DNA from: a bacterium
GTDB lineage: Bacteria; Patescibacteriota; Minisyncoccia; Phycocordibacterales; UBA2100
Assembly (NCBI GenBank): GCA_030647655.1
Contig: JAUSJH010000021.1
Coordinates: forward strand, 1 to 51,901
Reading direction: 5' to 3'
DNA length: 51,901 nucleotides
The notes below the pieces were generated by a model. The model saw only the letters and a program-made list of their open reading frames with translations. It was not told the origin of the DNA and made no database searches. How positions within the stretch are numbered: position 1 is the first letter of the stretch; each line of letters begins with the position of its first letter. Shown piece after piece: positions 1 to 51,901 of the stretch. The position numbers were made by a program, and so were the translations under genes.

Positions 1-142
1 TAAAAGGGGTGTGATAGTGTTACGGCATCAACCAGCGCTGATCCAGAGAAGGGGGATCGACCTACAACTCCAGCTAACTGACATTGATACCAACCGAGAC
101 CAAAATCTTTGTCGGTTTACAAACGAAAATTCTACATTGCAT

Positions 143-346
143 ATGCAAACAGGAACAATCGCCCGTCTCACCGACAAGGGTTTCGGGTTCATCAAGCGCG
201 AGGGGCAGGAAAAAGATCTCTTTTTCCACTCCAACGAGCTCGTCGGCGTATCGTTCGACGAACTTCGCGAAGGTGACACAGTGAGCTTTGAAGTCGCTGA
301 CAGCCCGAAGGGGCCTAACGCGGTCAAGGTCTCCCGCGTCTCTTAA
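143..346 (+). CDS. cspA: Cold-shock domain protein
   Basis: MQTGTIARLTDKGFGFI...DLFFH...KGPNAVKV: RNP1/RNP2 motifs, 67 aa; ATG at 143. Confidence 0.93.
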   Translation: MQTGTIARLTDKGFGFIKREGQEKDLFFHSNELVGVSFDELREGDTVSFEVADSPKGPNAVKVSRVS

Positions 347-361
347 GACTTCGGTCTTGAC

Positions 362-400
362 AAAAAACGCCCCCGCCAGTTGGCGGGGGCGTTTTGTTTT
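362..400 (+). terminator. Intrinsic terminator, probably bidirectional
   Basis: AAAACGCCCCCGCCA-GT-TGGCGGGGGCGTTTT hairpin with T and A tracts after csp. Confidence 0.85.
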
Positions 401-438
401 GTGACATCCGTTGGCGTAATGGTAGAATGGAGCTGTGG

Positions 439-561
439 ATCCCGTTAGAAGCTACGGAAGTTCAGTAGAGCATAGGCGCGTGGTATGTTTCGTAGATAAT
501 AGAATAGTTACTAGATATAAACACGAGTCGGAAGCGCAAGCTTCCTGCTTCTAAACGGGAT
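439..561. repeat. Divergent MITE-like inverted-repeat element
   Basis: ATCCCGTTAGAAGC (439-452) ... GCTTCTAAACGGGAT (547-561); TGGA on both outer sides (436-439, 561-564). Confidence 0.55.
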
Positions 562-928
562 GGACATACGCATCAAGGCAGCGAATCATGAACTTGCTCA
601 AGAGACGCGAAATTACCTCGACGAACGTCTAGCCTCGCTCGAGAAATTCCTCGGCGACGACACATCGCTCGTGCGCTGTGAAGTGGAATTGGGCCGCGAC
701 GCAGGCCGCCCGCGGCACGGCGCAAACATGTGGTTTGCTGAGATACACATCATAGAGCCGGGGAGCGCGCGCGTGTACGCGCGCAACAATGCCGCCTCTG
801 TGAATGCCGCGATAGATGATGTGAAAGAGGAGGTGGAGCGTCAGCTGCGCCAGAACAAGAAATTACACATGCGTGTATTGCGCAAGACGGGCGCCGCGGT
901 CAAGAGGTGGATGCGGTTTGGAAATTAA
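560..928 (+). CDS. raiA: Ribosome hibernation promoting factor (HPF/RaiA family)
   Basis: MDIRIKAANHELAQETRNYLDERL...AAIDDVKEEVERQLR fits the S30AE/HPF pattern. Confidence 0.85.
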   Translation: MDIRIKAANHELAQETRNYLDERLASLEKFLGDDTSLVRCEVELGRDAGRPRHGANMWFAEIHIIEPGSARVYARNNAASVNAAIDDVKEEVERQLRQNKKLHMRVLRKTGAAVKRWMRFGN

Positions 929-1806
929 ATCGCTCGGGCTCCCGAGCGCAGGAAATCCTGATATACCATTTCTTTTTTGCCTTCGGGCTTCACTATGTCG
1001 ATAACGAGCTTCTCGTTCTCTATATGGGCGTCGAGGATGCCGACGCGGATTTTCTTCCCGTTTCGCTCGAAGAAAGCGTGTGTGCCGACCGTCGTGTCGA
1101 ATGCGCGTATTTTCAGAAGATTTTTATACGGGTCACCGTTCAAATCTAGAAGGGCGTCTTCCTTTGTGTATTTTGGGCACAGCGTTGCGATATCGTGATT
1201 CTGCTCGCGCGCTTCGATATCTCCCTCGAGCCAACTCGGCAGTATATTGATGAGAAGCTTGGCGCTCTCGTGCGTAGCAGTCTCCTCCAGCTCGCTCGCT
1301 TTTGGAGGCCATTCTGGTGTGACCAATTTCTTTTGCGCGATAACGGGCCCGTGGTCTATCTTTTCGTCGAGTAAAATAATCGATATCCCCACTTCACGAT
1401 CATCATTCGCTATGGCCGCGCGCACTGGCGAGGTGCCGCGCCACCGCGGCAAGAGAGAAAAGTGGATGTTGAGCGTACCGTGCCTCGGAATATCTAAGAC
1501 AGCGCGCGGCAGGACTTTGCCGTAATAGATAACAATAAACAGCTCACAGTTCACAGCTGACAGTTGACGGTAAAATTCGTCGTCAAGTTTTTCTGGTTGG
1601 AGAACAGGGATTTTTCGCTTCTCTGCCCACTCTTTTGTCGGTGGGGAAACAACCTCTAGCCCACGTCCACGGGGTTTGTCGGGCACCGTCACAACGAGTG
1701 AAGGCACGAGCGACGCCCCCGCAAGTTCGTCCAAAAAAACGCATGCGAGTTTCGGCGTGCCGAAAAACGCGAATTTGACATCATTATTTTTCTTTGGGTT
1801 CGTCAT
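925..1806 (-). CDS. fmt: Methionyl-tRNA formyltransferase
   Basis: FFGTP, VVTVPDKPRGRG, LNIHFSLLPRWRGTSP motifs; start at MTNPKK (1806); follows def. Confidence 0.95.
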   Translation of the reverse strand: MTNPKKNNDVKFAFFGTPKLACVFLDELAGASLVPSLVVTVPDKPRGRGLEVVSPPTKEWAEKRKIPVLQPEKLDDEFYRQLSAVNCELFIVIYYGKVLPRAVLDIPRHGTLNIHFSLLPRWRGTSPVRAAIANDDREVGISIILLDEKIDHGPVIAQKKLVTPEWPPKASELEETATHESAKLLINILPSWLEGDIEAREQNHDIATLCPKYTKEDALLDLNGDPYKNLLKIRAFDTTVGTHAFFERNGKKIRVGILDAHIENEKLVIDIVKPEGKKEMVYQDFLRSGARAI

Positions 1807-2329
1807 ATACCTTTTTCGACTTGTCTGTATAGAGAATACCCTCGAGGTGGTCCATTTCGTGCTGGAATACATGTGCGAGAAAACCAGAGGCGCCGCGAGT
1901 AAATGGCTGACCCTTCTCGTCGTACGCGCGCACGCTCGCTTTCTCGGCGCGCGCGACCATGCCCCATTTGCCGCGAATGGAAAGGCAACCTTCATGTTTC
2001 TCTTTTTTCATCCGCGACATCTTCGTTATGACGGGGTTGATATATATTTGGTCCGGTGGGGGAGGCAATTGCGACTCCGCGTTCTTTTCTGGTTCATCCG
2101 GCGAGTTACGCGAATCTCTGGCAAGCGCTCTTCCAGAAACGATAAAAAGTCGCAGGGGCTCGCCAACCTGCGGGGCTGCCAGCGCGACTCCATATTCTTC
2201 TTTCGCCAAGAGAGCTTTCATCTCGGCGATGAGTTTCTGGATGCGTGTGCCGCGAATGTCGGCAACGGAAACATCCGTGGCGCGCAGGCGCAGTGCAGGG
2301 TTTTCCTTTTCGGGCAAAATGACATGCAT
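1784..2329 (-). CDS. def: Peptide deformylase
   Basis: GVALAAPQVG, EGCLS and QHEMDHLEG motifs; start MHVILPE at 2329. Confidence 0.96.
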   Translation of the reverse strand: MHVILPEKENPALRLRATDVSVADIRGTRIQKLIAEMKALLAKEEYGVALAAPQVGEPLRLFIVSGRALARDSRNSPDEPEKNAESQLPPPPDQIYINPVITKMSRMKKEKHEGCLSIRGKWGMVARAEKASVRAYDEKGQPFTRGASGFLAHVFQHEMDHLEGILYTDKSKKVYDEPKEK

Positions 2330-2357
2330 AAGAGAAACTATATGGTTGAAAAGGATA

Positions 2358-2580
2358 AAAAGAAAGCGTCCCACCGATGGCAGAACGCTGAAGGGTGGGG
2401 GGAGCAGAAGCCAAGATTCATGGATTTGAGTTATGCCCCGATCCATGACGACTCCTCCGCTTGACGAGAGCGGCACAGGGCGACGATCTGCGTCTCCCCC
2501 TCAGCTCCGGCGGAGCCATACTCGACCTCCGAGAGATCTGGCTGCAACTGCCGAAGCAACTAAAACTACGGGCTTTATAA
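2358..2580 (-). ncRNA. Putative structured non-coding RNA, family unknown
   Basis: Intergenic; nested stems CCCACC/GGTGGG, GGGGGAG/CTCCCCC, TCATGGAT/ATCCATGA, CCGC/GCGG, GCTCCG/CGGAGC; minus-strand TACAAT at 2586-2591 and T-rich end near 2358. Confidence 0.4.
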
Positions 2581-2610
2581 CACCTATTGTATGCACTGTA
2601 TACTGGCTCT

Positions 2611-2883
2611 GTGAAGCACATCGCCACACATCTCAAACACTCGATAAAAGACGCACACATCACGGAACGTGGAGAACTCATGGAGTACTTTTGCGAGAGG
2701 CTCAATCGAGACCGTACGCAAGACGGTTACTCCAAAATAACGCTAGGACGCATGGGAAAGACATTGGAAAAGATACCAACCAAAGACCTTTATTACTTAA
2801 AGAAAGTTTGCGATGACGCGGGCAATTTTTCCAAGAAATTCTGGTATCTATTAAATCCTAAGAAACATCAGGAAGAAAGGTGA
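2611..2883 (+). CDS. Small basic hypothetical protein
   Basis: ORF ...TERGELMEYFCERLN...DLYYLKKVC...FSKKFWYLL; TATACT (2599-2604) 6 nt before GTG 2611. Confidence 0.75.
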   Translation: MKHIATHLKHSIKDAHITERGELMEYFCERLNRDRTQDGYSKITLGRMGKTLEKIPTKDLYYLKKVCDDAGNFSKKFWYLLNPKKHQEER

Positions 2884-3085
2884 AAGGGCCGCCGCACGAT
2901 GGTGCGCAGATATGCGGCGGCCCAGTCTATCGTCCGACGGTACTCAAATCGGACGAAAGCTCGAAATCGGCGAAAAGAGCTGGGGTTGGCGAACGCCGGC
3001 AGGTACGTGTTGCCGGCATCCGCCTACCAGTTTGTTCGACCGGAGGCTTAGGGAGGCCAAGGAATCCGGTCGAACTTACCGACCT
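2881..3085 (-). ncRNA. Putative ~200-nt structured non-coding RNA, family unknown
   Basis: Five consecutive hairpins; minus-strand TTGACA-16-TACTAT promoter (3116-3089); terminal GC hairpin followed by TTTC; one stem is complete only with G-U pairs on the minus strand. Confidence 0.55.
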
Positions 3086-3149
3086 GAAATAGTAATAATT
3101 TCATGCATTTTGTCAAACTCTGCTTTGCAGATACAATGGTTCTCCTCTT

Positions 3150-4166
3150 ATGGCATTCTCATTTTCACCTAAGTTGGGCATAGACCTCGGCACGACGACC
3201 GTGCTGGTCTTTCTACCCGGCAAGGGCATCGTCTTGAACGAGCCCTCCGTCGTCGCCGTGTCGGTGCGCGACAACAAAATACTCGCAGTGGGTAACGAGG
3301 CAAAAGAAATGGTGGGCCGCACTCCGGATGAAATAATCGCGTACCGACCGATGAAAGACGGAGTCATCGCGGATTACCGCGTGACGGAGGCGATGTTGCG
3401 CTATTACATCAAGAAGTCCCTCGGGAAATGGAACCTTTTCCGACCCGAAGTCATGATTTCCGTCCCCGCGGGGGTGACCTCGACCGAGCGGCGCGCGGTC
3501 GTCGAGGCGGCGACAAAAGCCGGCGCGCGCGAAGCATACGTGGTCAAGGAGCCGATACTCGCGGCAATTGGAGCGGGCATTCCCATACACGAGGCGCGCG
3601 GGCATATGATAGTGGACATCGGAGGCGGTACCTCGGACGTCGCGGTGATTTCCCTCGGCGGCATCGTCGCTTCGACTTCGGTGAAATGCGCCGGCAATGC
3701 AATAGATCACGCGATAGCTGATTACATCAAGAAGACCTACAACCTCGGTATCGGCGACAAAACGGCGGAGGAGGTGAAGATACAAATCGGCTCGGCGGTG
3801 CCCGTGGAACAGGAGCTCACGATGACGGTGAAGGGACGCGATTACCTGACCGGTCTTCCGCGATCCATCGAGATAGGGACCAATGAGATAGTGCGTGCGA
3901 TAGGTAAGGAGTTGCGCACGATGGTGAACGCGATGAAGGACGTCTTGCAGGAAACACCGCCGGAATTGGCCGCCGACATCATAGACAACGGCATAATCAT
4001 GACGGGCGGCTCATCACTTTTGCGCAATCTCGCCGAACTAGTCTTCCGACGGACGGGAGTGAAAGCGCGCGTCGCCAAAGACGCGCCATATTGCGTTGCG
4101 AAGGGGACAGGCGAAGCGCTCAAGCATCTGGACGCATATAAGAAGGCGATAATCTCAAAACGATAG
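3150..4166 (+). CDS. mreB: Rod shape-determining protein MreB, copy 1
   Basis: GIDLGT, NEPSVVA, PMKDGVIAD, DIGGGT and TGGSSLL actin-like motifs. Confidence 0.95.
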   Translation: MAFSFSPKLGIDLGTTTVLVFLPGKGIVLNEPSVVAVSVRDNKILAVGNEAKEMVGRTPDEIIAYRPMKDGVIADYRVTEAMLRYYIKKSLGKWNLFRPEVMISVPAGVTSTERRAVVEAATKAGAREAYVVKEPILAAIGAGIPIHEARGHMIVDIGGGTSDVAVISLGGIVASTSVKCAGNAIDHAIADYIKKTYNLGIGDKTAEEVKIQIGSAVPVEQELTMTVKGRDYLTGLPRSIEIGTNEIVRAIGKELRTMVNAMKDVLQETPPELAADIIDNGIIMTGGSSLLRNLAELVFRRTGVKARVAKDAPYCVAKGTGEALKHLDAYKKAIISKR

Positions 4167-4254
4167 TCTATTTGACCCCGCCGCCGTGTCGTATTAGTGT
4201 TGTCCGCGGAAGTGATGCGGTAGCACCGCGTCGCGTAATGGTCGGAGGACTACG

Positions 4255-4644
4255 ATGCCCACGAAAAAACCAAAGCTCAATGTGGCGGCTTATGCCGAGG
4301 GCATCCGTATCGCCCTCGCGATGCTCGATGATCTCGGTTTGACCCTGCTGGAAAAAGTCCGGTTGTTCGGCCTTGACGGACGGATGGTCGGCGAAGACGT
4401 TGCGGCTTTTGAGCGACAACTGACGCTGATGCGAAGCTTCGACATTGAGGCCCGCTACGAACTCGTCTTTGACATCAAATCGCGATTGGAAGGGCTGTTC
4501 GGCGTCGATTCCGAAGAGCAGCGTCACTGGATTGAAAAGACGCACCACCAGCTCGACGGTCGCACGTTCAAATCGTTACTCGTCTCAGGCCAGATGGCCG
4601 AGCTCGAGCGTGCTGAAGGTTTTTTGTACCAAATTACCGGCTAA
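4255..4644 (+). CDS. Hypothetical protein with possible Xre/MbcA/ParS-like antitoxin C-terminal domain
   Basis: C-terminus RHWIEKTHHQLDGRTFKSLLVSGQ resembles the W..P...LgG..P..ll toxin-binding pattern; GGAGGA Shine-Dalgarno. Confidence 0.5.
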   Translation: MPTKKPKLNVAAYAEGIRIALAMLDDLGLTLLEKVRLFGLDGRMVGEDVAAFERQLTLMRSFDIEARYELVFDIKSRLEGLFGVDSEEQRHWIEKTHHQLDGRTFKSLLVSGQMAELERAEGFLYQITG

Positions 4645-4661
4645 TCGAAAGCCGCAACAAA

Positions 4662-4697
4662 GCCGCGAGTTGGCCACGAGCCACTCGCGGCCTTCTC
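4662..4697 (+). terminator. Hairpin, probable terminator
   Basis: GCCGCGAGT(T)GGC-CACGA-GCCACTCGCGGC followed by CTTCTC. Confidence 0.55.
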
Positions 4698-4719
4698 ATT
4701 TGTGCATCGTCATACTGTG

Positions 4720-5470
4720 ATCCAAGAGGCGTCACCTCTTGGATTTGAACTCGCGGTTGAGGTCGGCGTAATAGTCGCGCATTTCAGCGAGCACCACGGA
4801 AAATCGCGGAAGACGGTCTATCAAGACGCTTCGTGCCGATTCATCCAGAATACCTCGCTCTATTCGCTCGATATCGCTTGCGTAGTCGGGGAAACTGGAA
4901 AATGGATACTGCGCGAGTTTTCGCTGAAGCGCAACCAGATTGGACACCTTACCGCGCTTCCACGAATGCTCGAATATTTCTACGGCATTAAGATGGATAT
5001 ATTGAGCAACTCGGTATAGGTATGTGTCGGTTGATACGTGCTTTGAACGAAACGGCTTCACGAAGATGTTGCCGACGCGGCCATGTTTTTCGTTGAAATA
5101 CATGCTGTATCCAGTGCCAACTTTCTGCATGAATCTCGATATGCCATCATCCTCGATCTCTTGAATAAGGAGATGGTAGTGATTCCTCATCAAACTATAT
5201 GCGCCAATCGCGACTATGGGACGTGTCCGGGGCATTCGAAGGATATCTTCATGTTTCCGGTGATAAAAGTTTTCACGCCGAATGGGCTCACTATCATTAG
5301 CCAGATAAAGTAACTCGGTGAATCGCTCCGCATCACGTTCATCCGTGAAGACAATACGCTTGTCTATGCCACGGGAGTAGCAGTGATACCACTCATCGGG
5401 CGCGAACGGTACTCGCCTGTACCCCATTACTCCAGCCTAGCACAAATCCAAGAGGTGACGCCTCTTGGAT
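4720..5470 (-). mobile_element. HUH transposase bracketed by 28-bp palindromic (REP-like) inverted repeats
   Basis: 4720-4747 ATCCAAGAGG-CGTCA-CCTCTTGGAT-TTG is the exact reverse complement of 5443-5470. Confidence 0.85.
4732..5427 (-). CDS. REP-associated tyrosine transposase (RAYT / Y1_Tnp, IS200-like HUH)
   Basis: YHCYSRG, YSLMRNHYHLL (HUH), YFNEKHGRVGNIF and YIHLN (catalytic Tyr) motifs. Confidence 0.9.
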   Translation of the reverse strand: MGYRRVPFAPDEWYHCYSRGIDKRIVFTDERDAERFTELLYLANDSEPIRRENFYHRKHEDILRMPRTRPIVAIGAYSLMRNHYHLLIQEIEDDGISRFMQKVGTGYSMYFNEKHGRVGNIFVKPFRSKHVSTDTYLYRVAQYIHLNAVEIFEHSWKRGKVSNLVALQRKLAQYPFSSFPDYASDIERIERGILDESARSVLIDRLPRFSVVLAEMRDYYADLNREFKSKR

Positions 5471-5472
5471 TC

Positions 5473-5913
5473 TTATTGCTTCGGTTGCTGGAGCCTTTCA
5501 ATATCCTGCATGAGTTTACGCAAGTCGCTCTGAATATCCACGAGCGTTTTTTTCTGGTCGGCCTTGCGTGCATCATCCTCCGTCTCGTCCTCGGTAATTT
5601 CCTCGACGTCCTCCTGCAGTTCATCCACATCTTCCTGAATTTCACCAATGTCCTCCTGCATCTCCTCGACGTCCTCTCCGATGTCCTCGACCGCTTCGGT
5701 CGTGTAGTTGATGGTCATCTGGATAAGCAGAGAAAGATAGATAGCCTCGAGCGAGACTATGGTGGTGAGAATGAGAAGCATCTCCTCGAAAGGGACGTAG
5801 TCGTAATGCACCGCGAGAAAGCTTGCGATAAAAAGGACGGTGTGGATTATGAGGGAAGCCGGCGAACCCACCCATCGCGTGACGGCGAGCGCGGTCTTTT
5901 GTATCCTCTTCAT
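5473..5913 (-). CDS. DUF1003-like membrane protein with acidic coiled-coil tail
   Basis: RWVGSPASLIIHT...LLILTTIVSLEAIYLSLLIQM, then EDVEEMQ heptad repeats. Confidence 0.75.
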   Translation of the reverse strand: MKRIQKTALAVTRWVGSPASLIIHTVLFIASFLAVHYDYVPFEEMLLILTTIVSLEAIYLSLLIQMTINYTTEAVEDIGEDVEEMQEDIGEIQEDVDELQEDVEEITEDETEDDARKADQKKTLVDIQSDLRKLMQDIERLQQPKQ

Positions 5914-5920
5914 GCGAGGA

Positions 5921-6026
5921 GTATACCCCGTGAGATAAGAGAATCTTGGGTTATCCACTTGCTCGGATGTGTGTAACTTTTTGTATGTTGGCATCAAAAT
6001 CGGCAGGACTATCTCATGGGGTATAC
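5921..6026. repeat. MITE-like inverted-repeat element, copy 1
   Basis: GTATACCCCGTGAGATA (5921-5937), 72-bp spacer, TATCTCATGGGGTATAC (6010-6026). Confidence 0.8.
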
Positions 6027-6050
6027 CCCGTGTATTGCTATACTGGATCA

Positions 6051-6710
6051 ATGCAATCGAGGCTTGTGGGTAACGTGCAACTTGTCGCCGGGGACGCCAA
6101 TCTCATTCCAGAGGTACTCGCGCTTCTCAAAGACAATGGTATGAAAGTAGAGGGTAATCCTGATGTGTATGTGCGCGAGTATAAGTACTTCAGTGTCGAC
6201 GACGCGCGCGAGCTACGCGAGCGCGCATCGCTCCGGCCTTTGGGCGAGCGGCGTGTTTTCATAATAGCGGCGCCGGACATGAACCACAACGCACAGAACG
6301 CGCTTTTGAAAATCCTTGAAGAGCCATCGGCGAACGCCCTTTTCTTCTTTATCGTTCCGGCGCCGCACGCACTTCTCGCGACACTCCGCTCGCGCGCCCA
6401 GATGCTCACGCTGGGCGCACATGCAGGCCCGTATTCAATGATTGATACAAAAGAATTTCTGTCGGCGACGCCCCACAAACGACTTGAGATGTTGAAGCCA
6501 CTCCTTGAAAAAGATGAGGATGAAAAGCGCGACCTTGGTGCCATCCTCGCATTCCTTTCATCGCTTGAGCAGACACTCGCCCATTCGACTAACTCAGGGC
6601 AAGCAAAAAAACCAGAGGGACTTCATGCCGTTTATAGGGCGCGGAAGTATATGGGGGATAAAGGGGCGCTCGTTAAACCACTGCTTGAGCAAATTGCTTT
6701 ACTGATATAA
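6051..6710 (+). CDS. holB: DNA polymerase III delta-prime-like subunit (short form)
   Basis: SVDDAREL...AQNALLKILEEP...LLATLRSR clamp-loader motifs. Confidence 0.8.
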   Translation: MQSRLVGNVQLVAGDANLIPEVLALLKDNGMKVEGNPDVYVREYKYFSVDDARELRERASLRPLGERRVFIIAAPDMNHNAQNALLKILEEPSANALFFFIVPAPHALLATLRSRAQMLTLGAHAGPYSMIDTKEFLSATPHKRLEMLKPLLEKDEDEKRDLGAILAFLSSLEQTLAHSTNSGQAKKPEGLHAVYRARKYMGDKGALVKPLLEQIALLI

Positions 6711-6738
6711 TCGTTTCGCTGGGCTATAATACCCCAAT

Positions 6739-7293
6739 ATGGCAAACTACGACTTCAAGATATTCGACACCAAGATTGCTGATGCGCGGGAATGGCTCGC
6801 GCGTGAGTATCGCGGCTTCCGTACGGGGCGCGCGGCTCCTGCCATTCTCGAAGGGGTGTCCGTCTCTGCGTACGGCTCGATGACACCCTTGAAACAAGTG
6901 GCGAATGTCGGTGTCGAAGACGCGCGGACACTGCGTGTGAGCGCCTACGACGCTGGGCTTATCAAAGATATAGAGAAAGCTATTTCCTCGGCAAATCTTG
7001 GCGTAGGCACGTCCTCCGACGGTGCGAATGTCCGCGTCACATTTCCCGAGCTCACATCCGAGCGCAGAGAACAACTCGTGAAGCTCGCCAAAGGCAAATT
7101 GGAAGAAGCGCGTACGACCGTGCGCATCGCTCGCGATGAAGCATGGAAAGAAATACAGACGCGCGAGAAAGAGGGCACGCTGACCGAAGACGACAAGTTC
7201 GCTCTCAAAGAAGAGTTGCAAAAGAAAGTGGATAAGGCAAATGAGGAATTGGAAAGTGCGTTCGAGAGTAAGGAGAAAGAGATGAGTGCGTAA
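6739..7293 (+). CDS. frr: Ribosome recycling factor
   Basis: FRTGRAAP, YGSMTPLKQVA and PELTSERREQLVK motifs. Confidence 0.96.
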   Translation: MANYDFKIFDTKIADAREWLAREYRGFRTGRAAPAILEGVSVSAYGSMTPLKQVANVGVEDARTLRVSAYDAGLIKDIEKAISSANLGVGTSSDGANVRVTFPELTSERREQLVKLAKGKLEEARTTVRIARDEAWKEIQTREKEGTLTEDDKFALKEELQKKVDKANEELESAFESKEKEMSA

Positions 7294-7295
7294 GT

Positions 7296-8387
7296 ATGCT
7301 GACCGCGCTTCTCGTCATCGCTATACTCGTCCTGCTTATTGTTGCGCACGAGCTCGGGCATTTTATCGTTGCAAAGGTTTTTCGGGTCCGCGTGGAGGAA
7401 TTCGGAGTTGGGTATCCGCCGCGTGCGTTTACGCTCGGGAAATGGGGCGGCACCGAATACACCATCAATTGGATACCTTTCGGCGGGTTCGTGCGGCTTT
7501 TCGGAGACGTGGGGGAAGGGGAACACGGATATGGAAGCTTGGTGGATTCGCATCGCGGGGTGCAGGCCGCGATTCTCGTCGCCGGAGTTGCGGCAAATGC
7601 CGTCGCGGCGTGGGCACTCTTTGCAGTCGCACTGCACCTTGGTGTGCCGCAGTCGGTGGATGTGCCGCCGGCAAACCAGCCGGTCCATCTTCTTGTTGCG
7701 TATGTCGTTCCCAGCTCGCCGGCATGGGCGGCGGGAATACAAACGAGCGATGAGATAGTCGGCATCAGTAGCAACAAGGGCGAACAACTTGCGACACTCG
7801 CCCCGACTACTGTAATGGATTTCGTGAGAATGCGTGGCGGCAAGCCCATCAGCGTTACGTATATACATGCCGGCGTCACTTCGACCGTGTCTATGACTCC
7901 GGCGAATGCTGTGCTTCCGAACGCCGCAGGACAGCCTGCGCTCGGAATAGCACTCGTACTTGTCGCCAAGGTGTCGCTTCCGTGGGGGGAATCGGCCGAG
8001 CGTGCGCTCACGCAGACGTGGAGCTCGTTCGGACGTGTTGGCTCGGACCTCTGGACGCTCGCGCGCGGCGCTTTGCATGGAGCACCGGATCTCGCTGGCG
8101 TGGTAGGGCCCGTGGGAATCGTGAGCTATGTGGGGGAAGCTTCGCAAAGCGGCTTTGGCGCGATACTCCTTCTCGCCGCTCTTATTTCGGTGAATCTTGC
8201 CATAATAAACCTCATTCCCATTCCCGCACTCGACGGCGGGCGACTCGTCATCCTCGCCGTCGAAGCAATTATGCGACGCGATGCCCCGCGACTCGCGCTT
8301 CAATTACTGAACGCGCTCGGCATCGGGCTCATCATTCTGCTGATGGTCGTCGTAACGTACAACGACGTCGGGCGACTTCTCGCATAA
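7296..8387 (+). CDS. rseP: Site-2 intramembrane metalloprotease (M50, RseP-like) with PDZ region
   Basis: HELGH, IPFGGFV and NLIPIPALDGG motifs. Confidence 0.92.
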   Translation: MLTALLVIAILVLLIVAHELGHFIVAKVFRVRVEEFGVGYPPRAFTLGKWGGTEYTINWIPFGGFVRLFGDVGEGEHGYGSLVDSHRGVQAAILVAGVAANAVAAWALFAVALHLGVPQSVDVPPANQPVHLLVAYVVPSSPAWAAGIQTSDEIVGISSNKGEQLATLAPTTVMDFVRMRGGKPISVTYIHAGVTSTVSMTPANAVLPNAAGQPALGIALVLVAKVSLPWGESAERALTQTWSSFGRVGSDLWTLARGALHGAPDLAGVVGPVGIVSYVGEASQSGFGAILLLAALISVNLAIINLIPIPALDGGRLVILAVEAIMRRDAPRLALQLLNALGIGLIILLMVVVTYNDVGRLLA

Positions 8388-8390
8388 AAT

Positions 8391-8419
8391 AAAAACCCCC
8401 GGTGCCGAGCGGGGGTTTT
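8391..8419. terminator. Bidirectional intrinsic terminator
   Basis: AAAAACCCCCG-GTGCCGAG-CGGGGGTTTT between convergent genes. Confidence 0.8.
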
Positions 8420-8444
8420 GCGTTATCTCGCGAACCTGAGTCGG

Positions 8445-8789
8445 TCACTTTGTCCTGTCGAGCGGCACGTAGATTGGCAGTTCAGCCAGCATTTCATGCA
8501 ACATCCACGCGGCTACGGCGTCCTGCATGCGTTGCATCACAGGCGAGTTGTCCATGACCGTTGTTGCTGTTATCGCCAAGAAGCATCCCATCTGCCGGGT
8601 GACGACTTCCGGATCTTTCGAACGCGGCCTCCATTTGGTGCCGTCGGCGCCACCGCCGCGACGAGAATCTGCGGCAAATCGATTCCATTCGTTGTCTGGC
8701 TGCCGAAACTGCGTGGGACACTGCCGATACAATTCACCGATACTCGGTCCGTCGGATTCTCCAGGAACCCTCTCAAAGAGCTGATTCAT
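8445..8789 (-). CDS. Hypothetical protein
   Basis: ORF from MNQLFE; upstream minus-strand TTGACA-16-TACAAT and GAAGGA SD. Confidence 0.6.
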   Translation of the reverse strand: MNQLFERVPGESDGPSIGELYRQCPTQFRQPDNEWNRFAADSRRGGGADGTKWRPRSKDPEVVTRQMGCFLAITATTVMDNSPVMQRMQDAVAAWMLHEMLAELPIYVPLDRTK

Positions 8790-8885
8790 TGTCGTGGTCC
8801 TTCGTTGTGGTGAAGGCAACATTGTAGAATAAGCAACGACTCTGTCAACTACTGAACTCAATGATATGCGTTAGAATGAGCCGTC

Positions 8886-10139
8886 ATGAGGCAATCACAG
8901 CTCTTCACCAAAACCCGCAAGCAAGCACCGAAAGACGAAGTCGCAAAGAACGCGCAACTCCTTATTCGAGCAGGATTCATCCACAAAGAGATGGCGGGCG
9001 CGTATTCGTACCTTCCGCTCGGACTCCGCGTATTGAACAATATCGTACAGATAATTCGCGAGGAGATGGATGCCATCGGGGGGCAGGAAATGATTCTCAC
9101 GGCGTTGCAATCTCCGAATAATTGGAAGAAATCCGATCGCTGGCGGGACGACGCGATAGATGTGTGGTTCAAGACAGAGCTTAAGGGCGGCGGCGAGCTC
9201 GGGCTCGCGACGACGCACGAAGAGCCGCTGACGGCACTTATGTCGGAATACGTTCAGTCGTACAAAGATTTGCCGAAGTATGTCTATCAATTCCAGACGA
9301 AATTCCGCAACGAACTTCGCGCGAAGAGTGGCATAATGCGCACACGCGAATTTGTCATGAAAGACCTGTATTCTTTTAGCCGAAACGAAGAAGAGTTCAG
9401 GACGTTCTATGAAGAAGTCGCAAAGGCGTACATGAAAGTTTTCGCGCGCATTGGGCTTGGCGACAAGACATTTCGCACGTTTGCTTCCGGCGGCTCATTC
9501 TCAAAATTCAGCGACGAATTTCAGACCATATGCGACGCGGGCGAAGACACTATCCACCTGCATCGCGGCAAAGGTATCGCGGTCAACAAAGAGATCTATA
9601 CCGATGAAATACTCGCTGACCTGTCTCTCAAGAAAAACGAGCTCGAAGAGGTGAAGGCCATCGAGGTCGGCAACATTTTCCCGCTCGGAACGCGATTTTC
9701 GGAAGTACTCGGTCTCACTTTCAAGGACGAGAGTGGAAATGCACAGCCGGTCGTTATGGGTTCTTATGGGCTAGGGCCGGGGCGTCTTATGGGCACGATC
9801 GTCGAGGTCCTTTCGGATGAGAAAGGCATCGTATGGCCGAAGGAAGTCGCGCCTTTTTCCGCACATCTTATTTCTATATCGAGCGGGAACTCGGATGTAG
9901 TCGCAGAAGCCGACCGGCTCTACGAGCTTCTGCGCGAGCATGGCATTGAGACCTTGTATGACGACCGCGACGTACGCGCTGGGGAGAAATTCGCCGACGC
10001 GGACCTCATCGGTGTACCTAGCCGCGTTGTCGTTTCGGAAAAGACAATGTCGGAAGGAGGCGTCGAAGTATCAAACCGCAGTAACGGCGGGACGGCAATC
10101 GTTCCAGATAGTGAGATAGTCGAGCGGTTGAGAAACTAA
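8886..10139 (+). CDS. proS: Prolyl-tRNA synthetase (short, no editing insertion)
   Basis: MRQSQLF, THEE, KFRNELR...REFVMKDLYSF, IEVGNIF and GSYGLG motifs. Confidence 0.95.
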   Translation: MRQSQLFTKTRKQAPKDEVAKNAQLLIRAGFIHKEMAGAYSYLPLGLRVLNNIVQIIREEMDAIGGQEMILTALQSPNNWKKSDRWRDDAIDVWFKTELKGGGELGLATTHEEPLTALMSEYVQSYKDLPKYVYQFQTKFRNELRAKSGIMRTREFVMKDLYSFSRNEEEFRTFYEEVAKAYMKVFARIGLGDKTFRTFASGGSFSKFSDEFQTICDAGEDTIHLHRGKGIAVNKEIYTDEILADLSLKKNELEEVKAIEVGNIFPLGTRFSEVLGLTFKDESGNAQPVVMGSYGLGPGRLMGTIVEVLSDEKGIVWPKEVAPFSAHLISISSGNSDVVAEADRLYELLREHGIETLYDDRDVRAGEKFADADLIGVPSRVVVSEKTMSEGGVEVSNRSNGGTAIVPDSEIVERLRN

Positions 10140-10140
10140 T

Positions 10141-11223
10141 ATGAGTGGATTAATGGAAGCAATACGCAGGTACAAGGACCGGATATTAGGTTTCTTATCA
10201 AATGATATCGGTATTGACCTCGGTACGGCCAATACGCTCGTCTACGTCAAAGGCCGAGGAATCGTCATCAACGAACCTTCTATCGTTGCGATGAACCAAA
10301 AGACGGGGGCTGTGGTCGCGGTCGGCGCGCAAGCCAAAGAGATGCTCGGCCGTACACCAGCGCACATCGTCGCGGTACAGCCTGTTGTAGACGGTGTCAT
10401 TTCCGATTTCGAAGTTACATCCGAAATGCTCACGTATTTGATAGGGAAGGCGCAGGCGGGACATGCCAAACTTTTGGGCCCGCGCGTTGTCATCGGGGTG
10501 CCCTCGGGCGTAACCTCTGTCGAGGTGCGTGCTGTGCGCGATGCCGCGCGCGCCGCAGGCGCTCGCGAAGTGCACATCATTGAAGAGCCGATGGCCGCGG
10601 CGATAGGCATCGAGTTGCCGGTACACGAGCCCTTAGGGAGCATGGTAGTCGACATCGGTGGCGGGACGACCGACATCGGTGTCATATCTTTGGGCGGGTT
10701 GGTAAACGCGCGCAACGTACGCATCGCAGGCGACAGGTTCAACACCGATATCGTGAGTCACGTTCGCAATGAATTCAAAATGCTCATCGGCGAGAAAAGC
10801 GCCGAGGAGACAAAGATTGCAATCGCATCGATTGCAATAGGCCGGCTGCCGCTCGAGACCTTGGTGCGCGGGCGCGATCTTGTGACGGGGCTTCCGCACG
10901 AGATGCGCATTACCGATCAGGATATCAGAAATGCAATCGGGCACTCCATAGAAGAGTTGGTCGAAGCTGTCAAAGATGTTCTGGAAACGACGCCGCCCGA
11001 AATAATTTCCGATGTTATGCAACGTGGCATTTACTTGGCTGGCGGCGGTGCCCTCATCCGCGGTATCCCCGAATTTTTGACGAGCGCTTTGGGCGTTCCC
11101 GTTATCGTTGCGCCCGATCCATTGACCGCGGTCGTGCGCGGGACATCCATCGTCTTGAATGACCTTGATGCGTATCGCGACGCACTCCTTAAGTCCGATG
11201 ATGAACTCGTACCGACAGAATAA
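10141..11223 (+). CDS. mreB: Rod shape-determining protein MreB, copy 2
   Basis: IGIDLGTANT, EEPMAAAIG, DIGGGTT, AGGGAL; first gene of mreC-mreD-mrdA cluster. Confidence 0.95.
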   Translation: MSGLMEAIRRYKDRILGFLSNDIGIDLGTANTLVYVKGRGIVINEPSIVAMNQKTGAVVAVGAQAKEMLGRTPAHIVAVQPVVDGVISDFEVTSEMLTYLIGKAQAGHAKLLGPRVVIGVPSGVTSVEVRAVRDAARAAGAREVHIIEEPMAAAIGIELPVHEPLGSMVVDIGGGTTDIGVISLGGLVNARNVRIAGDRFNTDIVSHVRNEFKMLIGEKSAEETKIAIASIAIGRLPLETLVRGRDLVTGLPHEMRITDQDIRNAIGHSIEELVEAVKDVLETTPPEIISDVMQRGIYLAGGGALIRGIPEFLTSALGVPVIVAPDPLTAVVRGTSIVLNDLDAYRDALLKSDDELVPTE

Positions 11224-11980
11224 AAGGCCGTACCGGCGGCTCTTTGCGGCAACAATTCTCGTTGTCGTCTTATTCATTGCGGACATCGTATCCGGCGGCA
11301 CACTGCGCTATACACTCCGCTCCGGCGTGGCCACGTTCTCCAGTTGGGTAGGAAGCGCGACGGGTATACTTGGCGCAAACGAGATATTCTCTTCGCGCCG
11401 TGCGCTCGAGAGCCAAAATCGCTCCCTTAGCGACACGCTTGCGCAGCTCGAAGATCGTGCCGCCGGCTTTGATGCGATACGGGTGGAGAATGAAGAGCTA
11501 CGTGCGCTTTTGCAGGTCGTGCAAGCTACCTCACAAAAAAGTGTGACTGCACCCGTCGTATCGTCAATACGCTCATCTCCCTATGGGACATTTCTCATAG
11601 GCGCGGGGAGTGCGGATGGGATTACTCGCGGGAGTCTTGTGCAGACGAGCGGGGGATTCGTCGTGGGAAAGGTGAGTGACATGGGAGCGCATACGGCGAC
11701 TGTCACCGAAGTGTTTGCACCAGGCGTGTCACTAGACGCCATCCTTGGCACCGCGGCGATATCTGTGCGCGGCTCGGGGGGAGGGAACGCACGGGCGGAG
11801 GCGCCGCGCGGGCTTTCTATCGCACTCGGTAGTCCGGTCTTTGCGCCGGAATTCGGACAGCGTGCGATCGGCATCGTCGGCGCCGTCGCATCAAGCTCCG
11901 GCAGTGCTGTCCAAGACGTTTTCATCCGTCTGCCGGTGAATTTGGCCTCGCTTAAGTTCGTCTACGTCATAAAAAATTAA
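11198..11980 (+). CDS. mreC: Rod shape-determining protein MreC
   Basis: N-terminal TM, coiled coil ENEELRALL, GSADGI...VVGKV; position after mreB. Confidence 0.8.
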   Translation: MMNSYRQNKRPYRRLFAATILVVVLFIADIVSGGTLRYTLRSGVATFSSWVGSATGILGANEIFSSRRALESQNRSLSDTLAQLEDRAAGFDAIRVENEELRALLQVVQATSQKSVTAPVVSSIRSSPYGTFLIGAGSADGITRGSLVQTSGGFVVGKVSDMGAHTATVTEVFAPGVSLDAILGTAAISVRGSGGGNARAEAPRGLSIALGSPVFAPEFGQRAIGIVGAVASSSGSAVQDVFIRLPVNLASLKFVYVIKN

Positions 11981-11985
11981 CCAGT

Positions 11986-12249
11986 ATGCTTCTTGACCGC
12001 ATCCGAACCATTCTTGCACTCATAGGACTGTGCGGGGCGCTGTTCTTTTCGTGGTGGATTCTACTCGTTATTATGACCCTTCTTGCGCTCAGGTGGCGCG
12101 CATGGGAAGTGCCTTTTCTTGGCCTTGTCGTCGACCTGCTCTGGCTTCCTTCGGTAGGATTTTTCTATCCCATTCCCTTTTTCACACTTTTCGGTCTCGC
12201 GGTCGTGTGGCTCTTTGAACCCTTGAGGAATCAGTTTCTCATTCAATAG
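11986..12249 (+). CDS. Small membrane protein, probable reduced MreD
   Basis: 87 aa, very hydrophobic, GLVVDLL; lies between mreC and mrdA. Confidence 0.55.
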   Translation: MLLDRIRTILALIGLCGALFFSWWILLVIMTLLALRWRAWEVPFLGLVVDLLWLPSVGFFYPIPFFTLFGLAVVWLFEPLRNQFLIQ

Positions 12250-12263
12250 ATTTGTTTGGCCTG

Positions 12264-12362
12264 CCCCGTGAGATAAAAAATCTGTCTTTTACCGGTGATC
12301 CCGCATTATTCGGAGAGTTGTATATTGCGCAAACTTTGGGACCGATTATCTCATGGGGTATA
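12264..12362. repeat. MITE-like inverted-repeat element, copy 2
   Basis: CCCCGTGAGATAA (12264-12276), 69-bp spacer, TTATCTCATGGGGTATA (12346-12362). Confidence 0.75.
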
Positions 12363-12370
12363 GTGCACGC

Positions 12371-14110
12371 ATGAGCTCGTGGTTTAAAACACGTCGCGTG
12401 CACGAGATAGCGCCTGACGAGATATTTCTCGACTCTTCCAATTTGCCGGCGCACGAAGCGAGCCAATTCGAAGGTCGCGTCATCTCTGCACTCCCGCGCA
12501 GGAGTGTCTTCGCGGTCGGGATAGTGTTTGCAATTGTCGGGCTCGCATTTATGATGCGCGCTTTCAGTCTTGAAGTGACACATGGCCCCTCGTATGCCGA
12601 TGTATCGCGGGAAAACACACTGGAGCGCTCCATTATTTTCACGACGCGCGGATTATTGTTGGACAGAAATGGAAAAGAGTTGGCGTGGAATGAGGCCCCA
12701 TTGGAAAGCTCCGCTTCCAACGGGGCAGGCGCTACCAGTTCGACATTTTCACTTAGAAAATACACCCGACTCTCCGGTCTCGCGCACATTCTCGGCTTCG
12801 TGCAATACCCGAAGGCCGACGCGAAAGGCAATTGGTGGCGCGAGGAAACGACCGGTATGTCAGGTGGCGAGCTTGCATATGACACGATGCTCAAGGGCGC
12901 AAACGGCAGTCGCATGGTGGAAAGAGATGCTCGCGGCGAGATACAGCGCGAGGATTTAATGGCTCCACCGGAAAACGGGCGCGATCTCACACTCTCAATA
13001 GATGCGCAGGTGCAAAGCGAGCTCTACCGGCTTCTTTCCGCTCATGCCGCGAATCTGGGTTTTAAGGGCGGAGCCGCCGTTATCATGGATGTGCAAACCG
13101 GGGAAATCCTCGCGCTCACCAGTTTTCCCGAATATGACAATCAGGCAATAACAGACGGCATCTCATCGATTGTGCGCGCCGCAAATACGGACCCGCGAAC
13201 ACCACTTTTGAATCGCGCCGTAAGCGGGCTATATGTACCCGGCTCTATCGTTAAGCCTATCTTTGCCGCCGCCGCGCTGAATGAAGGGATTATCACGCCC
13301 GAAAAGCAAATCTTGTCGACAGGCTTCATTTCCATTCCAAATCCGTATGACGCGGCGCATCCCTCCATCTTTCGCGACTGGACGGTGCACGGCCTCGTCG
13401 ATATGAGAGTGGCGCTTGCGGTCTCGTCGGACGAATATTTTTATACCATCGGAGGAGGATACGAGGGGCAAAGGGGTCTTGAGATCGCAAAACTCGATGA
13501 GTACGCCCGAAAATTCGGGCTTGCGCAACCGACCGGCATCGCGCTCTTTGGTGAGGCAGTCGGCGTTATTCCGACTCCGGAGTGGAAAACGCAGATGTTT
13601 GGACCGAATGATCCGTGGCGCATTGGCGACACGTACCACACGGCAATCGGTCAGTACGGTTTCCAGATAACACCTCTTCAGGCGGTGCGCTACATAGCGG
13701 CGATTGCGAACGGCGGCAAACTCTTGACGCCGCAACTCATTGCTCGCCCCGCCGTCGGCGGGGCAGGTTCAACACCAGAATGGGTCTCTGTCGGCATTCC
13801 AGACCAACACCTGCAGGTGGTGCGTGAAGGTATGCGACTCGCTGTTACATCCGATAGGAAAGATGCGACGGTGAAATTTCTCAATATTCCGCAGATCCAT
13901 ATCGCCGCAAAAACGGGGACCGCGCAACTCGGCATGCGGAACGAGGCGGTGAATTCATGGTCGGTCGGCTTTTGGCCCGCAGAAAATCCGCACTGGGCCT
14001 ACGCGGTCGTTTTGGAACGCGCGCCCGCGGGCACACCCTCCGGCGCCGCACAGGGGCTCCAGCCGTTCTTCCAATGGCTAGTCGCAAACCATCCTGAGTA
14101 TGTCGATTGA
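12371..14110 (+). CDS. mrdA: Penicillin-binding protein 2 (class B transpeptidase)
   Basis: PGSIVKP (SxxK), SSDEYFY and KTGTAQ motifs; start placed 6 nt after TATAGT. Confidence 0.9.
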   Translation: MSSWFKTRRVHEIAPDEIFLDSSNLPAHEASQFEGRVISALPRRSVFAVGIVFAIVGLAFMMRAFSLEVTHGPSYADVSRENTLERSIIFTTRGLLLDRNGKELAWNEAPLESSASNGAGATSSTFSLRKYTRLSGLAHILGFVQYPKADAKGNWWREETTGMSGGELAYDTMLKGANGSRMVERDARGEIQREDLMAPPENGRDLTLSIDAQVQSELYRLLSAHAANLGFKGGAAVIMDVQTGEILALTSFPEYDNQAITDGISSIVRAANTDPRTPLLNRAVSGLYVPGSIVKPIFAAAALNEGIITPEKQILSTGFISIPNPYDAAHPSIFRDWTVHGLVDMRVALAVSSDEYFYTIGGGYEGQRGLEIAKLDEYARKFGLAQPTGIALFGEAVGVIPTPEWKTQMFGPNDPWRIGDTYHTAIGQYGFQITPLQAVRYIAAIANGGKLLTPQLIARPAVGGAGSTPEWVSVGIPDQHLQVVREGMRLAVTSDRKDATVKFLNIPQIHIAAKTGTAQLGMRNEAVNSWSVGFWPAENPHWAYAVVLERAPAGTPSGAAQGLQPFFQWLVANHPEYVD

Positions 14111-14158
14111 ACGGTGTTGTTGCACTGGCAGAATCCTGTATAATGCGCGCGCACCAAT

Positions 14159-14626
14159 ATGAACGATGATACCAATTATTTAAGCAAAGAGAAGTTCGAC
14201 GAGCTCACGACCGAGCTTGAGCACATGAAGACAGTCCGCCGGCGCGAAATCGCCGAGCAGCTTGAATATGCTCGCTCGCTCGGGGACCTTTCGGAGAATG
14301 CCGAATACGAGGAAGCCCGCAACCTGCAGGCGGCGACCGAAGATAGAATACGCGTCATCGAAGAACAGCTCTCCCACGCCCGTATTATAGAGCACCCGAA
14401 AGGCAATGCCGTATCGCTCGGCTCTATCGTCACGATACAAAAGCAGGGCGAGAAAGAAGAGCACACCTACGAAATTGTCGGCTCTGCGGAGGCCAATATG
14501 CAGGAGCACAAAATATCGCACCTTTCACCATTGGGCTCGGCATTGATGGAAAAAAAGCGCGGGGACATATTTGCATTCGAGACACCCAAAGGCGCACAAA
14601 AATACAAAATAGTAAATATCAAATAA
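14159..14626 (+). CDS. greA: Transcription elongation factor GreA
   Basis: ARSLGDLSENAEY and ISHLSPLGSAL motifs. Confidence 0.96.
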   Translation: MNDDTNYLSKEKFDELTTELEHMKTVRRREIAEQLEYARSLGDLSENAEYEEARNLQAATEDRIRVIEEQLSHARIIEHPKGNAVSLGSIVTIQKQGEKEEHTYEIVGSAEANMQEHKISHLSPLGSALMEKKRGDIFAFETPKGAQKYKIVNIK

Positions 14627-14719
14627 CAGTGTTTATTTATAGGCCAGTACTACAAATGCGGCGCTTTGAGTAAGAGCCAAATACCGCCTTTAAGACCAGA
14701 ATTGGGGTAGAATGGTAGT

Positions 14720-16576
14720 GTGGGCTTTCTTGATAAATATCAAGCTCCTCGAACTCCGCCTGACGTTGATAGCGGTGGCAGGCCGAGTGACGAAGGCGCT
14801 GACTCTGAAGATTTTGTTGAACCATTGAGTTTGCGGAGGAGATTGCGAGGCGAGATTCCTCCCGTTTATTCCGACCCCAATACGAGAAGAACTGTATATA
14901 GTGAACTTGAGTTACCGGAATCTACCCTGACGAAGATTAAGAAAAGAGTGAGAAGAGAAGAAGGAGAAGAAGGAGAAGAAGTTGCCGTGGATTTGACCGC
15001 AACCTATACCGAGTATTCAAAGGAGTGGAGAGCTCAACAAGACGCTCTGCGTGACCCTGAGGAGAAGAGAGATTTGCTACCAGCAGCGGAATTGTTCGTT
15101 CCTGACGAACTTAGCGGCAAAACACCTTACGAGATATTTGGAGTTTCTGAGGGAGACGATATTGAAGCGCACAAAGCATATCGCACGCTGATGCGCTCCC
15201 TTCATCCGGACATTGTGAACGCAGAGATTGATAAGGTAATTAAACAGGCACTTGGCGGATCCGACGTTGCGTGGCAGATGCTCAAGGCATATACATCAAA
15301 GTTTGACGATTGGCTGGAAAAGCAACAGGAGACGCTGACCGAAGAACAGCTTGCGGCATTAAGTGAGGACGAGCGGAATAAGTACGTTGCAGAGTTTCGC
15401 AGTTGGGAGGAGAACAAACCTTCCGAAGACAGCATAGTGGCACTGAAGGAGGAACTTAAGCAACGTGCGGGAAAGAAGGCACAAATACTGAATATTGCGT
15501 GGGATAAGATAAAGAAAGGGCTTTCCTACGAGAACATTGTCGGTCTCGCTTCCGTATGGACTACGAGTATTGGTGAATCTAGGTACTTGATGCCGCATCA
15601 GATCATCCGACTTGAGGGTGATGCAGAATTATATCGGGACCTTGACTTCACCGTGACTGACACCGGTGAAGTTGTTCTTGGTAGAGCACACCCTGCATAC
15701 CTCGCGTTTGCGTTTGGATATGACCAACAGTTAGGCATATATGAGCAATACCGGGAATTCTTTCCTCTCAAACACCTGTTTGCTTTTCTGGAACATCGGG
15801 ATGGTCGCAGAGTGAATTCTGCGCTTCTCTCCGACATAGCAGAAGAACACAATTTAACAGCTTTCGATGTAAGAACGCTTCAAGATTTGTTGAGTCAACA
15901 AGCAGAACTATCTCGCATGTGCGAAGAGTTGAGAATAGAGCCGCTGTTTGAAGAGCCTTCTTTGTTTGCTAACAGTGCTGTGAAGATTAGCGATGTGGTG
16001 AGAGTGCTTGTTCACTACGAGAGGTTGAACGATGAAGACAAAAAGCGCTTTATGACAGCGGGGTACACCATTGAGGCACTCGCGACACTTGAGAGTTTTG
16101 TTTCTGTCATGCGCAAAAAGGCGGAAGAGTCCCTTCGAAATTGGAATAACAGTATTATCTATGATGTTGCCAGACAGAGGGTAGAAACGTTTGCGCAAGT
16201 GAAACGAGAAGGCGGAGGAATGTTGTATAAGTCAGACGAAGAGAACGAAGGATTTCTGGCAGGGGAAATCTTACGAGATTTACGCGACGCTCAATCGAAA
16301 CCAGAGCGTTTTACGAGGGCTATTTTGGAGATACTGGACGGACCAACATACACGCTACATGAAAATGACGTAACAGGATACAGAGTGGGTATTGAGTTCG
16401 GGCGAGATGGGTTGCGGCTGTTACTGCCCAAGCAGGAATCTCTCAACCACTACGACTTCTCATCTTTGACCGAAGTCTTTTTCAATCGGAATGATTTAGG
16501 GGTTATGAGAGAAGTGGCCTATGGACGCAGTCTTTCAAAAGGAGGCGCTAAAGCGATCGATAACAAAAGATCGTGA
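14720..16576 (+). CDS. Large hypothetical protein with a split J-domain-like region
   Basis: TPYEIFGV...HKAYRTLMRSLHPD...long insert...AQILNIAWDKI; visibly more A/T-rich; TAGAAT 6 nt before GTG. Confidence 0.7.
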   Translation: MGFLDKYQAPRTPPDVDSGGRPSDEGADSEDFVEPLSLRRRLRGEIPPVYSDPNTRRTVYSELELPESTLTKIKKRVRREEGEEGEEVAVDLTATYTEYSKEWRAQQDALRDPEEKRDLLPAAELFVPDELSGKTPYEIFGVSEGDDIEAHKAYRTLMRSLHPDIVNAEIDKVIKQALGGSDVAWQMLKAYTSKFDDWLEKQQETLTEEQLAALSEDERNKYVAEFRSWEENKPSEDSIVALKEELKQRAGKKAQILNIAWDKIKKGLSYENIVGLASVWTTSIGESRYLMPHQIIRLEGDAELYRDLDFTVTDTGEVVLGRAHPAYLAFAFGYDQQLGIYEQYREFFPLKHLFAFLEHRDGRRVNSALLSDIAEEHNLTAFDVRTLQDLLSQQAELSRMCEELRIEPLFEEPSLFANSAVKISDVVRVLVHYERLNDEDKKRFMTAGYTIEALATLESFVSVMRKKAEESLRNWNNSIIYDVARQRVETFAQVKREGGGMLYKSDEENEGFLAGEILRDLRDAQSKPERFTRAILEILDGPTYTLHENDVTGYRVGIEFGRDGLRLLLPKQESLNHYDFSSLTEVFFNRNDLGVMREVAYGRSLSKGGAKAIDNKRS

Positions 16577-16642
16577 ATATCAAGTGAGTTGGTAGCTTTA
16601 TCCACTTGACGCTTGGTTTAGAGAGGGTACGCTGATGGCATT

Positions 16643-17602
16643 ATGAAATCGCGAGCGGCCTCTTCCTTCCCCGATCTTGCTCTTGAGTTCGTGCGGGTAA
16701 CGGAAGTGGGTGCCATCGCCGCCGCGAAGTGGATAGGCAAGGGTGATGCACATGCAGCCGACAAGGCGTCGGTGGATGCTATGCGCGAATATTTCAACAA
16801 AATAGATTTCAGGGGTGAGATCGTCATCGGTGAGGGTGCGAAAGATGAGGCGGCGGAGCTCTATATCGGCGAGAAGTTGGGGAGCGGCAACGGTCCGCTT
16901 ATCGAAATCGCGATAGACCCGCTTGAATGCACTGATTCGGTCGCCAATGGGCGACCGAATGCTATCTCCGTTATCGCGACAGGCCCCGAAGGCTCCCTCT
17001 ATCATGCTGCCGATTCATACATGAATAAGCTTGCTGTCGGCCGCGCCGCAGCAGACGTCATAGACCTTGATGCGCCAGTCAAAGACAACGTGAGAAAAGT
17101 CGCACACGCGCTCGGCAAAGACATTGGAGAGATTACCGTGGCGACACTCGATCGTCCGCGCCATGAAAAACTCATACAGGAAATACGGAATGTCGGTGCG
17201 CGCGTACAACTTTTTACCGACGGCGACGTCGCGATGGCAATCGCAACGTGCCTTCGCGATTCTCCCATCGATATTCTCATGGGGATCGGGGGGAGTGCGG
17301 AGGCAGTCATTTCTGCGGCCGCCTTGCGCACTCTAAACGGTGAGATCCTCTGCCGGTGGCAACCGAAAGATGAGAAGCACATCAAACGCCTTAACAGCGC
17401 GGGTATCACCGACTTCTCCAAAATTATGAGGACGGAAGACCTTGCGCATGGAGACAACATCAGCTTCACGGCGACCGGCGTCATCACGGGTCCCTTGGTT
17501 GAAGGTGTCACTTTCATCCCCGAAGCGATAACCACGCACTCGATTGTTATGGCTACAAGCTCCAAAACGGTCAGATTTATCAAAACGAGGCATATGCAAT
17601 AA
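16643..17602 (+). CDS. glpX: Fructose-1,6-bisphosphatase class II
   Basis: ADKASVDAMR, VIGEG, IDPLE, DRPRH and DGDV motifs. Confidence 0.95.
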   Translation: MKSRAASSFPDLALEFVRVTEVGAIAAAKWIGKGDAHAADKASVDAMREYFNKIDFRGEIVIGEGAKDEAAELYIGEKLGSGNGPLIEIAIDPLECTDSVANGRPNAISVIATGPEGSLYHAADSYMNKLAVGRAAADVIDLDAPVKDNVRKVAHALGKDIGEITVATLDRPRHEKLIQEIRNVGARVQLFTDGDVAMAIATCLRDSPIDILMGIGGSAEAVISAAALRTLNGEILCRWQPKDEKHIKRLNSAGITDFSKIMRTEDLAHGDNISFTATGVITGPLVEGVTFIPEAITTHSIVMATSSKTVRFIKTRHMQ

Positions 17603-17609
17603 TACACAC

Positions 17610-18635
17610 ATGAATACTAATACTCTGCGAGAAGTGGCGAAACAAATGGTGGCACCTGGTAAGGGAATTCTTGCGGCCGATGAAAGCACTGGTACGTGTG
17701 AGAAGCGTTTTGCGAAAATAGATGTTCCGTGCACGGAGGAGAACCGCAAAGCGTACCGTGGAATGCTGTTCGCAACACCAGGGCTCGGCGAATACATTTC
17801 TGGCGTCATTATGTACGACGAGACCATACGCCAAAGCGCACCAGACGGAACATCTTTCGTGCAAATACTCCAGAATGCCGGCATTTTGCCGGGTATCAAA
17901 GTCGATCAGGGAACCACGGCGATGGAAGGTTCGCCGAATGAGAAAGTTACGAAAGGATTGGAAGGTCTGCCGGAGCGCTTGAAGGAATATGCCACTCTCG
18001 GCGCGAAATTTGCCAAATGGCGGGCGGTTATTACCATAGACGCTGTTCTGCCTACCGATGCAAATATTCGTCAAAATGCGAAAGACCTCGCCGCGTACGC
18101 AAAAGCCTGTCAGGAAGCCGGCATAGTACCGATTGTCGAACCCGAGGTCCTCATGGATGGAACTCACTCGATGGAACGTTGTAGGGAGGTGAGCGAGCGC
18201 GCCCTTACGGCCCTATTTGAGGAGCTCAAGAATGCCAGCGTTTTGATAGAAGGTATTATCTTGAAGACCAACATGGTAATTCCCGCGAAGGAGAGTGGAG
18301 AGAAAAAGTCGGCGAGCGAGATCGCCGAAGCGACCGTCGCGCTCTTTAGAAAGATCTTGCCTGACAATTTGCCTGGGCAGGCATTCCTGTCAGGTGGGCA
18401 AAGCGAAGTGGAGGCGACAGAGAATCTCAACGCGATCAACAAGCGCGGGCCCCACCCGTGGAAGCTCTCATTTTCCTACGGTCGGGCCCTTCAGGACTCG
18501 GCTCTTAAAAAGTGGAAAGGCTCCAAGGAGAACGCGCCTGCCGCACAGAAAATCCTTCTCCATCGCGCGAAAATGAACTCACTCGCAACACTTGGCAAGT
18601 ACTCGAGCGAGATGGAAAACCGGAGCACGTCTTGA
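17610..18635 (+). CDS. Fructose-bisphosphate aldolase class I (glycolytic family)
   Basis: GKGILAADES, FAKWRAV, PIVEPEVL, FLSGGQ and FSYGRALQ motifs. Confidence 0.95.
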   Translation: MNTNTLREVAKQMVAPGKGILAADESTGTCEKRFAKIDVPCTEENRKAYRGMLFATPGLGEYISGVIMYDETIRQSAPDGTSFVQILQNAGILPGIKVDQGTTAMEGSPNEKVTKGLEGLPERLKEYATLGAKFAKWRAVITIDAVLPTDANIRQNAKDLAAYAKACQEAGIVPIVEPEVLMDGTHSMERCREVSERALTALFEELKNASVLIEGIILKTNMVIPAKESGEKKSASEIAEATVALFRKILPDNLPGQAFLSGGQSEVEATENLNAINKRGPHPWKLSFSYGRALQDSALKKWKGSKENAPAAQKILLHRAKMNSLATLGKYSSEMENRSTS

Positions 18636-18674
18636 ATTTACACGGGGCGGGCGATAGTATACCCTGTCTCAAAC

Positions 18675-18745
18675 GGGCTTATAGTAAAGTGGCATTACGC
18701 GGCATTCGCATTGCCGAGTCCCGGGTTCGATTCCCGGTAAGTCCA
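18675..18745 (+). tRNA. tRNA-Ala(CGC)
   Basis: Cloverleaf with G3-U70; CGGCA-TTCGCAT-TGCCG anticodon arm; GGTTCGATTCC T arm. Confidence 0.92.
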
Positions 18746-18808
18746 AAAAAACAAGAAGCGTAGCGACTATGTTTTTCTCGATGCAGCAGTACTCTGCGGC
18801 GCCAAAAA

Positions 18809-19291
18809 TTAGTTTAACCACCAAATACCGAGCGAGAGATAGGCGGCGAAGAATATCCATGCTAGATAGGGGAGCATGAGATGCGCGGCGCGACGATCAA
18901 TTCCCCACGCGCTTGCGATGAGTGAGAGCACGGTGAATCCGAGGAACAGCACATCCACAAATGCAACAAGCGCCGAGTGGAGCCCGAAGAAAAACACCGT
19001 CCATGCCGCGTTAAGAAGCAGTTGCAAAAAATAAAAACGCACCCATGCGCGCGTTTGCTCCGATTGCTGCTTCTTCGTCCAAACGATCGCGAGCGCAAGC
19101 GCCATAAGAAAATAGAGAACGAGCGAGACGATGATGACCACCAAATCAGTGGGCGTGAGCGGCGGCTTCGCGAGTCCTGCATACCAACTCGAGACCCGCG
19201 TATCAACAAATAAATATCCGACCAGTCCCGCCCCCAAAGTGGCGAGGAACGCCATCCCTACCCGAATGAACGGGTCCATGATCTTCAGCAT
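18809..19291 (-). CDS. tspO: TspO/MBR family tryptophan-rich sensory protein
   Basis: WYAGLAKPPLTP, QLLLNAAWTVFFFG and PYLAWIFFA motifs. Confidence 0.92.
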   Translation of the reverse strand: MLKIMDPFIRVGMAFLATLGAGLVGYLFVDTRVSSWYAGLAKPPLTPTDLVVIIVSLVLYFLMALALAIVWTKKQQSEQTRAWVRFYFLQLLLNAAWTVFFFGLHSALVAFVDVLFLGFTVLSLIASAWGIDRRAAHLMLPYLAWIFFAAYLSLGIWWLN

Positions 19292-19334
19292 ATGCCCGCA
19301 CCATTGGGTTGTCCACAGGAGGAAGAATCCTTTA

Positions 19335-19405
19335 TCGGGCCGCCGAGAATCGAACTCGGGCTACAAGACCCCCAGCCTTGCGTACTGCCACTATACGACG
19401 GCCCG
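19335..19405 (-). tRNA. tRNA-Pro(GGG)
   Basis: Minus strand CGGGCCG...CAAGG-CTGGGGG-TCTTG...GTTCGATTC...CGGCCCGA. Confidence 0.9.
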
Positions 19406-19424
19406 TCTGTTTTGAAGTTCTCTA

Positions 19425-19651
19425 TCGGGCCGCCGGGAATCCCTGCCTGCCGGCAGGCAGGGAACCCGGTCTCTACCCGCTTCGCGGCCGCAGGATGCTA
19501 CGCACATCCGGAGAAGCTCTTTTTTCGGGGTGCCGGGAATCGAACCCGGTCTACACGCACCCGAAGCGTGCGTACTACCGGTATACTACACCCCGAAAAA
19601 AGAGCTTCTCCCCAAAGCGCATGCCGTAAGGTACCGGTATACTACGGCCCG
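19425..19651 (-). pseudogene. Interrupted tRNA-Pro(TGG)-like gene containing a nested tRNA and small palindromic inserts
   Basis: 5' half CGGGCCGTAGTATACCGGTA...TGCGC-TTTGG (19651-19612); 3' half ...GTGCG...AGACCGGGTTC[20-bp palindrome]GATTCCCGGCGGCCCGA (19509-19425). Confidence 0.7.
19525..19595 (-). tRNA. tRNA-Pro(CGG), nested
   Basis: Intact 71-nt cloverleaf; CACGC-TTCGGGT-GCGTG anticodon arm. Confidence 0.92.
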
Positions 19652-19807
19652 ATAGAGAACTTCACCTTGTGGTCACAACTCTCGCTCGCTTCCGCTCGCT
19701 CGGTCGCGACCCCGCCTCACGGTCGCTCGCGTCCTCTACGCTCGCGACATCGTTCCGGCTTGCACAGCCGCACTCAATTTGCCGAAGGGCAAATCTCGTG
19801 TCGGCTG

Positions 19808-19881
19808 TGCACCCTTCAGGATTCGAACCTGAGGCCTTTCGAATGTGAATCGAATGCTCTAACCAACTGAGCTAAGGGTGC
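19808..19881 (-). tRNA. tRNA-Val(CAC)
   Basis: GCACCCTTAGCTCAGTTGG...TTCGA-TTCACAT-TCGAA...GGTTCGAATCC...AGGGTGCA. Confidence 0.92.
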
Positions 19882-19946
19882 GTGGTTGAGATTATCCACT
19901 AAAACTGATGCGTTCTCAAGCGTCCTCTGGTATACTCTGGTTCAAC

Positions 19947-20903
19947 ATGGAGTACAAGATCTTCAGCTTGGGTGGAAACGACGGACTTGCCAAGAAGATA
20001 TCAGCGCGTCTCGGCATGCCTCTCGGCGAGATAAAGTGCCGCTCTTTTAGCGATGGTGAACAGCAGGTGCAATTTTTGGAGAACCTGCGCGGCAAGAATG
20101 TCTTCCTCATACAGCCGACGAACCCTCCGGCGGAAAATTGGGTACGGCTCATGCTCGCGATAGACGCCGCGCACGGCGCTTCTGCGCGTGAGATAACCGC
20201 AGTCGTACCGTATTTCGGATATTCGCGGCAGGATAGGAAGTCGAAGTCGCGCGAGCCCATCTCGGCTCGCGTTTTCGCGACGACACTCGAGACCGTCGGC
20301 GCGACGCGCTTTCTCACGATGGACCTTCACAACGACGCTATCGGAGGATTCTTCCGCCACACCATCGTCGACAATCTCTACGCGCGTCATGTGTTCGTTC
20401 CGCACTTCAAGGAGCTTTTCAGAAGCGCGCTCGCGGCGGACAAACTCGTCGTTGTCTCACCTGACGCTGGCGGTGTAGTCCGTGCGCAATCATACGGCAA
20501 GCGGCTGATGAAAGACGGCGAGCTCGCGATAATCCACAAAGAGCGGGACATGCCCAATAAGATCGCACGTATGAAATTAATCGGAGACGTGAAGGGGAAG
20601 GTCGCACTCATTGTAGACGATATGGCGGATACCTGCGGCACACTCGCCCGTGCGGCCGGCCTTTTGGCAGAAAGTGGAGCTCGTGAAGTCTATGCGACAG
20701 CAACACACGGCCTGCTCTCGGGAGATGCGCTCAAAACGCTCGAAGATTCGCCTATCAAGAAACTTTTTATTACTGATACCATCTCCGCCGACCGCCCGCT
20801 CAGCGAAAAGATAGAGGTCGTGTCGGTGGGCGACATATTCGGCGACGCGATACAACGTATCGAGTCGGGGGAGTCGCTTAGCGCTTTGTTTGAGACCGAA
20901 TAG
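19947..20903 (+). CDS. prs: Ribose-phosphate pyrophosphokinase
   Basis: FSDGE, PYFGYSRQDRK, VVSPDAGG and VDDMADTCGT motifs. Confidence 0.96.
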   Translation: MEYKIFSLGGNDGLAKKISARLGMPLGEIKCRSFSDGEQQVQFLENLRGKNVFLIQPTNPPAENWVRLMLAIDAAHGASAREITAVVPYFGYSRQDRKSKSREPISARVFATTLETVGATRFLTMDLHNDAIGGFFRHTIVDNLYARHVFVPHFKELFRSALAADKLVVVSPDAGGVVRAQSYGKRLMKDGELAIIHKERDMPNKIARMKLIGDVKGKVALIVDDMADTCGTLARAAGLLAESGAREVYATATHGLLSGDALKTLEDSPIKKLFITDTISADRPLSEKIEVVSVGDIFGDAIQRIESGESLSALFETE

Positions 20904-20929
20904 GGGGAGGAGTGATGAGATGACCTCGA

Positions 20930-21001
20930 GCTCTCGTCGTTCAATGGATAGGATGGCTCCCTCCGAAGGAGCTGATGCAGGTTCGATTCCTGCCGAGAGC
21001 A
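20930..21001 (+). tRNA. tRNA-Arg(CCG)
   Basis: GCTCTCG/CGAGAGC acceptor; GCTCC-CTCCGAA-GGAGC anticodon arm. Confidence 0.92.
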
Positions 21002-21049
21002 ATTGTAAAGTGAGCGGCAGCACTTCGTCTGATATGCTAGAGTGAACAT

Positions 21050-21529
21050 ATGGAGGGCACAAAAACTTCGACACTTATTCTGATTGCGCTTGGCCTTGCG
21101 GCCGTAGTAGCTTTTCTTTTGTATATCTCGTCGCTCGGCGCCGAGAAAAGAATGGCGTCAGTCAGCAATTTCGAAGAATGTGCCGCGGCGGGGAACCCGA
21201 TTATGGAGTCCTATCCCGAACAGTGTCGCGCGCCCGATGGTCGGACATTTGTGCGCGATATTTCAAACGATGCAAGCAACGGAAGGACGGGAGATCAGGT
21301 AGTATCCAATGGTTGTGCGGTCGCGGGCTGCAGTAGTCAATTGTGCGTATCTGCGGAAGAAGCATCGGGGATCGTAACGACCTGTGAATATCGCGCCGAG
21401 TATGCATGTTATCGAGAGGCCTCCTGCGAACCACAGGCGGACGGGAAGTGTGGTTGGACGCAAACGTCGGGATTGCAGAGCTGCCTTGCGAATCCTCCCG
21501 CAATTGATACAAGCGTTCAGGTCTACTAA
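21050..21529 (+). CDS. Membrane-anchored Cys-rich surface protein (eight-cysteine-cluster-like)
   Basis: N-terminal TM; FEECAAAGNPIMESYPEQC; CAVAGCSSQLC...TTCEYRAEYACY...C...GKCGW. Confidence 0.7.
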   Translation: MEGTKTSTLILIALGLAAVVAFLLYISSLGAEKRMASVSNFEECAAAGNPIMESYPEQCRAPDGRTFVRDISNDASNGRTGDQVVSNGCAVAGCSSQLCVSAEEASGIVTTCEYRAEYACYREASCEPQADGKCGWTQTSGLQSCLANPPAIDTSVQVY

Positions 21530-21570
21530 TCGCGAGGATTTTTGGTAGGATAGCTGCGAAGCGAAATAGA

Positions 21571-21641
21571 GGGCCTATAGTTCAGCGGTAGAACGCGTCC
21601 ATGGCATGGACGAGGTCGGGGTCCGACTCCCCGTAGGTCCA
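21571..21641 (+). tRNA. tRNA-Ala(GGC)
   Basis: G3-U70; CGTCC-ATGGCAT-GGACG anticodon arm; atypical T loop TCCGACT. Confidence 0.88.
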
Positions 21642-21782
21642 ATAGGTCAGAAAATGCCGGATTAATTTCCGGCTTTTTCTGTACCTTACCATGCAGGGGA
21701 GTCGGACCGCGGGCCGCAGGCGTCGACGAGACGCTGAAGGTTTCGAGCACAGCAGTGCGAGAGGCGACTCCCCGTAGGTCCA
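21642..21782 (+). repeat. 141-bp tRNA-3'-associated element, copy A
   Basis: 54-nt spacer, antisense T-arm (21696-21708), 56-nt core (21709-21764), 18-bp duplicate of tRNA 3' end (21765-21782). Confidence 0.85.
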
Positions 21783-21900
21783 CAGAAATAAGGAGCGAAG
21801 CGACTATATTTCGTAGGATGCCGTGCGGAGACACGACGCCACAAAATTAGTATGCCGTGCGAATACGCGGCGCTACAGAATATCCGCGATTTCTGGATGA

Positions 21901-21966
21901 TATACCCCATGAGATATTTGCCTGTACATTGTTACAAAGTTTAACTTCTTTATCTCACGGGGTATA
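21901..21966. repeat. MITE-like inverted-repeat element, copy 3
   Basis: TATACCCCATGAGATA, 34-bp spacer, TATCTCACGGGGTATA. Confidence 0.8.
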
Positions 21967-21974
21967 CTTGCCTA

Positions 21975-23645
21975 ATGGATTTACGCGCCGCGATAGCGCC
22001 ACTCATTAAAGGCGACGCTCTTGACGACGCTGAAACGCTCCGAAAATTCAGCCGCGACACGAGCATTTTCGAACGAAAGCCCGCTCTTGTCGTATCGCCC
22101 AAAGATGCAGATGACGTTTCGGCGCTCGTGCGATTCGCAACTGAGGCAAAAAAGCGCGGCGAGAACATCTCTCTCACTGCCCGTAGCGCGGGGACCGACA
22201 TGTCGGGAGGCCCCCTCACTGACTCCGTCGTTGTCTCCTTCACGAAATACATGAATAAAATGGGTGAAATCGGCTCTGATTATGCGATAGCTGAGCCGGG
22301 CGTGTACTATCGTGATTTTGAAAAACAAACGCTCGCAAAAAACGGGTCTATCCTTCCTCCATACCCTGCCTCGCGTGAGATGTGTGCTTTGGGCGGCATG
22401 ATCGCGGACAACGCAGGCGGCGAGCTGACTCTGCGATACGGCAAGATGGATCGCTATGTGCAAGAGCTCGACATGGTGCTTTCTGACGGTTCGCGGGCAA
22501 CATTTAGCCCACTCGGAGCAACGGATCTTGCCAAAAAGAAAGCCGAACAATCCATCGAGGGAGAAATATATCGTCGTATGGACGAGCTTATCAGGAGCAA
22601 TCAAGACATTATCGGAGCGGCTCGCCCGAACGTAACGAAAAATTCGGCGGGGTATGCGCTGTGGGACATCTGTGATCCGAAGAAAGGCACGTTCGATCTT
22701 ACAAAACTAATCGTCGGTTCGCAGGGCACACTCGGCCTTATCACGAAAGCTCGGTTCTCACTCCTCAAAACGAAACCACATCACGCCATGCTCGTTATAT
22801 TCCTTTCTGATCTCGTGAAACTGCCGGAAATAGTGCGGCGCGTACGCGCATTCGACCCGGAATCATTTGAATCGTACGATGACCACACGTTCAAGCTCGC
22901 GGCTCGCTATGCGTACGACTTTCTCAAGCACATGGGATTGTGGCAATCTATTACGCTCGCCTTCGCTTTTCTTCCTGAAGTTTGGATGGCCATAACCGGT
23001 GGTATTCCCAAACTCGTCCTCCTAGCGGAATTTGCCGAGGACACCGATGAAGAGGCGCAAGACAAAGCTCATAAGGCGCGCGCAGCACTCTTGGACCTGT
23101 CGGTGTCAACAAAAATCGCCATTGGAACAATGGAAAAGAAATACTGGAAGATTAGGCGAGAAAGCTTTGCGCTCCTGCGGAAACATGTGCACGGTCTCCA
23201 CGCAGCGCCATTTATCGATGACATCGTCGTTCACCCCGACGACTATCCGAAATTCCTACCGGAATTGAATGCGCTCCTCGCGCAGTATGACATCATGCAT
23301 ACGATCGCAGGACACATCGGTGATGCAAACTTCCACATCATCCCGCTTGTTGACCTTGGCAATCCGGCGCATCGGAAAGCAATAATGGAATTAACCCCCA
23401 AGGTCTACGAGCTTGTCGCCAAATACAAGGGCTCGATAACGGGTGAACATAACGACGGCATCATCCGCACGCCATATCTACACATGATGTACGGTCCGAA
23501 GATACTGGAATTATTTGCCGAAACCAAACGCATCTTTGACCCTCAAAATATTTTCAACCCCGGCAAAAAGGTCAGCTTGCCTGGGGAGGGCGGCACCATC
23601 GCCGACATCGAAAAATACATGGCCCGACCCGTTGTTTCGCACTGA
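21975..23645 (+). CDS. FAD-linked oxidoreductase (GlcD / D-lactate dehydrogenase family)
   Basis: RSAGTDMSG, LGGMIADNAGG, GSQGTLG, GHIGDANFH, GEHNDG and FDPQNIFNPGK motifs. Confidence 0.9.
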   Translation: MDLRAAIAPLIKGDALDDAETLRKFSRDTSIFERKPALVVSPKDADDVSALVRFATEAKKRGENISLTARSAGTDMSGGPLTDSVVVSFTKYMNKMGEIGSDYAIAEPGVYYRDFEKQTLAKNGSILPPYPASREMCALGGMIADNAGGELTLRYGKMDRYVQELDMVLSDGSRATFSPLGATDLAKKKAEQSIEGEIYRRMDELIRSNQDIIGAARPNVTKNSAGYALWDICDPKKGTFDLTKLIVGSQGTLGLITKARFSLLKTKPHHAMLVIFLSDLVKLPEIVRRVRAFDPESFESYDDHTFKLAARYAYDFLKHMGLWQSITLAFAFLPEVWMAITGGIPKLVLLAEFAEDTDEEAQDKAHKARAALLDLSVSTKIAIGTMEKKYWKIRRESFALLRKHVHGLHAAPFIDDIVVHPDDYPKFLPELNALLAQYDIMHTIAGHIGDANFHIIPLVDLGNPAHRKAIMELTPKVYELVAKYKGSITGEHNDGIIRTPYLHMMYGPKILELFAETKRIFDPQNIFNPGKKVSLPGEGGTIADIEKYMARPVVSH

Positions 23646-23664
23646 CCGGCACGAGACTATGCCG

Positions 23665-23982
23665 CTATACAAGCTTCAGGACGTGAAGTAGGAAGAATCC
23701 TGCGATGACACCAACGGCCAGAATAACGGCAACAGTCTCTAAGAAGATTATTGTGGAGAGCCGCGGCGCATGTTTCAAACGTAATGTCAGACTAGCGACG
23801 GTGAACAATCCGAGTGCGAGAGCGCCCTTGCCGAGCCAGTGGTGATAAAACGTCGCCTTGAGCCAATCCTTAAGTGCGGGTGTTTCTTCCGCGCTGACGA
23901 TGAGTACTGCAAGCATCAATGATGTCACGATAGTCGCGATTGCGACTGAACGAACCCACGAAGCGAGTGGTGAGTTCATCAT
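23665..23982 (-). CDS. Small membrane protein
   Basis: Three hydrophobic segments, HHWLGKG; 4-bp overlap with upstream gene. Confidence 0.7.
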   Translation of the reverse strand: MMNSPLASWVRSVAIATIVTSLMLAVLIVSAEETPALKDWLKATFYHHWLGKGALALGLFTVASLTLRLKHAPRLSTIIFLETVAVILAVGVIAGFFLLHVLKLV

Positions 23983-24425
23983 ATTGAGCCGGAGACAAAC
24001 ATGCCTGATGCCGCCGTTGCCACTCCGATTACTAGCGCTACGAACGTCAAAAGCGCCGTGCTTTTTCGAAGCCCGTCATCCGGATTTGCACGTAGATATG
24101 AAGCGCAAAGTGCGATTGAGAGCGCGACGAATGGCAGAACGAGGAAAATATGTTCCTTCGTCTCCATAAAGAAAGTATGCGCGACGGGCGCGGCCCCTGC
24201 GAGTATTCGCGGTTTGACCGCCGTGCCGTAGTACGTCACGTAATAATAGGCCGATGTCGCCCACGATAATAAGAAGAGTGCCGCGGCTGACCACGCGAGG
24301 CGCGAGATAAACACGTAGTTCGGTGCTTTCTTGAGGAGGTGCATTAGGACGACGTTGTGCATGCCTATCGCGATAATACCGCCGATGACGTGGACAATGA
24401 GCAGGGCGGCAAGGGTAGTCGTCAT
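23979..24425 (-). CDS. Membrane protein (about 4 TM, His-containing)
   Basis: HVIGGIIAIGMH...YYYVTYYGTAVKP...HTFFMETKEH; 4-bp overlaps on both sides. Confidence 0.75.
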   Translation of the reverse strand: MTTTLAALLIVHVIGGIIAIGMHNVVLMHLLKKAPNYVFISRLAWSAAALFLLSWATSAYYYVTYYGTAVKPRILAGAAPVAHTFFMETKEHIFLVLPFVALSIALCASYLRANPDDGLRKSTALLTFVALVIGVATAASGMFVSGSI

Positions 24426-24925
24426 ACTTTTCGTGGTGCGTGTGTGCGGGCGCGTATCCAACGCAAACCAAGACCTACCAGCACGATAGCAATCGCGTAG
24501 TATGTCAGTATTTCAAAATAGGATGCACTGGTTTTACCGATGACTCCCAGAACGAGCGCGGCATACCATGAGGTGAGCGACACCGCGGCGCCTACAGCGA
24601 ACGGCATTATTCGCGCCTGAAGAAGGATTGCGTTCCCGACAAGGACTGCGACAACGGTCATTTTGGCCCAGAACGATGGACTGGTGAGGATTCCCACGTG
24701 TTCTGTGAGCCGGAAATACAGCAAAAATCCAAAGCCCGATATGACGAGCAGGAAAAGCCCCGTCCGCATGACGGTATAGGTTACCGCGAGCACCTTCCGC
24801 TCTTCATCGTTGACGATGTCGTCGCTATTGAAACGTGTGTAATATATTTCGGCAAATGTCGCCGCGCCGACACCAAGGACGGTGCCGATCACATGCATGA
24901 TAACCAAAAGTTCCATTAACGTCAT
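24422..24925 (-). CDS. Membrane protein (about 5 TM)
   Basis: HVIGTVLGVGAAT...FWAKM...SLTSWYAALVLG. Confidence 0.75.
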   Translation of the reverse strand: MTLMELLVIMHVIGTVLGVGAATFAEIYYTRFNSDDIVNDEERKVLAVTYTVMRTGLFLLVISGFGFLLYFRLTEHVGILTSPSFWAKMTVVAVLVGNAILLQARIMPFAVGAAVSLTSWYAALVLGVIGKTSASYFEILTYYAIAIVLVGLGLRWIRARTHAPRKV

Positions 24926-25506
24926 ATACCTTGTGATCCTAATTCTCGTACCTGCGCCACCCATGCATCGTGCTTCACCGGTTCTGAATGCTCGGCCGGT
25001 CCCATTGTCGTTACGTGCACATCCATACCTGAGAAACCGAGGATGCCGCGCGATATCTCATTCGTATAATCGCCGTATTTCAACCGTGTCATAAAAGGAC
25101 TATGAGCTCCGTCAACGACGATGACGCGAGCCGTCTTACCCTTCAGCAATTCTACTACATCGTGAGTCTCCTTATCAAAATGAAATGCGAAGCCAGGCAA
25201 CCATATCCGGTCGAACATACCCTTGAGGAGAGCGGGCATGCTCGTCCACCAATTCGGGTACAAAATTACCACATGGTCAGCCCAACGTATGTTCTCCTGC
25301 ACGAGCTTAAGATCTGGCTCAAGAGGTTGAATTTCACTGTACCCCTTGTGCAGGATGGGATCGAATCGTAACTCACTGAGATTAACTCGCTTGGTTTCAT
25401 TGCCAGCAGCGCGAGCCGCATTTTCGTAGGCGTCGGCAAGCTCTCCAGTAAATCCATGGAGATGGGAATGACCGACCAATATGAATATCTTACGACTTGA
25501 TGCCAC
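24922..25506 (-). CDS. Flavodoxin-fold NAD(P)H:quinone oxidoreductase family, copy 1
   Basis: LVGH, FDPILHKGY, WADHVVILYPNWWTSMPALLKGMFDR motifs. Confidence 0.9.
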   Translation of the reverse strand: MASSRKIFILVGHSHLHGFTGELADAYENAARAAGNETKRVNLSELRFDPILHKGYSEIQPLEPDLKLVQENIRWADHVVILYPNWWTSMPALLKGMFDRIWLPGFAFHFDKETHDVVELLKGKTARVIVVDGAHSPFMTRLKYGDYTNEISRGILGFSGMDVHVTTMGPAEHSEPVKHDAWVAQVRELGSQGI

Positions 25507-25533
25507 GGGTTCAGTATAGCGTATAATAAACAC

Positions 25534-25917
25534 GTGAAAAAGGTATATTGGGAAATACTAATCAGCGCAACTTTTGTCCTCGGGGGCGCTTTTTTAATGT
25601 ACGGTCAACTGGAGGGCAAAACGGCATTTTGGGATGCGCAGTCTGTTTGGAGCGTGGCGCTTGTCACCTGCTGGACGATGGTTGCGGCCGGATATTATTA
25701 CCAAGGCTGGATGATACACCATGGACACACATCGGTTAACGTTTCCGCTGTCCTGCCGTCAATTGTTTTTGTTGTGCAGTGTATTTTGTTCATTAAAGGC
25801 ATCTTTTTTCACGACTGGTCACTGATTTCCGGTGCTCTTATTGTGAACTCGGGAGTTGTTTTCTGTCTCTACCAGATCATCAAAGCAGAAAAGAACTGGA
25901 CTCCATCAAGACACTAA
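25534..25917 (+). CDS. Hypothetical membrane protein
   Basis: Four hydrophobic segments; TATAAT 6 nt before GTG. Confidence 0.65.
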   Translation: MKKVYWEILISATFVLGGAFLMYGQLEGKTAFWDAQSVWSVALVTCWTMVAAGYYYQGWMIHHGHTSVNVSAVLPSIVFVVQCILFIKGIFFHDWSLISGALIVNSGVVFCLYQIIKAEKNWTPSRH

Positions 25918-25921
25918 GACA

Positions 25922-27508
25922 TCAACCCCACTCGATAGTCGCAGGCGGCTTGTCGGAAATGCGATAGACAATGGCACCCACTTCGCGCACCTCGTTGGTG
26001 ATACGGCGGGAGACGCGATCGAGAAAGTCGTAGGGAAGCTGTGCAAAACGCGCCGTGAAGCCATTCACACTCCAAACAGCCCATAGAGCGACCACAGCGC
26101 CTTGGCCGGCATCATCGCCCTTGGAGACGGTGTGTTTTGAGTGTGTGAGCGTAGCTCCTGCTTGCCAGACTGTTTTATATAGGTCAGTGACACGCAATTC
26201 TTCTATATAAATGCCGTCTATGGCACGGGCGATTTTGAGGTTCTCTGCAGTTACTTCGCCTTCAATTCGCACTACCAAGCCAGGGCCGGGGAAGGGGTGA
26301 CGCACCAAAAGGTCCTCGGGAACGCCGATATCTCGGCCGATGTTGCGAGCGGAATCTTTGACCTGGTCTTCAAGTGGAATAAGTTCTGGAACGGAAAATC
26401 CGAGCTTTACGTTGTGGTGCACTTTTATCTCCGCGACGCGCGCGCCGGTTGCGTGCCCATGTCCGCTTTCACGTATATCGGTATAGAGCGTACCCTGTGC
26501 GATAAAGTCAGCGCCGAAGTCTTTTATTTTCTCCTCCAGCACTTTTTTGTATACGTCGCGCACCGCAAGCCGTTTCTCGCGCATGTCGGTCTTGCCTTTG
26601 AGTGCTTTCAAGAAGTCTTTTGTGGCGTCGGCAATCTCGAGCTCCATCCAGTTCTCGTTACCGAAATACTTTTTCACATACGCTTCGTCATCTGGTCGGT
26701 CAATACCACGGATATAAATCCCCTTAAGTTTGGCGCCCGCTTCTTTCAGAAGATATGCGACGACCGAGGAATCCGAACCTCCGGAGAGAGCGATAAGCAC
26801 TTTCTTGCCGCTGGCGACCTTCTTCAACTCTTGGATTTTCTCCTGCGCTACATTGTGCGCAGGGAAACGGTCGGTAATGCCGCAGAGATTTACAAAATTC
26901 TCATATATTTTGGGGCCTTCTTCGGTGTCCGTCACTTCCGGATGAAATTGCACACCCCAGAGATGTTTATATCTTCCCGCCGCGACAGGCGCATTATCCG
27001 TCGAGCCGAGATTTTCGAGTGCAGAGCCTTCTTCGACAGAGTCTCCGTGCGTCTCAAGCACCTTACTCTCTCTCGCGATTCCTTCAAAGAGTGGATCATT
27101 GCCAGTCGTTTTGAAAGTATGTATGCCGAATTCACGCTTCTCGTGTGGGGTGACTTTTGCACCGACATGCTTTGCCCACATCTGGAATCCGAGACATACG
27201 CCAAGAGTGGGAATACCGAGGTCGAAAATATTCACGTCGAACGGTGGCGGTTCACTGTGTACAGAGGCGGGGCCGCCAGAAAGAATGATGCCGGCAGGCG
27301 CAACCTTTTTCACATCCGCCGCCTTTACACTCGCTGGGTCCGCAACGACACAAAAGACCCCGAGCCTAGCTAACTGCTGCACGATTAGATGGTCGAATTG
27401 TGAGCCCATTGAGAAGAGGAGAATGAAATGCTTTGTTTGTCGCACGTGCATCTCTTCATCTATCCCTTCAAGCGCTTCTTTCGAGGCTGTTTTGAAGATC
27501 TTCAACAT
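25922..27508 (-). CDS. guaA: GMP synthase (glutamine-hydrolysing)
   Basis: ILSGGP, GVCLGFQ, QFHPE, SGGSDS, HPFPGPGL and KPPATIEW motifs. Confidence 0.96.
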   Translation of the reverse strand: MLKIFKTASKEALEGIDEEMHVRQTKHFILLFSMGSQFDHLIVQQLARLGVFCVVADPASVKAADVKKVAPAGIILSGGPASVHSEPPPFDVNIFDLGIPTLGVCLGFQMWAKHVGAKVTPHEKREFGIHTFKTTGNDPLFEGIARESKVLETHGDSVEEGSALENLGSTDNAPVAAGRYKHLWGVQFHPEVTDTEEGPKIYENFVNLCGITDRFPAHNVAQEKIQELKKVASGKKVLIALSGGSDSSVVAYLLKEAGAKLKGIYIRGIDRPDDEAYVKKYFGNENWMELEIADATKDFLKALKGKTDMREKRLAVRDVYKKVLEEKIKDFGADFIAQGTLYTDIRESGHGHATGARVAEIKVHHNVKLGFSVPELIPLEDQVKDSARNIGRDIGVPEDLLVRHPFPGPGLVVRIEGEVTAENLKIARAIDGIYIEELRVTDLYKTVWQAGATLTHSKHTVSKGDDAGQGAVVALWAVWSVNGFTARFAQLPYDFLDRVSRRITNEVREVGAIVYRISDKPPATIEWG

Positions 27509-27589
27509 GTTTCCGCCATCGTACCACGTAGGGGAGCCAATCTCCTAAACGGATGAGGATTCCATGAAGGTGTGGATAACTGGCTTGCG

Positions 27590-27635
27590 GTGGGGTATAG
27601 TGGTATATACTCTATGACAGTGGGAAAAAGTGGGA
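27590..27635 (+). promoter_or_regulatory. MraZ operator-like GTGGG repeats with 10-bp periodicity
   Basis: GTGGG 27590, GTGGT 27600, GTGGG 27620, GTGGG 27630 upstream of mraZ; matches the known MraZ box pattern. Confidence 0.75.
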
Positions 27636-27652
27636 AACAGACACTTCATGCT

Positions 27653-28087
27653 ATGTTCATCGGCGAATACGAGCACAATCTCGACGAGAAAAATCGAATA
27701 TCACTGCCGAAGGCTTTCAGATCGGCGTTCGGTAAAAGATTCGTCATGACGCGAGGGCTCGACAATTGCCTCTTTGCATATCCGCGAGCGAGTTGGGAGA
27801 AGGTCGCAGCAAGGCTGCAAGAACTTTCTTTCGCCCAAGCGGATACGCGCGGCTTCAACCGATTCATGCTCTCAGGAGCCACAGAAGTGGAAGTGGATGG
27901 CGCGGGAAGAATTCTCATTCCCGAACATCAACGAAGCTTTGCTGGCTTGAGGAAACGCGTGGTCTTCGCAGGGGTTTCGGACCGTATAGAGGTCTGGGAC
28001 GCCGAACGGTGGACAAGCTACAAAGCAAAGATCGAGAAGGACGCAGAGAGGATGGCCGAGAAATTGGGCGAGATCGGCGCACTCTAA
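27653..28087 (+). CDS. mraZ: Division/cell wall cluster regulator MraZ
   Basis: MFIGEYEHNLDEKNRISLP and DGAGRILIP motifs. Confidence 0.96.
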   Translation: MFIGEYEHNLDEKNRISLPKAFRSAFGKRFVMTRGLDNCLFAYPRASWEKVAARLQELSFAQADTRGFNRFMLSGATEVEVDGAGRILIPEHQRSFAGLRKRVVFAGVSDRIEVWDAERWTSYKAKIEKDAERMAEKLGEIGAL

Positions 28088-28126
28088 TTTCGTAATGCCA
28101 GACCACTGGAAGACCTTTTAAACGTC

Positions 28127-29056
28127 ATGCGCACGCGACGCCCACAGTCTTCCAGTGATCCGGTGTTGGGAACACAGCACCGACCCGTTCTTTTACACGA
28201 AGCAGTCGAATTCCTAGCTTTGAAACCAGACGACACGGTTGTTGATGCGACACTCGGAGAGGCAGGGCATGCACTCGCCAGTATAGGGGAACTTGGCGAG
28301 CACGGAATATTTGTCGGATTCGATCTCGATTCCGATGCAATCGAGCGAGCCAGAGAAATGCTCAAAGGTGCTGCACCCGAAGTCCATATCGTCGAGGCGA
28401 ATTTTCGCGCTCTCGCTCGCGAACTTTCAACGCGAGGAATATCGCGGGTCGACAAAGTTTTGTTCGACCTTGGGTGGAGCTCCCGCCAGCTCAACTCCGG
28501 AAGAGGATTCTCGTTGAAGGGTGATGAACCGCTCCTCATGACGTACTCCAAGGGCGTGACAGCGCTCACAGCGGCAACCATCGTAAACAAATGGTCCGAG
28601 GAGTCGCTAGCTGATGTCATCTTCGGATGGGGAGAGGAGCGATACTCGCGACGAATCGCAAAAGCTATTGTCGAGCATCGTTTCGAAAAGCCGTTCACAA
28701 CAGCGCGAGAACTTGCGGAAGCAATCTATGCGGCAGTGCCTCCGAGATACCGCCACGGTCGTATACATCCCGCCACGCGAACGTTCCAAGCACTTCGTAT
28801 TGCGGTCAACGACGAGCTAGGGGCGCTTCGAGAAGGTCTCGCAAATGCATGGAAAGTTCTTTCGAAAGACGGGAGGATAGCCGTCATAACCTTCCACTCG
28901 ATAGAAGATAGGCTGGTGAAGCAAACTTTCAAACTATGGGAGGACAGTGGTGAAGGGAAGCGACTGACAAAAAAGCCTTTGACTCCGAGCGCCGAAGAGA
29001 TTAGAGACAATCCTCGGTCTCGTAGTGCAAAACTTCGTGTGATCGAAAAACTATAA
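28127..29056 (+). CDS. rsmH: 16S rRNA m4C1402 methyltransferase
   Basis: HRPVLL, DATLGEAGH, DLGWSS, FQALRIAVNDEL and NPRSRSAKLR motifs. Confidence 0.96.
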   Translation: MRTRRPQSSSDPVLGTQHRPVLLHEAVEFLALKPDDTVVDATLGEAGHALASIGELGEHGIFVGFDLDSDAIERAREMLKGAAPEVHIVEANFRALARELSTRGISRVDKVLFDLGWSSRQLNSGRGFSLKGDEPLLMTYSKGVTALTAATIVNKWSEESLADVIFGWGEERYSRRIAKAIVEHRFEKPFTTARELAEAIYAAVPPRYRHGRIHPATRTFQALRIAVNDELGALREGLANAWKVLSKDGRIAVITFHSIEDRLVKQTFKLWEDSGEGKRLTKKPLTPSAEEIRDNPRSRSAKLRVIEKL

Positions 29057-29063
29057 AGAAAGT

Positions 29064-29465
29064 ATGAGAGCCCGTATACATAAAATAAGCAGACACGTCC
29101 CCTCGATATTTCAGGGGAGGTTGGATTTTAATACTACACAGCACCGTATTTCGCTCTCTATTGAGCACCCCGCGGAGCTACTCGCGCTCCGCGTGCTCGC
29201 CATCGCACTCATCGCACTCGTTTGCGGCTATCTTTATTTCGTTTCTGCGTCTGTCCTCAACGTGATGTCGCGCAAAGAAGCACTTACTCGTACTGCTCTT
29301 ATACAGGGAAGTATAGGTGGATTGGAACAAGAATATTTCAAATTGTCACAAAGCGTCAAACCGAATTCAGGTGCGGCTTTGGGGCTTTCTCCTGTTTCGC
29401 AGACGCAATACGTATATCGACCCGGTAATGTTGGAGCTGTTACAATTGTTCGCAATGAAATCTAG
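29064..29465 (+). CDS. Probable FtsL-like cell division protein
   Basis: Single TM plus short coiled coil between rsmH and ftsI; start uncertain. Confidence 0.6.
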   Translation: MRARIHKISRHVPSIFQGRLDFNTTQHRISLSIEHPAELLALRVLAIALIALVCGYLYFVSASVLNVMSRKEALTRTALIQGSIGGLEQEYFKLSQSVKPNSGAALGLSPVSQTQYVYRPGNVGAVTIVRNEI

Positions 29466-29477
29466 CCGCGAGACCCT

Positions 29478-31184
29478 ATGAGGTCCCGTTTTATTTTCCG
29501 CACAAGGGTTTTGTGCGGACTGTTTATCATCGTGGCGCTATTTCTCATCGTGCGTTTGTATGTTGTGCAGATCGTGCGCGGCGCAGGGTATCAGAGAGAC
29601 GCGACGGCACAATATGTGGCACCAAATCCTGATACGGGAAGCCGCGGCAGTATTCTTTTCCGCGCGAAGAACGATGAGCTCGTTTCGGCAGCTATCATGC
29701 AAACGGGCTGGCGTATCGCGATAAAGCCCGAAGATATAAATGAGCCAGAAAGCGTGTACGAAAAGTTGAACGCGCTTACCCCAATCGATCGTGAGCGTTT
29801 TTTCGTGAATGCAGCGAAAAAAGACGACCCGTATGAAGAGGTCGCTTTTCGTGTGGCCGACGATGTCGGACCTAAAATTCGCGCGCAGAAGATTCCCGGC
29901 GTAATACTCGTGCAGGATCAGTGGCGCTTCTATCCGGCGGGTACCCTCGCGGCACAAACAGTCGGGTTCGTTGGCTTCCGAGGAGCGACCAAAGCGGGGG
30001 TCTATGGGCTCGAGAATGAATGGGAGGAAACCCTCTCGCAAAAGAGAAGTGACCGCTATGTGAATCCGTTTGCGGAGATATTTATGAACATCGAAGCTGT
30101 GGCATCGAACGATCCCTCTGCGCATGAAGGTTCTATCGTGACTTCCATCGAGCCGTCTGTGGAGCAGCAACTTGAAACGACACTCGAGGCTGTGATGAAG
30201 ACATACTCGCCTCGCCTCGCGGGCGGTGTCATCATGGACCCGCATACAGGAGAAATAATCGCCATCGCAGCACATCCCACATTTGATCCCAACGCGTACA
30301 GTATTGTCGAAGACCCGGCTGTATTTTCGAATCCGCTCGTCGAAAATATCTATGAAATGGGTTCCATCATGAAGCCGCTTACGATGGCTGTGGGTATCGA
30401 CAGGGAAGTCGTCACGCCTTCGACCACGTACGACGACACGGGTTGCATCGAGAAAAGCGGCAAAAAGATATGCAATTACGACGGCAAAGCGCGCGGCGTC
30501 GTTTCTATGCAGGAAGTCTTGAATCAGTCATTGAATACCGGCGCGTCGTTCGTCGTGGACAAAATCGGGCACACCATCTTTGGCACCTATGTGAAAGCGC
30601 TCGAGCTCGGGAAAAAGACCGGCGTCGACCTGCCGAACGAAGCGACGGGGCGTATTCAACCAATAGAAAATGGATACGATGTGGATTACGCGAGCGCCTC
30701 CTTCGGACAGGGAATATCTGTTTCTCCGATTGCGATGACGCGCGCGCTTTCGGCACTTGCAAATGGCGGGGTCCTGCCAAGCCCGCACGTCGTAACCGCT
30801 ATCAAATATCAAAGCGGCATTACCCGCACTATCAAACCAGAGGAAGGACCGCGTGTTTTCAGTGCGACATCGACGGATACGGTAACGCGCATGCTCGTAA
30901 CCGTTTTCGACAAGGCGCTCTTGGGCGGAGTACTGAAACAAGAGCATTATTCCATCGCGGCGAAAACGGGCACCGCACAAATCGCGGTTTCCGGCGGGTA
31001 CTCTCCTGATCGCTTCCTCCACTCATTTTTCGGATACTTTCCGGCACACGACCCGAAGTTCATCGTTTTCCTTTTCGCGGTCGAGCCGCACGGCGCCGAA
31101 TTTGCCTCTGCGACGCTCGCACGACCCTTCCTCGAGATTGCGAAGTTCCTCATCAACTACTACAACATCCCACCGGATAGATAA
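29478..31184 (+). CDS. ftsI: Class B penicillin-binding protein (FtsI/PBP3)
   Basis: YEMGSIMKP, SLNTG and KTGTAQ motifs; dcw context. Confidence 0.9.
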   Translation: MRSRFIFRTRVLCGLFIIVALFLIVRLYVVQIVRGAGYQRDATAQYVAPNPDTGSRGSILFRAKNDELVSAAIMQTGWRIAIKPEDINEPESVYEKLNALTPIDRERFFVNAAKKDDPYEEVAFRVADDVGPKIRAQKIPGVILVQDQWRFYPAGTLAAQTVGFVGFRGATKAGVYGLENEWEETLSQKRSDRYVNPFAEIFMNIEAVASNDPSAHEGSIVTSIEPSVEQQLETTLEAVMKTYSPRLAGGVIMDPHTGEIIAIAAHPTFDPNAYSIVEDPAVFSNPLVENIYEMGSIMKPLTMAVGIDREVVTPSTTYDDTGCIEKSGKKICNYDGKARGVVSMQEVLNQSLNTGASFVVDKIGHTIFGTYVKALELGKKTGVDLPNEATGRIQPIENGYDVDYASASFGQGISVSPIAMTRALSALANGGVLPSPHVVTAIKYQSGITRTIKPEEGPRVFSATSTDTVTRMLVTVFDKALLGGVLKQEHYSIAAKTGTAQIAVSGGYSPDRFLHSFFGYFPAHDPKFIVFLFAVEPHGAEFASATLARPFLEIAKFLINYYNIPPDR

Positions 31185-31189
31185 ATAGT

Positions 31190-31528
31190 ATGCAATGCAA
31201 GACATGTAAAGTAATCTCGCGTTTTTCCGGCAAGAAATTCCTCATGCCGCTCCTCGGTCATCGGTATTCGATAATTACTCTCGAGGCAGTGCGAGTGCAC
31301 GTGAGCGACCTCGATCTTGAGATAGGGGGAGGATTGGAAACCCGCGGGTGGACCTCCAATGATATAGATGTGAACGGCACTCGGGCCGATGTGTCGGTGT
31401 TTGCGAAGCGGCTCAAACAAAACGGGATAGAGCATCCGGTCCATTACTGTGGTCCGCATACAGGGCACTCACACGTTCTCTGTGCATTAAATGGCATCAA
31501 GCTGGCGCTCACGGGGAGAGGGTACTAG
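31190..31528 (+). CDS. Hypothetical protein
   Basis: ORF exactly fills the gap between ftsI and the next gene; CxxC at N-terminus; no recognised family. Confidence 0.5.
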   Translation: MQCKTCKVISRFSGKKFLMPLLGHRYSIITLEAVRVHVSDLDLEIGGGLETRGWTSNDIDVNGTRADVSVFAKRLKQNGIEHPVHYCGPHTGHSHVLCALNGIKLALTGRGY

Positions 31529-31533
31529 TTGAT

Positions 31534-32226
31534 ATGCCAACAGATTACACCTACGCGTACACTCTGCTCGTTTGCTTCTTCACGCTTGTATGGGTAATTT
31601 TATTTATTATACGTAAGGATCTCCGGCGAGAAATGTTCATCATGTCTCTCCTCGCGGCCCCGCTCGGGCCTTTCGGTGATTTTTTCTATCAGCGCGATTA
31701 CTATCTACTTCCCATCCTGAACGGACATTACTGGTGGATATATTCTCTCGCGTGCGGTTTCGTCTATGGCGGTGTAGCGGCGGTGCTCTATGAGACGCTC
31801 TTGAAAGAACATCACCGTATCCAGCGGGGTATCCGTAAAAAACAGGGGAGGCATTATTGGTGGTTTTGGGCCGTCTTTTTAGGCGGCGGTGCCTTCATGT
31901 ATGTGGGCACATTCTTACTGCAGATAAACTCGATTTATGTTTCTTTTTGCGTGATGTTTTTGGGGGCTTTATGGATCGGCTATCAGAGGAAAGATTTGTT
32001 GGTCGAGGCTGTCGGAAGCGGACTTGCTCTCATGGCAGTAACGACAGTTTTCTACCTTGTGCTCCAACTCGTATTTCCCGGGATATTTGAGACTCAATGG
32101 AACATCGCAAGTCTCTCGGGCCTGTTTATTCTCGGGATTCCGGTAGAGGAATACGTATGGGCCTTTATGTGGGGTCTTATCACAGGACCCGCGTATGAGT
32201 ACGTAATGGCTATAAAGATGCGATAA
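31534..32226 (+). CDS. Lycopene-cyclase-domain-like membrane protein
   Basis: Two repeated halves RKDL..E; C-terminal ILGIPVEEYVW motif. Confidence 0.65.
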   Translation: MPTDYTYAYTLLVCFFTLVWVILFIIRKDLRREMFIMSLLAAPLGPFGDFFYQRDYYLLPILNGHYWWIYSLACGFVYGGVAAVLYETLLKEHHRIQRGIRKKQGRHYWWFWAVFLGGGAFMYVGTFLLQINSIYVSFCVMFLGALWIGYQRKDLLVEAVGSGLALMAVTTVFYLVLQLVFPGIFETQWNIASLSGLFILGIPVEEYVWAFMWGLITGPAYEYVMAIKMR

Positions 32227-32271
32227 ACACTTCCGTTTTGTCTTAATTTGAAATACAATCGCCCAGTGTGC

Positions 32272-32343
32272 GGCTCCATCGTCTAACGGTTAGGACGGAA
32301 GCTTCTCAAGCTTCAAATCGGGGTTCGATTCCCCGTGGAGTCA
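32272..32343 (+). tRNA. tRNA-Glu(CTC)
   Basis: GGCTCCA/TGGAGTC acceptor; GAAGC-TTCTCAA-GCTTC anticodon arm. Confidence 0.92.
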
Positions 32344-32484
32344 AAATTTTGGCGCAGCCGAATATTTGGCCCTACAGCGAAGTGATACACTTCGCGTGGG
32401 GAATTGAACCGCGGGCCGCAGGGCTCGAAGAGAGCCCGAAGGTTTCGAGCGTGCCAACGCGAGAGGCGATTCCCCGTGGAGTCA
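32344..32484 (+). repeat. 141-bp tRNA-3'-associated element, copy B
   Basis: 54-nt spacer, antisense T-arm (32398-32410), 56-nt core (32411-32466), 18-bp duplicate of tRNA 3' end (32467-32484). Confidence 0.85.
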
Positions 32485-33013
32485 CAATGTAGAATTTCGG
32501 CAGGAGTGAGCGAAAAACTCCCGCGCGCATAAGCTCAAACGCTCCCAACAAGGAAGCGGTGTAAACGATGTCGCCCGTGAGCATATTGCGTAGAAATGGA
32601 ATACCGAGTTCGTACGAATACAAAAGACCGAAAATACTCTTTTCGTACCACGGCGAGAAAAGCCACACCGCGGCATTTGTAATAAGGAAGAAAAATAGTG
32701 ATGACGCAATGACCGAAAGAAAGACAGGGAGAACTCCGCTATATTTCCTACTCATCCAGCTCCAGCATCCGATGAGGGCAAAAGAGCCGTACACGCTCGC
32801 CATGATTTTCCAATCATAAAAACCGATGAACATATCTGACAAGAACAGCGCACAGAGAGGAAGAAGCATAGACCATCGCTTGCCGAGATAGATGCTGCCC
32901 GCGAAAGCAATCGCGGTTATAGGCGTCGCGTTGGGGAGATGCGGCAGTAAACGTACCATGATGCCAAAGCAAACGAGCGCACCCGCCGCGAGCAAGATGT
33001 GGTTGCGCCGCAT
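32372..33013 (-). CDS. DUF6580-like membrane protein, putative ECF-type S component
   Basis: RLLPHLPNATPITAIA...LFLSDMFIGFY...FFFLITNAAVW...GIPFLRNML.GD; C-terminus reads through the tRNA-associated element. Confidence 0.75.
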   Translation of the reverse strand: MRRNHILLAAGALVCFGIMVRLLPHLPNATPITAIAFAGSIYLGKRWSMLLPLCALFLSDMFIGFYDWKIMASVYGSFALIGCWSWMSRKYSGVLPVFLSVIASSLFFFLITNAAVWLFSPWYEKSIFGLLYSYELGIPFLRNMLTGDIVYTASLLGAFELMRAGVFRSLLPKFYIVTPRGIASRVGTLETFGLSSSPAARGSIPHAKCITSL

Positions 33014-33016
33014 AGG

Positions 33017-33451
33017 CTAGAATGTAGATTCGCCAAAGTACCACTCGACGGAATCACCACCCTTCAAAACGTACGCATCCGCACCAATTTGAGGCATAAC
33101 CCCGTTCACTTTGTACTGCCAATATTTCTTATCAGTACCATTTTTATTCCCATGCATCCCGTCAACCAACGTGCCCAGTCCCGAATACTCTTTCGTAGAA
33201 AGCTGAAGCTGTGAATCTCCTGTATTCATTGTCTGCAGTATTCCAAGCACCGTGGCGTTCTCTGATATTGGCACGGATTTGTTCGTATACAGACCCTCAA
33301 TCGTGATAGATACGGTACCTGTCTGCGTAACTTCCTGCCGCGCAGAGCTAGCCGGTGATGTTGTTTTGCCCGTGTATGCAAATAATCCCGCGACAAAAGC
33401 GAGGAGCAACAATCCAATTCCTATTATCTGCCAAGTTCGTTTTGAGCTCAT
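33017..33451 (-). CDS. DUF4430 domain protein (transcobalamin C-terminal-like), membrane anchored
   Basis: GLGTLVDGM...YWQYKVNGVMPQIGADAYVLKGGDSVEW. Confidence 0.8.
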   Translation of the reverse strand: MSSKRTWQIIGIGLLLLAFVAGLFAYTGKTTSPASSARQEVTQTGTVSITIEGLYTNKSVPISENATVLGILQTMNTGDSQLQLSTKEYSGLGTLVDGMHGNKNGTDKKYWQYKVNGVMPQIGADAYVLKGGDSVEWYFGESTF

Positions 33452-33518
33452 ATCGTCCGTATCTGATTACGAATATAACGGTGGTGTTCCATCGTCTCCA
33501 TTCCTCATGTATAGCATA

Positions 33519-35861
33519 TTACGACGAGGAAACCGCTTCGCCTGAAGGCACCGCGACATCAATGTCACAGACGCCGCCAACACACGCGAGTTCTTTTCTC
33601 TGCTCGGTTTCGTCTGAGTGTTCATAGGTGACAAGTTTGCTGTAATCGATGCGTGGGAAACTTGCAGCGAGTTCCTCATATCTTTTTTTGTCTATTGTCT
33701 CGTATGGTGCGAGACGATATACATGGTCAAAGCGCGGCAGGAAAGATAGCCCGCCGATTATATCCCAGTTTTTTTGTATCCAATCTACGACACCAATCCA
33801 CTCATCCTCGCCGACCGAAATAGTCGCGGAAGGATTATGCTCCGTGTAATTGAGCTTCACAATTTTCCAATATTCCAACTGTTCAATGGAAGTCACATCG
33901 TCTTTGAACACTTCGCTATCAGGTGCCTCTACGGGAAATTCCAAGACGTAGGTACTTGCACTACCATCCGATTGACCGACTTCCGGATGATGCGGGACAC
34001 CTTGGTCCTTGAGCATCTGGAAAAGCGAGTCGGTTGCAGAGATGCGCACTCTACGGATATAGTATTTCGCGTGACGCGGATGAATACCCGAGGAGCAGTT
34101 GAATGTTTGAGAGACGGTTCCGGAAGGTTTGACCGCCGTGACGGACATCGAAGGTTTGATGCCGAAACGTTTTGCATACGATGCATTGGCTTTGATCGCT
34201 TCATCACGCATAGCGCGTAGAGTTTCCGGTTTACGTGCTTCCGCGCTGTCCCACTGGCCTGTGACTGATACGCCGAGCAGTCTCTCTTCCTCGCAGTGTT
34301 TTTTCCATGCTTTCGAAATATAGCGGAAATTGGTGAGCATCGATTGGTATGTACCCAAAAGCGCGGCGAGCCGCGCCTTGCGCACAAGAGTCTCGTGCGT
34401 GTCCTCCGCGCGAGCGATAACCTCGGAAAGGTTGCAGAATTGCTTGGATTGCAAGATAATCTCGCCGCACGGGTTTGTCCCTATAGGGCCTTGCACAACG
34501 CCATCTTCATCAATAAAACCGGCTCTTTTGAAGTATTTAGCGCGTCGTTTTGGGAGAGAGTTCCGTAGTGCGCCGCGATTAAAAATGCCGCGCTCACCCG
34601 AACCGCTCTTCATAAGCGCCGCCCACTCTTCTATGAGTTCCGTATTGGAAGGCTTCGCCTCATACACTGCCGAATTGTTGGCTACAGAACGATGCGGCTC
34701 GGTGAGGAAGAATTGCCCTTTCTTTGCATCGCGTAATTCGGCGTCATCAAGATCGGAGAGGCTGATCATGGCTGTGCGACGCACGCCACCCGAGACAACG
34801 CATTCGCCGATCTTACAAATGATGTCGTGCACATCAATGCTCCGGAGCCGCCTTCCTTGCCGCCGCAATATTTTTTCGCGAGCGAACGCGAGAAGCGAAC
34901 GCAGTGGTTCCGGACCTGATGCCTTACCACCCATAGTCTTGAGCCGCGCGCCGGCGGGACGGATGAGAGAAAAATCAAATTCAATATCATAACCCTTGTA
35001 CCAAGTTTGAAGTCCGAGTGTTAGCGCATCACACCAACCTTCTTTTGAATCCTTTATGACATGTGTCGGCGACTTCTTCTTTGTCTGTTTTTTGATCTGA
35101 GGCAGTTGTTCTATATTTTGGCTCTCGACAGCAAATCCCACGCCGCATCCCTGCATTGAAAGATACATAATCTCGGCAAGATCTCCGATCTTTGTCGGAG
35201 CAATGAATGAGCAGTTGTATGCACAGGTATTGCATCTGCGTGCAGGCTCTCCGGCAAACTGCATCAGCCGCATCGAAGGCATCACTTCCTGCCGTAGGAT
35301 CGCATCACGTAGCTCGGAATATTCTTCCGCGGCGAGTTTGTCGCCCACGTTCTCTTTCATGAACTCCATATAACGATCGACAGTTTCTATCCACGTCTCA
35401 CGTCTGTTTTCTCCTACCTTCCAACGCGCATAGGTCCTCAAGTAAACAAATTCGCCGAGCAGATTACCTTCGAAATATTTCTTGCTCTCCTCGGCAAGCG
35501 CGCGGATGTGTTCCGGAACGTCTCCCCGCATTTCCCGAATGCGAGTGCGCTCGGCTCGATAGAGAATGTAGGCTTTGGCTGTTGCGGGAAATTTGTGCAA
35601 CATCAATTCTGCCTCAACCATGTCTTGCACGCCTTCGACCGTTGGGACAAACGAAGTGTCCGACTGTTTTTGTGCAAGCAATTTATTGGAAATAGTATCA
35701 GCTATTTTTTCCGCGGCACCGTCTTTAAATTCATCGGACGCTCGCATTGCCTTTTTTACTGCAAGGATGATTTTATTTGCGTCAAAAGGAACGACAGAAC
35801 CACCCCGCTTTCTTATTGCGAATAGTTGTGTCGGGCCGTTGACGACGTGACTACTTTTCAT
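33519..35861 (-). CDS. nrdJ: Class II (adenosylcobalamin-dependent) ribonucleotide reductase with N-terminal ATP cone
   Basis: IRKRGGSVVPFDANKI ATP cone; YNC, SGPEPL, GGVRR, TNPCGEI, VKPSGT; C-terminal CVGGVC. Confidence 0.9.
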   Translation of the reverse strand: MKSSHVVNGPTQLFAIRKRGGSVVPFDANKIILAVKKAMRASDEFKDGAAEKIADTISNKLLAQKQSDTSFVPTVEGVQDMVEAELMLHKFPATAKAYILYRAERTRIREMRGDVPEHIRALAEESKKYFEGNLLGEFVYLRTYARWKVGENRRETWIETVDRYMEFMKENVGDKLAAEEYSELRDAILRQEVMPSMRLMQFAGEPARRCNTCAYNCSFIAPTKIGDLAEIMYLSMQGCGVGFAVESQNIEQLPQIKKQTKKKSPTHVIKDSKEGWCDALTLGLQTWYKGYDIEFDFSLIRPAGARLKTMGGKASGPEPLRSLLAFAREKILRRQGRRLRSIDVHDIICKIGECVVSGGVRRTAMISLSDLDDAELRDAKKGQFFLTEPHRSVANNSAVYEAKPSNTELIEEWAALMKSGSGERGIFNRGALRNSLPKRRAKYFKRAGFIDEDGVVQGPIGTNPCGEIILQSKQFCNLSEVIARAEDTHETLVRKARLAALLGTYQSMLTNFRYISKAWKKHCEEERLLGVSVTGQWDSAEARKPETLRAMRDEAIKANASYAKRFGIKPSMSVTAVKPSGTVSQTFNCSSGIHPRHAKYYIRRVRISATDSLFQMLKDQGVPHHPEVGQSDGSASTYVLEFPVEAPDSEVFKDDVTSIEQLEYWKIVKLNYTEHNPSATISVGEDEWIGVVDWIQKNWDIIGGLSFLPRFDHVYRLAPYETIDKKRYEELAASFPRIDYSKLVTYEHSDETEQRKELACVGGVCDIDVAVPSGEAVSSS

Positions 35862-36053
35862 GGCATACGAGCGTTAGATTAATAATGGTCAATAGATTAT
35901 AGTATAGATGAATGTCTGGAAGTATAGAAAAACTGGGGAAAAGCGGCCGTCTCGGGTTCCACGCACAGTTTCCTGCGAAGAAAGGCCTTATACCAAGCGT
36001 TTTAATTGGAATATAAGAGAGTACTGTCCGAATAGGCCGTGTACAATGCATGA

Positions 36054-36521
36054 ATGCACTACCTACACACCATGGTACGGGTTGAAAACCTCGAACGGGC
36101 TTTGGATTTTTATTGCGGGAAGCTTGGGCTGGAGGAAGTTTACCGTCATAGCAACGAGAAGGGGAGATTTACAAACGTTTTCCTCAAAGCGCCCGGCGAT
36201 AGTGTCGGCGAGGCGCCAGCAGAGAAAAAGATGGGCATGAGCGGTTCCGTTGCACCTGTACTCGAACTCACGTACAACTGGGACGCGGAGAAATATGCGG
36301 GTGGGCGCAATTTTGGACACCTCGCGTACGCTGTGGAAAATATCTACGACTACTGCAAAAATTTGATGGAGAAAGGCATCATCATCAATCGTCCGCCGCG
36401 CGACGGGCGCATGGCTTTTATCCGCTCGCCGGATGGTATTTCAATCGAACTTTTGCAAATAGGCAACGCACTTGCGCCGCAGGAACCGTGGAAATCTATG
36501 CCGAGCACGGGCACTTGGTAG
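36054..36521 (+). CDS. gloA: Lactoylglutathione lyase (glyoxalase I, VOC family)
   Basis: [22 protein letters not shown] and [12 protein letters not shown] motifs. Confidence 0.93.
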
Positions 36522-36551
36522 AAAAAGCCCAATGGCGTAGAGTCTCTGTGT

Positions 36552-37325
36552 ATGTACAAACGTATCGTTGTGAAAGTGGGGACAAAAGTCCTTTCGAAGA
36601 AGGATGGAAGCATTGATACCAAGATCGTCCGACACGTCGTCGAACAGATTTCCGCGTTAAAGAAAAAAGGAATACAGGTTATTTTAGTAACTTCCGGTGC
36701 GGTGGGCACGGGAAGAGCTCTTCTTTCAGCCAAGGATAGCGGATACGTTCCGCAAAAGCAGATGTTTGCGGCAGTAGGGCAGGTGAAGCTTATGAGTATG
36801 TATGCTGAGCTTTTTGTAAAACGTGGGTATCTGTGCGCGCAGGTGTTGGCGACCAAAGAAGATTTTCGCGACCGCGAGCATTATGTGAATATGAAGAATT
36901 GTTTTGAGAAATTGTTGCACGAGAGTGTCGTGCCGATCGTCAACGAAAATGACGTGGTTGCGATTGCCGAACTTGTTTTTACCGATAACGACGAGCTCGT
37001 CGGACTCGTCGCGGCGCAGTTGCATGTCGACGCGGTGATTATCCTCACTGGCGTTGACGGGGTTTTGGCCGATGGCCGGACGGTCGCTCTTGTCAATTCT
37101 AAGAACGCCGCGGGTGTAAGAAAATATATTACTGCGGAAAAATCTACCGGCGGACGCGGAGGAATGCACACCAAATTCAATGTTGCGCTCAAGCTAGCGA
37201 AGCGAGGAATTACCACCTACATCGTGAATGGAAAGAAACGAAACGTACTTGTTGATGTTGTAGCTGGGAAACGTCTCGGTACAAAGTTCTTTCCGCGCAG
37301 TAAAGCCATACAGCGTAAACGATGA
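36552..37325 (+). CDS. proB: Glutamate 5-kinase without PUA domain
   Basis: IVVKVGT, VTSGAV, AAVGQ, PIVNEND, DNDEL and GRGGMHTK motifs. Confidence 0.92.
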   Translation: MYKRIVVKVGTKVLSKKDGSIDTKIVRHVVEQISALKKKGIQVILVTSGAVGTGRALLSAKDSGYVPQKQMFAAVGQVKLMSMYAELFVKRGYLCAQVLATKEDFRDREHYVNMKNCFEKLLHESVVPIVNENDVVAIAELVFTDNDELVGLVAAQLHVDAVIILTGVDGVLADGRTVALVNSKNAAGVRKYITAEKSTGGRGGMHTKFNVALKLAKRGITTYIVNGKKRNVLVDVVAGKRLGTKFFPRSKAIQRKR

Positions 37326-37337
37326 TATCCTACAGCC

Positions 37338-38276
37338 ATGTCCCACATACTCGTTTCCGGCTCTATTGCATATGACAGAATCATGGATTTCCCCGGGCTG
37401 TTCAAAGAGCACTTTGTTGCAGACATGCTGCACAGCATCAATGTCAGTTTCGCCGTGCAGGGATTCACTGAGAACTTCGGCGGGACGGCGGGGAACATTG
37501 CCTACAATCTCGCCGTTTTGGGGCAAACACCGCGCATCATCGCGACAGCCGGCTCGGATTTCGAGCGCTACGCAGGCCACCTACGCTCGGTCAAAGTTGA
37601 TCCGACGTCGGTGAAGATTGATACTCAGGGCTCCACTTCGTCCGCGTTCATCATTACCGACAGAGCGAACAACCAGATAGCCGCGTTCTCTATGGCGGCT
37701 GGTGGCACGGAATATCTTCCACTTCCCGATACCGATGGTGTGCGCACTGCTATCGTCGGCGCGGGTTGTGTGCAAGATATGGAAAACTTGCCTGCATACT
37801 ACCGCGCGCAGGGCATAGAATACTTTTACGATCCCGGCCAGCAGATACCCGCGCTATCGAGAGAACAGCTTCGCGATGGCATCACGGGTGCTAGAGGATT
37901 ATTTGCAAATGACTATGAGTTGAGCCTCATAACGAAAAAAACAGGATTGGACGAGGCCGGATTACTCCAAAAGGTGCCGGCGCTCATTGTGACGTTGGGA
38001 GAGAAGGGCTCACGCGTCGTCACAAAGGAAGGTGAGGCGAGCATAAAAGCAGTTCCTGTAACTAAGGTGGTGGATCCTACGGGCGCAGGAGATGCATATC
38101 GCGCCGGATTCATTGCAGGATTTCTCAGCCAACAGCCTCTCGAGAGGGCTGCCAAAATCGGAAGTGCGGCCGCTGCGTATGCTGTCGAGAAATATGGGAC
38201 GCAAAGCCACCGATTCACAATTGCAGAATTGGGGGAGCGTTACAAAGCCGCATACGGCGAGACACTTTCGCTCTAG
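37338..38276 (+). CDS. PfkB-family kinase (adenosine/nucleoside kinase-like)
   Basis: SGSIAYD, GGTAGNIAY, DPGQQ and DPTGAGDAYRAG motifs; adjacent to ahcY. Confidence 0.88.
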   Translation: MSHILVSGSIAYDRIMDFPGLFKEHFVADMLHSINVSFAVQGFTENFGGTAGNIAYNLAVLGQTPRIIATAGSDFERYAGHLRSVKVDPTSVKIDTQGSTSSAFIITDRANNQIAAFSMAAGGTEYLPLPDTDGVRTAIVGAGCVQDMENLPAYYRAQGIEYFYDPGQQIPALSREQLRDGITGARGLFANDYELSLITKKTGLDEAGLLQKVPALIVTLGEKGSRVVTKEGEASIKAVPVTKVVDPTGAGDAYRAGFIAGFLSQQPLERAAKIGSAAAAYAVEKYGTQSHRFTIAELGERYKAAYGETLSL

Positions 38277-38280
38277 CGCT

Positions 38281-38350
38281 GTATACCCCGTGAGATAAAA
38301 TATTTTAAAATCGTGTAGCGGGTAGTATTTGGTTATCTCACGGGGTATAC
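38281..38350. repeat. MITE-like inverted-repeat element, copy 4
   Basis: GTATACCCCGTGAGATAA, 34-bp spacer, TTATCTCACGGGGTATAC (perfect 18-bp inverted repeat). Confidence 0.82.
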
Positions 38351-38360
38351 TGGTGGCCAA

Positions 38361-39614
38361 ATGGAATACGATATTAAAGATAAAGCGTTGGGGAAGGAGG
38401 GGGCGAAGCTTATAGAATGGGCGGCGCGGGACATGCCCGTCCTGCTTACTATTCGGGAGCGCTTCAAAAAGGAGCAACCATTCAAAGGTAAAAAAATCGG
38501 GGCATGCCTGCATGTGACCGTTGAGACGGCCAACCTTATGATAACGCTCAAGGATGGGGGCGCAGATGTCGCACTTGCAGCATCGAATCCGCTTTCCTCG
38601 CAAGACGAGGCGGCGGCGGGGCTTGTCGAGGCGCATGGGATTCCTGTGTATGCCATCGCGGGCGAGGACCGCGATACATTTTTCAAGCACATCAAAGCGG
38701 TCATCGCGACGAAGCCCGATATCACGATGGATGATGGCGCAGACCTCGTTACGACGATACACAAAGATAATCCCGAACTTCTGAAGACACTCACCGGAGG
38801 CACGGAAGAGACGACAACCGGCGTCATCCGATTGCGCGCGATGCATCGCGATGGAGCGCTGAAGATGCCGCTTGTCGCAGTGAACGACGCGAAAACGAAA
38901 AATCTTTTCGATAATCGCTACGGCACAGGACAGTCGACACTCGAGGCCATCATTCGGGCGACCGACATGCTTGTCGCGGGCCGCACGTTCGTTATTGCCG
39001 GATATGGCTGGTGCGGCAAAGGGCTTGCAATGCGTGCGCGCGGCATGGGAGCCAACATCATTGTGACAGAAGTAGATGCTGTGAAAGCACTTGAAGCGGC
39101 GATGGATGGCTTCCGCGTACTCCCGATGGGCGAAGCGGCCTCCGAGGGAGATCTATTTTGCACCGTGACGGGAGATGTCAACGTCGTACGGAGCGAGCAC
39201 TTTAAGCGCATGAAAGACGGCGCATTCGTGTGCAACGCAGGGCATTTCGATGTGGAAATAAATGTAAAAGAATTGGAAAAGCTTGGGGGCAAGCCAGTGC
39301 GTGTACGTGAACATGTCGACGAGTACACTGTTGGAGGTAAAAAAATATATCTTCTCGCCGAAGGGCGACTCGTGAATCTCGCGGCGGCCGAGGGACATCC
39401 CGCGTCCGTCATGGATATGAGTTTTTCCACGCAAGCACTTGCATGTGAGTGGCTCGTCAAACAGAAGGAGCGCCTTGCTCCGGCAGTCTACGATGTGCCG
39501 GAAGAAATCGAGAATATCGTCGCGAAGTTGAAACTTGCTTCAATGGGCATTTCGATAGACGAGCTTACTCCCGAGCAGAAAAAATATCTGACCAGTTGGC
39601 AAGAGGGGACGTGA
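38361..39614 (+). CDS. ahcY: Adenosylhomocysteinase
   Basis: CLHVTVET, EETTTG, FDNRYGTGQS, GYGWCGKG and GHPASVMDMSF motifs. Confidence 0.96.
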   Translation: MEYDIKDKALGKEGAKLIEWAARDMPVLLTIRERFKKEQPFKGKKIGACLHVTVETANLMITLKDGGADVALAASNPLSSQDEAAAGLVEAHGIPVYAIAGEDRDTFFKHIKAVIATKPDITMDDGADLVTTIHKDNPELLKTLTGGTEETTTGVIRLRAMHRDGALKMPLVAVNDAKTKNLFDNRYGTGQSTLEAIIRATDMLVAGRTFVIAGYGWCGKGLAMRARGMGANIIVTEVDAVKALEAAMDGFRVLPMGEAASEGDLFCTVTGDVNVVRSEHFKRMKDGAFVCNAGHFDVEINVKELEKLGGKPVRVREHVDEYTVGGKKIYLLAEGRLVNLAAAEGHPASVMDMSFSTQALACEWLVKQKERLAPAVYDVPEEIENIVAKLKLASMGISIDELTPEQKKYLTSWQEGT

Positions 39615-39616
39615 GT

Positions 39617-40492
39617 ATGCGACCGTGCCACGTCGTTGAAATAATCACTCCGAAGAAATATGTACTGAACGGTCTGTGGTTCGGGCCCCAAAAGCCGAAG
39701 CAAGTTATCATTTTCATACATGGGCTCACCGGCTCGGCGTTCAGCGCGCGCAATATCACTGACGCCTTACGTGATTCGCAAACTGCCGTTATCACGTTTA
39801 ACAATCGTGGATCCGAGCACATAAGCGAATTCAAACAAAAACGCGGGAAAAAATCGGTATGGAAACGAGGAGGGGGGGGACATGAGATATTCACGGAGTG
39901 CGACGATGATATTCAGGGAGCTGTTAGCTTTGCACGTAGAGCTGGGGTGAAAAACATCTATCTCGCGGGGCACTCCACCGGCTGCCAAAAAGCTGTGTAC
40001 TGGGCAAGCAAGAACAACGGCGGGCGTGGGGTAAAAGGACTTATCCTTTTCGGACCCTTGAGCGATTACGCGATTGCGCTCGAGCAAGACCGCAACGGCA
40101 AACTTGCAAAATCGGTCGCATACGCGCGAAAATTGGTTCGTGCAGGCAAGCGGCACAAATTGATGCCAAGGAACCTCGAACCGTGGTTCGTATGCGACGC
40201 GCAAAGATTCTTGAGTTTATATACGCCGGACAGCGCGGAGGAAATCTTCACCTACGCACAACCGAAGAAAAATCCGCGCGCACTGCACTTTGTCCGTACC
40301 CCGACACTGGTTGTTCTTGCGGGTAATGAGGAACACACGAAGCGACCGGCAAAAGAAATCGCTGCATGGTTCGAGAAGCACACACGAAGCAGAAGGTTCA
40401 AGTCGGTCATTGTTCCGAGAGTTGGGCATGGCTTCAAGGGGGGAGAGAAAATTGTTGCGAAATCCATTCGGGCCTTTATCAAAGGGATATAA
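39617..40492 (+). CDS. Alpha/beta hydrolase (DUF1749-like)
   Basis: FIHGL, GHSTGCQ nucleophile elbow, C-terminal GH. Confidence 0.85.
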   Translation: MRPCHVVEIITPKKYVLNGLWFGPQKPKQVIIFIHGLTGSAFSARNITDALRDSQTAVITFNNRGSEHISEFKQKRGKKSVWKRGGGGHEIFTECDDDIQGAVSFARRAGVKNIYLAGHSTGCQKAVYWASKNNGGRGVKGLILFGPLSDYAIALEQDRNGKLAKSVAYARKLVRAGKRHKLMPRNLEPWFVCDAQRFLSLYTPDSAEEIFTYAQPKKNPRALHFVRTPTLVVLAGNEEHTKRPAKEIAAWFEKHTRSRRFKSVIVPRVGHGFKGGEKIVAKSIRAFIKGI

Positions 40493-40520
40493 GCCTCGCG
40501 ATATGCTAAAATCCTAATTC

Positions 40521-41264
40521 ATGGAGAAAGGAATTCACGTGGTGCTCGCGCCAGAGGTTCTCGGCACGCTATGGGGCATTCCTATCACGAATACACTCAT
40601 CACGAGCTGGATAGTCATTGCGCTCCTTGTGGCTCTCGCGTTTGCTATCGGCTCACGACTCAAGATGACTCCCAGCCGCTTCCAGACACTCTTCGAGTGG
40701 CTCGTCGCCTTCATCTACGACTACGTGGCGGAGGTTCTTGAGAGCAGGGAGCTTGCGCGCCGGTTCTTCCCGCTTCTTGTGACGCTGTTTCTCTTTATAT
40801 TTACCGCGAACCTCATCGAATTCACTCCAGGCATCGGGAGTGTGGGATTTTTCAGATCGTGGGGCGGAGAATTTGTTCCCTTATTCCGGAGTGTCAACAC
40901 GGACCTCAATGTTACGCTCGCGCTTGCCGTCATCGCGTTTGTAGTGATTGAGATTACCGGTATCGCGGTATTGGGAGCCCTGAAATATGGTTCCAAGTTC
41001 ATCAATTTGCACTCTCCCATCGGCTTCATCGTTGGCATCATTGAGTTCTTCTCGGAGATCGCGCGCCTCATCTCATTTTCCTTCCGTCTTTTCGGCAACA
41101 TCCTTGCCGGCGAGGTGTTGATACTCGTTGCGACCTTCTTCATTCCGTACGCGGGGCCGGTGCCCCTCATGATGTTCGAGGTCTTCGTCGGCTTCATCCA
41201 AGCAGCCATCTTTGCACTCCTGACCCTCTTTTTCATCAAAATCGCTATCACCCCGGCGCATTGA
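40521..41264 (+). CDS. atpB: ATP synthase Fo subunit a
   Basis: SFSFRLFGNILAGE and FIQAAIF motifs. Confidence 0.95.
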   Translation: MEKGIHVVLAPEVLGTLWGIPITNTLITSWIVIALLVALAFAIGSRLKMTPSRFQTLFEWLVAFIYDYVAEVLESRELARRFFPLLVTLFLFIFTANLIEFTPGIGSVGFFRSWGGEFVPLFRSVNTDLNVTLALAVIAFVVIEITGIAVLGALKYGSKFINLHSPIGFIVGIIEFFSEIARLISFSFRLFGNILAGEVLILVATFFIPYAGPVPLMMFEVFVGFIQAAIFALLTLFFIKIAITPAH

Positions 41265-41334
41265 AACACCGAACATGCATGATAGTATGGGGTGGTCGAA
41301 ATCGAATTTACTAGACATTATTAGTTAAAATTAG

Positions 41335-41571
<237 letters not shown>

Positions 41572-41589
41572 CGCGAAGCGTGTTCTCGT

Positions 41590-42039
41590 ATGGGTGAACT
41601 TTTTGCGACTTTCGGCGTTGATTGGAAACTGCTTGTCATACAGGCGGTCAATTTCGGTCTGCTTCTTTCGGTCCTGACGTATTTTCTCTACAAACCTATT
41701 TTGAAGATCATCGACGAACGTCGCGAGAAAATAGCCGAAGGTGTGCGTACTGCCGAAGCGGCATCGAGGCGGCTCGCAGAGGCCAAGGAAGAGGGAGAAG
41801 GCATTGTGGGGACTGCGGCGCGCGAAGCAGAGGGCCTCGTCGCTTCCGCGCGAAGCCGCGCCGACGAAAAAGGTAGTGAGATAATGAAAGTTGCTGAAGC
41901 GCGTGCGGCGGCCACTATCAAGGAAGCGGCAGAGCGTGCGGAAGAAGCGAAGCGACAGGCACTGAAAGAAAGCGAACACGAGATCGCACGCGCCGCCATG
42001 CTTGTAGCGGAGAAGATTCTCCGTGAGAAATCCGCTTAG
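41590..42039 (+). CDS. atpF: ATP synthase Fo subunit b
   Basis: QAVNF...LYKPILKIIDERREKI followed by coiled coil. Confidence 0.94.
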   Translation: MGELFATFGVDWKLLVIQAVNFGLLLSVLTYFLYKPILKIIDERREKIAEGVRTAEAASRRLAEAKEEGEGIVGTAAREAEGLVASARSRADEKGSEIMKVAEARAAATIKEAAERAEEAKRQALKESEHEIARAAMLVAEKILREKSA

Positions 42040-42091
42040 TTCGACTACGCTCCTTCGATAAACTCAGGATAAATCACTATAAATAATTATT

Positions 42092-42478
42092 ATGGAAACA
42101 GCATACGCGATGGCATTGTGGAAGATGGTGGCAGAAGGAATGGATGCCAAAAAGGCCGTCCACGCGCTTATCGATGTGCTCGCGAAAAATGGCCGTAGCT
42201 CGCTTACGCCGCGTATTGCTCGCGCATTTTTACGTATCGCCCAAAGACAGCTGCGAAAAGACGCCGCGACACTTACGGTCGCTCGCGACAAGGACGAGCG
42301 GTACGCAAAGGCCGCCGTGAAGGATGTATTGGAAGAACTCGGAATTGTCAGCAAAGACCTCAAGACGCAAGTCGACGATACGCTCATCGGCGGTTGGCGG
42401 CTGGAGGCCAAGGGGACACTCGTTGACGCGAGCTATAAGAAACAGCTTATAGAGTTGTATAATCGCTCTACCGCATAG
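42092..42478 (+). CDS. atpH: ATP synthase F1 delta subunit (short)
   Basis: VDDTLIGG...LVDAS; operon position. Confidence 0.85.
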
Positions 42479-42480
42479 AT

Positions 42481-44052
42481 ATGAACACTTCAACCGTAGA
42501 AAAGATAATCAAAGAAATACAACAGCTCACACCCAAGAGCGAGAGGCATAGCGTGGGCTCCGTAACAGCGGTGGGTGACGGTGTTGTCGCTATCGATGGG
42601 CTTTCGAATGCGGTGATGAGCGAGATTATTTTGTTTGAAGAAACCAAAGGGAAAAAACTTGCCGACGCGCTCGAAACGCAAGGCGAGCTATACGGACTCG
42701 TATTGAATCTCGAAGAAGATGGGGTACGTGCCACCATACTCGGTGATACCGCGCGCGTGAAAGAGGGAATGACGGTAAAATCTACCGGACAAATTCTTTC
42801 TGTTCCATCAGGCGAGGAACTCTTGGGTCGTGTGGTAAATGCGCTTGGTGAGCCTGTTGACGGCAAGGGTCCGTTCAAAAATACGACCATGATGCCGGTG
42901 GAGCGGCAGGCGTCGGGCGTCATTGACCGCAAATCTGTATCGGTCCCGCTCCAGACCGGCATCAAGGCGATAGACGCAATGATTCCCATCGGCCGCGGCC
43001 AGCGCGAGCTCATCATCGGCGACCGCGGCACCGGCAAGACTACGGTGGCGATAGACACCATCATCAACCAGCGCAACGAGCCCAAAGGCAAGCGGCCCAT
43101 TTGTATTTACGTCGCTATCGGCCAGAAGGAGTCGAAAACGGCGCGAATCGTTGAGCAATTGCGTCAAGAGAACGCTCTCGAATACACAATCATTGTCGAT
43201 GCTCCCGCATCTGCTCCGGCAGCTCTGCAGTTTCTCGCGCCGTTTTCCGGCGTCGCTATCGGAGAATATTTCATGGACAGCGGGCGCGATGTACTCATTG
43301 TGTACGACGACCTCTCCAAACAGGCTGTTGCGTATCGCCAGCTCTCGCTTCTTCTCCGCCGTCCGCCCGGTCGCGAAGCCTATCCCGGAGACATTTTCTA
43401 TTTGCATTCACGTCTTCTCGAGCGCTCTGCATGTTTGAGCGAGGAAAAAGGCGGCGGCTCCATCACGGCGCTTCCCATCATCGAGACGCAGGAAGGCGAC
43501 GTTTCAGGCTACATTCCGACCAACGTCATCTCGATTACCGACGGCCAGATATTTCTTATGGCGGAACTCTTCAACAAAGGTGTGAGACCAGCTATTGATG
43601 TGGGCATCTCGGTTTCGCGTGTAGGCTCCAGTGCGCAGACGAAGTCCATGAAATCCGTTGCCGGAGGCCTTAAGCTCGAGCTTGCGCAATTCCGCGAACT
43701 TGAGGCGTTTATGCAATTTGCCGCAGATCTTGACAAAGTGACCGCCGATCGAATCGAATCGGGGCGACGCATGGTGGAGGTCTTGAAGCAAAAAAACGGC
43801 GCGCCCATCCCTGTCGAAAAACAGGTCGCTATTCTGTATGCGGCTGGTGGCAAATTTTTCACCGATGTGCCGGTCGGGAAAGTAACCGCGGTAGAAGCAC
43901 AGCTCGCCAACTACTTGGACGGTCAGCACGCAAAGACGCTCGCCTCTATAAAAAAGACAGGCGCCCTCTCCGACGATCTCAAAAAAGAATTGAATAAGGC
44001 ATTTGAACAATTCCGCCTCGCGCATCCGGAGTCGTTCGCGGCGGCAAAATAA
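42481..44052 (+). CDS. atpA: ATP synthase F1 alpha subunit
   Basis: [20 protein letters not shown] and SVSRVG-like ISVSRVG motifs. Confidence 0.97.
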
Positions 44053-44120
44053 TCGCTCCCTCGCTACGCTCGGGATGAAGAACTTCTAATTCGTAAAAAC
44101 TCATAAGAATCTCTAATCAC

Positions 44121-45038
44121 ATGGCTTCGCTCAAAAACATCAAGCTAAAAATCCTCTCGTATAAAAAGACGGGGACGGTAACCCACGCGATGGAAGCCGT
44201 CTCGGCGGTGAAAATGCGCAAGGGGCAGGAGCGCGCGCTTTCGGCCCGCGCATACGCGGCCTCGGCGCTTTCCATGCTAGAGAGGCTCGCGGGCACTGCC
44301 GATATCGGCCGTCATCCACTAATGCGTGAGCGGAAGGGAAAAACCTGTTTCATTGTTGTCACAAGCGATAAAGGGCTCGCGGGCGCCTTGAATAGTGGCG
44401 TTATCCGTCGAGTGGAGAAAGAAATAGCAGAACACGGACTCTCAAAAGACGAAATTATCATCGTTGCGATTGGTAGGCGAGGCGGCGATTATTTTGCAAA
44501 CCGAGGCTTCGATGTACATGAGAAGCACGAGAACGTGGCTGACGGTGTGTCTGAAGACGAGATACGAATGGTAACCGACAAACTCATCACATTACACACG
44601 GGCGAGGTGGGAACATGCGTCATCGCGTATCAAAATTTTATTTCTACCTTCGAACAGCAACCGACGGTACGGCAGATTGTTCCCATTACTACGAGCGGCA
44701 TGCAGGAAATCGTCCGCGGCATCCGCCCTGCGCGTGGAAAGTATGCCCCCCAACACGATGAAACGTCGCCTCATCGTATCCCAGCGTACACGATAGAGCC
44801 GGACAGCAACGAGGTATTGATGGTTCTCCTCCCAAAACTCCTCAATATTGCCATATTCCATGCGCTTCTTGAGAGCAAAGCATCGGAACATTCAGCGCGC
44901 ATGGTCGCGATGAAGAGCGCTACCGACAAGGCCAAAGAAATGGCGGGCGACCTCACGCGCACGTTCAACAAAGTCCGCCAAGCCGCCATCACGCGCGAAG
45001 TCTCCGAAATCACTTCGGGCATTGAAGCGATGAAATAG
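44121..45038 (+). CDS. atpG: ATP synthase F1 gamma subunit
   Basis: SDKGLAG, SEHSARMVAM and RQAAITREVSEI motifs. Confidence 0.96.
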   Translation: MASLKNIKLKILSYKKTGTVTHAMEAVSAVKMRKGQERALSARAYAASALSMLERLAGTADIGRHPLMRERKGKTCFIVVTSDKGLAGALNSGVIRRVEKEIAEHGLSKDEIIIVAIGRRGGDYFANRGFDVHEKHENVADGVSEDEIRMVTDKLITLHTGEVGTCVIAYQNFISTFEQQPTVRQIVPITTSGMQEIVRGIRPARGKYAPQHDETSPHRIPAYTIEPDSNEVLMVLLPKLLNIAIFHALLESKASEHSARMVAMKSATDKAKEMAGDLTRTFNKVRQAAITREVSEITSGIEAMK

Positions 45039-45042
45039 TCCT

Positions 45043-45660
45043 ATGCGCTTCGATCACTTCTCCAAAAAAGAGTTACCGTCAGAACAAATCCCTAAGGACA
45101 TTGATTCATTGATTGAGCCGGAGCGCGTTGCTCGCTTTTCACATCAGCTTGGGGTTATGTATGACCGCATTATGATTACGGGTGATTGGGAAGGGGAACA
45201 TTTAGAGCGCAGAGATACCGGAAACATTTTTGACGATATTCACTATGTTTCCAACACAACTCAGCTCGCTGACGGTATCGATTCATTTCTCGCTAAGTCA
45301 AAGATGGAGATACCAGTGGCTATAAATCCCGAAGACCTATCCGAACCAAACGAGCGAAGAGATTTTAATAGACGTTTGTTCGTCGAGGTCCTTAAATATA
45401 CAAAGGATATTCTTCGCGGCGGCAATAAAGAACAGATTTTGGAGCTTGAGAAAACTATCGATGAAAACATGACATACTTTCGGGACCTTCCGTTCCCGCT
45501 TCCTGGAGGTCACGGGAAGTTCGACACGCGAAAATTGAAAAAGGCCGATACTAACGATGACGATTGGAAAGCGATGGAAGGGCTCAAACGCATTACTGAT
45601 AGGATAGTCGCGAGCATTGCTATTGCCCAGCTAGACGAGCCACCGCGTAAAACCTTGTAG
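45043..45660 (+). CDS. Hypothetical protein inside the atp operon
   Basis: 205-aa acidic soluble ORF between atpG and atpD; more A/T-rich than neighbours. Confidence 0.7.
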   Translation: MRFDHFSKKELPSEQIPKDIDSLIEPERVARFSHQLGVMYDRIMITGDWEGEHLERRDTGNIFDDIHYVSNTTQLADGIDSFLAKSKMEIPVAINPEDLSEPNERRDFNRRLFVEVLKYTKDILRGGNKEQILELEKTIDENMTYFRDLPFPLPGGHGKFDTRKLKKADTNDDDWKAMEGLKRITDRIVASIAIAQLDEPPRKTL

Positions 45661-45700
45661 CATGTATGAGTTTTAGCAATTTCTTAGAAAGCAGTTATAA

Positions 45701-47086
<1,386 letters not shown>

Positions 47087-47092
47087 CGTTCT

Positions 47093-47389
47093 ATGGCCGA
47101 ACATCCGAACACATTCCATATGGTAATCGCAAGTGTCGGCGAGACACGATTTGACGGGCCGGCGGTTTCGGCGACATTTCCCGGAGAGGCGGGCGAATTC
47201 ACCGTTCTACCGCATCACGAGCCGTTTGTTACCACACTCAAAAAAGGCACGATAACCGTGCGCCTGCCTGCGCAGGCAGGCGAGCACGTTGCGTCCTCCG
47301 AAGGGGGAGCCGCCTCCGGCGGAAAGAAATTTTCCGTCGACTCCGGTGTTGTAGAGATATCGGGCAACCGCGCCATCGTACTTTTATAG
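47093..47389 (+). CDS. atpC: ATP synthase epsilon subunit, N-terminal domain only, with palindrome-derived inserts
   Basis: PGEAGEFTVLPHHEP...SGVVEI; no C-terminal helices. Confidence 0.85.
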   Translation: MAEHPNTFHMVIASVGETRFDGPAVSATFPGEAGEFTVLPHHEPFVTTLKKGTITVRLPAQAGEHVASSEGGAASGGKKFSVDSGVVEISGNRAIVLL

Positions 47390-47432
47390 TTTTCAACACA
47401 CTGACTCCCTACAGTCCTCTCAAAAGGATACA

Positions 47433-49436
47433 ATGAATGCAATGCGCTCTCTCGCCACCCTTTTATTTTTGTCTTTTCTTGTACCTTTTTTCGCATCGGC
47501 CGCTCTCACCCAATCACCGGCGGGGAGCCAAGCACCTCCAGTCGTTGCGTCGAAGTGCCCCAAGGGCTATTCGACGGGGGATCCAAGTGGGACAAGGTCT
47601 TTTAGTCAGTCGCAGATATCCACTCTCCAATCGTATTTGCAACAGGCAATATACTGCGCCAACGCATGTTTTGATGTGCGCACGTCCATTTCTATTTCCA
47701 GCACGGATAGCTCTCTGTCGGTCAGGACCACAGCGACGAACAGGTGTGCCAACAAAGAAAAATTGGCGCAGGACCAGACACCGCCTCGAGGTTGTGCCAA
47801 AGGACAAACACAGCCAACCGTCATTGCGGATGTCCCCGCTATAATAAAGCTCGGATTCACTATCGAGCCTCCGCACAAGATAGGGCCAAAATCGAGATGT
47901 GATACAAGTATTTCGAGCATCGTGAACTCAATGTTCGGTCGCATCGGGAACAGCGATCTTGACGGCTTTCGGAGCGATATCGCATCACTTCAGAATCTTC
48001 CGTCAGTAACGCCGCCATCTATTAACGTAGGCCCCGTGAATGGGTCGGAACAAATAGCAAAAGAACTTGCCGCGGGGACAGGTATCGATATCTCGGCGGC
48101 GAGGAAAAAAGTGGCAGAGGACCCCATAGCGGCCATCGCTGCCATCAATGCTATCTCGACTGGAGATGATGAGCAGGCCAAACGAGCGGTAAGAGCCCTC
48201 GGACTGAATCCCGATCTTGCGGACAGGGCTGCCCTGCAAGCCGCCATCATTCAGAATAACGGATTATCGGACCCAAATGAAGACAAAACGCGGGAAACAG
48301 AATTCGGTCTTGACAGGACAGGATTTACACAAGGTTCGCAAGTGCTACCACACGACGTCTTGAATGGCGGGCAAGGTGCATGCTACGTTGTGACCAACAG
48401 CTTCGGAACTCAGCCCGCTTGTATGTTTACTCCGGATCAAGTCGATCAACTCAAGGGGAATCTTGTCCCAGTCGTTGCGTCATATTATTGTACCGGATCG
48501 AGTATTGAGCAGACTTCCTATGGTGGCATTTGCAATCCGAACGGCTTCAATATCGCAAGCAAAGAATTGCCGAACGGCACCCGCGTTCTGCTTTTCAATC
48601 CGCAATCAGGGCAAGCCATCGTTGCAACGGTGAATGATCGCGGACCTTTTGTGCGGGGGCGCGACGTCGATCTCACGCAGGGTGCAGCGCAGGCGCTCGG
48701 AGTTTCAGGTGTCAACAATCTTCATATGGTCGTCCTGGGTTCTTCCGGATCAATTGGCTCTCTTGGTCAGTACGCAAGTGTGGACGTGGCACTCAAAGCA
48801 TACCAAGACACCAACGGCGCAATCGCCGTGGGCGACGGTAATATTAGTGTCGTAGCTTCACGTGCCGTGAGTCCCTTCGCATCATTCTTGGGGGGCTCTA
48901 CCTCGGGAAGTGTAAACACATACGGAAGCCCGTTCGCCAATCTCTCTCCCGTTCCTATCGGATATCCCACGACTACTAGCGCTCCAACAGGCGGCTACAC
49001 AGCCCCTTCGCAAACCTTCCAACAAACACCGACTCAGCAACAACCCGTTTCGCAGACACTTTCGCAGACCACGCAAGGGCAGAGCACATCCGGCCAATCT
49101 TCAATGGCACAACAACTCATTGACGCTTTGCGCGGAGGGCCTGCCACCACGAGCGTAAGCGGGCCAAGTAATCCGCCGGTCGCTACCATCATCGTCCAGC
49201 CTCATACAATCTTGAGAGGGAACTCAATCACCGCCTCGTGGTCTTCGGTGGGTATGAGTAGTGCCTCACCGTGCCAAGTGTTTGTAAACAAAGTCTTTTT
49301 ACTGGGGCAGGGTAACGAAGGCTCGAAGCGGGTCGCAACGGACTCTAGCACCTCTGCGACACTTACGTTCACGCTTCGTTGCACGACACAATCGGGGCAG
49401 ATAATGGAAAGAAACGATTCTGCGACCATTCACTGA
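47433..49436 (+). CDS. Large secreted protein with RlpA-like (DPBB) domain
   Basis: Signal peptide; ASKELPNGTRV...VNDRGPFVRGRDVDLTQGAAQALG; S/T/Q-rich linker; start may be 47442. Confidence 0.8.
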   Translation: MNAMRSLATLLFLSFLVPFFASAALTQSPAGSQAPPVVASKCPKGYSTGDPSGTRSFSQSQISTLQSYLQQAIYCANACFDVRTSISISSTDSSLSVRTTATNRCANKEKLAQDQTPPRGCAKGQTQPTVIADVPAIIKLGFTIEPPHKIGPKSRCDTSISSIVNSMFGRIGNSDLDGFRSDIASLQNLPSVTPPSINVGPVNGSEQIAKELAAGTGIDISAARKKVAEDPIAAIAAINAISTGDDEQAKRAVRALGLNPDLADRAALQAAIIQNNGLSDPNEDKTRETEFGLDRTGFTQGSQVLPHDVLNGGQGACYVVTNSFGTQPACMFTPDQVDQLKGNLVPVVASYYCTGSSIEQTSYGGICNPNGFNIASKELPNGTRVLLFNPQSGQAIVATVNDRGPFVRGRDVDLTQGAAQALGVSGVNNLHMVVLGSSGSIGSLGQYASVDVALKAYQDTNGAIAVGDGNISVVASRAVSPFASFLGGSTSGSVNTYGSPFANLSPVPIGYPTTTSAPTGGYTAPSQTFQQTPTQQQPVSQTLSQTTQGQSTSGQSSMAQQLIDALRGGPATTSVSGPSNPPVATIIVQPHTILRGNSITASWSSVGMSSASPCQVFVNKVFLLGQGNEGSKRVATDSSTSATLTFTLRCTTQSGQIMERNDSATIH

Positions 49437-49439
49437 TAC

Positions 49440-49742
49440 ATGCAAAAGAGACGTTTCCAAAAGCGTGTTGAAAATTTCGTGTGTGAGCATTGTGGTACCG
49501 AAGTTAAAGGGAACGGGTATACCAATCACTGTCCGAAATGCTTGTGGAGCAAGCACGTCGATGTGAATCCGGGGGATCGCGCGGCTTCTTGCGGCGGGAT
49601 GATGAAGCCGGTAAGTCTTGAGGGCACTTCACCCAACTACCGCATCATTCACCGGTGCGAACATTGTGGCCTTACGCGCCCCAATACCGTAGATGCTAAT
49701 GATGATACGCAAGCAGTCTTGGGTCTTGCAGGAATGTCCTGA
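49440..49742 (+). CDS. RNHCP-domain protein
   Basis: FVCEHCG...YTNHCPKCLWSKHVD..PGDRA..CGGMM.P. Confidence 0.9.
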   Translation: MQKRRFQKRVENFVCEHCGTEVKGNGYTNHCPKCLWSKHVDVNPGDRAASCGGMMKPVSLEGTSPNYRIIHRCEHCGLTRPNTVDANDDTQAVLGLAGMS

Positions 49743-49759
49743 CGTGTCATCATTGGCGC

Positions 49760-50470
49760 ATGACATTTGAAGGGCGTCCGGATGGGCAGGGCGGCGGAGA
49801 TGATGGTGAAAGCGGCGGGCGCGTCGACTCTGTTTGGAATATACCAGGTATCGCGTGGGCGGCGATTCCGCACTACTATGGCGACGCGTCGCGCCAGCTT
49901 TTGCTCGGGGCGGCGGCTCTCATGCTCATCGCCTCTCCTCTCTATGGAGACAATCTTCGGATTGAATTTCCCTTTGAGGTCCTTGGTGCGTTTCTTGCCG
50001 TCGGGCTGGCGGCGCTCACGAATCCGCGCGATAGATGGGCCTCGATGGGAGATGCTGTCCTTTCCGGTGTCGGCATGGTCACCTACGCGACATGGGGTAT
50101 TTTTGAGTACGATTCGATAAGCCCGATAGCATTCGTTCTTCGGCTCGTGATAGCTCTTTTGTTCCTATTTGCTTTCTATTTCAGCATGAAGACCGTGCGC
50201 TCATTCGCGCTCAGTCAGATAGGCAGACGGGAGACGATGGATGAGTTTGACGATACTGCGGAGGCAGGTGAAGACGAACCTGTATTTGTGCAAAATACAC
50301 ACAACTCGCCACCTTTCAATTCCTTCGCGCGCTTCAAGCCGGAAAGCGAGAGAAAGCGCCCCGTTCCTGATGAGGGTGATAGTCATGAAGAGACTCGGAG
50401 AGCAAGGATTTCTGATGAAAGAAAGAGGGATGATGAAGCCGCGCAGAATATCGCGGACGGCAGGGCTTGA
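49760..50470 (+). CDS. Hypothetical membrane protein
   Basis: About 4 TM segments and a charged C-terminal tail. Confidence 0.7.
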   Translation: MTFEGRPDGQGGGDDGESGGRVDSVWNIPGIAWAAIPHYYGDASRQLLLGAAALMLIASPLYGDNLRIEFPFEVLGAFLAVGLAALTNPRDRWASMGDAVLSGVGMVTYATWGIFEYDSISPIAFVLRLVIALLFLFAFYFSMKTVRSFALSQIGRRETMDEFDDTAEAGEDEPVFVQNTHNSPPFNSFARFKPESERKRPVPDEGDSHEETRRARISDERKRDDEAAQNIADGRA

Positions 50471-50474
50471 TCGT

Positions 50475-51068
50475 ATGCCCCACAAGAAGATTCTGGTGCT
50501 TTTGGGGCACCCTGACAAAAGTGGCTTTTGCGGGGAAATAGCCGACGCTTATTGCGAGGGCGCTCGCTCGAGAGGACACGTCGTGGAGCGGATGAATATC
50601 GGCGAAATGCAGTTTGACCCCATCCTTCACAAGGGGTATCGCGAGCGGCAGGAACTCGAGCCCGACCTCAAGCGATTTCAGGAGCTCGTGATGTCCCACG
50701 ACCATTTTGTTGTTATATATCCCGTCTGGTGGGTGGGGATGCCCGCGCTCTTGAAAGGCCTCTTTGACCGCGCGTGGCTTCCGGGCTCTGCATTTCGCTA
50801 CATCAAGACACATGCAGGTAATCGCACTATTTTCTGGCACCGGCTTTTCCGCGGCAAGAGTGCGCGGACGATTCTGGCGAGCGGAACACATCCACTCATG
50901 GTCCGCTTTTTGCCGGGCAACGTGAACGCTCAATTGAGATGGGGCATTTTGTGGTTTGCCGGATTCTCTGTGCGCTCGACGTGGTTCGGGCCGTCAGAGA
51001 ATATTCCAGAGGCGCGCAAAGCGCGTTGGCTCGCGAAGGTTCGAATACTAGGCGGCAAGGGGGTATAG
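50475..51068 (+). CDS. Flavodoxin-fold NAD(P)H:quinone oxidoreductase family, copy 2
   Basis: LLGHPD, FDPILHKGY and YPVWWVGMPALLKGLFDR motifs. Confidence 0.9.
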   Translation: MPHKKILVLLGHPDKSGFCGEIADAYCEGARSRGHVVERMNIGEMQFDPILHKGYRERQELEPDLKRFQELVMSHDHFVVIYPVWWVGMPALLKGLFDRAWLPGSAFRYIKTHAGNRTIFWHRLFRGKSARTILASGTHPLMVRFLPGNVNAQLRWGILWFAGFSVRSTWFGPSENIPEARKARWLAKVRILGGKGV

Positions 51069-51071
51069 CCG

Positions 51072-51108
51072 AAAAAAGGTTCCTGACACCGTTTACCTGA
51101 CACCTTTT
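51072..51108. repeat. Short REP-like palindromic repeat pair
   Basis: AAAAGGT-TCCTGAC-ACCGTTT followed by a second CCTGACACCTTTT. Confidence 0.5.
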
Positions 51109-51208
51109 ACCCACCTCCAAATCTCTAAAATCGCTCTTAAGGAACCACTCAAAATCGTAACTGAGCGGTGCCCTGTTGCACTGGGGGTTTTGGATATACA
51201 GTGGCGGT

Positions 51209-51568
51209 ATGCAGTCACAGAACCGAGGCGCGTCAGGATTCCTTCTTTCCGCGCTGTTCATTACGACTCTGCTTGCCGTTCCAGCCTATGCCCAGGCTAC
51301 GGAGTGGCATATTCAAGACAACGCTACGGGCGGAGATTGCGCCTCGATCGGTACGTGGGACGCACCGGCAAAAACGTGTACGCTGACGCAAGATTTGAAT
51401 CAGGGAATAATCATAGATAACGACAACGTAACCCTTGATGGCAGCGGGCGCATGGTCATCGGGAGTGGCGTGGGAAGCGACGTTTTCCTATTCTTTAAGG
51501 TTAAATTAACAGGCATTGCCACAGACCGATTTTCGGCTATTTTGCTAGAAACAACCGATTATTTATGA
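51209..51568 (+). pseudogene. Truncated secreted beta-helix (NosD/pectin-lyase-like) protein N-terminus
   Basis: Signal peptide, then GGDCASIGTWD..KTCTLTQDL...IDNDNVTLDGSG, then abrupt low-GC tail from about 51480. Confidence 0.55.
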
Positions 51569-51901
51569 CAAAGCTTAACCTCAAATCAGGACTTCTCTTT
51601 GCGACCCGCCTTGCGTTGGCGGCGGTTTTTGCCGTCATATTCTTCGGCGTATTTATCACACCCGCAAACGCAACAACATCTTATCCTGTTGGCAGTAATC
51701 CAACAGGAGTTGCCTTTGACAATGTTACCAACTCTATGTGGGTGACAAATATGGGTTCACACACCATTAGCAAATTAGACATCAACACGGGAACCAGAAC
51801 CGATTATCCTGTTGGTGACAATCCCCTTGGTGTTGCCTTTGATAATGTTACTAACTCTGTATGGGTGGCAAATCAGTTATCCAGCACTGTTAGTAAAGTG
51901 A
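51565..51901 (+). CDS. Secreted YVTN/YncE-like beta-propeller repeat protein (runs off window end)
   Basis: MTKLNL...signal peptide; 41-aa (123-bp) repeat YPVG.NP.GVAFDNVTNS.WV.N at 51682 and 51805. Confidence 0.85.
   Translation, partial: MTKLNLKSGLLFATRLALAAVFAVIFFGVFITPANATTSYPVGSNPTGVAFDNVTNSMWVTNMGSHTISKLDINTGTRTDYPVGDNPLGVAFDNVTNSVWVANQLSSTVSKV

Follow-up and report, generated by a model that had tools for sequence, protein, structure and literature searches.

The window analysed here, a stretch of 51,901 nucleotides from an ultra-small groundwater bacterium, contains eight exact copies of the 12-nt sequence CCCCRTGAGATA. They are arranged as four inverted pairs (Table 1), and no other exact match to this 12-mer was found in the window; the chance expectation is about 0.012 exact matches in 51.9 kb, counting both strands (calculated for equal base frequencies). 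The unit of the element is this arm, an interior and the inverted arm. All four pairs had been located correctly in an earlier, sequence-only reading of this DNA. Of the spacers given there (72, 69, 34 and 34 bp) those of copies 1 and 3 stand, while copy 2 has 71 nt and copy 4 has 36. TATA does lie on both outer sides of three copies (1, 3 and 4); copy 2 lacks the left TATA because its left flank is CCTG. Rfam covariance models at the gathering threshold identified only seven tRNAs in the window, and the elements match no family.

Table 1. Elements of the window and the promoters that adjoin them.
Feature	Position	Strand	Description
Copy 1, long class	TATA 5922-5925, arm 5926-5937, arm 6010-6021, TATA 6022-6025	.	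72-nt interior
Copy 2, long class	arm 12264-12275, arm 12347-12358, TATA 12359-12362	.	71-nt interior; left flank CCTG
Copy 3, middle class	TATA 21901-21904, arm 21905-21916, arm 21951-21962, TATA 21963-21966	.	34-nt interior
Copy 4, middle class	TATA 38282-38285, arm 38286-38297, arm 38334-38345, TATA 38346-38349	.	36-nt interior
Leaderless promoter of leftward 146-aa gene	5911..5925	-	-10 TATACT 5925-5920, 6 nt, ATG 5913-5911
Promoter of holB-like gene (DNA_pol3_delta2, Pfam)	6026..6053	+	native spacer CCCCGTGTATTGC, -10 TATACT 6039-6044, 6 nt, ATG 6051
Putative promoter of mrdA-like gene, built from copy 2	12336..12373	+	-35-like TTGGGA 12336-12341 in interior, 17-nt spacer, -10 TATAGT 12359-12364, 6 nt, ATG 12371
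Promoter of FAD-linked oxidase (Pfam identity), right edge of copy 3	TATACT 21963-21968	+	6 nt before ATG 21975
Promoter of AdoHcy hydrolase, ahcY (Pfam identity), right edge of copy 4	TATACT 38346-38351	+	9 nt before ATG 38361

The outer edges of the copies form TATACT or TATAGT at 6-9 nt from an ATG, as had been described: 6, 6 and 9 nt at the mrdA-like, FAD-linked oxidase and AdoHcy hydrolase genes, and 6 nt at the leftward gene, inside whose -10 box lies the left target-duplication copy of copy 1. The label DUF1003 given to this leftward gene has to be dropped, since Pfam gave no such match, and a supposed partial third arm (TATACCCCGTG, 6022-6032) is the native promoter spacer, found also in relatives without the element. 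At the mrdA-like gene the 17-nt spacer consists of 5 nt of the copy 2 interior and the right arm, and the -35-like region is conserved in the sister species G017 (TTGGGAccgat / TTTGGAccgat). Copy 2 thus appears to supply both the -35-like and the -10 parts of this promoter. The PBP2/mrdA-like gene probably starts at 12371.

These positions correspond to a promoter type that is common in the genome. In these bacteria about one gene in four is leaderless, its ATG being preceded at 6-9 nt by TGnTAnAnT. In the genome, TAnAnT-N6-ATG was counted 126 times and other spacings gave 9-25, the G two bases before the -10 box is present in 131 of 220 promoters, and a weak TTG is seen genome-wide 21-23 nt before the box. 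When GTATAC is found outside genes in these compact genomes, it usually represents the -10 box (TATACT) of a leaderless gene. An inserted element leaves its right-hand TATA next to the downstream CT, and the two still make up a -10 box at 6-9 nt from the start codon; the GGGG of the arm places a G at the extended -10 position of this genome's promoters, and the end bases of the arm recreate GTATAC at both junctions. Among 188 GTATAC sites, 126 are within ORFs, none of them occupied, and 17 are element junctions. On at least one side, 76 of 117 elements show TAnAnT followed 4-10 nt on by a start codon and an open frame.

A genome-wide scan of the 905-kb genome found 25 arms and 15 pairs; in 11 of these pairs the arms are exact. 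Arms are present in 30 of 40 congeners (0-71 per genome) and, in other families of the same order, in only 3 of 16 genomes with 1-3 each. The gene-less copies measure 42-110 bp and their lengths fall into three classes. Those of the short class are near-perfect GC-rich hairpins; the 34-74-nt loops show no intrinsic structure (mean z 0.27 and -0.10), and single arms are not palindromes in sequence. A spanning ORF was found in 24 of 55 interiors, near the level of shuffled sequences (17.6 +/- 3.6), so there is no coding signal in the short copies.

The interiors had been described as unrelated, which is correct within a genome: inside each of the window genome, G017 and G020, the copies have no recognisable common interior. 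It does not hold between sister species, where orthologous copies are recognisably homologous. Among 123 elements no interior similarity was detected except for re-fetched duplicates of the same G020 loci, the tandem copies of one genome and one marginal 16-nt match; 5 of 561 long-class interior pairs exceeded the shuffle maximum, two of them orthologues. The exception is G009, in which one 73-nt interior is found at three loci with about 90% identity; this nuclease-bearing genome (see below) shows a recent burst of copies. If the family spread by copying, such a lack of common interiors would not be expected. The arms vary in a coordinated manner. Position 5 is A in one arm of 83 elements and in both arms of none (0/117), and an A/A state that is never seen indicates that the two arms are read jointly. 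Matched changes in both arms also occur (GAGAGA/TCTCTC, GAGAAA/TTTCTC and GTGGGATA/TATCCCAT).

The sequence-only reading had left two alternatives, an element with a 4-bp target duplication inserting into -10 boxes or paired operator sites for one regulator, and considered duplication and terminal repeat inseparable by sequence alone, TATA being a palindrome. Non-palindromic flanks and empty sites do separate them. We have used 36 pairs found by their arms only (the window genome and a G020 sample). The outer 4-mers were identical in 12 of 15 pairs of the former and 15 of 21 of the latter (27/36 together), and wherever identical flanks were non-palindromic they were direct (8 of 8: TTCA, TTGA twice, TACA twice, TGTA twice and TCTA) and never inverted. 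The duplicated target is 4 bp long, T-N-N-A, with a preference for the TATA of the palindrome GTATAC; C follows the outer 4-mer at 125 of 202 half-sites.

Empty single-TATA sites at orthologous promoters, another point that had been put forward for checking, were found at ahcY, at the holB-like gene and at six more loci. At ahcY, G017 has tcttgTATACTgcgcgaaATG where the window genome has cgctgTATA-(element)-TATACTggtggccaaATG; clean single-TATA sites are also seen in G046 and others, and none of 27 other genomes carries the consensus element at ahcY, G016 having a short variant. The copy 1 site at the holB-like gene is empty in G014, G016 and G021 (GTATACCCC(C/T)GCATTGCTATACT), whereas G017 carries a copy there whose interior is homologous but diverged. 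The copy 3 promoter has no such element in G014, G016 and G017, and a lone upstream arm in G046. Conversely, six loci are filled in G017 and empty in the window genome, for example TGTACT against TGTA-(element)-TGTACT. Single TATA/TGTA empty sites thus amount to eight loci, a pattern of presence and absence that by itself fits gain or precise loss. Taken with the direct flanks, these sequence comparisons make it very probable that the copies have inserted into -10 boxes and duplicated 4 bp there, the first of the two alternatives.

That the arms are instead paired operators of one regulator, i.e. a regulatory architecture and not insertions, now seems hardly credible. Arms do adjoin -10 boxes, the arms of a pair are not independent, and two window copies are kept in place in G017 with conserved arms. 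Against this stand the direct duplications and clean empty sites, the wide range of arm counts among congeners, the presence of an arm at only 9 of the 229 leaderless promoters of the window genome, the copies found between convergent genes, inside the RNase P RNA gene and in tandem arrays, and the full-length form enclosing a nuclease gene. Conservation at the same loci in relatives, which would favour operators, is mixed: G017 shares two of the four window loci and lacks the other two, and at least six G017 copies are absent from the window genome. As the origin of the copies, operator pairs are contradicted.

The two shared loci are those of the mrdA and holB-like genes. G017 has copy 2 at the corresponding position, again flanked by CCTG and with arms identical at 24 of 24 positions, while the interior matches at 50 of 74 aligned positions (68%); at the holB-like gene the arms agree at 23 of 24. 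Near-identical arms around a diverged interior at orthologous loci are not predicted for a purely selfish element. The shared loci favour some host-level constraint. The copies might accordingly be mobile in origin and now kept by the host, with the hairpin serving as a transcription insulator, a terminator, a processing site between tightly packed genes or a promoter part, and such use of the hairpin would conserve the arms. This possibility would add to the insertion account, and we consider it rather unlikely, if worth keeping in mind. It agrees with the arms being retained while interiors drift, with the matched changes in both arms, with the conserved -35-like box of the mrdA promoter lying in the interior and with the near-perfect hairpins of the short class. 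It does not agree with the lack of a U-tract after the stem, with unstructured loops of 34-74 nt that are unlike known terminators, or with the G.T-compatible strand orientation, which in the window genome agrees with gene direction in three cases and disagrees in three.

A long copy enclosing a cargo gene, also suggested as something to look for, does exist. The full-length element measures 278-283 bp and has the same arms, and its sole gene encodes a GIY-YIG nuclease of 80-87 aa that belongs to the Slx1/UPF0213 branch. The same arms surround the GIY-YIG ORF at three loci (L002, L109 and L191); the ORFs of L002 and L109 scored 54.6 and 61.3 bits against Pfam PF01541 (GIY-YIG; cut-off 22.6). 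Among metagenome arm pairs spaced 240-270 nt, 117 of 120 contain GIY-YIG homology and 106 an intact ORF of at least 77 aa. Constant TTCA/TAAA flanks accompany 82 of these 120 full-length copies at different loci, i.e. the flanks are not always a duplication. In 128 sequences the conserved residues are Y3/Y5, Y14-G16, R24 (100%), H28 (100%), E48 (97%) and R59-E60, and the same columns are invariant in A1. They include the Tyr of the GIY motif, the Tyr-x-Gly of the YIG motif, an Arg, a His and a Glu, which we take to be the catalytic positions of a GIY-YIG nuclease. The fold model (pLDDT 88) has its best structural matches in UPF0213 BH0048 and Slx1; 1zg2, 7cq2, 7wme and 6sei gave TM 0.58-0.69 on the query with 26-31% identity, all at Foldseek E-values above 0.001, and by sequence the matches were 1zg2 (E 0.005) and an Slx1 homologue (E 0.04). 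By its sequence the protein belongs to the GIY-YIG nuclease superfamily, with DNA cleavage as its predicted activity.

The relationship between long and short forms is clearest at the RNase P RNA gene, where G009 has a full-length copy and G020 a copy with a 78-nt interior. The G020 copy represents the ORF of the G009 copy with a deletion between GCTT(C)GGGGC repeats (z 16.5), a microhomology deletion of the nuclease gene. By association, then, the 278-283-bp element is the autonomous form and the short copies derive from it by internal deletion.

Whether the nuclease also moves the element is less certain. It might be a passenger, a free-standing homing-type endonuclease gene sitting in a hairpin element that is moved by another enzyme or by host replication or repair acting on hairpins. 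The window genome keeps its 15 copies with no cognate nuclease (none of its seven mini GIY-YIG genes has these arms), and G020 has the nuclease with no related copies among the 21 sampled, as a passenger would allow. We nevertheless regard this as improbable given the presence of the nuclease in nearly all full-size arm pairs. These arms accompany just two of the 30 nuclease loci of the genus, those of the closest homologues; most of the 30 genes are tightly bracketed by inverted repeats of their own, with a span of 275-300 bp that has no room for a second gene. Nuclease clades correspond to arm families (11 label changes, minimum 10, shuffled mean 20.8, none of 200 shuffles as low), in a test that is partly circular because arms are translated in some families and in which some rows are orthologues. 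Nor was any DDE_Tnp_1 or TnpB-type match found, and the two rve and four Y1 genes have unrelated ends.

These Y1_Tnp genes raise a further option, in which the copies would be doublets of the REPIN kind and would depend for their movement on the RAYT-like Y1 (IS200-type) transposases encoded by the window genome. One of the four genes (4732-5427) is part of the window, at a distance of 0.5 kb from copy 1. REPINs are likewise inverted, hairpin-forming pairs whose spacers are less conserved than the arms, with long-term vertical persistence. Each of the four Y1 genes, however, is flanked by a different short hairpin of its own, such as CCAAGAGGcgtcaCCTCTTGG to the left and right of the gene in the window, and the 300 nt around these genes contain no CCCCRTGAGATA-like arm. 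A target duplication such as the one present here is not known from Y1 transposition, and the single arms are not palindromic. We therefore give this origin very little credence.

Other known systems resemble the elements in part. Correia elements of Neisseria (CREE/NEMIS) are short gene-less MITEs with terminal inverted repeats, a TA duplication and many intergenic copies, whose ends create or rebuild promoters beside genes and whose RNA or DNA can fold as a long hairpin. The elements described here are alike in all these respects, except that the duplication is 4 bp (TNNA, mostly TATA), the interiors are not conserved between copies and come in three length classes, and the putative autonomous partner encodes a GIY-YIG nuclease in place of a DDE transposase. 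Of the usual MITE features we found terminal inverted repeats, target duplication with empty sites, small non-coding size and a longer enzyme-encoding element with the same ends, whereas a common internal sequence was seen only in G009. Integron attC sites also combine conserved inverted ends with a centre variable in sequence and length, and fold as single strands with strand asymmetry; the arms here lack the GTTRRRY/RYYYAAC cores, the copies are dispersed and not in arrays, a 4-bp duplication is made and the long form contains a nuclease gene. The DNA cut by Slx1 is branched, and element ends shaped as hairpins or cruciforms would suit such an enzyme. The element protein differs from Slx1 and UPF0213 proteins (BH0048, EF2693), its best matches by sequence and fold, in having only 80-87 aa and no partner domain and in being encoded within a 280-bp inverted-repeat element. 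In the same phylum, GIY-YIG ORFs have been reported in rRNA-gene insertions of CPR bacteria, insertions that belong to neither the group I nor the group II introns and occur dispersed at sites of low conservation (PMC11270868). The likeness extends to the location in a structural RNA gene, RNase P RNA here; the main text of that paper uses neither "inverted repeat" nor "target site duplication" as a term (PMC11270868).

All in all, the four copies are likely to be non-autonomous (MITE-like) members of a hairpin-ended mobile family of Kaiserbacteria-like Patescibacteria, and we lean slightly towards the GIY-YIG nuclease as the mobilising enzyme. It would recognise the arms, perhaps as a hairpin, and cut target and junctions with a 4-nt stagger, and the cut-and-paste would be completed by host repair or ligation. 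GIY-YIG nucleases are not known to join DNA, so the insertion step has no known chemistry. As the window genome has no nuclease copy bearing these arms, its 15 copies would be relics or be moved by a paralogue. Insertions presumably survive only where they are harmless, hence the rebuilt promoters. A bolder version, which we put forward tentatively and with somewhat less than even confidence, is that the full-length element is an autonomous transposon with the Slx1-like nuclease as its sole protein, recognising the arm pair in the shape of a hairpin or cruciform and cutting at T-N-N-A with a 4-nt stagger, by a chemistry outside the DDE, DEDD, HUH, serine, tyrosine and Cas1 types. At about 280 bp it would be the smallest self-contained transposon known to us. 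Sister families would each have their own harmless landing site, the -10 box in one and the start codon in another, rebuilt with the last base of the element.

If the nuclease moves the element, it would represent a new enzymatic class of mobile DNA, in a system as small as an 80-residue protein and a 12-nt recognition arm. For annotation, the element ends are promoter parts of essential genes (PBP2/mrdA-like and holB-like) and of the AdoHcy hydrolase gene. That the arms are conserved, and that A is never present in both, points to an interaction of the arms. Genomes that are about 93% coding would accept such insertions only where the element rebuilds what it has broken, the -10 box here and the start codon in a sister family.

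The 12-nt arm CCCCRTGAGATA occurs eight times without mismatch in the window, always as part of an inverted pair, and the four resulting elements (arm, interior and inverted arm) lie where they had been placed when the sequence alone was read. The chance expectation for an exact arm is about 0.012 in the window (arithmetic, equal base frequencies), and an Rfam search of the window returned seven tRNAs and nothing else. The spacers of copies 1 and 3 were correctly given as 72 and 34 nt, those of copies 2 and 4 (given as 69 and 34) measure 71 and 36 nt. TATA does flank three copies on both outer sides, the left flank of copy 2 being CCTG, and the outer edges do lie at the distance of a -10 box: the right edges form TATAGT or TATACT 6, 6 and 9 nt upstream of the ATGs of a PBP2/mrdA-like gene, a FAD-linked oxidase and an AdoHcy hydrolase. 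On the minus strand, copy 1 shows this arrangement at its left edge too, for a gene of 146 aa, which had been called DUF1003 and has no DUF1003 match in Pfam.

Coordinates of the elements and of a Y1 transposase gene
Feature	Location	Strand	Details
Copy 1 (holB-like gene)	window 5922-6025		
Copy 2 (mrdA-like gene)	window 12264-12362		
Copy 3 (FAD-linked oxidase)	window 21901-21966		
Copy 4 (ahcY)	window 38282-38349		
Fifth hairpin element, sister family	window 436-564		arms TCCCGTTAGAAGC 440-452 and GCTTCTAAACGGGA 547-560
RAYT-like Y1 transposase gene	window 4732-5427	minus	Pfam Y1_Tnp, 27 bits (window 4720-5470)
RNase P element, short copy (G020)	L229 401-502		directly 5' of GAGGAAAGUCCGG
RNase P element (G009)	L191 1479-1868		directly 5' of GAGGAAAGUCCGG

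A motif scan of the whole genome under study (G000; 904,636 bp in 21 contigs, the window being contig C9), which the sequence-only reading had proposed, recovered 25 exact arms and 15 inverted pairs at up to 2 mismatches. Their interiors measure 34-37 nt in nine pairs, 71-74 nt in five and 13 nt in one, with a G+C content of 40-42% vs about 53% for the whole genome. On a rough ORF map with 93% coverage of the genome, each of the 15 pairs falls either between ORFs or at the end of one.

Two explanations had been offered for such pairs, a mobile element or paired operator sites. Since flanks other than TATA lack its palindromy, they allow direct and inverted repeats to be told apart. The outer 4-mers are identical in 12 of 15 pairs of G000 and in 15 of 21 sampled from the related genome G020, both sets having been found by their arms alone, and the non-palindromic identical 4-mers are direct repeats in 8 of 8 cases (TTCA, TTGA twice, TACA twice, TGTA twice and TCTA). 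Empty single-TATA sites, sought at orthologous promoters, are present at ahcY and at the holB-like gene, together with reverse cases. Upstream of ahcY, sister genomes that share the PfkB gene end have ...ctctagtcttgTATACTgcgcgaaATG (G017) or ...atctaggcgtgTATACTggccgggATG (G046), and G000 has ...ctctagcgctgTATA, the element and TATACTggtggccaaATG; the other genomes examined, 27 in number, all lack the consensus element here, G016 having a short variant with changed arms. At the holB-like gene, G014, G016 and G021 show GTATAC... without an element. Conversely, six copies of G017 correspond to single-copy sites in G000, for example TGTA-element-TGTACT vs TGTACT. These direct 4-bp duplications and single-copy orthologous sites support the mobile element, and the orthologous loci settle the choice between insertion and operator. 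Duplications and empty sites together show that the family either inserts with a 4-bp duplication or undergoes precise loss, two histories that the data fit alike. Among contigs of four groundwater runs over positions 21500-39500, the probable source run spans copies 3 and 4 unchanged; contigs from related strains end at 38280 and 38286, with none bridging or skipping the element among the matches listed. A search for RNA runs containing window positions 37800-39000 listed none.

At 125 of 202 half-sites the next base after the 4-mer is C, which makes GTATAC the preferred target. The terminal C and G of the arms restore this hexamer at both junctions, which agrees with the tandem arrays of the related genome G009, whose members stand 4 bp apart. 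Of the 188 GTATAC sites in G000, 126 fall within ORFs, 17 form element junctions and the remaining 45 are unoccupied sites outside ORFs. The genome has about 230 apparently leaderless genes, with TGnTAnAnT 6-8 nt 5' of the ATG, the commonest -10 boxes being TATACT, TATAAT, TACAAT and TAGAAT. The spacing from TAnAnT to the ATG peaks at 6 nt (126 cases), followed by 65, 38 and 35 cases at 7, 8 and 9 nt and 9-25 elsewhere; a G lies two bases 5' of the box in 131 of 220 leaderless promoters, and a weak TTG is seen 21-23 nt upstream. The arm could be taken for a general part of these promoters, which was rejected, as 220 of 229 do without it and 9 have it. Across many genomes, 76 of 117 non-redundant elements present, on at least one side, a -10 box with a start codon at 4-10 nt and an open frame. 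At mrdA, a -35-like TTGGGA inside the interior, 17 nt 5' of TATAGT, is kept in G017. An inward promoter within the arm, TGAGATAAT, is present at one locus (L002) and does not hold for the family: in 54 of 86 copies the arm is followed by A, and the hexamer has no conserved T at its end.

Copies at mrdA and at the holB-like gene are common to G000 and G017, with arms identical at 24/24 and 23/24 positions. The interiors had been described as unrelated, which is correct among the copies of G000, where no mutual similarity was found, and fails for the mrdA orthologues of the two genomes, identical at 50 of 74 positions (68%). These two orthologous pairs rank first and third in 561 comparisons within the long class. 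Occupancy of at least eight sites differs between G000 and G017 since the lineages split, and with the identical arms at shared loci this implies long-lived copies, real turnover and constrained arms. An elevated mutation rate of the loop was rejected as the source of the diverged interiors, since the orthologous interiors keep 68% identity where the flanking proteins are at 64-72%. Arm position 5 is G/G in 33 and G/A in 83 of 117 elements, one more having C in one arm, and A/A in none, vs an expectation of about 15 for independent arms. The 117 full-length copies with GIY-YIG homology among the matches listed comprise 96 G/G and 21 mixed ones, and matched changes in both arms occur. This pattern suggests joint recognition of the two arms, in hairpin form or by a dimer.

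Of 40 congeners, 30 contain the arm, with counts per genome ranging from 0 to 71. Among 16 genomes that belong to the order's other families, 3 contain it, with 1-3 arms apiece. A scan with one genome per species yielded at least 123 loci. Most of the listed loci are labelled Kaiserbacteria, Paceibacterota, Nomurabacteria, Parcubacteria or Saccharibacteria (the last in third-party assemblies), and lone matches scattered over other phyla are what would be expected at random of a 16-mer in 596 Gb. Spacer lengths, for which a histogram had been proposed from sequence, fall into classes: among the 86 pairs in the matches listed, 11 have 6-14 nt, 34 have 33-39 nt, 36 have 61-80 nt and five have other values. 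At one locus of G020 (L001, C4:86481-88810) two arms lie 2.3 kb apart around ORFs of 290 and 412 aa; a long element was rejected here, given the unequal flanks (TATA and TAGA) and the ordinary-looking ORFs, and the arms are read as unrelated.

A long copy with a cargo gene had also been suggested as something to look for, and full-length arm pairs enclosing a GIY-YIG nuclease gene do exist. One, in G020, has its arms 253 nt apart and an ORF of 80 aa; another (L109) has an ORF of 86 aa, and both ORFs match Pfam GIY-YIG well over the cut-off. Metagenomes contain at least 120 loci with arm pairs spaced 240-270 nt, 117 of the 120 listed having GIY-YIG homology, and 106 metagenome copies among the matches listed keep an intact ORF of at least 77 aa (mode 87 aa). 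Conserved across 128 nuclease sequences, with a median pairwise identity of 57%, are Y3, Y5, Y14-x-G16, R24, H28, E48 and R59-E60. The fold model (pLDDT 88.1) best matches UPF0213 BH0048 and Slx1 structures, with I-TevI and UvrC ranked below them, all Foldseek E-values being above 0.001. The four copies in the window belong to this mobile family as non-autonomous members.

Such mini-nuclease genes are present in 34 of 40 congeners, with seven in G000. Among 30 nuclease loci retrieved, only the two closest homologues (G020 and G009) have CCCCRTGAGATA arms; most others have bracketing inverted repeats of their own that start with CCC(C) and span 275-300 bp, with flanks such as TGAA/TGAA, TATG/TATG and TACA/TACA. 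Nuclease clades track arm families, with the proviso that certain arms are themselves translated and that orthologues occur among the rows. In the CCCGTTAGAGAT family, full-length elements (L196, L197, L199, L201, L202 and others) occupy ATGAA start codons and have duplicated TGAA. Their nuclease ORF begins at the ATG of the host gene, the arm encodes MNPVRD, and at the ORF end (...GGGA/TGAA) the TGA stop overlaps the rebuilt ATG of the host gene. The fifth element of the window, flanked by TGGA at 436-439 and 561-564, is located at the start codon of the gene 560-928; the old leaderless start was TAGAAT-6 nt-GTG (423-437), and the new ATG (560-562) consists of the last A of the arm plus TG from the duplicated target. 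Elsewhere in G000, one mini GIY-YIG gene, with GCCCCTCACATG as its arms, occupies the 5' end of a tRNA gene (C20:130014-130310), and GGCCAGTA is repeated on both sides. At C20:79001-79369, a CCCCGTGAGATA element with a TACA duplication stands immediately 5' of a different mini GIY-YIG gene (79076-79369), to which it gives a TACACT box; there is no arm 3' of that gene.

One lineage among the metagenome loci (L234-L353) has constant flanks. TTCA and TAAA recur across differing loci in 82 of 120 full-length metagenome copies among the matches listed, with the same 12-nt arms as other copies, and in 73 of 87 copies among the matches listed the nuclease ORF crosses the 3' arm to end at the flanking TAA. 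Several of these copies lie inside tyrosine-recombinase genes, at the conserved motifs ...LLGH/... and ...DG/KG.... The outer 4 nt move with the element in this lineage, and the 4-bp duplication is thus established only for the Kaiserbacteria-like one.

How full-length copies give rise to shorter ones can be glimpsed at the P3 position of the RNase P RNA gene, occupied by a full-length copy in G009 and by one with a 78-nt interior in G020 (RNaseP_bact_a, 48.5 and 97.9 bits respectively, the gathering score being 100). The G020 interior equals the G009 ORF minus the stretch between two GCTT(C)GGGGC repeats (MYYVYVL/WGKGYLKLRIK...; z 16.5), a deletion that explains the long class. The RNase P RNA gene of G009 has a second element a few bases on, with co-varied arms CCCCGTGGGATA and TATCCCATGGGG. 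Interiors as nuclease-gene relics in general were rejected: the relationship is clear at L003 only (z 16.5), and 10 of 101 exceed z = 2, a weak excess. Folding of the interiors showed no excess over shuffles (mean z 0.27 in the middle class, -0.10 in the long class), and spanning ORFs (24 of 55 long, 26 of 45 middle) are inside the shuffle range. In G009, where the nuclease is present, there has been a recent burst, one 73-nt interior recurring at three loci as tandem dimers with about 90% identity.

Other enzymes were considered as movers and rejected. There is no DDE_Tnp_1 and no TnpB-type match, two rve genes have ends unrelated to the element arms, and four RAYT-like Y1 genes have each their own short hairpin and none the element arms. 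The Y1 gene of the window has the hairpin CCAAGAGG-5 nt-CCTCTTGG on both sides (4722 and 5448), the only two copies in the genome. The literature searched yielded no bacterial GIY-YIG element with inverted repeats and target duplication and likewise no miniature inverted-repeat element of Patescibacteria, and a term search of PMC1564403 gave no relevant passage on such an element. GIY-YIG ORFs in non-intron insertions of the rRNA genes of these bacteria are described, and termed outside the homing context, in PMC11270868; these insertions may be the same type of element, unrecognised. If the nuclease is indeed the mobilising enzyme, an autonomous form consisting of a nuclease only would be a new type of transposon.

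Follow-up and report, generated by a model that had tools for sequence, protein, structure and literature searches.

A complete tRNA-Pro(CGG) gene is nested in the anticodon loop of a second, Pro-like tRNA gene in the 51,901-nt stretch of patescibacterial DNA analyzed here (the window, from the genome we call G000). With a probability of roughly 0.55, we take this to be a real nested tRNA-Pro pair in which the inner tRNA alone matures, an insertion or duplication has left the outer copy behind as a shell, and the arrangement is one of a recurrent family. Comparison of related sequences indicates that the nest belongs to such a family, structurally conserved in the genus and the order. A sequence-only reading of this DNA had claimed that an intact gene is nested here, and the claim was borne out by the sequence itself, ARAGORN and Rfam.

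In archaea and eukaryotes, interrupted tRNA genes are a textbook topic, with multi-intron, split and permuted forms in Thermoproteales, Nanoarchaeum and Cyanidioschyzon. In bacteria we know of interruptions by group I introns only, which sit in tRNA anticodon loops, as in cyanobacterial tRNA-Leu(UAA) and others. The nest represents a third situation, a bacterial tRNA broken at the canonical intron position by a complete tRNA, in a genome without matches to splicing machinery. Full-text literature searches, with subscription journals outside their coverage, returned no description of a tRNA gene nested in a tRNA gene, and the recurring Russian-doll layout points to an undescribed way of tRNA gene copying, replacement or packaging.

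Architecture of the nested locus

All coordinates of the nest are on the minus strand. The features, read 5' to 3' along that strand, are:

19807-19881, minus: tRNA-Val(CAC), first gene of the presumed operon (ARAGORN, Rfam)
19665-19806, minus: structured spacer between Val and the nested Pro; conserved, a separate element
19652-19664, minus: leader arm of the 13-bp helix extending the outer acceptor stem; perfect reverse complement of 19413-19425
19425-19651, minus: outer tRNA-Pro-like gene; acceptor 5' strand from 19651, discriminator at 19425
19612-19651, minus: outer 5' half, read from the sequence and aligned with 13 homologous outer halves
19596-19611, minus: leader arm of the 16-bp helix extending the inner acceptor stem; reverse complement of 19510-19525, covarying in 14 genomes
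19525-19595, minus: inner intact tRNA-Pro(CGG), 71 nt (ARAGORN, Rfam)
19510-19525, minus: trailer arm of the 16-bp helix, from the inner discriminator to a terminal CC
19493-19509, minus: hairpin 1, directly after the trailer arm; shortened in G000, tabulated in 21 instances
19488-19492, minus: linker with a second anticodon-like NGG triplet, CGG in G000 like the locus
19477-19487, minus: hairpin 2, with a 4-bp stem and a GAA loop
19425-19476, minus: outer 3' part, with variable-loop remnant, palindrome-split T arm, acceptor 3' strand and discriminator
19442-19461, minus: perfect 20-nt palindrome in the outer T loop, a dispersed repeat
19413-19425, minus: trailer arm of the outer 13-bp helix; its first base is the outer discriminator
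19335-19405, minus: intact tRNA-Pro(GGG), without a leader/trailer helix (ARAGORN, Rfam)

The inner gene is called Pro(cgg) by ARAGORN and scores 57.3 bits against RF00005 (cut-off 29) in the Rfam scan; it has the complete cloverleaf, above the curated tRNA threshold, that is expected of a functional tRNA. It carries C1:G72 and A73, does not encode CCA and is the only CGG isoacceptor of G000. Its 71 nt are identical in G063, G025, G004 and G027, making five genomes with G000. The two flanking 16-nt arms are perfect reverse complements, as the sequence-only reading had noticed, and the two outermost G residues of the leader arm are the last of the G run in the outer loop. Position -1 pairs with the discriminator, so that the 7-bp acceptor stem and the 16-bp arms form one continuous helix of 23 bp. 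Among the 41 tRNA genes of G000, only the nested Pro gene has a leader/trailer pairing run longer than 6 (15 pairs), and its stem sequences have no second copy anywhere in that genome. The 268-nt stretch of the nest has a predicted folding energy of -155.6 kcal/mol, compared to -98.8 +/- 5.6 for shuffled sequences (z = -10.1; 0 of 200 as good).

In the outer 5' half, the acceptor 5' strand is followed by a damaged D arm, then by the 5' strand of the anticodon stem, and finally by loop sequence as far as a TGG-like triplet (19612-19614). The inner block of tRNA and arms, an insert of 102 nt, sits just after position 37 of the outer copy and is followed by hairpin 1, which in most relatives has a 9-bp stem and a 3-nt loop. 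The loop is an unpaired GGG in 9 of 21 instances; counted from alignment columns, 8 of the 9 stem pairs have changed on both sides, with pairing in 96% of cells. No further copy of the hairpin 1 sequence occurs in G000. An NGG triplet follows it directly in 15 of the 21 instances and lies no more than 2 nt away in 4 more. Hairpin 2, whose stem shows a compensated double change in the alignment of G000 with its nearest relative, G063, occupies the expected place of loop positions 37-38 and the anticodon-stem 3' strand.

These comparisons revise two details of the sequence-only reading. What had been taken for the resumed anticodon-stem 3' strand of the outer gene is really the 5' arm of the conserved hairpin at 19493-19509; no true 3' strand is left, and inspection of nine modules by eye found no conserved partner for the outer anticodon-stem 5' strand. 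Alignment with G063 likewise replaces the supposed hairpin insert in the D arm by a loss of the D-stem 3' strand, with no clean insert. When the inserts are removed from the outer copy, the acceptor and T stems pair, but the 3' strands of the D and anticodon stems are missing, and the four arms of a functional tRNA cannot all be formed. ARAGORN did not call the outer copy in its intron-search mode, which also lost several true tRNAs, and an Rfam scan at E <= 10 returned nothing for the outer copy, the accessory module or the Val-Pro spacer. Other features held as first described, namely the 13-bp inverted repeat flanking the outer gene, the adjoining Pro(GGG) and the T-loop insert. The last of these, the perfect palindrome, has 5 exact and 4 near copies in G000 with unrelated flanks. 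In G011 and G017, un-nested Pro(CGG) genes have leader and trailer arms that resemble the outer leader arm of G000.

A promoter-like site lies upstream of Val at 19919-19891, and none was found inside the cluster or further downstream. The Val-Pro spacer has compensatory changes at 25 of 51 predicted pairs across 8 congeners. The neighboring protein-coding genes are glpX and genes for an aldolase, TspO and PRPP synthetase, with no integrase or transposase gene beside the nest. The genome itself is 0.9 Mb long, includes tmRNA and is 99% complete by marker genes.

The three Pro genes have long identical stretches in common, and a chimeric join of reads from such genes could in principle have produced the nest. 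We judge such an artefact exceedingly improbable. In run X1, probably the source sample, mismatch-free Logan contigs made by a second assembler cover 19361-19465, 19437-19554 and 19561-19833; together these bridge every junction of the nest at the flank depth of 20-30, a result that bears on the misassembly check called for by the earlier reading. The 6 nt at 19555-19560, part of a stretch common to many Pro genes, have no exact X1 contig among the matches listed. The same architecture recurs in separately assembled genomes, at least 15 besides G000, including G063. Run X2 (share 0.21) yielded nothing beyond pieces of tRNA size and relatives' copies of the spacer. X15 and X17, the RNA libraries, consist of contigs and thus carry presence only, not ends, strand or processing. 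They include one 187-nt contig of a relative (X15), near-identical over 19502-19614, that covers both stem arms and the tRNA between them; this contig may derive from carried-over DNA and is uninformative on cleavage.

Pairing and predicted processing of the transcript

Leader and trailer form at least 9 of 14 in-register Watson-Crick pairs in 21 of 25 distinct Pro(CGG) genes. Genes for Val(CAC), Ala(CGC) and Arg(CCG) reach no more than 7, with 8 or more pairs in 0 of 24, 0 of 16 and 0 of 8, respectively. Judged by these counts, the helix is a property of Pro(CGG) genes among the loci compared. In the covariation count 91.9% of cells are paired, compared to 68.5% in shuffles (0 of 500 as high); both-side changes are seen in 21 of 23 pairs, and controls slid out of register are 38-52% paired. 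Non-Watson-Crick positions in the helix of 37 Pro genes, scored on the tRNA strand, comprise 40 G.T, 8 A.C and 23 others, although these pairing, covariation and G.T counts overstate significance because the relatives are not independent and the loci were chosen via similarity searches. Since G.T (G.U) outnumbers A.C five to one, the helix fits a need to pair as RNA, and the nest helices probably act in RNA. The apparent selection at the RNA level was not foreseen in the sequence-only reading.

In the processing scheme that we favor, Val, the spacer, the nest and Pro(GGG) would be transcribed from one promoter, and the nest RNA would fold into one long helix, almost without interruption, with the inner cloverleaf at its tip. 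The leader/trailer helix would then, we infer, be opened by a nuclease specific for double strands, probably RNase III, after which RNase P, 3' trimming and the CCA-adding enzyme would complete tRNA-Pro(CGG). Both accessory hairpins would be discarded along with the outer halves, and no tRNA-Pro(UGG) would arise from the locus. An RNase III gene is present in G000 (G000:C7:11728-12120, 133 bits), as are a type-A RNase P RNA and a gene of the CCA-adding family; the RNase Z equivalog model gave sub-threshold matches only. A cut in the helix before RNase P acts is proposed on the strength of PMC9433436, according to which bacterial RNase P is inhibited when the leader pairs with the 3' end so as to extend the acceptor stem. 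The nest offers a testable bacterial pre-tRNA, its acceptor stem fully closed by its own flanks, that should block RNase P until another cut is made.

Leader-trailer processing helices cut by RNase III are described for bacterial rRNA operons in PMC10250234. Like these, the nest has a long helix made by its flanks and maintained by covariation, in a genome with RNase III; at 16 + 7 bp it is within the length of about 20 bp or more taken for such substrates, and its compensatory pairing is at the RNA level. It differs in enclosing a single tRNA, in being specific to tRNA-Pro, in being stacked inside a tRNA-like shell, and in that its cleavage is putative.

The sequence-only reading had also raised a precursor processed into two tRNAs, in which excision of the inner block and the small hairpins would let the outer halves be ligated into a second tRNA, Pro(UGG). 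In its favor, the insert starts at the canonical intron position, after G37, and every insert is a self-complementary hairpin. However, a search for another Pro(TGG), as that reading had suggested, found an intact one with encoded CCA at G000:C3:100096-100169 (ARAGORN; Rfam 56.7 bits), and this removes the need for splicing. Searches of G000 gave 0 matches to the tRNA-splicing endonuclease EndA (PF01974, E <= 1) and 0 to RtcB (PF01139), with control genomes positive for both. The predicted fold consists of continuous helices in which, by eye, no bulge-helix-bulge (two 3-nt bulges, 4 bp apart) occurs, and positions 19300-19950 have no Rfam match to a group I intron at E <= 10. The anticodon-stem 3' strand is missing in relatives as well as in G000, leaving the outer cloverleaf unformable, and the T-loop insert is a dispersed palindrome. 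At the Pro(TGG) loci of relatives, the inner copy is TGG just like the outer one, which therefore adds nothing there. The splicing model is already close to refuted.

Introns at 37/38 of archaeal and eukaryal tRNAs are removed, as reviewed in PMC4090602 and PMC3978253, by a splicing endonuclease that cuts a bulge-helix-bulge, with RtcB sealing the exons. The nest also interrupts its host gene right after G37 and has further inserts in the D and T regions, and its long complementary flanks extend the acceptor stem as in split and permuted tRNA genes. However, it lies in a bacterium, its endonuclease, RtcB and bulge-helix-bulge searches were negative as above, its exons cannot rebuild a cloverleaf, and its "intron" is a complete tRNA gene for the same amino acid. 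With group I tRNA introns it has in common a bacterial tRNA gene broken in the anticodon loop; it differs in having no group I core and an insert of about 100-150 nt made up of a tRNA and stems.

Nested tRNA-Pro genes in related genomes

Nested Pro genes occur in at least 16 of 116 congeners. BLAST with the 63-nt 3' module found only 5 of the 116 genomes, so little that the counts rest on the more sensitive pattern and covariance-model searches. A pattern search identified nests in 12 of the 116 (0 matches for a reversed control), and further nests were found in G025, G027, G121 and G078. Across the order, the pattern matched 19 of 401 sampled genomes and 17 of 223 genera, again with 0 control matches. 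The covariance model, R1, also matches every Pro T arm at 40-50 bits, so only matches of at least 69 bits were counted as full modules.

The common layout runs from the 5' half as far as G37 through stem, tRNA, stem, 9-bp hairpin, NGG and hairpin 2 to the T arm, and the order of stem, 9-bp hairpin, NGG and hairpin 2 is seen in 8 of the 10 order-level loci listed. The inserted block always begins after the G run of the anticodon loop, in G000 as in 14 aligned modules. G063 is 92% identical to G000 over the 60-nt 3' module and has compensated changes in the stem as well as in hairpin 2. The outer "anticodon loop" of relatives is variable and often lacks U33. Nests are present at all three Pro loci, up to three levels deep (triple nests in G075 and G078), with different loci nested in different species among the roughly 16 of 116 genomes. 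Eroded relics were found in G106, G077, G062 and G120. A selected scaffold would explain the patchy distribution and the relics no better than a process that is selfish or mutational.

One such process would be neutral: a local duplication giving 5' half, 5' half, 3' half and 3' half, the outer copy being a decaying pseudogene and the perfect helices reflecting either a young event or palindromes homogenized by template switching. Besides the relics, this explanation accommodates D arms that are altered in 9 of 16 outer copies (by eye), T loops that carry unrelated inserts, and the outer arms of G073, which have turned into a longer inverted repeat. We nevertheless think it unlikely, given that 17 genera retain the series of 9-bp hairpin, NGG and hairpin 2 although its sequences have diverged completely and its pairs are compensated, and that the excess of G.T over A.C argues for selection on RNA pairing. 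The 4-bp hairpin 2, compensated between G000 and G063, is too short for homogenization at the DNA level. Pairing of the outer acceptor stems is retained (by eye, 13 of 16 are unchanged) even as the D arms decay.

Conservation of the outer acceptor helix, the discriminator and the two NGG copies, together with the unpaired GGG loop seen in 9 of the 21 hairpin 1 instances, might instead mean that the shell works as a tRNA-like RNA, a ligand or decoy for prolyl-tRNA synthetase or a modification enzyme, from which the inner tRNA is co-released. The features that would serve this role are the closed acceptor helix, C1:G72, A73, the T arm and the displayed NGG triplets; C1:G72, A73 and NGG are presumably identity elements of bacterial ProRS. 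Such a function is very unlikely in view of T loops that are interrupted in at least 7 outer copies, including that of G000, and of relics that have lost the 5' half altogether, and nothing links the shell to any protein.

Under the favored reading, a tRNA-Pro unit with complementary leader and trailer would have come to lie directly behind the G run of a resident tRNA-Pro (G37 and the GG of the anticodon), either because it was duplicated locally or because recombination with a nested allele brought it in, and the resident gene would have become the outer shell. That shell has kept its closing acceptor helix and flanking repeat, has lost the D arm and the anticodon-stem 3' strand, and has gained the palindrome.

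Possible mobility of the nested unit

The sequence-only reading had proposed a decayed tRNA that became an insertion hot spot for hairpin cassettes. The hot spot is broadly supported by nests at all three Pro loci, their fixed start after the G run and the dispersed T-loop palindrome; any movement of cassettes is putative. In a stronger form of this idea, the stem-tRNA-stem-hairpin 1 block would be a non-autonomous element that targets the G run of Pro anticodon loops, its helices being DNA signals. A hairpin-specific enzyme encoded elsewhere (e.g., a Y1/HUH transposase) would move the block in the form of folded single-stranded DNA, or the block would home by recombination via the flanking tRNA halves, and it would survive because it brings a replacement tRNA. 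We regard this as possible but doubtful. Patchy occurrence and triple nests are in its favor, as are inner acceptor stems that are often unlike the outer ones (G000, G063, G004, G006, G024, G121 and G078). Identical hairpin 1 sequences at CGG, TGG and GGG loci of four species suggest transfer between loci, and the NGG copies on both sides of the block resemble a short target duplication. Each of the Y1_Tnp genes (4 in G000, 14 matches in G063) has its own flanking hairpins, but those hairpins are unrelated to the module, and comparison of end architecture by eye revealed no left-end hairpin of the IS200/IS605 type. The predominance of G.T on the transcribed strand is unexpected for DNA hairpins, the stems and hairpin 1 are single-copy in G000, and the locus has no adjacent gene for an integrase or transposase. 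In several genera, moreover, the outer and inner 5' halves do not differ before the end of position 37, a pattern consistent with gene conversion or a local duplication. On contig C3, a copy of the palindrome was found some 0.75 kb away from the Y1 gene; direct flanking was not seen.

Among integrative elements, those with tRNA genes as their targets bring along the 3' part of the tRNA, which ends up duplicated as attL and attR. The nest resembles them in that partial tRNA copies flank an insert that restores the function of its target, and tandem 3' fragments are found in G024 and G120. It differs in that the insert is about 100 nt long (102 nt in G000) and gene-free, with neither integrase nor island between the tRNA parts, contains a whole tRNA and is accompanied by duplication of the 5' half. 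The 1-2 tyrosine recombinase matches in each genome resemble ordinary Xer-type genes and offer no lead. A second class for comparison comprises REP/RAYT, IS200/IS605-derived and Rickettsia palindromic elements. The likeness here lies in short dispersed palindromes, one of them inside the nest, and in Y1 genes with their own hairpins beside them; however, only the T-loop palindrome is present in many copies, in contrast to the stems and hairpin 1.

More speculatively, the unit may be a "homing tRNA", in which a tRNA-Pro between complementary arms and followed by the 9-bp hairpin inserts after G37, replaces the resident gene and spreads, at the DNA level or through an RNA intermediate, among the three Pro loci and the species of the order, up to three deep. 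We hold this tentatively. Such a unit would be impossible to lose, because it inactivates the resident gene and takes over its function. If so, its helices would have a dual use, serving propagation as well as release of the tRNA from its precursor, which RNase P would be unable to open without help. Since the layout recurs, with conserved helices, in an order of ultra-small bacteria, it makes a case for tRNA duplication, replacement and possibly mobilization. As tRNA finders report the inner gene only, nests of this kind go unseen, and annotation of such loci calls for caution.

A tRNA-Pro gene lodged within another

The window is a contig of G000, a bacterial genome of very small size: 0.90 Mb, split over 21 contigs, with 53% G+C, a tmRNA and proline tRNAs that carry C1:G72. 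The window encodes an intact tRNA-Pro(CGG) flanked by complementary leader and trailer arms. Because the base preceding the tRNA pairs with the discriminator, arms and acceptor stem make up a single helix of 23 bp. The block of arms plus inner tRNA, 102 nt in all, is lodged in a second tRNA-Pro-like gene after position 37, that is, 3' of the G run closing the outer anticodon loop.

Elements of the nested locus in the window
19525-19595, minus strand: intact inner tRNA-Pro(CGG) (ARAGORN; Rfam 57.3 bits, cut-off 29)
19596-19611 and 19510-19525, minus strand: 16-nt arms of the inner gene, perfect reverse complements
19651 (start of acceptor 5' strand) to 19425 (discriminator), minus strand: outer tRNA-Pro-like gene, from reading of the sequence
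19652-19664 and 19413-19425, minus strand: the outer gene's own 13-nt flanking repeat, perfect
19442-19461, minus strand: perfect 20-nt palindrome in the outer T loop

This nested feature is real. The tRNA-in-tRNA layout described in the sequence-only reading is confirmed by the sequence, by ARAGORN and Rfam and by the reverse-complementary arms, and the description was largely right. Two details change: the segment read as the outer anticodon stem's 3' strand belongs to a conserved hairpin, of which it is the 5' arm, and the outer D arm has suffered damage and does not hold a neat insert. The fold energy of the nest stretch is -155.6 kcal/mol, ten standard deviations below shuffled sequences. 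Among the 41 tRNA genes of the genome, a leader/trailer run of more than 6 pairs is unique to the inner Pro(CGG).

Misassembly is very unlikely to account for the structure. Contigs of sequencing run X1, made with another assembler, match without mismatch over 19361-19465, 19437-19554 and 19561-19833, and they bridge every nest junction at a depth equal to that of the flanks. Since X1 is probably the source sample, agreement with it does not count as independent evidence, which is supplied by relatives whose own assemblies show the architecture too.

Occurrence and layout among relatives

The Val(CAC)-Pro(CGG)-Pro(GGG) cluster is kept across the genus. We searched 116 congeners for two successive Pro 5' starts spaced 30-58 nt apart, a distance too short for two complete genes. 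Twelve genomes matched, at 13 loci, and a reversed-pattern control gave no hits. Reading of loci added G025 and G027, and a covariance model of the T arm, trailer and hairpin 1 (the first accessory hairpin 3' of the trailer arm) added G121 and G078, so that at least 16 of the 116 carry nests; four further genomes (G120, G106, G077 and G062) have 3' relics only. No Pro locus is exempt: nests are seen at CGG, TGG and GGG alike, and the nearest relative, G063, has them at both CGG and TGG. A slightly relaxed pattern found 19 of 401 genomes sampled from the order, in 17 of 223 genera (control hits, 0).

Most nests have one layout in common: eight of the ten order-level loci inspected show it, as do at least nine congeners that score 69 bits or more with the covariance model. 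The outer 5' half, through the loop NGG and G37, is followed by the leader arm, a complete tRNA-Pro and a trailer arm ending in C, and then by hairpin 1, a second NGG, a small hairpin 2, the variable loop, the T arm and the acceptor 3' strand. Of 21 instances of hairpin 1, 14 have a 9-bp stem and 9 a GGG loop; the second NGG lies directly 3' of the hairpin in 15 of the 21 and agrees with the isoacceptor of the locus. At TGG loci both outer and inner copies are TGG. Hairpin 2 occupies the place of positions 37-41, and in every nest of this layout the outer anticodon stem has lost its 3' strand or keeps just 2-4 nt of it; the outer copy is therefore not a decoding tRNA in any of these genomes. 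Junctions are atypical in G004 and G006, where a 5-nt direct repeat flanks the nest, and in G194, where the outer anticodon stem is intact. These differences argue that nesting happened more than once.

Two genomes, G075 and G078, have three-level nests (L057 on G075:C9 and L086 on G078:C1). Both are at the Pro(TGG) locus, with one intact gene within two successive shells, each shell having its own stem, hairpin 1, NGG and hairpin 2. Downstream of the nested Pro(CGG) at L055 (G129:C34) come, in order, the 5' half of a Pro(GGG) gene, an "empty" stem (a perfect hairpin enclosing no tRNA) and a complete Pro(GGG) gene, which has a leader/trailer helix of 14 bp.

Arm sequences vary freely among species. 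Among the loci collected, 21 of the 25 distinct Pro(CGG) genes, whether nested or un-nested, have at least 9 of 14 leader-trailer positions in register as Watson-Crick pairs and seven have all 14; Val(CAC), Ala(CGC) and Arg(CCG) of the same loci have 7 pairs at most. When 14 modules from at least ten genera are aligned, pairing holds in 91.9% of cells versus 68.5% for shuffled alignments (none of 500 shuffles reached the observed value), both sides have changed in 21 of 23 pairs, and sliding the partner by 1-3 columns lowers pairing to 38-52%. Compensated changes also separate G000 from G063, both in the stem and in hairpin 2, which has 4 bp. In a DNA hairpin G.T and A.C would be expected equally often, whereas an RNA helix tolerates only G.U. 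Non-Watson-Crick positions in the leader/trailer helix of 37 Pro genes comprise 40 G.T and 8 A.C (tRNA strand); like the other pair counts, these are indicative and are not tests, as related genomes are non-independent and loci were reached by similarity.

In full-text literature searches, read at the level of abstracts, no account was found of one tRNA gene nested inside another, or of these bacteria having interrupted tRNA genes. The locus exemplifies a nested tRNA-Pro arrangement that is widespread, conserved in structure and hitherto undescribed.

Decoding, splicing and processing

The insertion site is the canonical position of archaeal and eukaryal tRNA introns, and the closed flanks are reminiscent of split or permuted tRNA genes. 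The interpretation of the nest as a spliced gene is nevertheless wrong. Splicing had been suggested as a source of tRNA-Pro(UGG), but a stand-alone, intact tRNA-Pro(TGG) with encoded CCA lies at G000:C3:100096-100169 (ARAGORN; Rfam 56.7 bits); the sequence-only reading had itself specified such a finding as evidence against any need for splicing. Neither the tRNA-splicing endonuclease family (at E <= 1) nor RtcB has a match in G000, while control genomes gave matches to both. With its defining motif and enzymes absent, an intron of the archaeal/eukaryal type was rejected, as was a group I intron, a permissive Rfam scan over the outer gene matching neither this nor any other family.

The Pro(TGG) on C3 has C at T-loop position 55 in place of the near-universal U, as do some Pro(GGG) genes of relatives. 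Unlike it, the Pro genes of the window lack an encoded CCA. The tRNA cluster of the window (18675-21641) holds only C34 or G34 isoacceptors (Ala CGC, Pro GGG, Pro CGG, Val CAC, Arg CCG and Ala GGC), and the U34 isoacceptors of G000 sit on other contigs. Only 41 tRNA genes were found, none of them for Met/fMet, Asp, Thr(GGT) or Ser(GCT), in a genome 99% complete by marker genes; the missing genes may be located in unassembled parts.

A promoter-like site directly precedes tRNA-Val, and the stretch between the Val and Pro genes has none, which suggests a single transcript. Within it the nest is predicted to fold as a long helix capped by the inner cloverleaf. G000 encodes RNase III, a type-A RNase P RNA and an enzyme of the CCA-adding family; no RNase Z equivalog scored above cut-off. 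PMC9433436 describes inhibition of bacterial RNase P by pairing that extends the acceptor stem, and a prior cut of the leader/trailer helix is therefore proposed. This helix would be opened first by a nuclease acting on double strands, for which the encoded RNase III is the simplest candidate, and RNase P, 3' trimming and CCA addition would then yield tRNA-Pro(CGG). Leader-trailer helices of rRNA operons are cut by the same mechanism, and it is these that the nest would most resemble in its working. The only RNA-library signal was a 187-nt contig of a relative, spanning stem, tRNA and stem into a variant of hairpins 1 and 2.

Origin and neighbouring elements

In some genera the 5' halves of outer and inner genes are identical through position 37, which local duplication of the two halves would explain. 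Other features point to spread between loci, perhaps between species: the inner acceptor is unlike the outer one in some nests, hairpin 1 is identical at three loci in four species, and the distribution is patchy. The route could be recombination via the flanking tRNA halves, or an unknown enzyme. The earlier proposal that tRNAs move as hairpin cassettes is probably near the truth. A tie to the Y1 transposases of the genome, looked for in G000, was not found. Integrative elements that target tRNA genes and restore them offer a partial likeness; the nest carries a whole tRNA and no genes.

Dispersed palindromes, Y1-family genes and spacer
Window 19442-19461, C3:42385-42404, C3:140300-140319, C13:5611-5630 and C15:9615-9634: exact palindrome copies
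Window 4732-5427, minus strand: Y1 transposase-family gene, with hairpins at 4720-4744 and 5445-5471
C2:1609-2355, C16:76548-77255 and C3:138867-139550: other Y1-family genes of G000
Window 19665-19806, minus strand: conserved RNA-like element, about 145 nt long, that forms the spacer from tRNA-Val(CAC) to the nested Pro gene

The T-loop hairpin is a dispersed palindromic repeat that landed in a gene freed of tRNA constraint. It is no intron. G000 has five exact and four near copies with unrelated flanks. Some copies lie within long open frames, and one is about 0.75 kb from the Y1 gene on C3. The four Y1-family genes encode about 230-250 aa each; at three of them, perfect hairpins flank one end or both at a distance of no more than about 20 nt, as in RAYT/IS200-like elements, and the C2 gene has only a 10-bp hairpin within its own reading frame. 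G063 has 14 Y1 transposase-family matches.

The Val-Pro spacer has three helical domains, the last bases of tRNA-Val forming part of the first helix. Compensatory changes among 8 congeners affect 25 of 51 predicted pairs, and an Rfam scan of the spacer gave no match. Two tandem copies are present in G020 (L022), and a related copy lies within a Pro 3' fragment in G120 (L062).

Follow-up and report, generated by a model that had tools for sequence, protein, structure and literature searches.

A small structured element attached to the 3' ends of tRNA and tmRNA genes forms a single family, patchy in its occurrence among close relatives, each copy of which consists of an arm antisense to the T arm of the tRNA gene in front of it, a folded core and a second copy of the tRNA 3' end. 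The explanation that we tentatively prefer, with somewhat less than even confidence, is that the element is a non-autonomous, site-specific integrative cassette, which is moved in trans and has the T-loop of tRNA and tmRNA genes as its docking site. Its linkage to tDNA, its covarying fold, its patchiness, the apparently ancestral state of the distal tRNA end (copy B), the arrays, the cargo and the persistence of the spacer with arm and core count for this explanation, and the lack of a linked recombinase, the observation of neither a circular or free form nor an excision product, the zero matches in viral contigs, the spacers of one pair of Arg copies, the truncated distal copies and an RNA-compatible bias in base pairing count against it.

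The window, by which we mean the whole stretch of DNA analysed, comprises 51,901 nucleotides of contig JAUSJH010000021.1 from a patescibacterial genome, hereafter the source genome (GCA_030647655.1; 0.9 Mb in 21 contigs, with 41 tRNAs, 99% complete). Seven tRNA genes were found in the window by ARAGORN and by a gathering scan with Rfam, and a pattern for the core matches it twice, against no match in 100 shuffles; both units are 141 bp long and contain no open reading frame. The parts of the copy at tRNA-Ala(ggc) are the following.

21571..21641, plus strand: tRNA-Ala(ggc), the docking gene (ARAGORN; Rfam tRNA, 59.9 bits)
21624-21641, plus strand: copy A, the last 18 nt of tRNA-Ala(ggc), from T-loop position 56 to the discriminator
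21642..21695, plus strand: spacer of 54 nt, with a terminator-like hairpin at 21656-21673 and then a T run
21696..21708, plus strand: antisense arm of 13 nt, the exact reverse complement of tRNA positions 52-64
21696-21704 with 21765-21773: helix P1, formed with the first 9 nt of copy B
21705-21708 with 21739-21742: helix A, in which the end of the arm is able to pair with GGTT
21709..21764, plus strand: type-1 core of 56 nt (pattern; structure and covariation; covariance model R1, 100.1 bits)
21709-21718: invariant 10-nt segment of the core
21719-21724 with 21730-21735: hairpin P2, with a GANGA loop
21739-21746: T-loop-like GGTTTCGA
21743-21750 with 21755-21762: hairpin P3, with a tandem G-A within it
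21763-21764: linker GG of the core
21765..21782, plus strand: copy B, an exact 18-nt duplicate of the tRNA-Ala 3' end (identical to 21624-21641)
21783..21860, plus strand: native-looking tRNA trailer, a hairpin with a conserved loop motif and downstream sequence

An earlier reading of this DNA, made from its sequence only, had described here a succession of spacer, arm, core and repeat measuring 54, 13, 56 and 18 nt, and every part was found where that reading had placed it; the exact antisense match between the arm and the T arm of the tRNA was likewise confirmed. The same layout had been claimed for a second docking gene, tRNA-Glu(ctc).

32272..32343, plus strand: tRNA-Glu(ctc), the second docking gene (ARAGORN; Rfam)
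32326-32343, plus strand: copy A
32344..32397, plus strand: spacer of 54 nt, with a hairpin lacking a T run and no terminator called
32398..32410, plus strand: antisense arm, perfect but for a T in place of one C
32411..32466, plus strand: type-1 core (R1, 100.9 bits)
32467..32484, plus strand: copy B, 18 nt identical to the tRNA-Glu 3' end; the CAA behind it is also seen in relatives with an empty allele

Here the parts and coordinates were right, but the arm is not an exact antisense copy, the single T-for-C change giving a G:T wobble with the copy. The constant blocks of the Glu and Ala cores are the same, and their P2 and P3 stems differ by compensatory changes.

What did not carry over to other copies is the fixed geometry with a period of 141 bp that had been read from these two units, the 54-nt spacers of both window copies being a coincidence. 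Spacers range from -5 to 72 nt (at -5 the arm overlaps the tRNA end) and are unrelated from copy to copy, and cores range from 56 to 112 nt, some of them being lengthened by an additional hairpin module (about 54 nt), for which there are two insertion points. In each of the 42 copies with an exact match of at least 6 nt, the duplicate starts at about position 56 of the T-loop, 18-21 nt ahead of the tRNA end; its 3' limit varies between copies. At least three other types of core use the same arrangement of arm, core and copy.

Source contig C20, 21405-21517; locus L169; the Cys copy of locus L012: type 2 core
Leu copy of the source genome; the Arg copy of locus L012: type 3 core
Genome G412: a further core type

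The tie to tRNA genes was followed through the source genome, its relatives and metagenomes. R1, a covariance model built from 15 short copies, scores at nine places in the source genome, eight of which lie behind tRNA genes (one each for Ala, Glu, Gln, Ser, Asn and Leu, and two for Arg), the ninth being an orphan; the element stands behind 8 of the 41 tRNAs. Seven tRNAs of this genome are followed, 119-200 nt downstream, by an exact duplicate of at least 12 nt of their own 3' end, and all seven show arm, core and copy. Three 13-mers taken at one point for extra copies of tRNA ends (Pro, Val and Trp) are chance matches inside coding sequence. R1 also scores in six of 36 other genomes of the genus, credibly in five, and all ten true hits in these five genomes follow a tRNA; the sixth, a weak match of 25 bits in genome G411, is not an element. 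The model found nothing in 24 genomes from other families of the same order. An exact pattern run over 400 genomes of the phylum gave no match beyond the source genome, sample and pattern being too narrow, and later scans did find the element: in a pattern scan of species-representative genomes, full elements were present, among the matches listed, in MAGs labelled Saccharibacteria, Kaiserbacteria, Nomurabacteria, Harrisonbacteria, Paceibacterota and Parcubacteria/Patescibacteria, and matches from outside the phylum, again among those listed, were mostly due to chance. In metagenomes 109 stretches match, and a fuller pattern, applied to 80 of these 109, yielded 67 copies; 50 have a tRNA (16 isotypes) on the same strand within 400 nt upstream, three lie behind a tmRNA gene, five are orphans and nine are too near the edge of their locus to be judged, which places 53 of the 58 evaluable copies behind a tRNA or tmRNA gene. 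Viral contigs gave no match with either of two patterns. The proposals of a genuine family linked to tRNA genes, with both flanks following the local tRNA, held in the wider material (8 of 9, 10 of 10 and 53 of 58 linked, and flanks that follow the tRNA across copies), and the search for the core in related Patescibacteria that had been suggested found it in the genus, in other MAGs and in metagenomes, with tmRNA genes added as hosts.

No match to a described family was found either, in agreement with the earlier reading. The gathering scan of the window with Rfam 15 returned the seven tRNAs and no match to the element, a permissive scan (E<=5) of seven loci of the source genome placed no family on any element, the self-cleaving ribozymes of Rfam 15 (hammerhead, twister, twister-sister, pistol, hatchet and HDV-like) do not match even weakly, and no tRNA-like element of Rfam reaches its gathering threshold on it. 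In those portions of the literature that searches, including searches by motif strings, brought up, no description of the element was found.

The fold that we propose for one strand consists of four helices: P1, in which the arm pairs with positions 56-64 of the copy; helix A, in which a GGT(T) of the core meets the last bases of the arm; P2, a hairpin of 6 bp whose loop is GANGA; and P3, a hairpin with a tandem G-A at its base. Across 15 sequences 91.6% of the cells are paired, compared with 74.9% in shuffles, and across 88 distinct sequences, in an alignment fitted to the model and so biased in its favour, 93.1% are paired compared with 77.4%, a value reached by none of 500 shuffles; slid controls gave 25-44%. 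All six pairs of P2 change on both sides among the 88 sequences, P3 is paired in 99.4% of cells and P1 in 86.5%, and the suggestion that the internal hairpins covary, first made from the compensatory P2 and P3 changes between two copies, is upheld by this larger alignment. Conservation reaches 90% or more at about 35 unpaired or junction positions, several of them fixed by the search patterns themselves; the 5' block ACCGCGGGCCGCAG, which the pattern of the first scan left free, is conserved as well. In the modelled geometry, arm, core GGTT and copy would together rebuild the duplex of tRNA-gene positions 52-64, and P3 would leave this duplex precisely at 55|56, the starting point of the duplication.

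Counts of G:T against A:C mismatches in the 88 sequences (29 to 7 in P2 and P3, a weak 35 to 26 in P1, and 1 to 15 in helix A, for which reason only three helix A pairs are credible) supersede those of the first 15 sequences, where no wobble bias was seen (13 and 15). The excess of G:T in the core helices points to the tRNA-sense strand as the one that folds. It fits RNA as well as single-stranded DNA, and folding itself cannot tell the two apart, since the z-scores of the plus strand, -2.4 to -2.8, are alike for both. A structured non-coding RNA that acts as RNA, be it a ribozyme or a tRNA-related regulator or decoy, is an alternative that we regard as unlikely. Such an RNA would be made from the tRNA-sense strand, in the tRNA trailer or by read-through, its arm and copy would close P1 or pair with the T arm of the tRNA, and its tRNA-derived ends would be a by-product of its arrival. 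Near-invariant unpaired positions beside freely covarying stems, kept up among distant Patescibacteria, are a signature of functional RNA, and the 29 to 7 bias and the conservation of the tandem G-A and of the GANGA loop are in line with it, as is the survival of core and P1 in copies where the acceptor part of the duplicate has decayed. Some spacers lack a terminator and some copies lack a spacer, which makes co-transcription with the tRNA unavoidable in those copies; many other spacers, however, place a strong terminator directly before the arm (about 14 nt separate T run and arm in the Ala copy), which would leave little room for a promoter. The RNA alternative is further weakened by the failure of any Rfam family to score, self-cleaving ribozymes included, by the restriction of the element to 8 of 41 tRNAs and its patchiness within one genus, by the use of at least three unrelated core types on one architecture, and by the tandem arrays and cargo genes described below, which it leaves unexplained.

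Which part of the locus arrived and which was there before can be approached by comparing tRNA ends with and without the element. The filled tRNA-Trp of genome G434 is identical to the second tRNA-Trp of the source genome, which has no element, and it is copy B in G434 that is followed by an encoded CCA and a similar trailer, copy A having no CCA. At tRNA-Glu, empty alleles in relatives read TCA|CAA across the end of the gene, as copy B does, and copy A reads TCA|AAA. The trailer behind copy B of the Ala locus (21783..21860) has, by sequence comparison, a homologue in the trailer of tRNA-Ala(cgc), from 18746 onward, and is matched at 82-85% in three genomes of the genus. These three comparisons suggest that copy B and the sequence after it are the ancestral tRNA end, in which case the proximal copy (copy A), spacer, arm and core would be the inserted part. 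The empty alleles that the sequence-only reading had proposed to look for were thus obtained in the form of element-free Trp, Glu and Ala(cgc) trailers resembling what follows copy B, but not as syntenic empty sites at the two window loci, where the flanking genes are non-syntenic with these tRNAs (60 and 30 genomes of the genus), and trailers were for this reason compared instead. Contigs from four DNA runs covering window positions 20500-33500 break at the tRNAs and elements and are silent on excision and expression; none of the run contigs listed skips a unit, and one joint, 21721 to 32424, merely reflects the shared core.

The spacer remains together with the arm and core in the orthologous Gln copies of the source genome and genome G410, and also in an orphan (locus L202) that a later insertion had split from its tRNA. 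Units also stack. Locus L012 is a perfect tandem, in which two 159-nt units of identical sequence stand one after the other and their terminator then occurs once more, and behind tRNA-Ser on source contig C20 three units stand in a row (unit boundaries in arrays and cargo loci having been read by eye from the sequence): the first and the third are mini units that hardly differ from each other, and the second carries the gene of an 899-aa P-type ATPase and ends in a different core type. A P-type ATPase gene also lies between two units at tRNA-Tyr (locus L033), and genes for a DUF5677 protein, a methyltransferase and a bPH_2 protein lie between two units with the same copy in locus L195.

Other comparisons fit the picture of an inserted unit less well. 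Some distal copies end sharply inside the acceptor strand (at position 69 in locus L024), and a copy that stops there is not an intact ancestral tRNA end, unless it was altered later. The trailers after copies A and B are often related (identical in locus L012, over 13 nt at the Tyr copy of G434, over 5 nt in locus L085), as a long target duplication would also make them. Of 112 core positions, 108 agree between the Arg-tct and Arg-gcg copies, whose spacers are unrelated (29 of 57) and whose arms and copies follow each tRNA, and the orthologous Gln copies have spacer and P3 in common and differ in their P2 stems, the same P2 stems recurring at other tRNAs; either cores are homogenised by gene conversion through the common arm and copy sequences, or the core moves alone.

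The second of these possibilities, that the core alone (56-112 nt) is mobile and that both tRNA-matching flanks are made from the target at insertion, corresponds to the guide-like element offered by the sequence-only reading, and we consider it improbable. Insertion would proceed by guide-directed single-strand transposition of the IS200/IS605 kind or by template switching, with the arm as an internal guide to positions 52-64. The Arg pair and the recurrent P2 'alleles' argue for it, as do the fixed start of the copy at position 56 with its variable end, the related trailers and the number of Y1/HUH genes, four in the source genome alone. So does the behaviour of tRNA position 55, which lies outside the duplicated part: the arm matches the tRNA there in two lineages (the Ala copy of the source genome and the Trp copy of locus L075), which would fit a guide-like role. 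In one lineage the arm departs from the tRNA at this position (Arg-ccg of G424), which counts against the core moving alone, and the notion of guide-like arms fits position 55 in two lineages but not in the third; active reprogramming for each tRNA is not needed, because the integration of a unit that already carries a tRNA end, with homogenisation afterwards, explains the same data. Gene conversion through common arm and copy homology would likewise account for the Arg pair, the spacer of L202 moves with its core, and the HUH genes are unassociated with the element. IS200/IS605 elements insert without target duplication, and we know of no mechanism by which the target would be copied in inverted as well as in direct orientation.

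As regards the enzyme, the statement that the window contains no integrase holds for what was scanned, with the qualification that one transposase-like gene is present.

4732-5427, minus strand: Y1/HUH transposase-like gene

The source genome has four such genes, each with its own flanking hairpins, which are unlike the cores, and the co-occurrence with an HUH transposase that had been suggested as a check proved uninformative, Y1/HUH genes being present in all eight genomes of the genus tested, with or without the element. The parallel check for a reverse transcriptase (PF00078) found no match in the source genome, and none was found there for the DEDD transposase of IS110 (PF01548) or for TnpB. 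Two tyrosine recombinases of this genome have XerC/XerD/XerA-like proteins as their best models, below the NCBIfam equivalog cut-offs, and score 132 and 63 bits with the integron integrase model, whose cut-off is 265. Genes beside 21 copies are housekeeping genes, with no recurrent recombinase. An open reading frame of the window considered as a recombinase (19908-20903) is PRPP synthetase, and contig C10, considered as an extrachromosomal element, carries chromosomal genes. The tRNAs that bear the element lie on the G-rich strand in five of eight cases and on the other in three, by GC skew.

Four resolvase-domain matches in the source genome include two large serine recombinases that abut tRNA 3' ends (contigs C20 and C11), and in genomes G401 and G431 a large serine recombinase gene adjoins tRNA-Ala(ggc). 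It is accordingly conceivable, if quite improbable, that the elements are inert scars, that is, displaced tRNA fragments from ordinary integrase or serine-recombinase islands, whose hairpins would be an island edge or a REP-like repeat. The tDNAs of the genus are hot spots for islands, orphan tRNA 3' fragments with neither arm nor core exist (source contig C10 and locus L282), and many distal copies have decayed. Neutral scars would, however, not be expected to show compensatory changes in P2 and P3, or junction bases that hardly vary across the phylum; ordinary att sites have no antisense arm, most units contain just a terminator and no island, and the neighbouring genes include no recombinase. 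Of 37 genomes of the genus, 22 have large serine recombinases, without correlation with the element, and G432 has the element and none of these enzymes; the far ends of the two serine-recombinase islands in the source genome were looked for and not found. That some explanation outside those considered here is the right one we judge very improbable.

If the element is the integrative cassette that we favour, the inserted unit would consist of a replacement tRNA 3' end (copy A), the spacer (usually just a terminator, sometimes genes), the antisense arm and the core, and the displaced native 3' end would remain as copy B after the core. Arm, core and tRNA-end copy would adjoin one another in the free form, and their folded end on the tRNA-sense strand would mimic the T-arm duplex and serve as the recombination substrate, single-stranded DNA presumably being the active form. 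The folded site may then align with the T arm of the target, and an enzyme provided in trans, which could be a host Xer-like protein, an HUH enzyme or another, would exchange one strand at 55|56. A bolder version, which we hold to be distinctly unlikely, makes the arm a true guide and the core the scaffold of a nucleic-acid-guided recombination, with single-stranded DNA or RNA, in which any tRNA or tmRNA gene could be addressed through pairing of the arm with its positions 52-64, strands again being exchanged at 55|56.

When set beside known systems, the element looks like a member of the broad class of tDNA-integrating, hairpin-dependent mobile elements and of none of the named families tested, each of which has defining features that the element lacks; in its logic it appears closest to the attC sites of integrons and the CTX-phi hairpin, and by location to tDNA islands. 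The attC site is an imperfect inverted repeat that folds on one strand, and its cassettes form arrays, dock at attI and rely on an integrase encoded outside the cassette. The element likewise has an inverted repeat that folds on one strand (the pairing in P1 given above), with a middle that is variable or structured, its units stack at one docking site, are empty or hold one or a few promoterless accessory genes, and would depend on a recombinase outside. It differs in docking at the T-loop of tRNA and tmRNA genes and not at attI, in arms that copy the target, in a middle that is conserved in sequence within core types, and in the absence of an integron integrase from the source genome. The arm ATCGAAC and the T-loop GTTCGAT are each one position off the R'' (RYYYAAC) and R' (GTTRRRY) consensus of the attC core sites. 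In CTX-phi and IMEX a folded single strand mimics the chromosomal dif site, at which the host XerCD recombinases integrate it. A folded strand whose stem imitates a double-stranded target, tandem arrays, and an integrated form with inverted arm, loop and a hybrid site at one end are common to these and the element, and a host recombinase acting in trans would be a further likeness if Xer is used, which is a guess; the target is tDNA in place of dif, phage genes are absent and the unit may measure no more than about 120-140 nt.

Among elements linked to tDNA, Islander-type islands (PMC4383910), CIMEs and tycheposons (10.1101/2020.12.28.424599) also invite comparison. The tRNA 3' end is restored and the native fragment displaced as a direct repeat there too, and with these islands, CIMEs and tycheposons the element has tmRNA targets, tandem accretion and cargo in common. 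The element, unlike tDNA islands, has no integrase inside, shows an antisense arm and a covarying core beside the displaced fragment, and mostly carries a terminator only. IS200/IS605 elements, PATEs and REP/RAYT systems have strand-specific hairpins, with 4-nt guides beside the hairpin in some and GTAG before the hairpins of REP. The element resembles IS200/IS605 and PATEs in its strand-specific hairpins, in possibly having a target-pairing guide beside one, in being tiny and non-autonomous and in the abundance of Y1/HUH genes, and its G(T/A)AG motif precedes P3 as GTAG precedes REP hairpins, but it is flanked by a direct repeat of at least 18 nt, and its arm of 13-18 nt contrasts with the 4-nt guides of IS200/IS605. 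Bridge RNAs of IS110/IS1111 and retrons or group II introns differ in that the source genome has no match for a DEDD transposase or a reverse transcriptase, respectively.

Genes for tRNA and tmRNA are classic landing sites, for which the elements known so far bring an integrase and plain double-stranded att repeats. Here a gene-less unit of some 90-150 nt occupies a fifth of the tRNA genes in a genome of 0.9 Mb, and it recurs across Patescibacteria, the ultra-small CPR bacteria, behind 16 tRNA isotypes and tmRNA. Even on the plainest reading it is a widespread RNA or DNA motif absent from Rfam, and one that will mislead island callers based on tRNA fragments. Were the arm to guide the reaction, the element would be a very small retargetable integration module: changing 13 nt would retarget an element of about 60 nt run by a small host enzyme, and this would be a programmable integration system found in nature and different from bridge RNAs, attC sites and the guides of IS200/IS605. 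If the folded end is a recombination site, the family would be the tDNA counterpart of integron cassettes in organisms whose gene exchange is poorly known, and it would account for the accessory genes, such as metal ATPases and methyltransferases, that are stacked behind their tRNAs.

A conserved loop motif of 17 nt (AGGAGCGAAGCGACTAT with its variants) marks a hairpin that lies directly 3' of tRNA-Ala(cgc) and of the distal copy of the tRNA 3' end that closes the Ala element, and the motif has a further site on another contig of the same genome:

Window 18746-18830: hairpin with AGGAGCGAAGCGACTAT-type loop motif, after tRNA-Ala(cgc)
Window 21783-21860: hairpin with AGGAGCGAAGCGACTAT-type loop motif, after the distal copy of the Ala element
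C6:1539: further site of the AGGAGCGAAGCGACTAT-type loop motif

The same motif forms the long hairpin in the type-3 cores (C3:8039 of this genome and the Arg copy in L012), which share the element layout. Some cores hold an additional hairpin module of about 54 nt at one of two distinct points: 3' of GCGGGC in the Arg copies, where it lets the flanking GCGG/CCGC pair, and 3' of GCGGGCCGCAGGC in the Ser copies. The module looks to have had its own history. Its carriers are:

This genome: C3 (Arg-tct, Arg-gcg), C20 (Ser), C19 (Asn)
Other loci: L033, L079, L095

The Glu element is overlapped on the opposite strand by a protein-coding frame:

Window 32372-33013, minus strand: DUF6580 ORF

This ORF extends about 49 codons past the Pfam domain, across the element; its C-terminal end may have been changed or lengthened by the insertion, or the extra codons may be there by chance. 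Elsewhere, the metagenome loci L195 and L199 share about 120 nt of conserved non-coding sequence, which precedes orphan elements (copies with no adjoining upstream tRNA or tmRNA gene) by about 100-250 nt and matched no Rfam family at the gathering threshold.

The window also encodes a transposase-like protein:

Window 4732-5427, minus strand: Y1/HUH transposase-like gene, 231 aa, IS200-like and weakly REP-associated tyrosine transposase-like

One and the same 21-nt hairpin stands on either side of it (at about 4722 and 5448), three further paralogues in the genome each have a flanking hairpin of their own, and the family occurs in all eight genus genomes tested, at 1-10 copies per genome.

Two tRNA 3' fragments, starting at tRNA positions 49-52, look like displaced att fragments of the ordinary kind:

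C10:8444-8465, minus strand: orphan fragment, no arm, no core
L282, about 150 nt past tRNA-Arg(ccg): orphan fragment, no arm, no core

In two unrelated genomes, P-type cation or heavy-metal ATPase genes, which look like cargo, lie behind a tRNA with an element unit on either side:

C20:18677-21376 (L129 4678-7377): P-type ATPase gene
L033 2346-4265: P-type ATPase gene

Large serine recombinase genes adjoin tRNA 3' ends, in this genome and, at tRNA-Ala(ggc), in the relatives G401 (L281) and G431 (L282):

C20:16087-17862 and C11:1020-2777: large serine recombinase genes, adjoining tRNA-Glu(ttc) and tRNA-Gln(ttg) at the tRNA 3' end

The islands are covered up to contig breaks inside them, their far ends lying beyond the sequence. 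Given this recurrent position of the recombinase genes, tRNA genes seem to be targets of serine-recombinase islands in the genus.

Follow-up and report, generated by a model that had tools for sequence, protein, structure and literature searches.

What is the element that lies directly behind the tRNA-Glu(CTC) gene of this small bacterial genome, and what does its presence mean for the protein-coding frame that runs into it from the opposite strand? To answer this, we examined the window, by which we mean the whole stretch of 51,901 nucleotides, together with its own genome (G000; 0.9 Mb, 99% complete) and its relatives, to which the other G labels refer. All positions are window coordinates unless a contig is named. 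The terms DR1 and DR2 denote the first and second copy of tRNA positions 56 to 73, and a unit comprises one DR1-type copy, a spacer, an antisense arm and a core.

A folded unit closed by a second copy of the tRNA end

The repeat behind tRNA-Glu(CTC) extends, in tRNA numbering, from the third T-loop base through the discriminator. An exact search for this 18-mer finds precisely two occurrences in the window, both on the forward strand, and none of 100 dinucleotide shuffles gives two or more matches. A repeat search of the window recovered the same pair of 18-nt sequences that an earlier note on this DNA had described, with the 141-nt spacing that is also seen at tRNA-Ala(GGC) (Table 1). The single mismatch that had been assigned to the Glu antisense arm was confirmed as well, wherein 12 of 13 nucleotides are complementary to tRNA positions 52 to 64. 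At the sister locus, the arm mirrors even the unusual T-loop of tRNA-Ala(GGC). Pairwise alignment of the two loci shows that the cores are nearly identical outside their two stems, and that the differences within the stems are compensatory. The spacers are indeed equal in length and unrelated in sequence, since both are 54 nt long and do not align with each other. Hairpins are predicted in both, as had been noted, with z = −2.15 for Glu (5 of 200 shuffles as good) and z = −7.64 for Ala (0 of 200). The Ala hairpin scores as intrinsic-terminator-like; the Glu spacer scores negative.

Table 1. Coordinates of the tRNA-Glu(CTC) unit, its sister unit and related features in G000 and its relatives.
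Feature	Position	Strand	Remarks
tRNA-Glu(CTC) gene	32272–32343	+	CCA not encoded; ARAGORN; Rfam tRNA, 62.1 bits
Glu DR1	32326–32343	+	tRNA 56–73: T-loop 3′ part, T-stem 3′ strand, acceptor 3′ strand, discriminator
Glu spacer	32344–32397	+	54 nt; locus-specific sequence; two small hairpins, the stronger at ~32377–32395; no T-run terminator
Glu antisense T-arm	32398–32410	+	Complement of tRNA 64 to 52, 12/13; first 9 nt pair with DR2 (helix P1)
Glu core	32411–32466	+	56 nt, conserved (covariation counts, column conservation)
Core, single-stranded GC-GGGCCGCA	32411–32420	+
Core, hairpin 1	32421–32426/32432–32437	+	Loop GAAGA, 32427–32431
Core, joiner GAAG	32438–32441	+
Hairpin 2	32442–32467	+	Two U·G pairs, GA/GA internal loop, 4-nt loop 32453–32456
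Glu DR2	32467–32484	+	Second exact copy of tRNA 56–73
DUF6580 ORF	32372–33013	−	213 aa; codons 177–213 (32372–32484 with stop) read from the element
tRNA-Ala(GGC) with unit	21571–21782	+
tRNA-Ala(GGC)	21571–21641	+
Ala DR1	21624–21641	+
Ala spacer	21642–21695	+	Terminator-like hairpin 21656–21673 plus T-run
Ala antisense arm	21696–21708	+	13/13
Ala core	21709–21764	+
Ala DR2	21765–21782	+
Second tyrosine recombinase	G000:C20:7128–8117	−	Hydrophobic N-terminal stretch
Large serine recombinase frame	G000:C20:16429–17127	+	608 aa
Island (L063)	G073:C11:12500–31600		At tRNA-Gln(TTG)
54-nt hairpin module	G000:C3:21369–21512; C3:8841–8984; C20:18156–18296; C20:21577–21717; C19:8449–8596
54-nt hairpin module, further sites	G000:C3:144245–144330; L018 (G024:C10); L063:712–770 (G073)		Alone (G000); after DR2 (L018)

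We built a covariance model (the CPR model) from seven copies, plus core motifs. In an alignment of 35 copies fitted to this model, which favors structure, 94.1% of the cells in the three helices pair, compared with 80.3% for shuffled partners and at most 52% for slid partners, and 14 of 24 pairs have changed on both sides. Pairing in these copies reaches 97.5% for hairpin 1 and 98.8% for hairpin 2. The 57 copies from species genomes, fitted in the same way, pair at 93.2%, with changes on both sides in all six hairpin 1 pairs. An unfitted alignment of the seven copies already had 10 of 24 compensated pairs. One U·G pair is present in 34 of 35 and in 57 of 57 copies, and the adjacent pair is either U·G or C·G. 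Because these U·G pairs would be A·C mismatches on the other strand, the fold belongs to the tRNA-sense strand only. The loop of hairpin 1 reads GA-N-GA in 34 of 35 copies, a frame of four purines and one free base that we take to have the appearance of a GNRA-like pentaloop. The GA/GA internal loop of hairpin 2 is also conserved, and column conservation shows that the unpaired GGGCCGCA is almost invariant.

The two segments that copy the tRNA follow it to different degrees. Among 23 parsed copies from the genus, DR2 agrees with the resident tRNA throughout its 18 positions in 16 (range, 13–18), and the antisense arm matches at 8 to 13 of 13 positions, with all 13 matched in four copies only. 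Thus, the match to the local tRNA is closer for DR2 than for the arm. Even so, the arm is complementary to tRNA 52–64 at 10 to 13 of 13 positions in 21 of these copies, and the boundary of the repeat, from position 56 to 73, is precise, with an extension of 0 to 3 nt in 22 of them. At three tRNA-Tyr loci the arm does not track the resident T-stem. At tRNA-Tyr of G032, the arm and DR2 pair with each other at 9 of 9 positions, yet both differ from the resident tRNA at three.

Two candidate origins were considered and rejected. Inspection by eye did not support the core as an antisense tRNA body, wherein a T-stem is missing and the would-be anticodon loop is wrong. A CCA after DR2, as a sign of an RNA-mediated origin from a mature tRNA, follows only 5 of 38 copies. 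The nucleotide C follows DR2 in 32 of 38 copies, but it also follows DR1 in 28 of 38.

A repeat family of the Patescibacteria and its spacers

The Glu unit is one member of a folded repeat family that extends across Patescibacteria. A scan of G000 with the covariance model finds eight strong copies and one weaker copy, and of its 41 tRNA genes, all of which were surveyed, eight are followed on the tRNA strand by their own 3′-end repeat with the element. These genes encode tRNA-Leu(GAG), Arg(TCT), Arg(GCG), Ala(GGC), Glu(CTC), Asn(GTT), Ser(CGA) and one tRNA-Gln(TTG). Parsed copies in relatives likewise lie on the tRNA strand. The model matches 7 of 36 genomes of the same genus and none of 24 genomes that belong to other families in the order, and the element is present in 17 of 116 genomes of the genus, G000 counted. 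An exact two-motif pattern, applied to one genome per prokaryote species, yielded 60 loci, 57 of which are confirmed by the covariance model. The confirmed loci are nearly all labelled as Patescibacteria lineages, including Kaiser-, Lipton-, Nomura-, Harrison-, Azam-, Taylor- and Giovannonibacteria, Paceibacterota and others. A matching tRNA end within 380 nt is missing for 22 of 56 species-genome copies.

A locus in Photobacterium that carries the pattern proved to be a chance repeat to which the model gives no match. An origin from phages or plasmids was rejected, wherein a 14-mer scan of viral contigs returned only chance matches and 0 of 80 fetched loci fit the model; the two-motif pattern had no match in the viral contigs searched. 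An Rfam search with the unit placed only the tRNA above its gathering score, and no known ribozyme or RNA family matched. A literature search, mainly of titles and abstracts, found no description of such tRNA-linked units in Patescibacteria.

Conservation on this scale bears on the proposal that the unit is a functionless scar left by tRNA-gene duplication or by repeated island integration and excision. Such debris does exist at tRNA loci, as exemplified by the partial tRNA-Pro ends at 19330–19652 and by the tRNA-Gln 5′ fragment of G073. However, the 56-nt core is kept in many Patescibacteria lineages, with compensatory changes in both hairpins and with invariant unpaired bases. Decay does not produce such a pattern, and we regard the scar explanation as highly improbable.

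The equal spacer lengths of the Glu and Ala units had led to the suggestion that length is constrained mechanistically. Spacer lengths are clustered, but the exact 54-nt and 141-nt identity is not a rule of the family. Spacers of the 23 parsed genus copies measure −5, 27, 30 and 30 nt and then 46 to 60 nt in the remaining 19, and those of 34 parsed species-genome copies measure 43 to 61 nt in 29 cases and 6, 7, 27, 28 and 28 nt in the others, where the two sets overlap in part. The 54 nt of the window copies therefore fall within the mode of a clustered distribution that is not fixed. A simple terminator test was positive for 15 of 26 rows, three of which were mis-assigned; in the correctly assigned set, a terminator-like hairpin with its T-run fills about 14 of 23 spacers, with Ala included and Glu not. 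Terminator hairpins of this kind may account for the length cluster without any mechanism that measures distance.

The frame that enters the Glu unit from the opposite strand encodes a protein whose Pfam DUF6580 domain spans residues 8 to 164 (E = 1.1e-39). As previously claimed, this minus-strand frame is open until position 32372 and takes its end from the element. Codon 177 begins at 32485, so the last 37 codons are derived from DR2, the core, the antisense arm and part of the spacer. Four DUF6580 homologues, found among 60 other genomes of the genus, lack the 37-codon tail and end 15 to 25 residues past the conserved C-terminal motif. None of the four adjoins a tRNA, and the comparison thus provides no empty site for the Glu/DUF6580 locus. 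When one 141-nt unit is removed in silico, the frame remains open, continues 12 codons into the antisense strand of the tRNA and gives a protein of 188 aa. As the frame has no stop of its own after this removal, the unit lengthened an end that was already overlapping. The proposal that insertion displaced or extended the 3′ end of the neighbor therefore holds for the extension, whereas no normal stop was displaced. The peptide encoded by a reading frame across the Ala copy is similar, a likeness that stems solely from core conservation. We infer that the predicted read-through tail is a by-product of the unit. Such units can create read-through tails, and annotators should not take them for true protein ends.

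Resemblance to the TLRs of Escherichia coli

The closest architectural parallel to the unit is found among the tRNA-linked repeats (TLRs) of E. coli, a group that includes the 178-bp tyrT repeats with the RttR (RtT) RNA and the rrn-operon sRNAs RrA, RrB and RrF. According to the sections of PMC8144298 on which we draw, these elements have been known since 1978 (Egan and Landy 1978 and Rudd 1999 are cited there), E. coli K-12 carries 22 of them at ten loci, and they have no known function and an unexplained origin. Their hallmark is a terminal stretch of 18 to 19 bp that exactly repeats the 3′ end of the preceding tRNA or 5S gene. As described there, RrB is produced when transcription continues through terminator T1, and its two ends lie 3 nt beyond 5S and 3 nt beyond the repeat. 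The authors propose the repeat as an RNase E signal; read-through transcription with processing at the repeat was shown for RrB only (PMC8144298).

In each unit of the E. coli tyrT-tyrV-rttR region, a spacer of 56 to 59 nt is combined with an arm that is antisense, though imperfectly, to the T-arm of tRNA-Tyr, with a core of hairpins and with the 19-nt tRNA end. The unit that follows T1 in rrnB has an antisense T-arm of the tRNA type although the upstream gene is 5S, and its end is made up of 13 nt from 5S and 5 nt from the trailer. The antisense T-arm in tyrT and rrnB is an observation of the present analysis and not a published TLR criterion. Like the TLRs, which follow either a tRNA or a 5S gene, the patescibacterial units adjoin a tRNA gene at its 3′ side in the same orientation, can occur in tandem and encode no protein. 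They end in a 3′-end copy of 18 nt (18 of 18 for both Glu and Ala), compared with 18 to 19 nt in the TLRs, and they combine an antisense T-arm with a hairpin-rich core behind a spacer of ~50 nt, compared with 56 to 59 nt at tyrT. A terminator stands between gene and unit in rrnB, as do the terminator-like hairpins of many spacers here, and a few short words are held in common (AAGGTT..TCGAGCG..CGAGAG; GCCGCAGG).

The two groups differ in other respects. There is no significant sequence homology, and the patescibacterial core is shorter (56 nt). The tRNA genes here do not encode CCA, such that the repeat covers positions 56–73 rather than 58–76, and some patescibacterial units carry genes or an extra 54-nt hairpin module. 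When the CPR model is applied to E. coli, the three tyrT units are its top three matches and are in register, but they score only 9 to 10 bits (E = 0.05–0.11). Conversely, the Rfam RtT family (RF00391) gave no match to the unit at E values up to 10. The two groups have the same architecture, and homology is at most weakly suggested by the sequences.

These comparisons suggest a possible reading of the unit as a TLR-type small RNA that is made by read-through and trimmed at its tRNA-like end. This reading, on which we settle tentatively, is the best supported, given a fold restricted to the sense strand, RNA-type motifs, terminator-like spacers and the precedent in E. coli. The unit would be transcribed from the tRNA promoter when polymerase reads through the spacer hairpin or terminator. 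The antisense arm would then pair with DR2 and close the core, and the tRNA-like 3′ end could allow the tRNA 3′-end machinery to trim the transcript to a small stable RNA, as has been proposed for RrB. Recombination at the repeated 3′ end, together with gene conversion between copies, might account for the gain and loss of units and for their re-matching to the local tRNA.

Several observations weigh against this reading. If the spacer contains a terminator, expression would be limited as well. DR2 and the antisense arm do not make a full acceptor/T minihelix, and it is not evident that RNase Z or the CCA-adding enzyme would recognize them. Strand-biased conservation of structure also occurs in single-stranded DNA recombination sites, such as integron attC. 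The patchy distribution, the stacking and a 3.1-kb gene-holding unit, which are described below, resemble mobile DNA more than a housekeeping RNA, and the weak sequence similarity to the E. coli elements counts against assigning the unit to the TLRs.

The pairing potential of the arm is also consistent with a cis-acting switch of tRNA maturation, wherein the arm would pair with its own T-arm and DR2 would replace DR1 in the acceptor stem. The read-through precursor would then adopt a shape other than that of a tRNA and be degraded or processed differently, which would tune tRNA output. Indeed, the minimum-energy fold of 32272–32484 (−107.5 kcal/mol, z = −6.88, 0 of 200 shuffles as good) pairs the 5′ acceptor strand with DR2 and the T-arm with the antisense arm, leaving both core hairpins intact, and the complementarity of 10 to 13 nt found in 21 of 23 copies fits this arrangement. 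We nevertheless consider a switch unlikely. Co-transcriptional folding favors formation of the tRNA first, perfect arms are kept in copies that lie kilobases from the tRNA (G073), the arm in E. coli rrnB is tRNA-like despite the upstream 5S gene, and the arm departs from the resident T-stem at three tRNA-Tyr loci.

Addition, exchange and the search for a partner enzyme

How units come to lie behind tRNA genes is illustrated by three tRNA-Tyr loci that have a common downstream flank. One unit is present in G115, and in G034 one unit is followed by a second terminator-like stretch. In G117, a new unit with a different spacer lies between the tRNA and a unit of the G034 type, which is truncated. 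This comparison indicates that whole units, with their spacers, are added next to the tRNA, and it supports the 141-nt unit that had been proposed. Moreover, identical cores with unrelated spacers and with arms matched to each tRNA are found at the Trp and Tyr loci of G034 and at the Arg(GCG) and Arg(TCT) loci of G000. The Gln(TTG) copies of G000 and G010 have a spacer in common and differ in the whole of hairpin 1, a pattern that implies block exchange between copies. The Glu(CTC) copies of G000 and G024 have common hairpin sequences, consistent with vertical persistence.

Larger segments are also found between such repeats. At tRNA-Ser(CGA) of G000, three tRNA-end repeats bracket a unit, a 3.1-kb segment and another unit; the segment contains a 62-aa ORF and a P-type cation ATPase and ends in a variant core and repeat. 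The tRNA-Gln(TTG) gene of G073 is separated by an 18-kb island from a copy with arms that match this tRNA perfectly. Genes on the island encode a large serine recombinase, a SMODS/AGS_C protein (CBASS-like), a terminase-like ATPase, a ParB-methylase and a 2433-aa RHS/SpvB/FG-GAP protein. A search of sequencing runs for positions 30500–34500 listed no RNA run. In contigs from four DNA runs, the assembly breaks at units, and the core has roughly ten-fold depth; no usable empty site was present among the 15 joints listed out of 225.

Other repeats were encountered near these loci. A separate hairpin module of ~54 nt comprises GGCTCCC, an 8- to 9-bp stem, a covarying inner hairpin and GCAGTCC. It is inserted inside some cores to give “long” units of 195 to 206 nt, and it is usually preceded by ..GGTAG, ..GCAG or ..GCGG. 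The module is located inside DR2 of the G024 Glu(CTC) copy and is absent from the G000 orthologue, lies reversed in DR2 of the G000 Asn copy, and is also found in a tRNA-Gln 5′ fragment and alone. The module resembles an independent small mobile element. In G073, a tRNA-Gln 5′ fragment (positions 1–22) is situated 150 nt upstream of the tRNA. The window also contains partial 3′ and 5′ tRNA-Pro ends around tRNA-Pro(GGG) and tRNA-Pro(CGG) (19330–19652; repeat families D2 and D4), with no core. Near its end (51681–51897), two direct repeats of 94 nt, 123 nt apart and 73% identical, are probably part of a repeat-domain coding region.

The main rival to the small RNA reading is a gene-less integrative cassette, a mobile DNA module that would enter at the tRNA T-loop or 3′ end by site-specific recombination. 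The folded region of antisense arm, core and DR2 would then be an attachment site like attC, and the spacer would be a minimal cargo slot. Direct repeats of the 3′ part of the tRNA do flank inserted DNA here. Stacking by tRNA (G117 compared with G034 and G115 at tRNA-Tyr), the tRNA-Ser(CGA) array with its 3.1-kb cargo, the G073 island, the precise boundary from position 56 to 73, the patchy occurrence in 17 of 116 genomes of the genus and the identical cores with matched arms at different tRNAs all speak for a cassette.

If a cassette of this type were responsible, a cognate enzyme might be expected to accompany it. No gene is present inside the Glu or Ala unit, and across 116 genomes of the genus no cognate integrase was found inside the element or co-occurring with it. 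Reverse transcriptase, IS110 and TnpB-type proteins have no match in G000. Because IS110 and TnpB matches are lacking there, the unit does not qualify as an IS110 bridge-RNA or IS605 omega-RNA module. Phage_integrase, a generic model that is not IntI-specific, matches only two proteins of G000, one of them Xer-like. The other, a second tyrosine recombinase, occurs in 2 of 116 genomes of the genus, namely G000 and, broken by stops, G106. The Recombinase domain of large serine recombinases is found in 80 of the 116 genomes and in 11 of the 17 that bear the element. In G000, the 608-aa frame ends beside tRNA-Glu(TTC) (17801–17873) and tRNA-Ser(CGA) (18012–18096), the pair with the three-unit ATPase array, and a second large serine recombinase of 593 aa lies near the other tRNA-Gln(TTG) on contig C11. 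Y1_Tnp is present in 108 of 116 genomes, with up to 16 matches per genome; G000 has four such frames (IS200/RAYT-like, 234–257 aa), one of them at window positions 4993–5244 on the minus strand. Thus, neither the second tyrosine recombinase nor the serine recombinases nor the Y1 transposases track the element.

This lack of an accompanying enzyme argues against the cassette, as does the finding of no copy in the viral contigs searched. In addition, a crossover in the T-loop of another tRNA would leave a chimeric tRNA, and none was seen, and the invariant U·G pairs and GNRA-like loop suit RNA better than DNA. On balance, we consider a cassette doubtful, though it deserves serious attention.

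Comparison with known DNA elements gives a similarly mixed picture. The attachment-site duplications that tyrosine and serine integrases leave at tRNA genes likewise have a repeat that starts in the T-loop, can be stacked and have islands at the same loci (G073). They differ from the unit in that no integrase is inside it or linked to it, its 123-nt body is too small to encode anything, and this body is a conserved, covarying fold and not the terminal part of something larger. Integron attC sites and the REP/REPIN hairpins mobilized by Y1/RAYT enzymes resemble the unit in keeping structure over sequence, in their strand-specific folds, in their imperfect inverted arms and in their cassette-like arrays of variable content. 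In contrast to both, the arms here copy the target tRNA and are not an invariable recombination box. With 18 nt, the repeat greatly exceeds the attC crossover core in length, and the generic Phage_integrase model identified no IntI-type partner in G000; as for REP/RAYT, Y1 enzymes are near-universal in the genus, whereas the element is not. Among RNAs, 3′ETS-leuZ is similar in being a small RNA that is freed from the part of a tRNA precursor beyond its last tRNA, but the introduction of PMC8144298 describes neither a tRNA 3′-end repeat nor an antisense T-arm for it.

A further reading is decidedly unlikely. The antisense arm and DR2 could be two guides of a self-targeting RNA or single-stranded DNA scaffold, one for the top and the other for the bottom strand of the T-arm region of the tRNA gene, by analogy with guide pairs in bridge RNAs or TIGR arrays. 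This scaffold would recruit a host enzyme and thereby add units, with or without cargo, at the 3′ ends of stable-RNA genes. If so, TLR-type elements would constitute a widespread, protein-less programmable insertion system of both Patescibacteria and enterobacteria.

Whether or not the trimmed small RNA that we tentatively favor is made, the units observed here are real and add to a known yet unexplained kind of element, the TLRs. They represent a second family with the same three-part logic of antisense T-arm, folded core and copied tRNA tail, in a very distant phylum. The recurrence of this architecture with unrelated sequence and strong covariation, at such a phylogenetic distance, suggests that the architecture itself is selected or is made by a common mechanism. 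The family supplies many independent copies for comparative work, and it marks the tRNA loci where cargo genes and islands accumulate in the tiny genomes of CPR bacteria.
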